From the NCBI GenBank assembly GCA_036404755.1, contig DASWYX010000373.1:1-41193 (forward strand): a stretch of DNA of 41,193 bases, in the 5' to 3' direction. Shown here piece by piece: positions 1 through 41,193 of the stretch; position 1 is the first letter of the stretch; every line of letters starts with the position of its first letter. The position numbers were made by a program, and so were the translations under genes. This DNA comes from Pseudoduganella sp. Its GTDB lineage: Bacteria; Pseudomonadota; Gammaproteobacteria; Burkholderiales; Burkholderiaceae_D. Under the pieces are notes generated by a model, which searched no databases, was not told the origin of the DNA, and worked only from the letters and a program-made list of their open reading frames with translations.

Positions 1-2
1 TG

Positions 3-977
3 CGCAGCCTGATGCCGCGCAAGCCGCGCAGCGAGATCTACACCATCCTCGGCCTGCAGAAGCAGGGCAAGACGCTTTTTTACCGCGACTACCTGCAGCA
101 CCTGAAGCATTCCTCCGACCTGTTCGACACGGCGCCCGGCATCAAGGGCTTGGTGATGCTGGTGTTCTCGCTGCCGTCCTTCCCCTACGTGTTCAAGGTG
201 ATCAAGGACTACTACCCGCCGCCGAAGGAAACCACGCGCGCGCAGATCAAAGAAAAATACGTCCTGGTGAAGAACCATGACCGCGTCGGCCGCATGGCGG
301 ACACGCTGGAATATTCCAACGTCGCCTTCCCGCGCCACCGCTTCTCCGAGCAGCTGGTGGCGGAGCTGAAACAATACGCGCCTTCGCTGATCGAGGAAGA
401 GGGCGACCAGCTCGTGATCAAACACCTGTACATCGAGCGGCGCATGGTGCCGCTGAACATGTGGCTGACCAATGCCGAGCAGGCCGGCGACGACGCCGCG
501 ATCGAGCATGGCGTGCTCGAATACGGCAACGCCATCAAGGACCTGGTGGCGGCGAATATCTTCCCGGGCGATATGCTGTACAAGAATTTCGGCGTCACCC
601 GCAACAGGCGCGTGGTCTTCTACGACTATGACGAAATCGAATACATCACCGACTGCAATTTCCGAGTGATACCAGAACCTCGCAACGAGGAAGATGAAAT
701 GTCCTCCGAGCCGTGGTACCCCATAGGCAAGCACGACGTGTTTCCCGAGCAGTTTGGCAAGTTCCTGCTCGGGAACGCGAAAATCCGAAAATACTTCATG
801 AAGCACCATGCCGATCTTCTGACTTGCTCCTGGTGGCAGGAGAGGAAAGAAAGGATCGCCAATGGTGTCATCGAGGACGTTTTCCCTTACCCGCAAAGCG
901 TCCGTTTCCGCAATCACTATGCATCCACTTCGGCGCCAAGTGCGCCTCCTCTACTGGAGATAATCGAAAATGAATGA
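3..977 (+). CDS. aceK: Isocitrate dehydrogenase kinase/phosphatase, C-terminal part (5' end outside window)
   Basis: Motifs [59 protein letters not shown] are typical of AceK; frame is open to the window edge. Confidence 0.95.
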
Positions 978-2169
978 CCCAATCGTAATCGTCGGCGCAG
1001 CACGCACCCCAATGGGCGCCTTCCAGGGCGACTTCTCGGGCCTGAGCGCCAATGAGCTTGGCGCAGTCGCCATCAAGGCCGCCGTCGAACGCGCCGGCAT
1101 CAAGCCGGAAGCCGTGGAACACGTCTACTTCGGCAACTGCCTGATGGCTGGCCAGGGCCAGGCTCCGGCACGCCAGGCGGCCATCAAGGCCGGCCTGCCG
1201 GTCGGCACCGGCGCAGTGACCCTGTCCAAGATGTGCGGCTCCGCCATGCAGGCCACCATCTTCGCCTACGACACCATCGCAGCCGGCAGCGCGGACGTGA
1301 TCGTATCGGGCGGCATGGAATCCATGACCAACGCGCCTTACCTGATCCCGAAGGCGCGCGGCGGCTACCGCATCGGCCACGGCATGATGTTCGACCACAT
1401 GATGTACGACGGCCTGGAAGACGCTTACTCGCGCGACGCCAAGACCGGCCAGGGCCGCGCCATGGGCACCTTCGCCGAGCAGTGCGCCACGACCTACAAG
1501 TTCACCCGCGAGCAGCAGGACGCCTTTGCCATCGAATCGGTGAAGCGCGCGCAGGCAGCGACCAGCAGCGGCGCCTTCGCCTGGGAAATCACCCCGGTCA
1601 CCGTGACCACCCGCGCCGGCGACGTGGTGATCGACAAGGATGAAGGCCCGCTGAAAGCCAAGGTTGAAAAGATCCCGTCGCTGAAGCCGGCCTTCGCCAA
1701 GGACGGCACCATCACCGCCGCATCTTCCTCGTCCATCAACGACGGCGCCGCGGCACTGGTGCTGATGCGCGAATCCACCGCGAAGAAGCTGGGTGCACCG
1801 GTCATCGCGAAGATCACCGGCCACGCCACCAACTCCCTGGTGCCGGAGCAGTTCACCACCGCACCGATCGGCGCGATCCACAAGCTGTTCGCCAAGACCG
1901 GCTGGAAGGCCAGCGACGTTGACCTGTTCGAGATCAACGAAGCATTTGCCGCCGTGCCGATGGCTGCAATGAGCGAGCTGGATATCCCGCACAGCAAGGT
2001 AAACGTCCATGGCGGCGCCTGCGCCCTGGGCCACCCGATCGGCGCCACCGGCGCGCGCATCATCATCACCCTGATCGGCGCACTGAAGGCCAAGGGCGGC
2101 AAGAAGGGCGTGGCGGCACTGTGCATCGGCGGCGGCGAAGCCACTGCCATGGGCATCGAGCTGGTGTAA
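970..2169 (+). CDS. atoB: Acetyl-CoA C-acetyltransferase (thiolase)
   Basis: Thiolase motifs KMCGS (catalytic Cys), [22 protein letters not shown]; overlaps aceK by 8 nt; SD GGAG upstream. Confidence 0.92.
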
Positions 2170-2172
2170 GCC

Positions 2173-2841
2173 ATGGGAACGGCACTCATCGTTGGCGCCT
2201 CGCGCGGCATCGGCCATGAACTGGTGCGCCAGTACCTGGCCGACGGCTGGCGCGTGATCGCCACTGCCCGCAAGAAGGAAGACTGCGACGCGCTGGCGGA
2301 GATGGGTGCCGAACCCCACAAGCTGGACGTAACCAACGTGGAAGCCGTGGCGGGACTGGGCTGGAAACTCGATGGCGAACATCTCGATGTCGCCATCCTG
2401 AACGCCGGCGTTTACGGTCCGAAAGGCGACGGCTTCCCGCTGCAAAGCGATTTCGACGCGGTCATGCACACCAATGTGCTGGCCGCCATGCGCCTGCTGC
2501 CGATCATCGCGCCGCTGGTCTGCCTGGCGCGCGGCAAGCTGGCGGTGATGTCCTCGCGCATGGGCTCACTGAGCTCACGCAGCCATCCCAACGGCACGCT
2601 GTACCGCGCCAGCAAGGCTGCGCTCAATTCCGTATTGATCGATACCGCGCTCACTTTCGGCGCGCGGGGCGCCACCTGCGTCGCGCTGCACCCGGGCTGG
2701 GTACGCACCGATATGGGCGGCTCCGGCGCCGACCTCTCCGTCGAGGAAAGCGCGCGCGGCATCCGCAACACCCTGGCAACCCTGCCACCCTCCGACCAGG
2801 CTGTCTACCGAGACTACGACGGCACTCCCATTAGCTGGTAA
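2173..2841 (+). CDS. SDR family NAD(P)-dependent oxidoreductase (CsgA/C-factor-like subgroup)
   Basis: GASRGIG Rossmann motif, LNAG, YRASK catalytic motif, LHPGWVRTDMGG. Confidence 0.9.
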   Translation: MGTALIVGASRGIGHELVRQYLADGWRVIATARKKEDCDALAEMGAEPHKLDVTNVEAVAGLGWKLDGEHLDVAILNAGVYGPKGDGFPLQSDFDAVMHTNVLAAMRLLPIIAPLVCLARGKLAVMSSRMGSLSSRSHPNGTLYRASKAALNSVLIDTALTFGARGATCVALHPGWVRTDMGGSGADLSVEESARGIRNTLATLPPSDQAVYRDYDGTPISW

Positions 2842-2854
2842 TACAAGGTTAACC

Positions 2855-3982
2855 ATGATTCTGAACGAAGAACACCAGATGATCCGCGACGCGCTGCGTT
2901 CGTTTTCCCAGGAGCGCCTGGCGCCCAACGCGGGCCGCTGGGACAAGGAACACTACTTTCCGAAAGAAGAGCTGAAAGAGCTGGCTGCGCTGGGCGCCTT
3001 CGGCGTCGCCGTGCCGGAAGAACTGGGCGGCGCGGGCCTGGATTATGTGTCGCTGGCCCTGGTGCTGGAGGAGATTGCGGCGGGCGACGGCGGCACGTCC
3101 ACCATCATTTCGGTGAACAACTGCCCCGTGTGCAGCATCGGCATGATGTACGCGAACGCCGAGCAGAAAGAGCGCTTCCTGCGCCCGCTGGCGCAGGGTG
3201 AAATGCTGGGCGCCTTCTGCCTGACCGAACCGCACACCGGCAGCGACGCCGCCGCGCTGCGCACTACCGCCACGCGTGACGGCGACCACTTCGTCATCAA
3301 CGGGGTGAAGCAGTTCATCACGTCCGGCAAGCATGCCGACGTGGCCATCGTCTTCGCCGTGACCGACAAGGCGGCCGGCAAGAAAGGCATCAGCGCCTTC
3401 TGGGTGCCGACCGCCACGCCGGGCTATATCGTGGCCGGCATCGAGCAGAAGATGGGCCAGCACTCGTCCGACACCGCGCAGATCCTGTTCGAGAACTGCC
3501 GCGTGCCGGCAGCGAACATGATTGGCGAAGAGGGGCAGGGCTACAAGATCGCCCTGTCCGGCCTGGAGGGCGGGCGCATCGGCATCGCCTCGCAGTCAGT
3601 CGGCATGGCTCGCTCCGCGTTCGAGGCGGCGCTCAAGTACGCCCGCGAGCGCGAATCCTTCGGCAAGGCCATCTTCGAGCACCAGTCGGTGCAGTTCAAG
3701 CTGTCCGAAATGGCGATGCAGAACGAGGCGGCGCGCCAGCTGATCCTGCATGCAGCTTCGCTGAAGGACGCCGGGCAGCCCTGCCTGAAGGAAGCGGCGA
3801 TGGCCAAGCTGTTCGCCTCCGAAATGGCCGAGCGGGTGTGCTCGGATGCGATCCAGATCCACGGCGGCTACGGCTACGTTTCCGACTTCCCGGTCGAGCG
3901 CATCTACCGCGACGTGCGCGTGTGCCAGATCTACGAAGGCACCAGCGATATCCAGAAGCTCATCATCGCCCGCGCCCTCTAG
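2855..3982 (+). CDS. Acyl-CoA dehydrogenase (short/branched-chain type)
   Basis: AFCLTEPHTGSD, GVKQFIT, QIHGGYGY, QIYEGTSDIQ motifs. Confidence 0.93.
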   Translation: MILNEEHQMIRDALRSFSQERLAPNAGRWDKEHYFPKEELKELAALGAFGVAVPEELGGAGLDYVSLALVLEEIAAGDGGTSTIISVNNCPVCSIGMMYANAEQKERFLRPLAQGEMLGAFCLTEPHTGSDAAALRTTATRDGDHFVINGVKQFITSGKHADVAIVFAVTDKAAGKKGISAFWVPTATPGYIVAGIEQKMGQHSSDTAQILFENCRVPAANMIGEEGQGYKIALSGLEGGRIGIASQSVGMARSAFEAALKYARERESFGKAIFEHQSVQFKLSEMAMQNEAARQLILHAASLKDAGQPCLKEAAMAKLFASEMAERVCSDAIQIHGGYGYVSDFPVERIYRDVRVCQIYEGTSDIQKLIIARAL

Positions 3983-3986
3983 GCAA

Positions 3987-4003
3987 TTTGTCGCAAATTT
4001 GTA
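3987..4003. promoter_or_regulatory. Putative OmpR-family regulator box TTTGTCGCAAATTTGTA, copy 1
   Basis: Identical 17-mer at 7320-7336; TTTGT half-sites repeat with 11-bp period; lies upstream of the response regulator. Confidence 0.65.
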
Positions 4004-4082
4004 TTCGATTGTCAGAATCATTCCGCAGGTAATCCACAAACTGCCGGCGCATATAAAATGTCCGGTGGAGAAGGAGATTCGA

Positions 4083-4763
4083 ATGGTTCAAGTAATGCTG
4101 GTGGAAGACGATCCGCGCCTGGCCGACCTGGTCACGGAGTACCTGGCGGGTTACGAGTTCAAGGTGGACGTGGTCAGCCGCGGCGATGAGGCGCTGCAGC
4201 GTTTCCGGGCGCGGCCGGCGGACATCGTCGTGCTCGACCTGATGCTGCCCGGCCTGGACGGCATGGAAGTGGCCCGCCAGCTGCGCGAAATCAGCGAAGT
4301 GCCCATCCTGGTGATGACCGCACGCGAGGATTCCTACGATGAGGTGTCCCTGCTGGAACAGGGCGCGGACGACTTCATCAACAAGCCCGTGCAGCCGCGC
4401 GTGCTGCTGGCCCGCCTGCGCGCCCTGCTGCGCCGCGTGGCGGCCAAGGGCGATCCGGAACTGCTGACCTTTGGCTCCCTGACCATCGCCATCAGCGACC
4501 GCAGCGTGACGTGGCGCGGCCAGCAGTGCCTGCTGAGCAATACCGAATACAAGCTGCTGCTCACTCTGGCCGAGTCGGCCGGCACCGTGCTGTCGCGCGA
4601 TGCGCTGCTGCGCAAGATGCGCGGCATCGAGTTCGACGGCATGGACCGCAGCATCGACAACAGCATTTCCAAGCTGCGCCGCAAGTTCGACGATACCGAT
4701 TCGGAAAAGATCAAGACCGTCTGGGGCGAAGGCTACCTCTTCTCGCCCTCGGCCTGGAATTAG
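4083..4763 (+). CDS. OmpR/PhoB-family response regulator (RstA-like)
   Basis: Receiver VEDD, LDLMLPG, DDFINKP; winged helix DRSIDNSISKLRRK, IKTVWGEGY. Start set at ATG 4083 after SD AAGGAG instead of 3846. Confidence 0.92.
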   Translation: MVQVMLVEDDPRLADLVTEYLAGYEFKVDVVSRGDEALQRFRARPADIVVLDLMLPGLDGMEVARQLREISEVPILVMTAREDSYDEVSLLEQGADDFINKPVQPRVLLARLRALLRRVAAKGDPELLTFGSLTIAISDRSVTWRGQQCLLSNTEYKLLLTLAESAGTVLSRDALLRKMRGIEFDGMDRSIDNSISKLRRKFDDTDSEKIKTVWGEGYLFSPSAWN

Positions 4764-5458
4764 TCAAACAGGGGCGCCAGCGCCAGCGGCGGGAAGTGTG
4801 ACACGACCTGCCCGCTGGCCGGCCAGTCCGCAAAGCGGTAAGTGACCGTGCGGAATCCGGCGCCCGCATCGCCCTCGAAGGCCGGACCGTCCACGGACGG
4901 CAGCAGCGTCTCGCGGCCGCCATCGCGCACCAGCACCTGGGCTTCGGCCTTCTTCACATACACAAAGCGTACGCCGACGCATTTCTTCGCGCTGTAGGCG
5001 CCATTCACGAAGCGCTGGTACTGCAGCGCCTGGTCACAGGCCGCCCGAAGTTCATTCGCCTCATAGGCGCCATCGGCGCGCACCGCCAGCGACAGCCGCG
5101 GCTGGATATTGAACAGGCTGGCCTTGCGGTTCAGCGCCAGCACGGCGTTTTCATCATAGGCCGCCTTCAGCAGCGGGAAGCTGGTGCGCCCGGTCGGGTC
5201 CAGCGGCAGGTTGAGCTGGACGGTTTTGCCGTTCAGGGACAGCGATACTCCATCCAGCGAAGTGGCCGCGTCGCGCGGGCTCAACTGGAAGTGCATCTGG
5301 AGCAGGTTCTTCGGTTTGCCGTATTTGGCAAAGACCACCATCGCCTTGTAGGCGTCGCGGTAGCTGACCCACTCCCCGTCCTGCGCCAGCGCGGCGCAGC
5401 CGTGCCCGCCCAGCCCGAGGGCCAGCAGTACGGTGGGAATAAGGGTCTTGGTTTTCAT
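4760..5458 (-). CDS. Exported hypothetical protein (~232 aa)
   Basis: MKTKTLIPTVLLALGLGG...ALAQ reads as a Sec signal; ATG 5458 overlaps the TGA of the upstream MipA gene; no family recognised. Confidence 0.75.
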   Translation of the reverse strand: MKTKTLIPTVLLALGLGGHGCAALAQDGEWVSYRDAYKAMVVFAKYGKPKNLLQMHFQLSPRDAATSLDGVSLSLNGKTVQLNLPLDPTGRTSFPLLKAAYDENAVLALNRKASLFNIQPRLSLAVRADGAYEANELRAACDQALQYQRFVNGAYSAKKCVGVRFVYVKKAEAQVLVRDGGRETLLPSVDGPAFEGDAGAGFRTVTYRFADWPASGQVVSHFPPLALAPLFD

Positions 5459-6336
5459 CAGAATCGGTAAGCGAGTGCCGTGGACACAGTCACGTTGGTC
5501 GGCCGCTCGACGAGCGGGCTGGCTTTGGCGTCGCCCAGCAGGCGGCTCACCTGCAGGTTGCTGGTCAGCATCCACGACGGGCCCAGCGACCAGTTCCAGC
5601 GTGCGCCCAGATGCGCATCCTGAACGCCGCCGTTCGCTTCGTAGGCGCCCAGGCTGTTGCGTTCGTTTTCCAGTTTGGACACGCCGAAATAGGCGTTGTT
5701 GTAGGCACGGTTAACCACGGAAACGCCGGCCGACAGCGCCATCGAATGATGGGCCGCCAGTTCCGGCATCATGTATTGCAGGTCCGCGCGCCAGCGCAGG
5801 CCATTCCTGTCGTTGCCCGCGCCATACAGCACGCTGTTGTTCAGGCGCAGCCGCGGCGTGAAGTAGTAATTGAAGAAGCCGCCGTACAGCAGGCGGGTGC
5901 GGATCACGTCCATGCCCTCCAGCCGGTTGGCGCTCTTGCGCGCGGCGCCGCCGGGCACGATGCCGCCGGGCGGCAGGATGGTGGTGATCAGCGCACCGCC
6001 CGAGCCATCGCCCACGCCGCCGATGCCGCCGCCCATGCCATCCTCGTCGCGCCGCGGCGCGATGCTCAGCAGCGGACCGTATTCGATCGCGGGATTGCTG
6101 GACAGGTGCATGCCCGCGCTCAGCCCGGACACGAAAATCCCATTGCTCCACTGTATTTGCAGCACAGGCAGGGCAACCGTTTTGTTATGGCGAGCGCCGT
6201 CATACCGCGGCTGGTACTGGGCGCCCAGGCCCACATACATGTCGCGGCTCCCATCCGGCATCGGATTAGTGGCCGGGGTTTGCGCTGCTACGGTACCGCA
6301 AGCGCCGGCGATGGCGAAAACGAGAAACTTGTGCAT
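5458..6336 (-). CDS. MipA/OmpV family outer-membrane beta-barrel protein
   Basis: Signal peptide, VGLGAQYQPRYDG, YNNAYFGVS, LLGDAKASPLV and terminal aromatic AYRF fit MipA/OmpV. Confidence 0.85.
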   Translation of the reverse strand: MHKFLVFAIAGACGTVAAQTPATNPMPDGSRDMYVGLGAQYQPRYDGARHNKTVALPVLQIQWSNGIFVSGLSAGMHLSSNPAIEYGPLLSIAPRRDEDGMGGGIGGVGDGSGGALITTILPPGGIVPGGAARKSANRLEGMDVIRTRLLYGGFFNYYFTPRLRLNNSVLYGAGNDRNGLRWRADLQYMMPELAAHHSMALSAGVSVVNRAYNNAYFGVSKLENERNSLGAYEANGGVQDAHLGARWNWSLGPSWMLTSNLQVSRLLGDAKASPLVERPTNVTVSTALAYRF

Positions 6337-6403
6337 AGGAGCGGTGGTCGGTTAAGAATGCTCGCCATTTTATCGGTTCGCCTTCTCATTCCGGCAAAAA
6401 TGC

Positions 6404-7246
6404 TCATTGCTTAATAAAGCTGACATCTCCTTCGATCTTATCCAGCACGACCATGTCCATCGGCTGCGTGATGGCCGCAACGCACAGCACGGTTGGACCT
6501 GAATAGTCCCGTTCCGTGTAATAGGCGACCACTTTGCCGGCGCGCACTTCCACCTTATCGATCGTGGCGCCAATGCAGCCGCCGGGACGGTTGCCGAGGA
6601 AGACGCCCAGCACCATCTGGCGCGTGAAGTCGATCTTCGGCGCGGCCGGCGGGTCGCTGCGATACTGGTAGTGGGCGCTCCACAGCTTGAGGAAGCTGTC
6701 CGGGTCGCGCACGGCCACGTTCAGGGGCGACGTCAGGCCGGAAAAGCCTTCGCGCAGCAGGGGCTGGGTGGCGGCCACGCCATCCTTGGGCAGGAATTCG
6801 ACCTGCTCGACCTTGTGCGCGCCGCCCAGGCCGAGGTCGGCCTTGTCCAGGTTCTGCAGCATCGTGTCGAACAGTGGACGCATGGCGGTGTTGCTGCAGC
6901 TGGTCTGGGGACCGGCAATGCTGTCGTTGCTTACGCACTGGACATCGGCCGCCGTGCGGCCATACAGCGTGCGGCTGTAGCCGTTGTCCGGGCAATTGCC
7001 CTGCTTGTCCCAGAACACCTGCTTGTCGTCGATGATGAACAGGCGGTTGCGGATGTCACTGCAACTGGCGCCGCGCGCCAGCTTGATGAATTCGTCGCGG
7101 TTCAGCGCCGCAGGGGTGGGCTCACCGACCGCGATGCCCGACACGCCGGCGACCTGCAGCGGGCCCATGCCGCCGTCGTTGCCGCCGCCGCATGCGGCCA
7201 GCAGCAGCGCGAACGCCACGGGCAGGCAGTATTCGAGTTGTCGCAT
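6404..7246 (-). CDS. Lipoprotein with Cys-containing N-domain and C-terminal PrcB-like domain
   Basis: Lipobox LLAAC; C-terminal PKIDFTRQMVLGVFLGNRPGG...CVAAITQP resembles PrcB C-terminal domain proteins. Confidence 0.75.
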   Translation of the reverse strand: MRQLEYCLPVAFALLLAACGGGNDGGMGPLQVAGVSGIAVGEPTPAALNRDEFIKLARGASCSDIRNRLFIIDDKQVFWDKQGNCPDNGYSRTLYGRTAADVQCVSNDSIAGPQTSCSNTAMRPLFDTMLQNLDKADLGLGGAHKVEQVEFLPKDGVAATQPLLREGFSGLTSPLNVAVRDPDSFLKLWSAHYQYRSDPPAAPKIDFTRQMVLGVFLGNRPGGCIGATIDKVEVRAGKVVAYYTERDYSGPTVLCVAAITQPMDMVVLDKIEGDVSFIKQ

Positions 7247-7319
7247 GATGGGGTCCTCTTTGTTATTGGCGCCATCGTACGATTTAACCGAAGGTAAATC
7301 CGCCCCGAACTTTAGGCTT

Positions 7320-7336
7320 TTTGTCGCAAATTTGTA
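7320..7336. promoter_or_regulatory. Putative OmpR-family regulator box TTTGTCGCAAATTTGTA, copy 2
   Basis: Identical to 3987-4003; lies in the divergent region between the lipoprotein operon and the sensor kinase. Confidence 0.65.
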
Positions 7337-7379
7337 GTTTTGACACGGCTCCAGTGTGTTTCAAATACAATGTTGGCCC

Positions 7380-8696
7380 ATGAACCGCCTGTTCTTCCGC
7401 TTCTTCGTGCTGGTGCTGCTGTCCATCAGCGTGGCGGCGTTCATTGTCTATTTCGCCATTAACCGCCTGTTCGGCGACCCGCTGGACAATATTGCCCGCC
7501 GCCAGGCGTCGGCCCAGATCTTCCTGCTGGAACAGTACGTGGACCAGGCGCCGGCCGACCAGTGGCTGGACCGGCTGAACAAAGTGCGTGAAGTGTCGGA
7601 CGTGCGCTATGAGCTGGTGCCGCTGTCCGTCGTGCGCGCGCGCCTGCAGGGCCACGATGCGCGCGCCTTCGAGCAGGGCGAGCTGGTGCTGGATGTGGCC
7701 CAGAAAGCCTTCTACCGCCGCGTCGACCTGAAAGGGCAGCGCTATATCGGCAGCGAAGAAGAGGCGCTAACGGTCACCAATCTTCCCATCGATATCGGCT
7801 TCGCGATGCAGCTGGAAACGGTGCGCTACGTAATCGTGGCGCTGGTGCTGCTGGTGCCGATCGGTTTCTGGTCGCGCGCGCACTGGCGCAGCCTGCAGCA
7901 GCTTTCCAGCGTGGCGGACCGCTTCGGCGCCGGCGAGCTGTCGGCCCGCGCCCGCATGCAGCCGCGCGACAGCGTCTATCCGCTGGCCGAGCGCATCGAC
8001 CATATGGCCGACCGCATCGAGCGCCTGCTGGCGGCCCAGCGCAACCTGCTGCATTCGGTGTCGCACGAAATCCGCACGCCGATTGCGCGGCTGGAATTCG
8101 CGCTGGAACTGCTGCGCGATGCGGCCGACGATCCGGCGCTGTCCAGGCGCATCGATGGCATGGCGGGCGACCTGACCGAGCTGAAGGAGCTGGTCAACGA
8201 ACTGCTGGGCATGGCGCGTCTGGATGCCGGACAAGCCCTGCAGCGCCAGCCCTGCGCGCTGGAGCCGGCGCTGCGCCAGTGCGTGGCGTCGCTGCCGCCG
8301 TCGGCCATCGCGATCGAGGCCGACTTCGCGCCCGGCCTGGGCGAGATTGCGGCCGACCAGCGGCTGCTGTTGCGCGCCGTCGGCAATCTGCTGCGCAATG
8401 CGCTGAAATACGCCAACGGCAAGGTGCGGCTGGCGGCCGAGCGGGACGGCGGCGCGGCGGGCAACGCCGCCGTGCGCATCATGGTCGAGGACGACGGCCC
8501 CGGCATCCCGGAAGACGAGCGCGAGCGCATCTTCGAACCCTTCTACCGCCTGGACCGCAGCCGCGACCGCAGTACCGGCGGTTTCGGCCTGGGGCTGTCG
8601 ATCGCCTCGAAGGCGGTGGCCCTGCACGGCGGCACGCTGACGGTCGACTCGTCGCCGCTGGGCGGCGCCCGCTTCACGCTCAGCCTGCCCGCCTAG
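7380..8696 (+). CDS. Sensor histidine kinase (RstB-like; 2 TM, HAMP, HisKA, HATPase)
   Basis: H-box [13 protein letters not shown]-box [32 protein letters not shown]; start ATG 7380 (MNRLFFRFF). Confidence 0.92.
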
Positions 8697-9604
8697 CAGG
8701 CGTTGCGCGTGTGCAGGCGCTTGGGCGCCTTGCCCTGCTCGCCGCGCGCGACACGTTCGAATTCCGAAATCACTTGCGCGCCGAACAGCAGCAATGTGGC
8801 GCCAATTTCCAGGCTGAACATCACGACGATGGCCGTGGTCAGCGAGCCGTACACGATGTTGACCTTGGACAGGGTCGTGAAATACCACACCAGCACATGC
8901 CGCGCGATTTCCCACAGCACGGTGGCCGTCACGCCGCCGATCAGCGCATGCGACCAGGACAGCCGCCCCACCGGCATCACGAGGTAGATCGAACTCAGCA
9001 TGAGCACTTCGCCCACCACGCCCAGCAGGTAGAGCAGCGCGCCCGACAGGCCGTGCAGCGACCAGTCATAGCCAAACAGCCGCACATATTCGGTGCCGAT
9101 CACCTGCAGGCCGCCCGCCACCAGCGTCACCACCATCACGCCCACGCCCAGCGACAGGATGTAGCAGTAAGGCAGCACCGCCGACACCAGGTAATGCCGG
9201 CGCCGGGTCGCCACGCGGTGCAGGAAGATCACGCTCATTGCGTTTTCCAGCACGGTGAAGGCGAGGGAGCTGAAGAACAGCATGGTCAGCACCAGGACCC
9301 AGCCGACCAGTTCGCGGTGGTCGAGGAAATGCCCGACTTCGGCCACGATGGCCTTCGACTGCCCCGGCACCAGCCATTCGAGGTAGTGGCCGATGGTGGA
9401 GAGCAGCTCTTCCTGCTCGAATACATGGGATAGCGCGACCACGACCAGCATCAGCAGCGGGACGATGGACAGCAGAGAATAATAGGCCACGGCGCCGGCC
9501 AGCAGCAGCCCCTGGTTTGCCCGGAAACCTCTCAGGCACTGCAGCGTGAAGTCCAGGGGATGCGCCAGCACGTGGGCGACAGCCTTGTGCTTGAGCATGC
9601 GCAT
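8693..9604 (-). CDS. YihY/virulence factor BrkB family inner-membrane protein
   Basis: [17 protein letters not shown] and [11 protein letters not shown]...LLLFGAQ patterns; about six hydrophobic segments. Confidence 0.88.
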
Positions 9605-9625
9605 GGGCCCATTCTACACATTAGG

Positions 9626-9640
9626 CGGGGTCAGACCCCG
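9626..9640. repeat. Short palindrome CGGGGTC-A-GACCCCG (REP-like)
   Basis: Perfect 7-bp arms in a 39-nt intergenic gap; shares CGGGGTCAG with the ends of the element at 18345-18484. Confidence 0.6.
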
Positions 9641-9643
9641 ACA

Positions 9644-10705
9644 TTACACCACGGCAGCTTCCAGCAGGGTAACGGTCTGGCGTTCGGTGTCCAGGCGGGC
9701 GCGGATGCCCATGGGAATGGTGAACTGGTTGCGGATATGGCCGAAGGAATAGCCGGTCACGGCCGGGATGTGCAGCGGCTTCAGGTGCTGGTCCGTGGTT
9801 TCGTCCAGCGTCAGCGAGATATCGGAATCCTGCGGGCCGCAATTCTCGCAAATGCCCAGCATGATGGCCGATGCATTCTGCAAGCCCAGCGACAGATGCA
9901 GCTGCATCATCATGCGGTCGATGCGGTAGGGCGCCTCGTTCACTTCCTCCAGGAACAGGATGCCCTTGCGGAAGTCGCCGGCATAGGGCGTGCCGGCCAG
10001 CGCGCTGACCAGGCACATATTGCCGCCGATCAGCGGGCCTTCGGCCACGCCCGGCACCACGGTACGCAGTGCGTAATGCGGCTCTTCCTCAGCCTTGCGG
10101 CTGTTTTCGAGCGCCATGGGAATCGTGTATTCCTCTTCAGGCCGCATCAGCACGTTGAGCAGATGCGTGACCGAGTAATCGGACATGGTGGAGGAAGCCA
10201 CCGGTCCGTGGAAGGTCACCAGCCCGGCGTGCTTGTGGATCGCCAGGTGCAGGGCCGTGATGTCGGAATATCCGATCAGGATCTTGGGGTTGTTGCGGAT
10301 CAGCTTGTAATCCAGGTGTTCCAGCAGCTGGATGCAGCCGGAACCGCCGCGGATTGCCCAGATCGCCTTGACCTCGCGGTCGGCGAACATGGCGTGCAGG
10401 TCGTCCAAGCGCTGCTGGGGCAAGCCGCCGTAGTTGCCGTAGACGGCTTCCAGGTTCTTGCCCAGCTTGACCTTGAAACCCAGGGATTCAATGTTCTGGA
10501 TGGCCTTCGCGATGGAGGGCGCACTCGTATGGCCGCCGGGGGCGACTAGGCCAATCGTGTCGCCCGGCAGCAGGCGGGGCGGTTTGATCAGGCCGCTGTG
10601 ATTCATGGGAGGCTTTCGTTTCCTGGAACGCGCCGCTGCCGCCGGAAGGGCGGCAGCTGCGAGGGCGGCCGCGGCAAGGCGGCCGAATGTCCGTCTGGAG
10701 ATCAG
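9644..10705 (-). CDS. ldcA: LD-carboxypeptidase (peptidase S66, LdcA family), probably Tat-exported; first ATG at 10606, proposed start CTG 10705
   Basis: AIRGGSG, IGYSDIT (Ser), LFLEEVNE (Glu), FGHI (His); the in-frame upstream extension reads LISRRTFGRLAAAALAAAALPAAAARSRKRKPP. Confidence 0.88.
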   Translation of the reverse strand: MISRRTFGRLAAAALAAAALPAAAARSRKRKPPMNHSGLIKPPRLLPGDTIGLVAPGGHTSAPSIAKAIQNIESLGFKVKLGKNLEAVYGNYGGLPQQRLDDLHAMFADREVKAIWAIRGGSGCIQLLEHLDYKLIRNNPKILIGYSDITALHLAIHKHAGLVTFHGPVASSTMSDYSVTHLLNVLMRPEEEYTIPMALENSRKAEEEPHYALRTVVPGVAEGPLIGGNMCLVSALAGTPYAGDFRKGILFLEEVNEAPYRIDRMMMQLHLSLGLQNASAIMLGICENCGPQDSDISLTLDETTDQHLKPLHIPAVTGYSFGHIRNQFTIPMGIRARLDTERQTVTLLEAAVV

Positions 10706-13455
10706 AAGAACTTGTACTTCAGGGTGAACACCAGCGAGCGGCCGCGCGGGTCGGCGACACGCGGATCCCAGCCTGCACCCACCACTTCGTCCACGTTGTG
10801 GGCGGTGAATGGCGGATCGGTATCGAACAGGTTCTGGATGCCGACGGTGATCGTGGTGTTCTTGAAGCCCGTGTACGTGCCGGACAGGTCGTACTTGGTG
10901 TAGTGATGAACACGCGGATCGAAGCCTGGCGGAGGCGTACCCTTGCCGCCGTTCGGCACCTGGTCGTTGTAGCCGGTCGAGTAGCGCTGCATCAGCAGGC
11001 CGCTCCAGTCGCCGCGCGACACGGTCAGGCTGGCGGTGTGCTTCCAGCGCAGGTACACGTCGCGGGTATTGAACTGACTGACCAGTTCCTTCAGCGGCTG
11101 GCCTTCGAACTCGGCGAACTTGAAGCTGTCGATGTAGGTGCCGTCCAGGGCTGCCGCGTACTTGTAGCCGCTGTAGCTGCCGTCGTAGCGCAGGCCCAGG
11201 TCGATACCGCGGGTCTTCAGGCCGGCAGCATTGATCCAGCCCGCTTCCACGTGGTCGATGATGCCGGTGTTCGGATCACGGATGATGTACTGGTTCAGGT
11301 ACTGGTAGTTCTGCAGCACGATTTGCGGCGTGCGGTTCAGGATACGGTCCTTGATGTTGATCGCCCACCAGTCGATCGAGGCCGTGAAGTTCTTGAACGG
11401 CTCGATCACCATACCTGCGGTACCCTGCTTCGAGGTTTCCGGCTTCAGGTTCGGGTTGCCGCCGGTGTTGTAGTTCAGGCGCGGAATGGCGCAGAAGGCC
11501 GGGTCGCCAGGGTGCTTGGCGCAGCCTTCCTGGTCGATGATGCCGTTCGGCAGTTCCTGCGACAGGCGGCCGGCGTACAGCTGGGTGAAGCTCGGCGCCA
11601 GGAAGCCCTTGTTGGCCGAACCGCGGAACAGCAGCCAGTTCTTCGGCTGGTAGCGGAAGGCGACCTTCGGATTGGTGGTGGCGCCGATCAGGCTGTAGTT
11701 GTCGCGGCGCACGGCCAGCTGCACTTCCAGGTCCTTCAGGACGGGAACGATGGCTTCGGCGTAGACGGCGCGGATGTAGCGGCTGGCCTTGTCCAGGTTG
11801 GCGTTACCCGGCGACAGCAGGATCTTGGTCGCATCCACGTCGGCGGCGAACTCGTAGGTTTCCTTGCGCAGGTCGAAGCCCGTTGCCACCGACACGGCGC
11901 CGGCCGGCAGCTGGAACACTTCACCGGAAATCGAGCCGTCCAGCTGGGTGGTCGTGGTGCGGCCGTGCTGGAAGGCGCCAACGTACTTGGTGGCCTCAAT
12001 CGCCTGCATCGCGTCGGCGGTCTGGGACTGGCCCGGCGCCAGCCACGGGTTGACCTTGCCGCTGCCCAGCAGGGAATAGATCTTGTCGGTCCAGCCGTAG
12101 CCGTTCACCAGGTCGACTTGCGACTTGCTGCCGGACTTCGACAGGCCCAGCTTATAGTCGTACTTGCCGAGCAGGGTGCCTTCCGCCGCCACCAGGCCGC
12201 GGTAGTTTTCCAGCGTGAAGTCCTGGGTACGGTTGCCCCATGGGTTCGCACGCCACTTGTAGATGATCGGCTTGGTGTTGTCGAAGGACGGGATGTACTG
12301 CTTCAGGCTCTGGTAGTACGGGCCATTGACCGGGTAAGCGTTGCCGTTCGCCAGCGAAGTGGAAATCTGCACCGGGGTCAGCTCGGCCGTGGTATCGGTC
12401 TTCGAGCCCAGCACTTCAACATAGACCTTGTGGTCGTCGTTGATCTTGAACGTGCCGCGCGACACGGCGTTGGTACGCTCGGTCGGGAAAGACATCACAT
12501 AGTCCGCGCCGTAGTCATAGGCGCAGGAATACTTGGTGCGGGTGATCGGGGTGACGTTGGTCCACAGCTCGCTGGCGTACTGCGACATGCCCGGAATGGT
12601 GTCGCACTTGCCTTGCAGGCTCAGCAGGCCAGCCTGCAGGTAGGTCGTGTTATCGCCAGGCACCTTGAACGGGGTCAGCGCCGTGCCGGTACCGGACAGG
12701 ATGTTGGCGAACGGGGTGCCGGTGGTATCCGGCGACAGGCCGCGCGAAGGCTGGTAGCCGTTGGCGAAGTCGCGCTGGCTGGAGGCCAGCTTGTCGTTCA
12801 CGTCACGGGTGACGGCGGCCATGATGTTCCAGCCGTCCGTATTCAGGTCGCCAATGCCGCCCAGCAGGGAGTAGCGGCGGGTCATGCCGCCGCCGTGCTC
12901 GGTGCCGTTCAGGGTAGTGGACGCTTCCAGGCCCTTGTAATCGGTCTTCAGGATGAAGTTGATCACGCCGCCGATCGCATCGGTACCGTAGATTGCGGAC
13001 GCGCCGTCTTTCAGGATTTCCACGCGCTGGATAGCGCCCAGTGGAATGGAGTTCAGGTCGACTGCCTTGCCGCTGCCGCCGTTATTGCCCAGGCGGCGGC
13101 CATTCAGCAGCACCAGGGTAGCGTTCGGGCCCAGGCCGCGCAGCGAAGCGAAGGCTGCGCCGCCGGAGGTGCGGTCGGCGTCGGCGCCGAAGACGTTGTT
13201 GCCGGAGGTCGGGTTGTCGGCGCCCGTGCCGTTGGCGGAGATCAGCTTGACCAGCTCTTCCGTGCTGGTGATGCCGGCCTTCTGGATGGTATCGAAGGTG
13301 ATGGTCTGCACCGGCAGCGCGCCTTCCTTGGCAACGCGCTTGATGCTGGAACCGGTAATTTCCACTCGCTGGACTTGCTGGGCAACTTCCTGCGCCATTA
13401 CAGGACTAACAACACCAATCAGCGCAATCAGATGCGCAAGCTTCTTTACCTTCAC
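10702..13455 (-). CDS. TonB-dependent outer-membrane receptor (917 aa)
   Basis: Signal peptide, VEITGS, plug motifs LRGLG..TLVLLNGRR and RVEILKDGASAIYGTDAIGGVINFI, GNPNLKPETS, terminal Phe; GTG start with GGAG SD. Confidence 0.95.
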   Translation of the reverse strand: MKVKKLAHLIALIGVVSPVMAQEVAQQVQRVEITGSSIKRVAKEGALPVQTITFDTIQKAGITSTEELVKLISANGTGADNPTSGNNVFGADADRTSGGAAFASLRGLGPNATLVLLNGRRLGNNGGSGKAVDLNSIPLGAIQRVEILKDGASAIYGTDAIGGVINFILKTDYKGLEASTTLNGTEHGGGMTRRYSLLGGIGDLNTDGWNIMAAVTRDVNDKLASSQRDFANGYQPSRGLSPDTTGTPFANILSGTGTALTPFKVPGDNTTYLQAGLLSLQGKCDTIPGMSQYASELWTNVTPITRTKYSCAYDYGADYVMSFPTERTNAVSRGTFKINDDHKVYVEVLGSKTDTTAELTPVQISTSLANGNAYPVNGPYYQSLKQYIPSFDNTKPIIYKWRANPWGNRTQDFTLENYRGLVAAEGTLLGKYDYKLGLSKSGSKSQVDLVNGYGWTDKIYSLLGSGKVNPWLAPGQSQTADAMQAIEATKYVGAFQHGRTTTTQLDGSISGEVFQLPAGAVSVATGFDLRKETYEFAADVDATKILLSPGNANLDKASRYIRAVYAEAIVPVLKDLEVQLAVRRDNYSLIGATTNPKVAFRYQPKNWLLFRGSANKGFLAPSFTQLYAGRLSQELPNGIIDQEGCAKHPGDPAFCAIPRLNYNTGGNPNLKPETSKQGTAGMVIEPFKNFTASIDWWAINIKDRILNRTPQIVLQNYQYLNQYIIRDPNTGIIDHVEAGWINAAGLKTRGIDLGLRYDGSYSGYKYAAALDGTYIDSFKFAEFEGQPLKELVSQFNTRDVYLRWKHTASLTVSRGDWSGLLMQRYSTGYNDQVPNGGKGTPPPGFDPRVHHYTKYDLSGTYTGFKNTTITVGIQNLFDTDPPFTAHNVDEVVGAGWDPRVADPRGRSLVFTLKYKFF

Positions 13456-13588
13456 AGGGTCTCTCCCAATTAAATTTGAACCGTCTAAAGCGGCCAGTGG
13501 TGGGCAATGTCAGGGGCATTGCTCTTCTTGGCTTTTGCAGGTTATCCCGGTGGAAAACTTGCCTGCCAATGAAAATTACTGCGCAGAC

Positions 13589-13605
13589 TATAACTTTATG
13601 TAATG
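13589..13605. promoter_or_regulatory. Putative LysR box (TATAACTTTATGTAATG) upstream of TonB receptor
   Basis: T-N11-A dyad; on the minus strand followed after 13 nt by TTTTCATT and by -10-like TAACCT (13544-13539). Confidence 0.7.
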
Positions 13606-13619
13606 AAAAGGCGCGTATT

Positions 13620-15410
13620 CTAGCGGACAGCGCCCTTGGTAGCAGCGCCGCGTGCTTGTTGATCAATATCAACGTACCGCCAATTAGTTAATTCGACCGG
13701 GTGGCGCTTGTAGTTTTTTAGCCACGGTTGCTGGATATCGGCGGAGATCGGGTGAATTACCAGCACCCAGGGGTTGTAGGCGTGGATCAGCTGGGACAAC
13801 TCTTTGTAGATCTTCTGCCGCTCGGGACCGTCGCTCAGCTTGCGGGACTGCTCATAACGCTGGTTATATTCGGGCAGATTGAAGCGCGCGTAATTGGCGC
13901 GTCCGCTGTTGGGACCGTACAACAGCTGGAAGAAGTTGTCGCCGTCCGGGAAGTCGGCAATCCAGTTGGTTTCGAACATCTGCACCTTGCCCAGGCGCGA
14001 AGCCTTGATGATTTCCGTCTTCTTGTCGGACTTGAAGGTCACGTTCAGGCCGATGGCGTTCAGGTTCTTGCGCCACAGCTCGTCGCGCAGGCGGCCCACC
14101 ATGGTCGGCTCGGTGTGCATGGTCAGCAGCAGCGGACTGCCGTCCGGCATGGTGCGGAAACCATCCTTGCCGACGCGGTAGCCGAAGCGGTCCAGCAGAG
14201 CCCGGGCCAGCGCCGGGTCGTACTGCACGGGGCTGCGGTAAGCGGGGTCGTACCCCAGCACATTGGGCGGCAGCGGCGACTGGGCAGGGATGGCCAGGCC
14301 CTTCTTCAGCAGGGCGATGTCCTCCGGGCTGTTATAACCCAGCGCTATGGCCCGGCGCAGGGCGACCTTTTCCTTGCTGTAGCCGCCGATGACCGGGTCA
14401 TCCATGTTCATCCACATGTAGTAGGTCTGCAGCACGGGGAAGGGCGTAAACACCATGCCGCGCTGCGCCAGCTCCGGCTTCAGCACGGGCTTGCTTGACG
14501 ACGGATCGAGCACCATGTCGCGCATCGATTCCGGCACCTGCTCGATGTAGTCGAATTCGCCGTTCAGGAAGCCCAGCACGCGCGACTGGTATTCCTCCAT
14601 GATCTTGACCTCGACCTTGTCCACCTGGGGCAGCTTGTGGCCCTGGTAGCTTTGCGGGTAGCCCGGGTTGGCGGCCAGCGTGATCTTGTCGCTGCGCTTC
14701 CATTCCTCGACGCTGAAGGGGCCGCTGCCAACGGGATGGTTGCCCATCTGCAGGCCGTAGGCCTCCGCCACTTCGCGCGCGACCGCGCCGGTAGCGGGCA
14801 GGGCCATGTAGAACAGGAAGCTCGGATCCGGGGCCTTCAGCTTGATGCGCAAGGTGTATTTGTCGACGGCTTGCAGGCCCTCGATGTTCCTGTCGTAGCT
14901 GAACTTGCCGTTTTTGTACGCTTCGTCGCCGGCCAGCTTGTCTTCGAACATGAAGAGCCAGGGCGATTTCAGGCCGGGGTCGTACAGGCGCTTGATGCTG
15001 TAGACGTAGTCGGCGGCGGTGACTTCGCGTTTCTGGCCCTTGAAGGCCGGATCGTCGCTGAAGAACATGCCGGGCCGGAGCTGGAAAGTCCAGACGGTGC
15101 TGCTGGCGTCGCTGGTGGGCATGGCGCGCGCCGAACTGGGGGCCAGCTTCACGGGACGCGCATCGTAATCGTAGCGCAGCAGGGGGTCGAACAGGTTTTC
15201 CAGCAGGCTCAGGCTGGCCAGGTCGGAAGCCACGGCCGGGTCCAGGCCGGTTTCGCCGGTGGAGAGGAAGGCGTGCAGGACTTTGGACGGGCCGGCGGCT
15301 TGCGCGGGCGCCGGTGTAGCGCCTGCCCCGGCGGCGGCAGCGCCTCCGGCAGCGCTGGCGAAACAGGCGGCGATGGCGAGGGCGGCGATCGGATTCCAGA
15401 GTCTCTTCAT
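13620..15410 (-). CDS. Family 5 (OppA/DppA-type) extracellular solute-binding protein, no cognate ABC permease in window
   Basis: LDPAVASD, VWTFQLRPG.FFSDD, VTAADYVYS, PVGSGPF, ALRRAIALG, WIADFPD motifs; N-terminal signal with possible lipobox IAAC. Confidence 0.9.
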   Translation of the reverse strand: MKRLWNPIAALAIAACFASAAGGAAAAGAGATPAPAQAAGPSKVLHAFLSTGETGLDPAVASDLASLSLLENLFDPLLRYDYDARPVKLAPSSARAMPTSDASSTVWTFQLRPGMFFSDDPAFKGQKREVTAADYVYSIKRLYDPGLKSPWLFMFEDKLAGDEAYKNGKFSYDRNIEGLQAVDKYTLRIKLKAPDPSFLFYMALPATGAVAREVAEAYGLQMGNHPVGSGPFSVEEWKRSDKITLAANPGYPQSYQGHKLPQVDKVEVKIMEEYQSRVLGFLNGEFDYIEQVPESMRDMVLDPSSSKPVLKPELAQRGMVFTPFPVLQTYYMWMNMDDPVIGGYSKEKVALRRAIALGYNSPEDIALLKKGLAIPAQSPLPPNVLGYDPAYRSPVQYDPALARALLDRFGYRVGKDGFRTMPDGSPLLLTMHTEPTMVGRLRDELWRKNLNAIGLNVTFKSDKKTEIIKASRLGKVQMFETNWIADFPDGDNFFQLLYGPNSGRANYARFNLPEYNQRYEQSRKLSDGPERQKIYKELSQLIHAYNPWVLVIHPISADIQQPWLKNYKRHPVELTNWRYVDIDQQARGAATKGAVR

Positions 15411-15485
15411 TGCTTGTCCTTATGGTTGCGGCGCAGAGCATACGGCAGCGCCGCACGCCGCGCCAGTGAAATCCATCCCGCCGCT

Positions 15486-15502
15486 TATAACTTTTTTACA
15501 TG
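15486..15502. promoter_or_regulatory. Putative bidirectional LysR box (TATAACTTTTTTACATG) between SBP and spmAB
   Basis: TTTCA motif 13 nt away on both sides, with -10-like TATGCT (15442-15437, minus) and CAAAAT (15546-15551, plus). Confidence 0.7.
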
Positions 15503-15582
15503 CCTGACCTGCATAGTTTCATCAGCGCGACCTATACTTTGCCTTCAAAATTGCTCCAAACCATATTCGCTGCAGGGAATTC

Positions 15583-16821
15583 ATGTCACTTAATTACATC
15601 TGGTCCGGCTTCTTTCTGGTAGGTTTCGCGGCGGCGCTGGCGCAGTGGCTGTTCCTGGGCGATACGGAGATTTTCAAAAAGATCATCGACGGCACTTTCG
15701 AGACGGCCAAGGTCGGCGTAATGGACATCGCCCTGCCGCTGGCCGGCGTGATGACGCTGTGGCTGGGCATCATGAACATCGGTGAGAAAGCGGGCGCCGT
15801 CGGCTGGCTGGCGAAAATCATCTCGCCCTTCTTCTCGCGCATCTTCCCCGAAGTGCCGAAGGACCATCCGGCCACCGGCCACATGGTGATGAACTTCTCC
15901 GCCAACCTGCTGGGCCTGGACAATGCCGCCACGCCCTTCGGCCTGAAGGCGATGGAGAGCCTGCAAACGCTGAACCCCAACAAGGATGAAGCGAGCAATG
16001 CCCAGATCATGTTCCTGGTGCTGCACACGTCCGGCCTGACGCTGATTCCGCTGGCCATCATGGCGCAGCGCTCCATCCTGGGTGCGGCCGACCCGTCCGA
16101 CATCTTCATTCCCTGCCTGATCGCGACCTATGTGGCGACGGTGGCGGGCATCATTGCCGTATCGATCCGCCAGCGCATCAACCTGTTCGACAGCGTTGTC
16201 CTCAGCTGGCTGGGCGGCATGACGGCAGCCATCGGCGGCATGGTTTACTACTTCACCAATTACCTGACACGCACCGAGATCGAGGTGGTATCCAAGGTGG
16301 TGAGCAACCTGATCCTGATCATGATCATCGCCGTCTTCATCATCGGCGCGCTGCGCAAGAAAGTGAATGTGTACGACGCCTTCATCGAGGGCGCGAAAGG
16401 CGGCATCCAGACCTCGCTGACCGTGATTCCCTACCTGGTCGGCATGCTGGTCGCCATCAGCGTGATCCGCAACGCCGGCGTGTTCACGCTGATCACGGAC
16501 GCTTTCGCCTGGCTTTTCCACGCCATGGGCCTGCGTACCGACTTCGTGCCGTCGCTGCCGGTGGCGCTGATGAAGCCTTTCAGCGGCAGCGGCTCGCGTG
16601 CGATGATGATCGATGCGATGAAAACCTATGGTCCGGATTCCTTCGTGGGGCGCCTGGCCTGTATCTTCCAGGGTTCGGCCGACACCACCTTCTACATCGT
16701 CGCGCTGTACTTTGGCTCGGTGGGCATCCGCAAGACGCGCTATGCGATTTCCTGCGGCATGATCGCCGACTTCGCCGGCATCGTGGCCGCGATTGGCGTG
16801 GCTTATCTGTTCTTCGGTTAA
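15583..16821 (+). CDS. Fused SpmA/SpmB (nucleoside-recognition Gate domain) membrane protein
   Basis: ANLLGLDNAATPFGLKAM (SpmA) and VYDAFIEGAKGG, KPFSGSG, GSADTTFYIVALYFGSVGIRKTRYA (SpmB) in one polypeptide. Confidence 0.88.
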   Translation: MSLNYIWSGFFLVGFAAALAQWLFLGDTEIFKKIIDGTFETAKVGVMDIALPLAGVMTLWLGIMNIGEKAGAVGWLAKIISPFFSRIFPEVPKDHPATGHMVMNFSANLLGLDNAATPFGLKAMESLQTLNPNKDEASNAQIMFLVLHTSGLTLIPLAIMAQRSILGAADPSDIFIPCLIATYVATVAGIIAVSIRQRINLFDSVVLSWLGGMTAAIGGMVYYFTNYLTRTEIEVVSKVVSNLILIMIIAVFIIGALRKKVNVYDAFIEGAKGGIQTSLTVIPYLVGMLVAISVIRNAGVFTLITDAFAWLFHAMGLRTDFVPSLPVALMKPFSGSGSRAMMIDAMKTYGPDSFVGRLACIFQGSADTTFYIVALYFGSVGIRKTRYAISCGMIADFAGIVAAIGVAYLFFG

Positions 16822-16834
16822 AGGAGCTGTCCTG

Positions 16835-18331
16835 ATGCGCCGTCTTCTTCTCGCTTCCCTGATCGCTGCCTTCGGCGCCGCTCACGCCGCGCTGCCCGAG
16901 CCGGTGGCCCGCCTAGCCGCCGCAAACGGCATTCCTGAGGATGCTATCGGCGCGCTCGTGCTGCGCGGCGACCAGGCCCTGGTTTCCAATATGCCGGACC
17001 AGCCCTTCGCACCCGCTTCGACCATGAAGCTGGTGACCACGATCGTCGGCCTCGAAGAACTGGGCCCCGTGTTCAAGGGGCGCACTGAGTTGCGCAGCAG
17101 CGGCGAGATCGTCAACGGCGTGCTGCACGGCGACCTGGTGCTGCGCGGCGGCGCGGACGGCGACTTCACGATCGACGCCTTCACGCACATGCTGGAAAAG
17201 CTGCGCAGCCAGGGCATCCGCCGCATCGACGGCAACCTGGTGCTGGACCGCACGCTGTGGCAGCCTTCGCGGCTGGATGTCGGCGTGCCGCCCTTCGATG
17301 AATCGCCCGAGGCTTACTACAACGTGATTCCGGATGCGCTGTGGCTGAACATGAATATGCTGACGCTCGATATCGCATCCGATGCGCGCTCGGTGCGCGT
17401 ATCGCTGCTGCCGGAGATGGACAAGGTGTCGGTGAAGTCCGAACTGGTGCTGACCGATGGCGAATGCGCGAAGTGGGAGGACGGCTGGAAAGTGCCCGAG
17501 TACGTGCGCAACGGCTCCCGCCTTTCGATTGTGCTGAAGGGGACCTATCCACGCAACTGCGCCAGGACGAATGTGGTCAATGTGCTCGACCGGCATGACT
17601 TCACCGAACGCTTCTTCCGCGCGACGTGGGCGCGGCTGGGCGGGAAGTTCAGCGGCTCCGTGCTGGAAGCCGAAGCGCCGGTGAGCGCCGTGCGCCTGCT
17701 GGCCGAGCACACCTCGCGCAGCCTGCCCGAGATTATCCGCGACACCAACAAGCCGTCCGACAACGGCCTGGCGCGCACCATCTTCCTCAGCCTGGGCAGC
17801 CTGCAGGCTGATCCCAAGCTGGGCAGCCGTCCGCTCGACCTGGCTGCGCCCGCGCCCGCAGCGGCGGCTTCCACGCCTGGCGGTGGCGACATTGCCGCGC
17901 CGGCGTCCACGCTGGCCCGCTCAGAACTGGTGGTGCGCAACTGGCTGCGCAAGCAAGGCATCGACGATTCCGGCCTGGTGCTGGAAAACGGCTCCGGCCT
18001 CTCGCGCATCGAGCGCATCCGCCCGGTGCAGATGGCCGGCCTGCTGCGCGCCGCGCAACGCTCCCTGTGGGCGCCCGAATTCATCGCCAGCCTGCCGATC
18101 GCCGGCGTGGACGGCACGATGAAGCGCCGCCTGAAGGAAAGCATCGCCGCCCAGCGCGCCCGCGTAAAAACCGGCACCCTGCGCGACGTGGTCGCCATCG
18201 CCGGCTACGTCCCCGACGCCGACGGCCAGCCCTGCATCGTCGTCGCCATGGTCAACCACGAGCGCGCCGGCAACGGCATCGGCCGCTCCATCGTCGACGC
18301 CCTCATCGACTGGACCGCCCAGCAACACTAA
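16835..18331 (+). CDS. dacB: D-alanyl-D-alanine carboxypeptidase/endopeptidase (PBP4, peptidase S13)
   Basis: PASTMK (SxxK), SDN (SxN), KTGTL, NGSGLSR; signal peptide from ATG 16835 with SD AAGGAG. Confidence 0.92.
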   Translation: MRRLLLASLIAAFGAAHAALPEPVARLAAANGIPEDAIGALVLRGDQALVSNMPDQPFAPASTMKLVTTIVGLEELGPVFKGRTELRSSGEIVNGVLHGDLVLRGGADGDFTIDAFTHMLEKLRSQGIRRIDGNLVLDRTLWQPSRLDVGVPPFDESPEAYYNVIPDALWLNMNMLTLDIASDARSVRVSLLPEMDKVSVKSELVLTDGECAKWEDGWKVPEYVRNGSRLSIVLKGTYPRNCARTNVVNVLDRHDFTERFFRATWARLGGKFSGSVLEAEAPVSAVRLLAEHTSRSLPEIIRDTNKPSDNGLARTIFLSLGSLQADPKLGSRPLDLAAPAPAAAASTPGGGDIAAPASTLARSELVVRNWLRKQGIDDSGLVLENGSGLSRIERIRPVQMAGLLRAAQRSLWAPEFIASLPIAGVDGTMKRRLKESIAAQRARVKTGTLRDVVAIAGYVPDADGQPCIVVAMVNHERAGNGIGRSIVDALIDWTAQQH

Positions 18332-18344
18332 ATCCCGGGGTCTA

Positions 18345-18484
18345 AATTCGGGGTCAGCTCTGTCATTTGGACACGCGGACTACTTTTTTGATCTTCCTCA
18401 ATACGCAAAAGCGGCTACTTTCGTGTATTGATCTGCCGCAAACGATAGCGCTAGCTGTCCAAATGACAGAGCTGACCCCGAATT
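18345..18484. mobile_element. 140-bp MITE-like element with perfect 29-bp terminal inverted repeats
   Basis: AATTCGGGGTCAGCTCTGTCATTTGGACA (18345-18373) and its exact reverse complement (18456-18484) enclose an 82-nt AT-richer core; between convergent genes; no coding capacity. Confidence 0.7.
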
Positions 18485-18488
18485 GGGG

Positions 18489-19100
18489 TTATAGAACTTT
18501 GGCGTAGGTGGCGCGGACGTGGGTGCGGTCGCCGCAGTCGAAGTGCCACCATTCGCTGTTGATGCCGACGAAGCCGGCGTGGAACATGGCGTCGCGCAGG
18601 AGCTGGCGGTTGGCGACCTGGGCGGCGGTGAGGGAGCCGCTTGCCAGGTGCTTCGGTTCGAGGATGGGATGGGACAGCTCGGTCATGTCGTCGAAGCCGG
18701 TGCCCATGTCGAGCTCGCGGCCGGCGGCGTCGAGGATGGTCACGTCGACGGCCATGCCGAAGGAGTGGATGGAACCGCGCTCAGGTGGGGCGAGGTACAT
18801 TTGCAGGTCGGTGCCGGCCAGCGCATCCCACAGTTCGATCTGCACCGAGTGCGGCCGCAGGGCGTCGAGGATCAGCAGTTGATGGCCGGGCGCGCGCGCA
18901 GCGAGGAAAGCGACGGCGCGTTCGATGGCGGCGGCGGCGTCGGCGTGCAGCCAGGCGCAATCCAGCGGCGAATACAGATCGCGGCCGACGAAATTGTCCG
19001 GCGTCGCGTAGCGCAGGTCGATGCCGATGCCGGCGATCGTGCTCAGGTGACGGAATTCCGGACTGCCGGGGATCTCTTCGCTGCGGATGGTACGACTCAT
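18489..19100 (-). CDS. ddpX: D-alanyl-D-alanine dipeptidase (peptidase M15D, DdpX/VanX family)
   Basis: DLRYATPDNFVG, DALRP, SIHSFGMAVD (SxHxxGxAxD), MGTGFD, EWWHF; ATG 19100 overlaps the LysR stop (ATGA); no signal peptide. Confidence 0.9.
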   Translation of the reverse strand: MSRTIRSEEIPGSPEFRHLSTIAGIGIDLRYATPDNFVGRDLYSPLDCAWLHADAAAAIERAVAFLAARAPGHQLLILDALRPHSVQIELWDALAGTDLQMYLAPPERGSIHSFGMAVDVTILDAAGRELDMGTGFDDMTELSHPILEPKHLASGSLTAAQVANRQLLRDAMFHAGFVGINSEWWHFDCGDRTHVRATYAKVL

Positions 19101-20002
19101 GTGTTTCCTTGGTCCAAACAGGCGCGCGCCGCGGCAGCGATCGAGTCGGCCAGCAGGCGGGCGCCGTGCGACAGCGGCGAGTGCCCGGACGTCAGCAGGA
19201 AGAGCTGGATCGGAGTCGCGGGCGCCCACTGGCGCCGCTGTACGCGGGTTGATAATGCGGACGCCGCCGTGAACGGATCGACCACGGCCATGCCGCCGCC
19301 CGCTTCCACCAGCGAGCGGGCGATCTGATAGGTTTGCACGACGGTGCGGAAGACCGGCTCCACTTCCTGCGCTTCGCAGGCGGCAACCACCATTTCGCCC
19401 AGCGGGTCATTGTCCGAATAGCCGATCAGTTCGCCGACCAGCCCTTCAGCAGTCAGCGGCTGCGACAGCTCTTCCTCGCGCCAGGTGCCGGAAGGGGCAA
19501 TCACCGTCATCATGCCCTGCGCCAGCGGTTCGGCCACGATGCCGGGATGGCGCGGGTCCTGCAGCGACAGCGCCAGGTCGGCTTCGCCCAGGCGCAACAT
19601 GTTCACGATCTCGGAAGTGTGGTGGGTGGCCAGCTCGCAGCGCGTACCGGGAAATTCGCGGCGCCAGGCGCTCATCGCCTGCGGCAGCACGCTGATGGCG
19701 ATCGTCGGCGTGGACACCAGCCGTATCGTCTCCACCGCATGCCCCTTCAGGCTGGCGGCCAGGCGACGGATGCCCTGCAGGTCGCGATGCAGCTTCTCGG
19801 TCTCGGCGAACAGGCGGTGCGCCTCCGGCTTCGGATACAGCTTGCCGCGCACGCGTTCGAACAGCGGCATGCCCAGCTGCAGCTCGCAATGCTGCAGCAC
19901 CTTGGTCACTGCAGGTTGTGAAATATGCAAGACCTGGGCGGCGCCGCTGATGGTGCCGACCTGCATGATGGCGTGGAAAACTTCGATATGACGCAGCCGC
20001 AT
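19097..20002 (-). CDS. LysR family transcriptional regulator (DguR-like by recollection)
   Basis: MRLRHIEVF..GTISGAAQVLHISQPAVT..LELQLG-like HTH, LFERVRGKL; 301 aa. Confidence 0.93.
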   Translation of the reverse strand: MRLRHIEVFHAIMQVGTISGAAQVLHISQPAVTKVLQHCELQLGMPLFERVRGKLYPKPEAHRLFAETEKLHRDLQGIRRLAASLKGHAVETIRLVSTPTIAISVLPQAMSAWRREFPGTRCELATHHTSEIVNMLRLGEADLALSLQDPRHPGIVAEPLAQGMMTVIAPSGTWREEELSQPLTAEGLVGELIGYSDNDPLGEMVVAACEAQEVEPVFRTVVQTYQIARSLVEAGGGMAVVDPFTAASALSTRVQRRQWAPATPIQLFLLTSGHSPLSHGARLLADSIAAAARACLDQGNT

Positions 20003-20093
20003 CGCTTCAATCCTTCCTCGTTACGCCGCAGCCTCCTGCGGGAATCCGTGCAGGATAGGGGAATCCCGCCCGCGGCGCAACGCGCGCTGGCGC

Positions 20094-20927
20094 TTAGGGC
20101 TTGGCTGCAGCCCCCTCAGCCGGAACCGCGGCCGGTGCCGGTTTCGGGGTGGTCAGCACATCCAGGATGGCGGCAGACTCCGCATCCGGCACGCCATCCC
20201 ACTTGCTCTGGCGGTATTTGGACTGGAAAGTCACCAGCACGTTGCGGGTCGCTTCGTCCATCACGCCGGTCTGCGGCGTGGCGTAGCCGTGGGCGGCCAG
20301 CTTGTTCTGGAACCAGGTGATGTCCGGCAGCTGGGCTTCGTAGATGGCGCGCTTTTCGGCGACGGCGTTGGCGTCCGGCCAGGTGATCAGGCCGGCGTCA
20401 GCCAGTTGCTTCCAGGGGAAGAGGGGACCCGGGTCCTGCTTGCGCTGCGGCGCGATGTCGGCGTGGCCGAGGATATTTTCCGGCAGCACGCCGTGGCGTT
20501 CCTTGATCTGCTTGAGCAGCGGGATCAGCTGGTCGATCTGGGCCTGCTTGAACGGGTACCAGACGCGGCCTTCCGGCGTGTCCTTGAAGCCCGGATTGAC
20601 GATTTCGATGCCGACCGAGCTGTGGTTCAGCTGCGTATAGTTTTTCCAGCTGCTGGTGCCGGCGTGCCAGGCGGCGCGGTTCTCATCGACCAGCGCATAG
20701 AACTTCGGCTTTTCCTCGTCGGTCAGCAGGTAGTGAGCGCTCACCTCGTTCTGCGTCAGCAGCTTGATCGACAGCGGCAGGTCGGACACGGTGTAGTGGA
20801 TCACGATGAAACGCACGCGGCTGCTCTGCCCCTTGGACGGGCCCAGCGAATGGTCGATGGTCGGTGGCTGGGTGGCGCAGCCGGCCAGCACGGAGATCAG
20901 GGAAGCAAGCAGCAGTTTTTTGATCAT
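20094..20927 (-). CDS. amiD: N-acetylmuramoyl-L-alanine amidase, AmiD-like lipoprotein (Amidase_2 plus PG-binding domain)
   Basis: Lipobox LAGC; IVIHYT, VSAHYL, RAWHAG, SVGIEIVN, GHADIAPQRKQDPGPLFPW. Confidence 0.9.
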   Translation of the reverse strand: MIKKLLLASLISVLAGCATQPPTIDHSLGPSKGQSSRVRFIVIHYTVSDLPLSIKLLTQNEVSAHYLLTDEEKPKFYALVDENRAAWHAGTSSWKNYTQLNHSSVGIEIVNPGFKDTPEGRVWYPFKQAQIDQLIPLLKQIKERHGVLPENILGHADIAPQRKQDPGPLFPWKQLADAGLITWPDANAVAEKRAIYEAQLPDITWFQNKLAAHGYATPQTGVMDEATRNVLVTFQSKYRQSKWDGVPDAESAAILDVLTTPKPAPAAVPAEGAAAKP

Positions 20928-20945
20928 GGGCGTCTCGGTGAGTTC

Positions 20946-21863
20946 TCAGTTTCGTGGACGAGCCGCCATGCGGGCGGCCGCGTATTGGGGATGGGCAGTG
21001 CGCCGGGACAGCTCCAGCCCGGGCGGCAGTTCGGCGCGCATGGCTTCGAAGATCAGCGGATGCAGTTCGGCGGCGCGCCCCGCCAGCACAATCGGTTTTG
21101 TCCCGAAGCGGGATACCAGCGCCAGCGCCAGCCGCGCCAGTTCGCGCCCGGCCTGCAGCAGGATGTGGCGCGCGGCCGGATCGGCGCCCGCGCTCATCGC
21201 GACCGCCAGCGCCAGCTTGCCGATTTCGCCGCGTTCGCGGGTGTACATGAAGGACCGCGAATAGGCCCAGTCGCTGCCGCCGACATGGTCGAACACGGCA
21301 TGGGCCAGCGGCGATTCCTGCCAGGAGCCCGGCTGCTCATCTTCGTTGCGCCAGATGCGGCGCATCGCTTCGCGCGCGATCCAGAAGCCGCCGCCGGCAT
21401 CGTCCAGCATCACGCCGCGGCCGCCGGCGCGGTGGAATTCGCCCGCGCCGTCGATGTAGGCGGCGATGGAGCCGGTGCCGGCATAAACCAGGTAGCCTTC
21501 GCCGGGCTCGAAGGCGTCGAGATAGGCGATTTCGATATCGTTGCAGATGGTGATGGCGTCCAGGCGCACATGCAGGAGGTCGGACAGCCAGCCCAGCAGC
21601 ACATTGCCGTCGCCGCCGAAGCCCGTCAGCCCCGCGCAAATGCGCAGCGGCCTGCCGGATTCCAGCACGTCCTTGGCCAGTTCGGCAAAGGTGGCGTGCA
21701 CTTGTTCGCGGCCGGCGGGCTTGGCCATCATCAGGGCGGAAAGTCCGGCGACGGTCCCTTCAGCGACGATTTTGCCGGCCGGGTCGGACAGCGCCCAGCG
21801 TGTTTGCGTGCCGCCGGCGTCGATGCCCAGGCCAAGCGGAAGGTCGGATTCGGATGTGCCCAT
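20946..21863 (-). CDS. BadF/BadG/BcrA/BcrD-family amino-sugar kinase (GlcNAc/MurNAc kinase, MurK-like)
   Basis: LGIDAGGTQT, CNDIEIA, YAGTGS, RAGGRG..LDDAGGGFWI; start ATG 21863. Confidence 0.85.
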   Translation of the reverse strand: MGTSESDLPLGLGIDAGGTQTRWALSDPAGKIVAEGTVAGLSALMMAKPAGREQVHATFAELAKDVLESGRPLRICAGLTGFGGDGNVLLGWLSDLLHVRLDAITICNDIEIAYLDAFEPGEGYLVYAGTGSIAAYIDGAGEFHRAGGRGVMLDDAGGGFWIAREAMRRIWRNEDEQPGSWQESPLAHAVFDHVGGSDWAYSRSFMYTRERGEIGKLALAVAMSAGADPAARHILLQAGRELARLALALVSRFGTKPIVLAGRAAELHPLIFEAMRAELPPGLELSRRTAHPQYAAARMAARPRN

Positions 21864-21872
21864 GATCGAATA

Positions 21873-21938
21873 AGTGTAAGACCAATTGCTGTCCAGTTCA
21901 CATGAAAGCTTGCTGGGCACTCATTCCTAAAAGTTATA
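21873..21938 (-). promoter_or_regulatory. Promoter of kinase-amiD unit: LysR box (21922-21938), CTTTCATG, tandem TGG repeats, -10 TACACT
   Basis: Same elements at the same spacing as the murQ upstream region (25802-25867). Confidence 0.7.
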
Positions 21939-23595
21939 AGGTTGCGGTAACCCGCGGGCTCTCATTCCCCAGGCGATCGACTGCCGTCACCACCACCGAG
22001 CGCGCCGGCACGCCGGCATCGTCGGTCAGCACCACTTCGTTGCGCGTGGCGGGGGCCACGGTGAAGCGCCACTCGTCGCCGTAACGGGCCCAGATCGCGA
22101 ACTGCGTCGCCTTCGGCACCGCGCCCAGCGACACGGCCAGACCGCTGCCATTGCGCTTGACCGCCACGGCCGGCGCGGACGGCGCATCGCTGCCCAGCCA
22201 CGGCGTGACCGGCACCAGCGCGGCGCTCTGGTAGCTGATGTTCTTCAACTGGTCGGTGATGCCCTTGCGGTTCTGCATCAGCGCCGCGATGCTGAAGTGG
22301 ACGTGGCCATTCACCACGCCGCGGCTGCGCATCACTTCGATCTGCTGCACGATTTCCTCCGGCGTGAAGGACTTGTCCGTGTTGTCGATGCGGCTGGTGT
22401 ACATGCCCGGCCATACATGGCGGCCGCGCTTGTTCTGGGCCAGCCAATAATCGAGCAGCACCGGGAAGGCTTGCGGCTGCTGGGCGATCGGCCAGTACAG
22501 CTGCGGCGTGAAATAATCGAGCCAGCCGTTCTGCAGCCACAATTCGGCGTCCGCATACAGCTTGTCGTACTGGCTGAAGCCCTGGATGCCGGGCGGGCGG
22601 CGGTCCGGACGGCCGATGCCGAAGGGGCTGATGCCGAAGCGCACCCAGGATTTTTCCTTGCGGATGCCGTTGTAGATCGCTTCGATCAGCTGGTTCACGT
22701 TCTGGCGGCGCCACGAGGCGCGGTCCAGCGTGCCGCCGCCGGCCACATAGCGCTGCCACGCCGGCTGGTCCGGGAAATCCAGTTCCGACTTGCCGCCATT
22801 GGACGGCGCATCCAGCGCGGCCGCTTCGCCGCCGTTGGCGCTGGGCGCTTCGATCGGATAGGGGTAGAAGTAGTCGTCGAGGTGGACGCCGTCGACATCG
22901 TAGCGGCGCACCACGTCCAGGATCACGTCCAGCGTCTGCTGCGCTGCGGCTTCCTCGCCCGGGTCCATCCACTGGAATTTACCGTACTGCTTGACCACCT
23001 GCGGCCTGGTGTTGGCGATGTGGTCGCGCGCATTCGGCGTTTTTGCCGCGGAGTGGCGCGCGCGATAGGGGTTGAACCAGGCGTGCAGTTCCATGCCGCG
23101 CGCATGCGCCTGGGCGATCCAGAATTGCAGCGGGTCCCAGGCGGGAGAAGGCTCGCGGCCTTGCGCGCCGGTCAGGTATTCGGACCACGGCTCCAGCTTC
23201 GACGGATAGATCGCATCGGCGCTCGGGCGCACCTGCAGCACGATGGCGTTCAGGTTCAGCGATTTCGCGCGGTCGAGGATCGCGAGCGCCTCGGCCTGCT
23301 GCTTCGCGGGCGGCAGGTTGCTGCGGCTGGGCCAGTCAATATTGGCGACGGTGGACACCCAGGCGGCGCGGAACTCGCGCGGCGCCGGCGGCGGCGTGTC
23401 GCCGGTGAAGTGAGGCTGGGCCGGCGTGCCGGGCTGAGTTCCGGGCGTTGTGCCAGGCGTGCCGCCGGCTGCGCCGGGAGCGGCCGCGCCTTTATCGCGC
23501 GGCATCGGATTGGAAGAACACGCAGCCAGGACGGCGGCAATCACACTGGCCGCACCGGCGGACAACGTCAGCCGCTTTTTTGCACTAAATCTCAA
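21934..23595 (-). CDS. GHL10/DUF187 family glycoside hydrolase lipoprotein (YddW/DigH-like)
   Basis: EFRAAWVSTVANIDWP, QVRPSADAIY, ELHAWFNPYR, YDVDGVHLDDYFYPYP, PQLYW; lipobox LAAC; start reassigned to TTG 23595 behind SD GGAGG (23605-23601). Confidence 0.88.
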   Translation of the reverse strand: MRFSAKKRLTLSAGAASVIAAVLAACSSNPMPRDKGAAAPGAAGGTPGTTPGTQPGTPAQPHFTGDTPPPAPREFRAAWVSTVANIDWPSRSNLPPAKQQAEALAILDRAKSLNLNAIVLQVRPSADAIYPSKLEPWSEYLTGAQGREPSPAWDPLQFWIAQAHARGMELHAWFNPYRARHSAAKTPNARDHIANTRPQVVKQYGKFQWMDPGEEAAAQQTLDVILDVVRRYDVDGVHLDDYFYPYPIEAPSANGGEAAALDAPSNGGKSELDFPDQPAWQRYVAGGGTLDRASWRRQNVNQLIEAIYNGIRKEKSWVRFGISPFGIGRPDRRPPGIQGFSQYDKLYADAELWLQNGWLDYFTPQLYWPIAQQPQAFPVLLDYWLAQNKRGRHVWPGMYTSRIDNTDKSFTPEEIVQQIEVMRSRGVVNGHVHFSIAALMQNRKGITDQLKNISYQSAALVPVTPWLGSDAPSAPAVAVKRNGSGLAVSLGAVPKATQFAIWARYGDEWRFTVAPATRNEVVLTDDAGVPARSVVVTAVDRLGNESPRVTATL

Positions 23596-23630
23596 ACCAA
23601 CCTCCGCAACGCTGAAGGGGACTATTGTAC

Positions 23631-24896
23631 CTACTTGCGTCCGAACTCCGGATCGATCTTCACCATCGCCGTCACGATAAAGGCGGGAATGGTGGCCAGG
23701 CAGGCCCAGATGAAGAAGTTCGGATAGCCCAGATGCTCCTGGATCCAGCCGCTCGCCATTTGCGGAATCATCATGCCAAGCGCCATGAATCCGGTGCAGA
23801 TTGCGTAATGCGCGGTCTTGTGCTCGCCCTCCGCGACCATGATCATGAACATCAGGTAGGAAGTGAAACCGAAGCCGTAGCCGAATTGCTCCAGGCCGAT
23901 GGCAGCGGAGATCACGTAGAAGTTTTCCGGCATCGCATGCGACAGCCACACGAAAACCAGGTCCGGCACGTGGGTGATGAAGGCCATCGGCCACAGGCAG
24001 CGTTTCAGGCCGAAACGCGAAATCACATAGCCGCCCAGCAGGCCGCCGGCCAGCAGCGCCAGCACGCCCACGGTGCCGTAGGCGATGCCCAGGTCGGACG
24101 TGTCCAGGCCCAGCCCACCGGAGGCGCGGCCGTCAACCAGGAAGGGCACGACCATCTTCAGCAACTGCGATTCGCCCAGGCGGAAGGTCAGCAGGAATAA
24201 CAGGATGACGCCGATCCGCTCCTTGCGGAAGAAGGCGGCGAAGGTATTGAAGAATTCCTGGAACAGGCTGGCCGTATGCGTCGCCTTGCGATCCGCTGCC
24301 GGCTTGGGCAGCATGAACAGGTGGTACAGGGCCAGCAGGCCGAACACGCCGCCCATGATGCCGTATACGATGCCCCACGCCAGGTGCGCATTGCCGGAGT
24401 GCTTGATGATCTGGCCCGCGATATACGTCAGGCCGCCGTTGCAGGCCACGTTGGCGATGCGGTAAGCAGTGCTGCGTACGCCGACGTAGGCCGCCTGGTC
24501 CTTCTGGCGCAGGGCCAGCATGTAGAAGCCGTCCGCCGCGATATCGTGGGTGGCCGAACTGAAGGCCATCAGCCACATCGCGGCAAGACTGAGCTGGACG
24601 AAGTGCGATAGCGGCGTGGTGAATGCGACCGCGGCCAGCGAGACTGCGATCACCATCTGCAGCAGGACCACCCAGCCGCGCTTGGTGCCGAACATTTCCA
24701 CGATCGGCGACCAGACCGGCTTGATGATCCAGGGGAGGTAAAGCCAGGAAGTGTAGAACGCGATGTCGGTGTTCGACATCCCGGTATTTTTGTACATCGT
24801 CGTGGACAAGGCCATCACGGCGAAGTAGGGGATGCCTTGGCCAAAATAGAGGGATGGCACCCACCACCAGGGGCTGCGCTGCTGCACTTGTTCCAT
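23631..24896 (-). CDS. AmpG-like MFS permease
   Basis: PSLYFGQGIPY, LPWIIKPVWSP, SATHDIAADGFY, AHYAICTG; about 12 TM segments; start ATG 24896 with SD AAGGA. Confidence 0.85.
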   Translation of the reverse strand: MEQVQQRSPWWWVPSLYFGQGIPYFAVMALSTTMYKNTGMSNTDIAFYTSWLYLPWIIKPVWSPIVEMFGTKRGWVVLLQMVIAVSLAAVAFTTPLSHFVQLSLAAMWLMAFSSATHDIAADGFYMLALRQKDQAAYVGVRSTAYRIANVACNGGLTYIAGQIIKHSGNAHLAWGIVYGIMGGVFGLLALYHLFMLPKPAADRKATHTASLFQEFFNTFAAFFRKERIGVILLFLLTFRLGESQLLKMVVPFLVDGRASGGLGLDTSDLGIAYGTVGVLALLAGGLLGGYVISRFGLKRCLWPMAFITHVPDLVFVWLSHAMPENFYVISAAIGLEQFGYGFGFTSYLMFMIMVAEGEHKTAHYAICTGFMALGMMIPQMASGWIQEHLGYPNFFIWACLATIPAFIVTAMVKIDPEFGRK

Positions 24897-24910
24897 GCGT
24901 TCCTTTGTAC

Positions 24911-25792
24911 TTATGCGGAAAGCGCTCCGCGTACGCTTCCTTTCGCTTGTTCCAGCAGCGTCTCCGCCTGCTGCACACTTGTCTTTTTCAGGAGTGCGAC
25001 CACCGCCACCTTCACGTGGAAGCCACACTGTTCCAGCGCGCTGCGGGCCGACGCTTCATCGGCGCCGGTCGCGTGCATGGTCAGGCGCACGGTGCGCGCG
25101 AACAGCTTCGCATTGGTCGGCTTCAAGTCTACCATCAGATTTCCGTACACTTTGTTCAGGCGGACCATGATGGCGCTGGAGATCGTGTTCAGCACGATCT
25201 TCTGCGAGGTGCCGGCCTTCAGGCGCGTGCTGCCGGAGATGACTTCGGGGCCGGTGTCCAGCGTAATGCCGACTTCCGCTTCGTTCGCAACCGGCGCATC
25301 GGTGTTGTTGGCGATGCCGATGGTCAGCGCGCCGAGGGCGCGCGCCGCATGCAGGGCGCCCAGCACATACGGCGTGCCGCCGGATGCCGCCAGCAGCAGC
25401 ACGACGTCATTCTTTGTCGGGGTCAGACCCTGCAGGTCTTTCGCGCCCTGTTCGCGGTCGTCTTCCGCGCCTTCGACGGCCTGGAACATGGCGGATTCGC
25501 CCCCGGCCAGCAGGGCCAGGGCGCGCTCGTGCGGCCAGGAGAAGGTGGGGTAGAGTTCGACGCTGTCCAGCACGCCCAGGCGGCCGGAAGTGCCCGCGCC
25601 CACGTAGAGCAGGCGTCCACCCGCCTCGATGCGTGGTACTGCTGCGGTAATAGCTTTTGCGATGGCAGGCGCGGCCTTGCGCCCCGCTTCGACGGCGTTC
25701 AACTGATCGTCCACGAACGCCGACACCAGCTGTTCCGTGGGATATTGGTCCAGCCCGGTGTGCAGGCTGCTAGGGGTTTCGGTTTTTAGCAT
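24911..25792 (-). CDS. murQ: N-acetylmuramic acid 6-phosphate etherase
   Basis: YVGAGTSGRLGVLD, ELYPTF, AVEGAED, AASGGTPYV, TGPEVISGSTRLKAGT, GNLMVD. Confidence 0.95.
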   Translation of the reverse strand: MLKTETPSSLHTGLDQYPTEQLVSAFVDDQLNAVEAGRKAAPAIAKAITAAVPRIEAGGRLLYVGAGTSGRLGVLDSVELYPTFSWPHERALALLAGGESAMFQAVEGAEDDREQGAKDLQGLTPTKNDVVLLLAASGGTPYVLGALHAARALGALTIGIANNTDAPVANEAEVGITLDTGPEVISGSTRLKAGTSQKIVLNTISSAIMVRLNKVYGNLMVDLKPTNAKLFARTVRLTMHATGADEASARSALEQCGFHVKVAVVALLKKTSVQQAETLLEQAKGSVRGALSA

Positions 25793-25795
25793 GAT

Positions 25796-25867
25796 AGTAC
25801 CAGTGTAATACCAAATCCCGGCCCGGGCCCATGAAAGGAAGATACATGGGCATTACATTTGGTTATG
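25796..25867 (-). promoter_or_regulatory. murQ promoter: LysR box (25851-25867), CTTTCATG, tandem TGGTATT/TGGTACT repeats overlapping -10 TACACT
   Basis: Minus strand reads CATAACCAAATGTAATG..CTTTCATG..TTGGTATTACACTGGTACTATC-ATG. Confidence 0.72.
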
Positions 25868-26603
25868 CCGCGCGCCGCATCTCCGCCACGAAATCGTAGT
25901 GGTCGCTGCGGCAATAAGAGTGGGTCAGCTCGACCGCCTCGCCCGTTTCGAGATAGGCGATGCGGGTGATGAAGAGCACGGCCTGCCCTTCCGGCACGTC
26001 CAGCTTTTCGGCCAGTTCGGCGCCCGCGTTCATGGCGCGGATGTGCTGCAGGGCGCGCACGGGCGCCTTGCCCACGGATTCCAGGTATTGATACAGCGAA
26101 TCGCCGATGTCTTCCGGTTTCGCCACCGCGCTTTGCGGCAGCACGCTCACTTCGTAAGCCATCACGACATCGTCCGCCAGGCGCAGGCGCTCCAGGCGCG
26201 CCACGCGGGAATTGGGCGACAGGCCCAGGCTCATTTGTTCGTCCGCGCTGGCGGTCACGATGGCGCGCTTCAGCCAGCGCGAGCCTGGCTTGTAGCCGCG
26301 CTGCTGCAGCTGTTCGGAAAAGCTGGAGAGGTTGGACAGCGGCTGCTCGATGCGCGGCGCAATGTAATTGCCCGAGCCGCGACGGCGCACGACGAGTCCC
26401 TGTTCCACCAGCTGGTCGATGGCCTTGCGCGCCGTCACGCGCGACACATTCAACTGCTCGGACAAGGTGCGTTCCGATGGCAGCGCCTGATCGACCTGGT
26501 ATCGCCCGTTGCGCACATCGTCGCTCAGCTTGCGGGCAATCTGCATATACAGCGGGGAATTGTCTTGTTGATCCGGTTTGAATTCTGCGCCGGGCTGGTT
26601 CAT
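25863..26603 (-). CDS. GntR family regulator, HutC/UTRA subfamily (NagQ-like)
   Basis: PLYMQI, LPSERTL..VSRVTARKAI..GLVVRRRGSG HTH; C-terminal UTRA domain (LSSFSEQ, SLYQYL). Confidence 0.9.
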   Translation of the reverse strand: MNQPGAEFKPDQQDNSPLYMQIARKLSDDVRNGRYQVDQALPSERTLSEQLNVSRVTARKAIDQLVEQGLVVRRRGSGNYIAPRIEQPLSNLSSFSEQLQQRGYKPGSRWLKRAIVTASADEQMSLGLSPNSRVARLERLRLADDVVMAYEVSVLPQSAVAKPEDIGDSLYQYLESVGKAPVRALQHIRAMNAGAELAEKLDVPEGQAVLFITRIAYLETGEAVELTHSYCRSDHYDFVAEMRRAA

Positions 26604-26667
26604 TGCGTTTCTCCTGTTAGGCAGTAGTTTAATAGCGATGAGCTTTTCGCGGCGGGAATTTGTTACA

Positions 26668-26684
26668 TATGCCGTGCGGTTATG
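26668..26684. promoter_or_regulatory. Putative LysR box (TATGCCGTGCGGTTATG) upstream of serine hydrolase
   Basis: Followed after 13 nt by TTTTCATT (26698) and by -10-like TATGCT (26729-26734). Confidence 0.65.
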
Positions 26685-26763
26685 TCCGCATAATCAGTTT
26701 TCATTAGCCCCTGTACGCACGCCGGTTATATGCTTTTCGCATAACAAAATCTGGGGAGTCTGA

Positions 26764-28104
26764 ATGTCGATGCGCGCGTTGATCGGAGCGATCTTGCTGG
26801 GTGGTGTCAGCCATGTCATGGCGGCGGGACCGGCCACTGCGGTGCTGGACCGTGAGCTGGCGGCCATCGTCAACGATGCACAGCGTCCGCTGTCCGGACT
26901 TTCGGTGCTGGCGATTCGCGACGGCAAGGTCGCTTACCAGCAGCAGTTCGGCCTGCGCCGCATCGACACCGCCGGCAACGGCGTTACCGCGCCGGTCACG
27001 CCCACGACCATGTTCCGCATCGCTTCCATTTCCAAGATGATGACCACCTTCGGCGCCATGAAGCTGGTCGAGGAAGGCAAGCTGCGCCTGGACGAGGACA
27101 TCAGCACGGTGATGGGCTTCCCGGTCCGCAATCCGGCGTATCCGGACAAGCCAATCACGCTGCGTCACCTGCTGAGCCACACGTCCACCTTGCGGGACGA
27201 CGCCGGCTACTTCTGGGGCACCGACACGACGCTGCGCGAAGTGCTGCTGCCCGGCGGGAAGCGCTACGGCAAGGGCGAGATGTGGGCGCAGCAGGGCGCG
27301 CCAGGCGAGTATTTCACCTACTGCAACCTGAACTGGGGCGTGATTGGCACGCTGATGGAGCGCGCGTCCGGCGAACGCTTCGACCGCCTGATGAAGCGCT
27401 TGCTGCTGCAGCCGATGGGACTGCACGGCGGCTATAACCCGGCCGAGTTCACGGCGCAGGAAGTGTCCGATACGGCGACCTTGTACCGCCGCCGCACGCG
27501 CGATACCGAAGTCTGGGACCCGAAAGGGCCGTGGATCGCGCAAGTGGACGATTTCGGCGTGTCCGCGCCGCTGCAGCCGCCCGGCATCGAGCGTTATGAG
27601 ATCGGCAGCAATGCCACGCTGTTCAGCCCGACTGGCGGCATGCGCATTTCGGCTGGTGACATGGGCAAGATCATGCTCATGCTGATCAATAACGGGCGCT
27701 TTGAGGGCAAGCAGATCCTCCGGCCCGAGTCGCTGCAGGCGATGTTTGCCGAGCAGTGGCATTACAACGGACGCAATGGCGACACCTTGAAGGGCCTTTA
27801 TCACAGCTGGGGCCTGGGCACGCAACGTTTCGACGATGAGCCGGGCAAGGGCAACCGCCTCGTGTCGGGCGGCGGCTTTTCCGCGGTCGGACACCTGGGC
27901 GAGGCTTACGGACTCATTTCCACCTTTGTGGTCGATCTGCAAAGGAAAAACGGCCTCGTGTCCCTGATCGGCGGCTTCGCCAGCGATCCCGATGCCTACC
28001 CGGGACAGTTCTCCGCCCACACCCGCACTGAGGAATTGATTCTCGACGCCCTGTACCGCCGGGCCGTGTTGGGCGATAGCGGCGGAGCCACGGCGGGTCA
28101 ATGA
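26764..28104 (+). CDS. Exported serine hydrolase, beta-lactamase/PBP-like family
   Basis: FRIASISK (SxxK), ITLRHLLSHTS, YCN (YxN), GHLG; N-terminal signal peptide. Confidence 0.88.
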   Translation: MSMRALIGAILLGGVSHVMAAGPATAVLDRELAAIVNDAQRPLSGLSVLAIRDGKVAYQQQFGLRRIDTAGNGVTAPVTPTTMFRIASISKMMTTFGAMKLVEEGKLRLDEDISTVMGFPVRNPAYPDKPITLRHLLSHTSTLRDDAGYFWGTDTTLREVLLPGGKRYGKGEMWAQQGAPGEYFTYCNLNWGVIGTLMERASGERFDRLMKRLLLQPMGLHGGYNPAEFTAQEVSDTATLYRRRTRDTEVWDPKGPWIAQVDDFGVSAPLQPPGIERYEIGSNATLFSPTGGMRISAGDMGKIMLMLINNGRFEGKQILRPESLQAMFAEQWHYNGRNGDTLKGLYHSWGLGTQRFDDEPGKGNRLVSGGGFSAVGHLGEAYGLISTFVVDLQRKNGLVSLIGGFASDPDAYPGQFSAHTRTEELILDALYRRAVLGDSGGATAGQ

Positions 28105-28206
28105 CCCGCCCTACAGCCCCTGCGGGGCCACACGGGAATGCATTCACCGCGGCCGACGACGCGTTCCCGGGCCCGACAGGGCTGTAGGGCGGATCATTGA
28201 TCCGCC
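28092..28206. repeat. Inverted pair of GTAG-type REP palindromes (REPIN/BIME-like)
   Basis: 28092-28114 is the reverse complement of GTAGGGCGGGTCATTGACCCGCC; 28184-28206 is GTAGGGCGGATCATTGATCCGCC; the spacer is partly self-complementary. Confidence 0.85.
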
Positions 28207-28213
28207 GTGCTGG

Positions 28214-28230
28214 CATCACCCGAGGTTATG
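28214..28230. promoter_or_regulatory. Putative LysR box (CATCACCCGAGGTTATG) upstream of D-amino acid dehydrogenase
   Basis: Followed after 13 nt by CTTTAATT (28244) and by -10-like TACCCT (28275-28280). Confidence 0.65.
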
Positions 28231-28327
28231 GCCCCTGAAAGAACTTTAATTGGCGACAACGGTCCGCTGACCGTTACCCTCTCATCATGAATAAACCCGG
28301 CCTGAGAAAAGGCCCTAGCGAGGCGTA

Positions 28328-29584
28328 ATGCAGCAAGAAGCACAGCAAGTAGTCGTGATCGGTGGCGGTGTCGTGGGCCTGGCTTCGGCCTGGTGGCTAC
28401 TGGAGGCCGGCTATCGCGTCACGCTGCTGGAAAAAGCGCCGACGGTCGGCAGCGCGGCGAGCGCGCGCAATGGCGGCCAGCTGAGCTACCGCTACGTCTC
28501 GCCGCTGGCCGACGCCGGCGTGCCGCTGAAAGCGCTGCAATGGATGTTCCAGCAGGACGGCCCGCTGCGCTTCCGTCCCGAAGCCGACATGCGCCAGTGG
28601 CGCTGGCTGGCGCAATTCCTCGCCAACTGCAATTCCGCCGACAACGCCCGCACCACGGCCAAGCTGCTCGAACTCGGTGAGCTGAGCCGGCAGTCCATGG
28701 CGCAGCTGGAACTGCAACTGCCGCTGTCCGAATTCTCCTGGCGCGACGCGGGCAAGCTCGTGGTCTACCGTTCGAAATCCGCTTTCGACAAAGCCGTCGC
28801 CAAGCCGGGTTCCGAAGACAAGCGCATCGTCCTCAACGGCGCCGAAACCGCCGAACTGGAACCGGCGCTGGCCGAACTGGCGCCTTCGCTCGCCGGCGGC
28901 ATCTTCAACAGCGGCGAAGCGGTCGCCGACTGCCACGCCTTCTGCCTGGCGCTGGAAAAACGCCTGATGGCGCACCCTCGCTTCGAAGGCGTGGTGCACG
29001 CCGAAGCGCACACCATCTTCGCCGAAAACGGACGCGTGTCCGCCATCCAGACCAACGCCGGCTGGCTCGCTGCCGATCACTTCGTGCTGGCCGCCGGCAT
29101 CCAGAGCCGCAATCTCGCCGCCACCGCAGGCATCTACCTGCCGATGTACCCGCTGAAAGGCTACAGCCTGACCGCGCCGATCGACGCCGAACACCGCGCG
29201 CCCGAGATCAGCGTGACCGACTTCGAACGCAAGACGCTGTACGCGCGCATCGGCGGCAACCTGCGCATCGCCGCCATGGTCGACATGGTCGGCGAAGACA
29301 CGTCCATCGACCGCCGCCGCATTGCCGGCCTGACCAGGCTGGCCCGCGCCACCATGCCGCACGCGGCCGACTACGACAGGGCCGAACCCTGGGCCGGCCT
29401 GCGTCCCGCCACGCCGAATTCCGCCCCCATCATCGGCGCTACCAAATATCCCAACCTCTGGCTCAACGTCGGCCACGGCCCGCTCGGCTTCACCTTCGCC
29501 TGCGGCACCGCCAACCTCCTCGCCACGCTCATGCGCGGCAAGCAGACGCCGTTCACCCTCGACTGCCTCGCGCTCGCCGCTTAA
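28328..29584 (+). CDS. FAD-dependent D-amino acid dehydrogenase (DadA family, DguA-like)
   Basis: IGGGVVG FAD motif, NGGQLSYRYVSPLAD, YPLKGYSLT, WAGLRPATP, NVGHGPLGFTFACG. Confidence 0.9.
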   Translation: MQQEAQQVVVIGGGVVGLASAWWLLEAGYRVTLLEKAPTVGSAASARNGGQLSYRYVSPLADAGVPLKALQWMFQQDGPLRFRPEADMRQWRWLAQFLANCNSADNARTTAKLLELGELSRQSMAQLELQLPLSEFSWRDAGKLVVYRSKSAFDKAVAKPGSEDKRIVLNGAETAELEPALAELAPSLAGGIFNSGEAVADCHAFCLALEKRLMAHPRFEGVVHAEAHTIFAENGRVSAIQTNAGWLAADHFVLAAGIQSRNLAATAGIYLPMYPLKGYSLTAPIDAEHRAPEISVTDFERKTLYARIGGNLRIAAMVDMVGEDTSIDRRRIAGLTRLARATMPHAADYDRAEPWAGLRPATPNSAPIIGATKYPNLWLNVGHGPLGFTFACGTANLLATLMRGKQTPFTLDCLALAA

Positions 29585-30069
29585 ACCAGGCCCTTGCCGC
29601 CCGCATCTGGCCGCAAGGCCCGCCGCGTGGCCCAGACGATGGGCAGGGCGAACAGGAACATATGGGACAGCAGGTCAAGCGTCGTGGCGAGCGGCTTGAA
29701 GGTCACCGGGTTCGGAAAGGCGGAAAGGGGCAGCACCACCAGCCGCATTAGCAGGAAGACCAGCACGCCGTAGCCGGCGGCCGCAACGAGCGGACAGGCG
29801 GCAAGCGAGGGCGCCTGGCGCGCGGTCAGCAAGAACACCGTCATCCAGACCAGGCTAAGGACGAAGTGACAGGCGAGCCCCAATGCTGCGGTCGCGAAGC
29901 CGCCGGAAAACGCCGCCTTGCCGACCAGCCCGCTGGCAACGACCTGCAGCAGCCGCTCGGCCGTCAGCCCGTTATACATGGCGAAGGAGATCGCGAAAGT
30001 GATGTCCAGCAGCCCGGCGAGCGTCCCGCCGATGAGGATTGCCTGGGGAACCGGCCAGCGTTGCTGCAT
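29581..30069 (-). CDS. Small four-TM hypothetical membrane protein
   Basis: Four hydrophobic segments, with a His in each of CHFVLS and SHMFLF; start ATG 30069 after GGAG; shares TTAA with the convergent dehydrogenase stop. Confidence 0.7.
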   Translation of the reverse strand: MQQRWPVPQAILIGGTLAGLLDITFAISFAMYNGLTAERLLQVVASGLVGKAAFSGGFATAALGLACHFVLSLVWMTVFLLTARQAPSLAACPLVAAAGYGVLVFLLMRLVVLPLSAFPNPVTFKPLATTLDLLSHMFLFALPIVWATRRALRPDAGGKGLV

Positions 30070-30182
30070 GCGATGTTCTCCGCGAGATGGAAGCCTCGTA
30101 TGCTGCCACGACAGCATTGCCAAAGCAATAACTCGATGCTCCGCAGGACCCACACCCGCCCCGGATCGCGGATAATTGCGGG

Positions 30183-30611
30183 ATGTCCAAGACCAAGACC
30201 CCTACCGGCTGCCCCTGTGGCGGCCCATCGCTGGCAACTTGCTGCGGGCCATTTATCGAGGGAAAGGCACTGCCGCAGACGGCGGAACAGCTGATGCGCT
30301 CGCGCTACACCGCGTACACGCTGAAGGATGAAGCCTACCTGCAGGCCACCTGGCATTCCAGCACCCGTCCGCAAGAGCCAATAATTAGCAAGAATGAAAA
30401 GCTCCAATGGCTGGGACTTGAGGTAAAATCTGCTTTACGTTTACGTCAACGTAAAGCAGAAGCCGCGGAAAACGAGGATTTCGTCGAATTCGTCGCCCGC
30501 TTGCGCGTCGATGGCCGCGGACAACGGCTGCACGAAATCAGCCGCTTCCTGCGCGAGCCCGGCGAAGGCGGCCTGCGCTGGTTTTACGTGGACGGTCAAT
30601 TTCCAGAATAA
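30183..30611 (+). CDS. YchJ family protein (N-terminal SEC-C-like Cys motif)
   Basis: CPCG....CC, AEQLMRSRYTAY, YLQATWH, WLGLEV, VEFVAR, HEISRF, WFYVDG. Confidence 0.92.
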   Translation: MSKTKTPTGCPCGGPSLATCCGPFIEGKALPQTAEQLMRSRYTAYTLKDEAYLQATWHSSTRPQEPIISKNEKLQWLGLEVKSALRLRQRKAEAAENEDFVEFVARLRVDGRGQRLHEISRFLREPGEGGLRWFYVDGQFPE

Positions 30612-30623
30612 GAGAGGGAGACC

Positions 30624-32231
30624 ATGCCGCACATCGAAAGCAAACTCAATCCGCGCAGCGAAGACTTCAAGGTCAACGCCGCCGCGATGCAAGCCCTGGT
30701 CGACGACCTGCGCGCCAAGGTGGCCAAGGCGGCCGAAGGCGGCGGCGAAGCGGCTAGCGCGAAGCACATCGCCCGCGGCAAGCTGCTGCCGCGCGACCGC
30801 GTGCAGATGCTGCTCGATCCCGGCACGCCCTTCCTCGAATTCTCCCAGCTGGCCGCCTATGAAATGTACGACAATGCCGCGCCCTCGGCCGGCATCATCA
30901 CCGGCATCGGACGCGTGTCTGGCCAGGAATGCGTGATCGTCTGCAACGACGCCACCGTCAAGGGCGGCACCTACTACCCGGTCACCGTGAAGAAGCACCT
31001 GCGCGCGCAGGAAATCGCCGACCAGAACAACCTGCCCTGCATCTACCTGGTGGACTCCGGCGGCGCCAACCTGCCGAATCAGGACGATGTCTTCCCCGAC
31101 CGCGAACACTTCGGCCGCATCTTCTACAACCAGGCCAATATGTCCGCCAAGGGCATCCCGCAGATCGCGGTGGTGATGGGCTCCTGCACGGCCGGCGGCG
31201 CTTATGTGCCGGCCATGTCCGACGAATCGATCATCGTGAAAGAGCAGGGCACCATCTTCCTCGGCGGCCCTCCGCTGGTGAAGGCGGCGACGGGCGAGGT
31301 GGTGTCGGCCGAAGACCTGGGCGGCGGCGATGTGCACACGCGCCTGTCCGGCGTGGCCGACCACCTGGCGCAGGACGATATGCATGCGCTCTCCATGGCG
31401 CGCACCATCGTCTCCAACCTGAACCACCAGAAGCCGCAACAGGGAGCGCTGCGCGAAGCGGCCGAGCCGAAGTACGCGCCGGAAGAATTGTACGGCGTGA
31501 TCCCGGTCGATACCCGCAAGCCTTTCGACATCCGCGAAGTCATCGCCCGCATCGTGGACGGCAGCGAATTCGATGAATTCAAGGCGCGCTACGGCACCAC
31601 GCTGGTGTGCGGCTTCGCCCACATCTTCGGCATGAAGGTCGGCATCATCGCCAACAACGGCATCCTGTTCTCCGAGTCCGCGCTGAAGGGCACGCACTTC
31701 ATCGAACTGTGCTGCCAGCGCAAGATCCCGCTGGTCTTCCTGCAGAACATCACCGGCTTCATGGTAGGCCGCAAATATGAATACGTAGGCATCGCGCGCA
31801 ACGGCGCCAAGATGGTGACGGCTGTCGCCACCGCCTCCGTGCCGAAGTTCACCGTGATCATCGGCGGCTCCTTCGGCGCCGGCAACTACGGCATGTGCGG
31901 CCGCGCCTACTCGCCGCGCTTCCTGTGGATGTGGCCCAACGCCCGCATTTCCGTGATGGGCGGCGACCAGGCGGCGTCCGTGCTGGCCACCGTGAAGCGC
32001 GACGGCATCGAAGCGAAAGGCGGCAGCTGGAGCGCGGACGACGAGGCCGCGTTCAAACAGCCGATCAAGGATCAGTACGAGCACCAGGGCCACCCCTACT
32101 ATGCGTCCGCCCGCCTGTGGGACGACGGCGTGATCGATCCCGCCGACACGCGCATGGTGCTGGGGCTGGGCCTGTCGGCCGCGCTGAATGCGCCGATCCC
32201 GGAAACGAAGTTCGGCGTGTTCCGCATGTAA
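30624..32231 (+). CDS. liuB: 3-methylcrotonyl-CoA carboxylase, carboxyltransferase (beta) subunit
   Basis: [57 protein letters not shown], terminal FGVFRM. Confidence 0.95.
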
Positions 32232-32241
32232 GGAGGGCAGC

Positions 32242-33027
32242 ATGGAATACCAGACCCTTACCGTCGGCATCATCGACAAAGTCGCCACCGTGACGCTGAA
32301 CCGTCCGGATGTGCGCAATGCCTTTAACGAACATACGATCAATGAACTTTCGATTGCCTTCCACGAACTGGGACGCAACGAAATGGTGCGCGCCATTGTG
32401 CTGGCCGCCAACGGCCCGGCCTTCTGTGCCGGTGCTGACCTGAACTGGATGAAAAAGATGGCCGGGTACTCTCACGAGGAGAACGAGGCCGACGCCATGC
32501 AGCTGGCGCAGATGCTGCGCACGATCTACCTCTGCCCCAAGCCCGTTGTGGCCAGGGTGCAGGGCGACTGTTATGCGGGCGGAATGGGCCTGGTGGCGGC
32601 ATGCGATATCGCGGTGGCCGTCCAGGAAGCCAATTTCTGCCTGAGCGAGGTGAAGCTGGGACTGATCCCGGCCACCATTTCCCCTTATGTCATCAAGGCG
32701 ATGGGCGAGAACGCGGCACGCCGCTATTTCCTCACCGCCGAACGATTCACCGCCCAGGAGGCGCACCGCATCGGCTTCGTCCACGAAGTCGTTGCCGCGG
32801 ACGCGCTGGATGCAAAGGTTGCTGAAGTGCTGAAGGCGTTGGTGGGCAATAGTCCCAACGCGGTCAGGGAAGCCAAGGTGCTGGTGCGCGATGTCGCGCA
32901 CCGCCCGGTGGATGATGCGCTGCTGGCCGACACGGCCCTGCGCATTGCGCATATCCGCGCGTCCGGCGAAGGACGCGAAGGCGTGCAGTCCTTCCTGGAG
33001 AAGCGCAAGCCTGGGTGGCTGAATTAA
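32242..33027 (+). CDS. liuC: Enoyl-CoA hydratase family, likely methylglutaconyl-CoA hydratase
   Basis: LNRPDVRNAF, FCAGADLNWM, LSEVKLGLIPATISPYV, EGREG..FLEKRKP; SD AGGAGG; position in liu cluster. Confidence 0.88.
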   Translation: MEYQTLTVGIIDKVATVTLNRPDVRNAFNEHTINELSIAFHELGRNEMVRAIVLAANGPAFCAGADLNWMKKMAGYSHEENEADAMQLAQMLRTIYLCPKPVVARVQGDCYAGGMGLVAACDIAVAVQEANFCLSEVKLGLIPATISPYVIKAMGENAARRYFLTAERFTAQEAHRIGFVHEVVAADALDAKVAEVLKALVGNSPNAVREAKVLVRDVAHRPVDDALLADTALRIAHIRASGEGREGVQSFLEKRKPGWLN

Positions 33028-33064
33028 GAACGGCGCGTCATTGACCCGCCGAGTAGGAGTCAAG

Positions 33065-34390
33065 TTGGAACACAAAGAAACCAGCGACTGGGTCGCGCGA
33101 AGCCTGCGCAGCGTGTGGCATCCATGCACCCAGATGCAGCACCACGAAACCGTGCCGCTGATCCCGGTCAGCCATGGCCGCGGCGTGTGGCTTTACGACC
33201 ATGAAGGCAACCGCTACCTGGACGCGATCAGCTCCTGGTGGGTGAACCTGTTCGGCCACGCCAACCCGCGCATCAACCTGGCCTTGCGCGAGCAGCTGGA
33301 CATGCTGGAGCATGCGATGCTGGCCGGCTTCACGCACGAGCCGGTGATCCAGCTGTCCGAGCGCCTGTCCGCGCTGACGCAGCAGCAGCTTGGCCACGCC
33401 TTCTATGCATCGGACGGCGCCTCCGCCGTCGAAATCGCGCTCAAGATGAGCTTCCACGCCTGGCGCAACAGCGGCCATGGCGAGAAGCAGGAATTCGTCT
33501 GCCTCAAGGGCAGCTACCACGGCGAAACCATCGGCGCGCTGGCCGTGACCGACGTCGCCCTGTTCAAGGATGCCTACGGCCCGCTGCTGCGCGCCGCGCA
33601 AACGGTGATGTCACCGGACGCGCGCCAGGCCGCAGAAGGCGAAAGCGCCGCAGACGTGGCGCGCCGCGCCGCTGCGGACGTGGAACGCGTGTTCACCGAG
33701 CGCGCCGGCAAGATCGCCGCCATCATCATCGAGCCGCTGGTGCAGTGCGCCACCGGCATGGCGATGCACGATCCGCTCTACCTGAAGCTGGTGCGCGAAC
33801 TGTGCGACAGGCACGGCGTGCACCTGATCCTGGATGAAATCGCCGTCGGCTGCGGCCGCACCGGCACCTTCTTCGCCTGCGAACAGGCGGGCGTGTGGCC
33901 GGACTTCCTGTGCCTGTCCAAGGGTATCAGCGGCGGCTACCTGCCGCTGTCCATCGTGCTGTCGCGCGAAGAGATTTACCAGGCCTTCTACAGCGCGGAC
34001 GTGACGCGCGGCTTCCTGCATTCGCACTCCTACACCGGCAACCCGCTGGCCTGCCGCGCCGCGCTGGCCACGCTGGACATCTTCGCCGAAGACCATGTGC
34101 TGGAAGCGAACAAGGCACGCTCGCGCAAGCTGACCGAAGCCCTGGCGCCGCTGACGCATCACGAGCGCACGAAAAACTTCCGCAACCGCGGCATGATCTG
34201 GGCATTCGACGCCGTCGATGCCGCACCGGACTTCTCGCGCCGCTTCTTCACCGAAGCCACGCGCAATGAATTGCTGCTGCGCCCCATCGGTTCCACCGTC
34301 TACCTGATGCCGCCATACATCCTCAGCGACGAGGAAATCGGCGGCCTGGCGGAACGCACACTGGCCGTGTTCGAGAAAGTGATCGCGTGA
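33065..34390 (+). CDS. bioA: Adenosylmethionine-8-amino-7-oxononanoate aminotransferase
   Basis: [60 protein letters not shown]; TTG 33065 follows SD AGGAG. Confidence 0.93.
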
Positions 34391-35589
34391 TGGAACTGCT
34401 GAACAAACTGGAAACCCACCTGCAGCTCTTGCAGGACAAGCACCAGATCCGCAAGCGCCGTTCGGTGGAAACGCCGTGCGCGCCGCGCCTGACCGTGGAC
34501 GGCCGCGAGATGCTGGCCTTCTGCAGCAACGACTACCTCGGCCTGGCCGCGCATCCGAAGATCGCGGCGGCCATGCATGAGGGCGTGGACCTGTACGGCG
34601 CCGGCAGCGGCGCCTCGCACCTGATCTCCGGCCACAGCCGCGCCCACGTACAACTGGAAGAGCGCCTGGCGGAATTCCTGTCGCCGCACCTGGTGGACGC
34701 CCGCGCGCTGTACTTCTGCACCGGCTACATGGCCAACCTCGGCGTCATCACCGGCCTGGCTGTGGGCGACAAGAACACCGAGATCTTCAGCGAATCGCTG
34801 AACCATGCCTCGCTGATCGATGGCGGCCGCCTGTCGCGCACCACGCTGAAGGTTTATCCGCATGCCGACGTGGCGGCGCTGGAAGCCATGCTGGCCGAGA
34901 GCACGGCGTCCAACAAGATCGTGGTCACCGACTCCCTGTTCAGCATGGACGGCGACCTGGCGCCGCTGCCGCAGCTGCTGGCGCTGTGCGAACGCCACGG
35001 CGCCTGGCTGATCGTGGACGATGCCCACGGCTTCGGCACGCTGGGCGCCAATGGCCGCGGTGCGCTGGAGCACTTCAAGCTGCGCTCGCCCAACCTGGTC
35101 TATGTGGGCACGCTGGGCAAGGCGGCCGGCGTCGGCGGCGCCTTCGTGGCCGCGCACGGCACGGTGATCGAAACGCTGATCCAGCGCGCCCGTCCCTACA
35201 TCTTTACCACCGCTGCGCCGCCCGCACTGGCGCACGCGCTGCTGGCCAGCCTTGATATCATTGCAGGTTCGGAGGGCCGCGAACGGCGCGCCCACCTGAA
35301 CGCCCTGATCGCCCAGCTGGACGACGGCTTGCGACTGCAGAGATGGCAACGCATCCCGTCCATCACCTCGGTTCAGGCCATCGTGATCGGCGAGAACGAC
35401 GCCGCCATGCGCGCCTCGGCTGCGCTGTGGGAGCAGGGCATCTGGGTCGGCGGTATCCGCCCACCCACCGTGCCGGTTGGGACGGCGCGCCTGCGCGTCA
35501 CCCTGTCCGCCGCCCATACGCGGCAGGACGTGGCCCAGCTGGTGGAAGCATTGAATGCACTGGAAAGGAGGTCCCGAGATGGCGCTTGA
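34387..35589 (+). CDS. bioF: 8-amino-7-oxononanoate synthase
   Basis: [52 protein letters not shown]; GTGA overlap with bioA. Confidence 0.94.
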
Positions 35590-36352
35590 AGATCCTGTCG
35601 TCGCTCCCGTACCTGAGCCGGTTGCCGCCGCGGCAGCCGATGGCGTGCCGCCGCGCTTTGCCTGTTTCGTGGCCGGCACCGACACCGAAATCGGCAAGAC
35701 ACTGACGTCGTCCGCCATGCTGTACGCACTGGTGCGGCGCGGCGTGCGCGCCTGCGGCATGAAGCCGGTCGCCGCCGGCGCCGTGATGAAGAACGGCGAG
35801 CTGCATAACGACGATGCGGACCAGCTGGCCGAAGCGGGCAATGTCTCGCTGCCGCAGTCGCTGACCACGCCCTTCATGCTGGAAGAGCCGGCGGCGCCGC
35901 ACATCGCCGCCGCGCTGGAAGGCCGCAAGATCGACCCTGTGCCGATCCTCGCCGCCTACCTAGAAATCGCAGCGCTGACCGACGCCACCGTCGTGGAGGG
36001 CGTGGGCGGCTTCCGCGTGCCGCTGACCGACGAATACGACACCGCCGACCTGGCGCAGCAGCTTGCGCTGCCGGTGGTGCTGGTGGTCGGCCTGCGCCTG
36101 GGCTGCATCAACCACGCGCTGCTGACCGTCGAAGCGATCCAGTCGCGCGGCCTCAAACTGGTGGGCTGGGTCGCCAACACGCTGGAGCTGGAATTCAATT
36201 TCGCGGACGAGAATATCGCCGCCCTGGAAGCGCGCATTCCCGCGCCGCTGCTGGGCCGCATTCCGCGCCTGTCCCAGCCGAGCGCCGCCGCCGCCGCCGA
36301 GTACCTTGACTTTACGCGCCTGCCCAACTGGCCCGCGCGCCCGACCAGATAA
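35579..36352 (+). CDS. bioD: Dethiobiotin synthase
   Basis: [10 protein letters not shown]-loop, [22 protein letters not shown]; ATG 35579 with SD AGGAGG. Confidence 0.94.
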
Positions 36353-36373
36353 CACCAGATCCGCCACTGCGGC

Positions 36374-36396
36374 GTAGGGCGGATCATCGATCCGCC
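36374..36396 (+). repeat. GTAG-type REP palindrome GTAGGGCGGATCATCGATCCGCC
   Basis: One mismatch to the copies at 28184 and 37488; in the bioD-bioB gap. Confidence 0.85.
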
Positions 36397-36423
36397 ATCC
36401 CAGAACAGAGAGGAAAAGAAACG

Positions 36424-37464
36424 ATGTCCCTGCAAGAACCGAAAACCGTCGAACTGCACCGTCCCACCGCCCCCATCACGCTGCCGCAGGACGCCACCTG
36501 GCCGCTGCAGGAAGTGCTGGCCCTGTACGAACTGCCCTTCCACGAGCTGATGTTCCGCGCCCAGCAAACCCACCGCGCGCACTGGCCGGATGGCGACGTT
36601 GAGCTGGCGACCCTGCTGTCCATCAAGACCGGCGGTTGCGAAGAGGATTGCAGCTACTGCCCGCAAGCCGCGCGCTACGACACCGGCGTGGAAGCCAAGA
36701 AGATCCTGGACCTGGACACCGTCCTCGACGCCGCAAAGCAGGCCAAGGAAAACGGCGCCACCCGCTTCTGCATGGGCGCCGCCTGGCGCAGCCCGAAAGA
36801 GCGCGACATGGAAAAGGTCGAGACGATGGTGCGCGAAGTGAAGGCCCTGGGCCTGGAAACCTGCGCCACGCTGGGCATGCTGGAAGCGGAACAGGCGCAG
36901 CGCCTGAAGGATGCGGGCCTGGACTACTACAACCACAACCTGGACACGGCGCCTGAGTTCTACAACAACATCATCTCGACCCGCGAGTACCAGGACCGCC
37001 TGGACACGCTGGGCCACGTGCGCAATGCGGGCCTGAAGGTCTGCTGCGGCGGCATCGTGGGCATGGGCGAAACGCGCGAGCAGCGCGCGGGCCTGATCGC
37101 GCAGCTGGCGAACCTGAATCCGTATCCGGAATCGGTGCCGGTCAATCACCTGGTGCAGGTGGAAGGCACGCCGCTGTATGGCATGGACAAGCTGGACCCG
37201 CTGGAATTCGTACGCACCATCGCCATCGCGCGCATCACGATGCCGAAGGCGCGCGTGCGCCTGTCCGCCGGCCGCCGCGAGCTGGGCGAGGCAGTGCAGG
37301 CCATGTGCTTCATGGCTGGCGCCAACTCGATCTTCTACGGCGACAAGCTGCTGACGACCGATAACCCGGAAGCCAACGATGACCGCGCGCTGCTGGCCAA
37401 GCTGGGCCTGCCGACCCGTGCCACGACGCTGGATTCGGTGCAAAAGGAAGCCTGCGGCTGCTGA
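36424..37464 (+). CDS. bioB: Biotin synthase (radical SAM)
   Basis: [16 protein letters not shown] (CxxxCxxC), [35 protein letters not shown]. Confidence 0.96.
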
Positions 37465-37487
37465 GACGCCCGCGCCACGCGTAGCGT

Positions 37488-37510
37488 GTAGGGCGGATCA
37501 TTGATCCGCC
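37488..37510 (+). repeat. GTAG-type REP palindrome GTAGGGCGGATCATTGATCCGCC
   Basis: Identical to 28184-28206; in the bioB-liuD gap. Confidence 0.85.
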
Positions 37511-37557
37511 GCTGAACGGCCCGGAACCAAAACATAAAACGAGGATAGAGAGAGACC

Positions 37558-39588
37558 ATGTTCAAAAAAATCCTGATCGCCAACCGCGGCGAAATTGCCT
37601 GCCGTGTTGCCGCCACCGCACGCCGCCTCGGCATCCGCACTGTTGCGGTCTATTCCGAAGCGGACGCCGATGCCAAGCACGTTGCGGTCTGCGACGAAGC
37701 GGTGAACATCGGCCCGGCGCCGGCAAAAGAGTCCTACCTCTGCGGCGACAAGCTGATCGCGGTGGCGCTGGCAACGGGCGCCGAAGCCATCCACCCCGGC
37801 TATGGTTTCCTCTCCGAGAACGCCGAATTTGCCGACGCCTGTGCGGAAGCGGGCCTGGTCTTCATTGGCCCGCCGGCTTCGGCCATGCGCGCCATGGGTT
37901 CCAAGTCCGCCGCCAAGCAGCTGATGGAAAAGGCCAATGTGCCGCTGGTTCCCGGCTATCACGGCGACAATCAGGACACCGCCTTCCTGCAACAACAGGC
38001 CGACCGCATCGGCTATCCCGTATTGCTGAAGGCTTCGGCCGGCGGCGGAGGCAAGGGCATGCGCGTGGTCGAGAGCTCCGCTGCCTTCGCCGACGCACTG
38101 GCCTCCTGCAAGCGCGAAGCGATCAGCTCCTTCGGTGACGACAAGGTACTGGCCGAGAAGTACTTGCTGCGTCCCCGCCACATCGAAATCCAGGTGTTTG
38201 CCGACACACACGGCAATTGCATCTACCTGTTCGAGCGTGACTGCTCTGTGCAGCGGCGCCACCAGAAAGTGCTGGAAGAAGCGCCCGCGCCGGGCATGGA
38301 CGCGGAACGCCGCGCCGCGATGGGCGAAGCCGCGGTGGCAGCCGCAAAGGCGGTCGGCTACGTTGGCGCCGGCACCGTGGAATTCATCGCCAACCAGGAC
38401 GGCAGCTTCTACTTCATGGAGATGAACACCCGCCTGCAGGTGGAGCACCCGGTCACCGAAATGATCACCGGCACCGACCTGGTCGAATGGCAGCTGCGCG
38501 TTGCCGCCGGCGAGCCGCTGCCGAAGAAGCAGGACGAGCTGACCATCAACGGCCACGCCATCGAAGCGCGTATCTATGCGGAGAATCCGGAGAAGGGCTT
38601 CCTGCCGTCCATCGGCACGCTGCGCCACCTCGATACGCCGGACGCGGTCAATTTCGAACTGGGCGGCGTGCCCGGACACCCGGCCGCCGTGCGCGTCGAT
38701 TCCGGCGTGCGCGAAGGCGATGCGATTTCGCCGTTCTACGACCCGATGATCGCAAAGCTCATCGTCTGGGGCGCGGACCGCAAGCAGGCGCTGGCCCGCA
38801 TGGCGCAGGCGCTGTCGCAGTACCAGATCGTGGGCCTGGCGACCAATATCGCCTTCCTCAAGCGCCTGGTCGAAGGCGATGCCTTCTCCAGCGCCGACCT
38901 GGATACGGGCCTGATCGAGCGTAACCAGGAATCGCTGTTCCCGCCTGCACGTTCGGTACCCGTGGCCGCCGTGGCGCTGGCCGCCGTGTCACTGATCGAA
39001 GAAGAGAAGGACAAGTCCGCCGCGCAATCGGGCGCGAACAAGGGCGACCCGTGGGGCCAGGCCCTCGGCTGGCGCATGAATTTCCACTATGCCCGCAAGC
39101 TGGCCTTCAGCGACGAGCATGGAAAAAGCTACGAGCCGCTGGTGACTTACCTGCCGCACGGCTGGCAATTCGCAATCAAGGGTATCGAAGCCGGTCTGAC
39201 CCTGCAGTCGCAGAAGGGCGTTGATTTCAGCGTCAAGCTGGGCGAAACTTCCGTGCACGGCACCGTGCGCCGCGACGGCGACATTTTCCATGTCTTCACC
39301 GGCGGTGGACATTATGTGCTCGACTATAACGATCCGATGGCCCACGCAGGCGAATCGGAAGCAGAGGGAGGACGCCTGACCGCGCCGATGCCTGGCAAGG
39401 TAGTCGCGGTGCTGGCCGCGAATGGCCAGGAAGTGAAAAAAGGAGATGCGCTCGTCATCATGGAAGCGATGAAGATGGAACATACCATCTCCGCTCCGCA
39501 CGATGGCGTGGTGGAGGAAGTGCTGTACGCAGTGGGCGACCAGGTCGCCGACGGCGCTCCTCTGCTGGCATTCAAGGCTGCTGCGTAG
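37558..39588 (+). CDS. liuD: 3-methylcrotonyl-CoA carboxylase, biotin carboxylase/biotin-carrier (alpha) subunit
   Basis: ILIANRGEIA, HPGYGFLSEN, GGGGKGMR, EMNTRLQVEHPVTE, EAMKM biotinylation motif. Confidence 0.93.
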   Translation: MFKKILIANRGEIACRVAATARRLGIRTVAVYSEADADAKHVAVCDEAVNIGPAPAKESYLCGDKLIAVALATGAEAIHPGYGFLSENAEFADACAEAGLVFIGPPASAMRAMGSKSAAKQLMEKANVPLVPGYHGDNQDTAFLQQQADRIGYPVLLKASAGGGGKGMRVVESSAAFADALASCKREAISSFGDDKVLAEKYLLRPRHIEIQVFADTHGNCIYLFERDCSVQRRHQKVLEEAPAPGMDAERRAAMGEAAVAAAKAVGYVGAGTVEFIANQDGSFYFMEMNTRLQVEHPVTEMITGTDLVEWQLRVAAGEPLPKKQDELTINGHAIEARIYAENPEKGFLPSIGTLRHLDTPDAVNFELGGVPGHPAAVRVDSGVREGDAISPFYDPMIAKLIVWGADRKQALARMAQALSQYQIVGLATNIAFLKRLVEGDAFSSADLDTGLIERNQESLFPPARSVPVAAVALAAVSLIEEEKDKSAAQSGANKGDPWGQALGWRMNFHYARKLAFSDEHGKSYEPLVTYLPHGWQFAIKGIEAGLTLQSQKGVDFSVKLGETSVHGTVRRDGDIFHVFTGGGHYVLDYNDPMAHAGESEAEGGRLTAPMPGKVVAVLAANGQEVKKGDALVIMEAMKMEHTISAPHDGVVEEVLYAVGDQVADGAPLLAFKAAA

Positions 39589-39599
39589 GAGGAGATACC

Positions 39600-40532
39600 A
39601 TGCGCATTTTGCTGCACAGGGCGGACGGCAAGACCGAGCCCTGGATCAAGGATTTTGCCCGTCACCTGCCGGAAGCGGAGGTCGTGGTGTGGCAGCCCGG
39701 CGTCAAGGCCGCGCCCTGCGACTACGCCATCGTGTGGTCGCCGCCGGAGGCCATGCTGCGCGAATTGTCCGAAGTGAAGGCCATCTTCCTCACGGGGGCG
39801 GGGGCCGACGCCATCCTCAAGTTCGAGCAGGAAATCTCGCACGACATCCCCATCATCCGCCTCGGCGACGCGGGCATGGGCGTGCAGATGGCGGAGTACG
39901 TGTCGCACGCGGTGCTGCGCTATTTCCGCCGCCTGGACGAATACGACACCCAGGCACGCGCCGGCGTCTGGGACCAGCTCCCGCATCACCACAAGGAAGA
40001 CTTCGCGGTCGGCGTGCTGGGCATGGGCGTGCTGGGCATGCGCGTGATCCACGCGCTGAAGGAATTCGGCTTCCCCGTGCGCGGCTGGAGCCGCACCGAG
40101 AAGCATGTGGACGGTGTGCAGTGCTTCCACGGCCCGGAAGGCCTGGACACCTTCCTGCGCGGCTCGAACGCGGTGGTGTGCATGCTGCCGCTGACGCCTG
40201 AAACGAATAATGTGCTCAACCGCGGCAATATGCTGAAGCTGCCGCAGGGCGCCTACATCATCAATGTGGCGCGCGGCGCGCACGTCAACGAGCCCGATCT
40301 GCTCAACCTGATCAAGTCCGGCCACATCGCAGGCGCCACGCTGGACGTGTTCCGCAACGAGCCGCTGCCGATGCAGCACCCGTTCTGGCAGGAGCCGCGC
40401 GTCACCATCACGCCGCACATCGCCGCGCTGACCCTGCGCCGCGAGAGCGTGCAGCAGATCGCTGGCAAGATCCGCCGGCTGGAAAAGGGCGAACCGGTCG
40501 CCGACGTCATCAACCGTTTGCATGGATACTGA
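39600..40532 (+). CDS. ghrA: Glyoxylate/hydroxypyruvate reductase A-like 2-hydroxyacid dehydrogenase
   Basis: GAGAD, QMAEY, GVLGMGVLG, LPLTPET, INVARG, LDVF..EPLP, TPHIAA. Confidence 0.85.
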   Translation: MRILLHRADGKTEPWIKDFARHLPEAEVVVWQPGVKAAPCDYAIVWSPPEAMLRELSEVKAIFLTGAGADAILKFEQEISHDIPIIRLGDAGMGVQMAEYVSHAVLRYFRRLDEYDTQARAGVWDQLPHHHKEDFAVGVLGMGVLGMRVIHALKEFGFPVRGWSRTEKHVDGVQCFHGPEGLDTFLRGSNAVVCMLPLTPETNNVLNRGNMLKLPQGAYIINVARGAHVNEPDLLNLIKSGHIAGATLDVFRNEPLPMQHPFWQEPRVTITPHIAALTLRRESVQQIAGKIRRLEKGEPVADVINRLHGY

Positions 40533-40534
40533 TC

Positions 40535-41193
40535 ATGAGTTTGCCGAAGAAGGTCAAGATTGTTGAAGTGGGCCCGCGCGACGGGCTGCAGAACGAAAAG
40601 GGCGAGGTGCCGGCCGACGTGAAGATCGCGCTGGTGAACCGCTTGACCGAGGCGGGCTTCCCGAATATCGAGGCGGCTTCCTTCGTGTCGCCGAAGTGGG
40701 TGCCGCAGATGGCCACCTCGAAGGAAGTGATGGCCGGGATCACCCGCAAGCCCGGCGTGATCTATTCGGCGCTGACACCGAATATGCAGGGCTTCGAGGC
40801 GGCGCTTGCCGCCGGCGCGGACGAGGTGGTGATTTTCGGCGCCGCGTCCGAAGCTTTCTCGCAGCGGAATATCAATTGCTCGATTGCGGAATCGATCGAG
40901 CGCTTCGTTCCCGTGGCGAAGGCGGCCAAGGAACACAAGCTGCGCCTGCGCGCTTCCGTCAGCACGGCGTTCGGCTGCCCGTACCAGGGCGAGGTGCCGC
41001 TGGAATCCGTGGCCTTTGTCGTGGGCCGCATGCGCGACCTGGGCTGCGATGAAATCGATATCGCCGACACCATCGGCGTTTCCACGCCGCGCAAGACGCA
41101 GGCGGTGATGGAAACCGCGATCCGCAAATTCCGTATCGACGGGCTGTCCGGCCACTTCCACGATACCTACGGCCAGGCGCTGGCGAATATCTA
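40535..41193 (+). CDS. liuE: Hydroxymethylglutaryl-CoA lyase (3' end outside window)
   Basis: Translated by eye: MSLPKKVKIVEVGPRDGLQNE, SFVSPKWVPQMA, FGCPYQG, ADTIG, HFHDTYGQALAN; absent from the ORF track because it has no stop in the window. Confidence 0.93.
   Translation, partial: MSLPKKVKIVEVGPRDGLQNEKGEVPADVKIALVNRLTEAGFPNIEAASFVSPKWVPQMATSKEVMAGITRKPGVIYSALTPNMQGFEAALAAGADEVVIFGAASEAFSQRNINCSIAESIERFVPVAKAAKEHKLRLRASVSTAFGCPYQGEVPLESVAFVVGRMRDLGCDEIDIADTIGVSTPRKTQAVMETAIRKFRIDGLSGHFHDTYGQALANI

What the first reader, a model, noticed from the sequence alone, without database searches (positions are those of the whole stretch)
9644..29584. Candidate peptidoglycan utilization locus: TonB-dependent uptake coupled to near-complete murein breakdown
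Seen: 15 contiguous genes, most from families acting on peptidoglycan or its parts. Known family chemistry: S13 DacB cuts DD cross-links and terminal D-Ala; S66 LdcA removes the fourth D-Ala; Amidase_2 releases stem peptides; E. coli DigH (GHL10) cuts peptide-free glycan; AmpG-type MFS imports sugars; MurQ converts MurNAc-6P to GlcNAc-6P; M15D splits D-Ala-D-Ala; DadA-family enzymes oxidise D-amino acids. Inference: recycling one's own wall needs no outer-membrane receptor. The TonB receptor, exported hydrolases and catabolic end steps therefore suggest feeding on the walls of other or dead bacteria, like a PUL/CUT locus. I know of no description of this gene set as a unit, but cannot search.
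Basis: partly seen in the sequence, partly recalled or inferred. Interest (0 to 1): 0.9.

Follow-up and report, generated by a model that had tools for sequence, protein, structure and literature searches.

The report
Cell-wall scavenging regulon with TonB receptor
Fifteen adjacent genes in a Pseudoduganella-like bacterium, conserved together across its family and sharing one promoter motif, likely pull bacterial cell-wall fragments through a TonB-dependent receptor, cut them up in the periplasm and burn or reuse the pieces, which would be an uncharacterised route both for eating cell-wall debris and for recycling the cell's own wall.

Summary
They form one unit. The receptor's orthologue occurs in 82 of 300 family genomes; 79 of these have MurQ, and all 59 same-contig pairs lie within 32 kb. 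The set stays clustered but reshuffled in other Burkholderiales families. New here: a 39-bp promoter motif precedes seven of the eight transcription units (14 of 15 genes) and tracks the local LysR, not GntR (33 of 35 LysR+ and 0 of 25 LysR- genomes). A separate anabolic route (AnmK, AmgK-like/MurU, Mpl, LdcA) lies elsewhere, so MurQ is likely catabolic. Correction: 55 of 90 MurQ carriers lack both canonical AmpG and AmpD, including complete genomes near the window. The hydrolases carry periplasmic or lipoprotein signals, not secretion signals. So the locus likely also recycles the cell's own wall, periplasm first, and is not for foreign walls only. The receptor travels with peptide-side genes, so its cargo is likely stem peptide or muropeptide. 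SpmAB models as an elevator-type transporter. No growth or expression data exist here. It was not found described in ten literature searches.

The parts
9644..10705 (-). S66 LD-carboxypeptidase with twin-arginine (Tat) signal; CTG start inferred, first ATG at 10606
   Evidence: Pfam; SRRTF signal; regex match in 41 of 51 homologous loci (some genomes counted twice); cytoplasmic LdcA is a separate gene on C529
10702..13455 (-). TonB-dependent outer-membrane receptor; cargo likely muropeptide or stem peptide (inferred)
   Evidence: Pfam; co-occurrence; peptide-side neighbours in 2 of 3 MurQ-less carriers
13566..13604 (-). LysR-linked promoter motif upstream of the receptor (top genome-wide hit)
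13620..15410 (-). Orphan family-5 peptide-binding protein (MppA-like role inferred)
   Evidence: Pfam; PDB sequence hits to peptide-binding proteins; paralogue with Opp-type permease on C167
15463..15525 (.). Two overlapping motif copies at the divergent SBP5 / spmAB-dacB promoters (15463-15501 minus, 15487-15525 plus)
15583..16821 (+). SpmA-SpmB fusion; predicted elevator-type small-solute transporter
   Evidence: Pfam Gate; model pLDDT 92.8; fold matches
16835..18331 (+). S13 DD-carboxy/endopeptidase (PBP4/DacB), Sec signal
   Evidence: TIGR00666 above cut-off; SxxK/SDN/KTG; sole S13 in 5 of 5 genomes
18489..19100 (-). M15 D-Ala-D-Ala dipeptidase, no signal peptide seen
19097..20002 (-). LysR regulator, likely cognate activator of the shared motif
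20094..20927 (-). AmpDh2/AmiD-like amidase lipoprotein
   Evidence: PDB AmpDh2 E 7e-97; lipobox LAGC in sequence
20946..21863 (-). BadF-type sugar kinase; MurK-like role inferred
   Evidence: weak hits to MurNAc/GlcNAc kinases; a separate NagK-like gene lies in the nag cluster
21899..21937 (-). Motif copy upstream of the kinase-amidase-lysR-M15 unit (not in the training set; weak with the held-out matrix)
21934..23595 (-). GHL10 glycan hydrolase lipoprotein; TTG start inferred
   Evidence: Pfam; Cwp19 E 2e-74; start
23631..24896 (-). AmpG-like MFS permease (below AmpG family cut-off)
24911..25792 (-). MurQ MurNAc-6-phosphate etherase
   Evidence: NCBIfam above cut-offs; motifs
25800..25815 (.). 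Second conserved site upstream of murQ (GntR operator inferred)
   Evidence: single match in G000
25828..25866 (-). Motif copy upstream of murQ-MFS-GHL10 (not in the training set; weak with the held-out matrix)
25863..26603 (-). GntR-UTRA regulator
26669..26707 (+). Motif copy upstream of the S12 hydrolase
26764..28104 (+). Beta-lactamase-family (S12) serine hydrolase, Sec signal; DD-peptidase role inferred
28215..28253 (+). Motif copy upstream of the D-amino acid dehydrogenase
28328..29584 (+). D-amino acid dehydrogenase, paralogue of the housekeeping DadA on C156

Best explanation
These 15 conserved, adjacent genes likely form one LysR-controlled system that takes soluble cell-wall fragments in through the TonB receptor, dismantles them in the periplasm and sends sugars and peptides to catabolism or reuse, serving both for outside debris and for the cell's own shed wall. 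Shown: gene families, clustering, the shared motif and its link to LysR, and the missing ampG/ampD. Inferred from family chemistry: S13 and S12 cut DD bonds, Tat-exported S66 removes the fourth D-Ala, the AmpDh2-like lipoprotein frees the peptide and GHL10 cuts the bare glycan. The MFS would import disaccharide, a GH3 encoded elsewhere would split it, and the kinase and MurQ would make GlcNAc-6P for the nagA/nagB-II cluster. SBP5 would deliver peptides to an Opp-type ABC system encoded elsewhere, SpmAB would import D-Ala-type small products, and M15 plus the dehydrogenase would burn D-amino acids. The LysR effector is likely a D-amino acid or stem peptide (guess).
For: Receptor orthologue in 82 of 300 family genomes, 79 with MurQ, 59 of 59 same-contig pairs within 32 kb. 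All 10 outside-family MurQ loci at 63-70% identity have GHL10 beside them, and 5 of 10 have the receptor. In 7 of 35 murQ loci fetched from the genus a stand-alone dehydrogenase|murQ-(lysR)-receptor-(S66) module with its own murQ ties the receptor directly to MurQ. The top seven genome-wide motif hits are all in the locus; 15 of 16 pattern hits in five near-complete or complete genomes are in the locus, control 0; the motif is present in 33 of 35 LysR+ and 0 of 25 LysR- genomes. MurU, Mpl, AnmK, AmgK-like and LdcA lie elsewhere, although beta- and gammaproteobacteria are reported to have either MurQ or AmgK-MurU (PMC5371407 passage). 55 of 90 MurQ carriers lack both canonical AmpG and AmpD, against 20 and 4 of 210 non-carriers (hand tally, AmpG part). 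Relatives add nagA, nagB-II, AstE/M14-like and enolase-family (MR_MLE) genes to the locus.
Against: No growth, expression or binding data. The receptor's cargo cannot be read from sequence (PDB hits are plug-only). With a matrix trained only on other genera, the murQ and kinase sites score 17.4 and 15.3 bits, inside the 15-23 bit range of shuffled matrices; the spmAB site was not among the 22 top hits printed. One MurQ-less receptor carrier (G147) and the one other-order carrier (G696) show no wall genes nearby. At least eight genomes keep the receptor without LysR or the motif. One Massilia isolate did not grow alone on necromass metabolites, and Massilia also rose in the no-necromass control (PMC11843093 passages). 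Genomes are related, so counts overstate independence; G000 is 80% complete.
Confidence: 0.65

Rival explanations
1. Own-wall housekeeping only: the locus is a periplasm-first recycling route that replaced AmpG/AmpD, and the receptor merely recaptures the cell's own shed fragments; foreign wall is not a meaningful food.
For: AmpG and AmpD not found in 55 of 90 MurQ carriers; S13 is the sole S13; the amidase is AmpDh2-like; no secreted lysozyme in the locus; Xanthomonas NixC was proposed to take up own turnover products (PMC4173781 passage).
Against: 27 of 79 MurQ+receptor carriers keep canonical AmpG, so the locus is kept where the classical route exists. MurQ and a second D-amino acid dehydrogenase destroy building blocks although MurU and Mpl are present. 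The receptor-murQ module occurs as a detachable second copy.
Confidence: 0.2
2. A D-amino-acid peptide scavenging regulon: the receptor carries some non-wall peptide, and the sugar genes are a recycling cluster that joined it later.
For: In 2 of 3 MurQ-less carriers the receptor sits only among peptide-side genes. The closest receptor paralogue in G000 (34%) lies beside a cyanophycinase. The sugar arm exists without receptor, LysR or motif in several genomes.
Against: Those peptide-side genes are wall-type enzymes (S13, S66, M15). The stand-alone module includes its own murQ with the motif upstream in 5 of 6 scorable cases.
Confidence: 0.1
3. A chance mosaic of unrelated cell-wall and chitin/GlcNAc genes.
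For: Eight transcription units on both strands; unrelated genes are inserted inside the locus in many relatives.
Against: Co-clustering persists through reshuffling in other families; the motif is confined to the locus; GlcNAc utilisation has its own cluster elsewhere.
Confidence: 0.03

Closest known systems
CUT/PUL-type loci of Proteobacteria (Xanthomonas campestris GlcNAc system with NixC; Caulobacter nag clusters)
   Same: TonB-dependent receptor with hydrolases, inner-membrane transporter, regulator and catabolic end steps. NixC was proposed, on indirect evidence, to import wall fragments (PMC4173781, passages).
   Different: Here the hydrolases are murein peptidases, an amidase and GHL10, and the end steps are MurQ and a D-amino acid dehydrogenase. 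Caulobacter lacks MurQ (PMC13046382, passages).
Tannerella forsythia peptidoglycan salvage cluster (Tanf_08345-08385: ampG, murT, murK, murQ)
   Same: One cluster for use of exogenous wall fragments with an AmpG homologue, a kinase and MurQ; MurQ co-exists with AmgK/MurU (PMC7670621, passages).
   Different: Tannerella is a MurNAc auxotroph. The passages seen mention no TonB receptor (0 hits for 'TonB'). No MurT in this locus, and it adds a whole peptide arm.
E. coli / Pseudomonas peptidoglycan recycling (AmpG, NagZ, AmpD, LdcA, Mpl, AnmK; MurQ or MupP-AmgK-MurU)
   Same: Same chemistry and several of the same families (PMC5371407, PMC6448482, passages).
   Different: Canonical AmpG and AmpD were not found here, LD-carboxypeptidase is Tat-exported, the genes are clustered with an outer-membrane receptor, and both MurQ and MurU are present.
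Pseudomonas aeruginosa dguRABC D-Glu utilisation locus; E. coli mpaA-ycjG-mppA murein peptide catabolism
   Same: LysR plus D-amino acid dehydrogenase or murein-peptide catabolism. Recalled; only the title of the dguRABC paper was seen.
   Different: Orthology to DguR/DguA was not tested. Those loci have no receptor or glycan arm as recalled.
Bacillus dacB-spmA-spmB
   Same: SpmAB-type gene co-oriented with a DD-carboxypeptidase gene (operon recalled). A 2012 review states no activity or structure data for SpmA/SpmB (PMC3533761, passages).
   Different: Fused SpmAB in a non-sporulating Gram-negative, partnered with an S13 enzyme and inside a wall-fragment regulon.

Membership tests
CUT/PUL-type utilisation locus | TonB-dependent receptor clustered with substrate-specific hydrolases | tested here: met
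CUT/PUL-type utilisation locus | Inner-membrane transporter and local regulator | tested here: met
   MFS, SpmAB, SBP5, LysR, GntR
CUT/PUL-type utilisation locus | Co-regulation of the genes | tested here: met
   Shared motif tracking LysR; computational only, two sites weak in the held-out test
CUT/PUL-type utilisation locus | Induction by, and growth on, the substrate | not testable with these tools
   No RNA holder listed; needs experiments
Bacteroidota PUL (strict) | SusC/SusD pair | tested here: not met
   No SusD family hit among the window genes
Canonical AmpG-AmpD recycling pathway | AmpG above family cut-off | tested here: not met
   208 of 350 bits; none over cut-off in G000; no canonical-level hit in G016, G021, G036
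Canonical AmpG-AmpD recycling pathway | Cytoplasmic AmpD | tested here: not met
   (G000 only 80% complete; G021 and G036 are single-contig, 100%)
MurQ etherase | NCBIfam score above cut-off with catalytic glutamate motifs | tested here: met
MurK (MurNAc kinase) | Specificity for MurNAc | tested here: inconclusive
   E about 1e-10 to MurNAc/GlcNAc kinase, similar to GlcNAc kinases and hexokinase
DguR/DguA D-Glu system | Orthology and D-Glu specificity | not tested
   Paper not held; homologue search listed only close relatives
Elevator-type secondary transporters (CNT/DASS/TRAP/AbgT-like) for SpmAB | Fold | tested here: met
   Top 13 VIA hits are all such transporters, Z 7.6-11.8, rmsd 4.7-7.9, 268-335 aligned; next hit Z 6.3; Foldseek E 1e-4. 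For a helical protein Z under about 13 is only moderate evidence

The most novel reading that the evidence does not exclude
Oxalobacteraceae (Pseudoduganella, Massilia, Telluria, Duganella, Janthinobacterium) carry a dedicated peptidoglycan utilisation regulon. It has a TonB receptor specific for muropeptides or stem peptides, a LysR sensing wall-derived D-amino acids, and SpmAB as a D-Ala-type importer. It lets them feed on bacterial wall debris and has repeatedly made the classical AmpG-AmpD recycling route dispensable.
Probability: 0.45. Interest if true: 0.82.

Novelty: new variant of a known kind. Interest (0 to 1): 0.66.

Why it matters
Which bacteria consume bacterial wall debris in soil and water, and how fragments cross an outer membrane, is poorly defined. 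This locus gives a named receptor, a regulator with a predicted binding site and natural knock-outs in a common, culturable family that has been reported to respond to bacterial necromass. It also suggests that a large group of Betaproteobacteria recycle their wall without AmpG and AmpD, and it gives a testable transport role for SpmA/SpmB, for which a 2012 review found no activity data.

Tried and rejected
RNA evidence: no RNA holder listed, no evidence either way. Receptor against solved structures: plug-only hits, uninformative. LysR and dehydrogenase against the PDB and a homologue search gave no effector; the dguRABC paper was not held. GntR as the regulator of the shared motif was rejected: motif present in 23 of 40 GntR+ and 10 of 20 GntR- genomes. 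'Recycling is handled elsewhere by AmpG/AmpD' was rejected. Wide spread outside Burkholderiales was not found: 2 of 320 class-level genomes had the receptor at E<=1e-150, one in the same order and one elsewhere without wall genes nearby. The MurQ tree is a quick tree only; the careful search did not finish. Literature searches without a description of this set: (open-licence PMC and bioRxiv only; subscription papers and supplements not searched, so a description there cannot be excluded). Papers read as passages that gave nothing relevant: PMC11658791, PMC9870897, PMC6987092, 10.1101/072470 (82), PMC13543919. No complex prediction was run. No signal-peptide predictor was available; signals were read by eye and by regex.

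Full report
Observation. The window is contig C373 of a 5.36 Mb, 756-contig assembly rated 80% complete. The closest named receptor relative is from Pseudoduganella sp. UC29_106 at 98% identity, and the 41 loci returned are mostly Pseudoduganella, Massilia, Telluria and Duganella. Active-site motifs are intact (expected motifs recalled). Three corrections follow. The MFS is AmpG-like but below the family cut-off (208 of 350 bits). S66 has an upstream twin-arginine signal from a CTG that overlaps the receptor's stop, matched by regex in 41 of 51 homologous loci (some genomes appear twice). GHL10 and the amidase carry lipoboxes; the amidase is closest to AmpDh2 and GHL10 to Cwp19. By established knowledge such signals lead to the periplasm or the inner face of the outer membrane, so nothing here is shown to be secreted.

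The genes are a unit. MurQ matched in 33 of 36 same-genus genomes, one as fragments. Of 35 murQ loci fetched, 26 carry the run murQ-MFS-GHL10-kinase-amidase, 7 are a separate module of dehydrogenase | murQ-lysR-receptor-S66 (some with S12, some lacking one gene) that has its own murQ, and 2 are unrelated contexts. The module-type MurQs form their own supported clade in a quick tree. In 300 family genomes at least 90% complete, MurQ is in 90 and the receptor orthologue in 82. 79 have both, 207 neither, 11 MurQ only and 3 receptor only; all 59 same-contig pairs are within 32 kb, and 20 pairs are on different contigs. At order level 22 of 350 genomes had MurQ. The 10 outside-family copies at 63-70% identity all have GHL10 adjacent, in reshuffled orders, and 5 have the receptor in the stretches fetched. 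Relatives add HGSNAT-like, nagA, nagB-II, AstE/M14-like, enolase-family and Opp genes. At class level only 2 of 320 genomes had the receptor, so this is mainly a Burkholderiales system. G132, marked unpublished, is one of the 300 genomes in these tallies (MurQ+, receptor+, AmpD not found).

Shared regulation. Upstream regions share a 39-bp motif with a LysR-type T-N11-A box. A matrix scan of all of G000 put its top seven hits in this locus: upstream of the receptor, S12, spmAB, the kinase, the dehydrogenase, murQ and SBP5 (48 to 24 bits; next best 17.6). Five of these promoter types were in the training set; murQ and the kinase were not. A held-out matrix from other genera still ranked four locus sites first (47.5, 29.3, 29.2, 23.8). 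It scored murQ 17.4 and the kinase 15.3, inside the 15-23 bit range of shuffled matrices, and spmAB was not among the 22 top hits printed. The pattern gave 16 hits in five near-complete or complete genomes, 15 in the locus, control 0. Over the fetched loci of 60 genomes the motif was present in 33 of 35 with the LysR and 0 of 25 without; GntR did not predict it (23 of 40 against 10 of 20). Five LysR-less genomes lack the motif while close sisters in the MurQ tree keep both (G006, G168, G026, G030, G316). LysR was scored only within fetched stretches. A second site upstream of murQ may be the GntR operator.

Catabolism or recycling? G000 has AnmK, MurU with an AmgK-like neighbour, Mpl, a cytoplasmic LdcA and DadA elsewhere. 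PMC5371407 (passages) reports that beta- and gammaproteobacteria have either MurQ or AmgK-MurU. Having both suggests MurQ is the catabolic branch, as in Tannerella (PMC7670621, passages). Family-wide, the same 35 of 90 MurQ carriers keep both and 55 lack both; among 210 non-carriers AmpG is missing in 20 and AmpD in 4 (hand tally, AmpG part computed). Six genera are mixed, which suggests repeated loss, but kin are not independent. The S13 is the only S13 in 5 of 5 genomes. The locus therefore likely handles own-wall turnover as well. A second AmpG-like MFS beside a cytoplasmic GH3 in the nag cluster could share sugar import. 27 of 79 MurQ+receptor genomes keep AmpG, so replacement is not the whole story.

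Cargo and SpmAB. In two of the three MurQ-less receptor carriers the receptor lies among S13, Opp and AstE/M14-like genes, with S66, M15, LysR and the dehydrogenase in one of them; in the third it has no wall genes nearby. Its closest paralogue in G000 neighbours a cyanophycinase. I infer a peptide-bearing cargo. SpmAB, folded from a 77-row alignment (pLDDT 92.8), matches elevator-type transporters: the top 13 hits, Z 7.6-11.8, which is moderate evidence for a helical protein. It sits with the S13 gene and, in one outside locus, two genes from a D-Ala-D-Ala ligase. A D-Ala-type substrate is a guess.

Comparison. It works like a CUT/PUL locus and meets the genomic criteria; induction and growth are untested. 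It is not a SusC/SusD PUL and not the canonical AmpG-AmpD pathway. The nearest precedents are Xanthomonas NixC (indirect evidence for wall-fragment uptake; PMC4173781, passages) and the Tannerella salvage cluster. Ten searches of open-licence PMC and bioRxiv found no description of this gene set; subscription papers and supplements were not seen. Massilia rose on bacterial necromass metabolites, but also in the no-necromass control, and an isolate did not grow on them alone (PMC11843093, passages). An earlier AI note in this scan reached a similar reading for another genome; it is not independent evidence.

Verdict. Real, conserved and probably one regulon; most likely dual-use wall-fragment scavenging (0.65). 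New variant of a known kind; interest 0.66.

Noticed in passing
window 18345-18484: Perfect 29-nt inverted repeat arms 82 nt apart between dacB and M15; related copies on 19 contigs of G000, a REP/MITE-like element. Relatives often carry inserted genes at this site.
   Followed up: partly
window 28090-28208: Second inverted-repeat element (40-nt arms, 85% complementary) with matches on 75 contigs of G000.
   Followed up: partly
window 29581-30069 (-): Small membrane protein (weak DUF1440 hit) just outside the finding; in several relatives it lies inside the locus between M15 and S13, so it may belong to it.
   Followed up: partly
L210 (G000:C14:3485-11777): Paralogous TonB receptor beside a cyanophycinase, an M20 amidohydrolase and a YfcC-like antiporter: a candidate cyanophycin utilisation locus.
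   Followed up: partly
L171:6731-17367 and G000 C429/C418: GlcNAc cluster with NagK-like kinase, GntR, nagA, nagB-II, sugar ABC, cytoplasmic GH3 and a second AmpG-like MFS; likely the downstream sink for MurQ's product.
   Followed up: partly
L036:12298-20000: Divergent murQ (45%) with PTS EIIBC, a TonB receptor and PTS EI beside type VI secretion genes: a separate PTS-type MurNAc uptake locus.
   Followed up: no
L120 and L136: Another murQ context: TonB receptor, sodium:solute symporter, GntR, anmK-like gene and murQ, a candidate anhydro-MurNAc uptake locus.
   Followed up: no
L147:10404-13835: In one outside family the locus holds a second, 1143-aa outer-membrane barrel protein between GHL10 and the kinase, plus a full Opp set.
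   Followed up: no
L051, L052, L054, L056: A BlaR1-type M56/transpeptidase gene and a further beta-lactamase-family gene are inserted between the amidase/M15 and dacB.
   Followed up: no
window 12-3982 and 30624-41191: The locus interrupts an ordinary aceK / acyl-CoA / methylcrotonyl-CoA carboxylase / biotin synthesis region; this position is conserved in the genus.
   Followed up: partly
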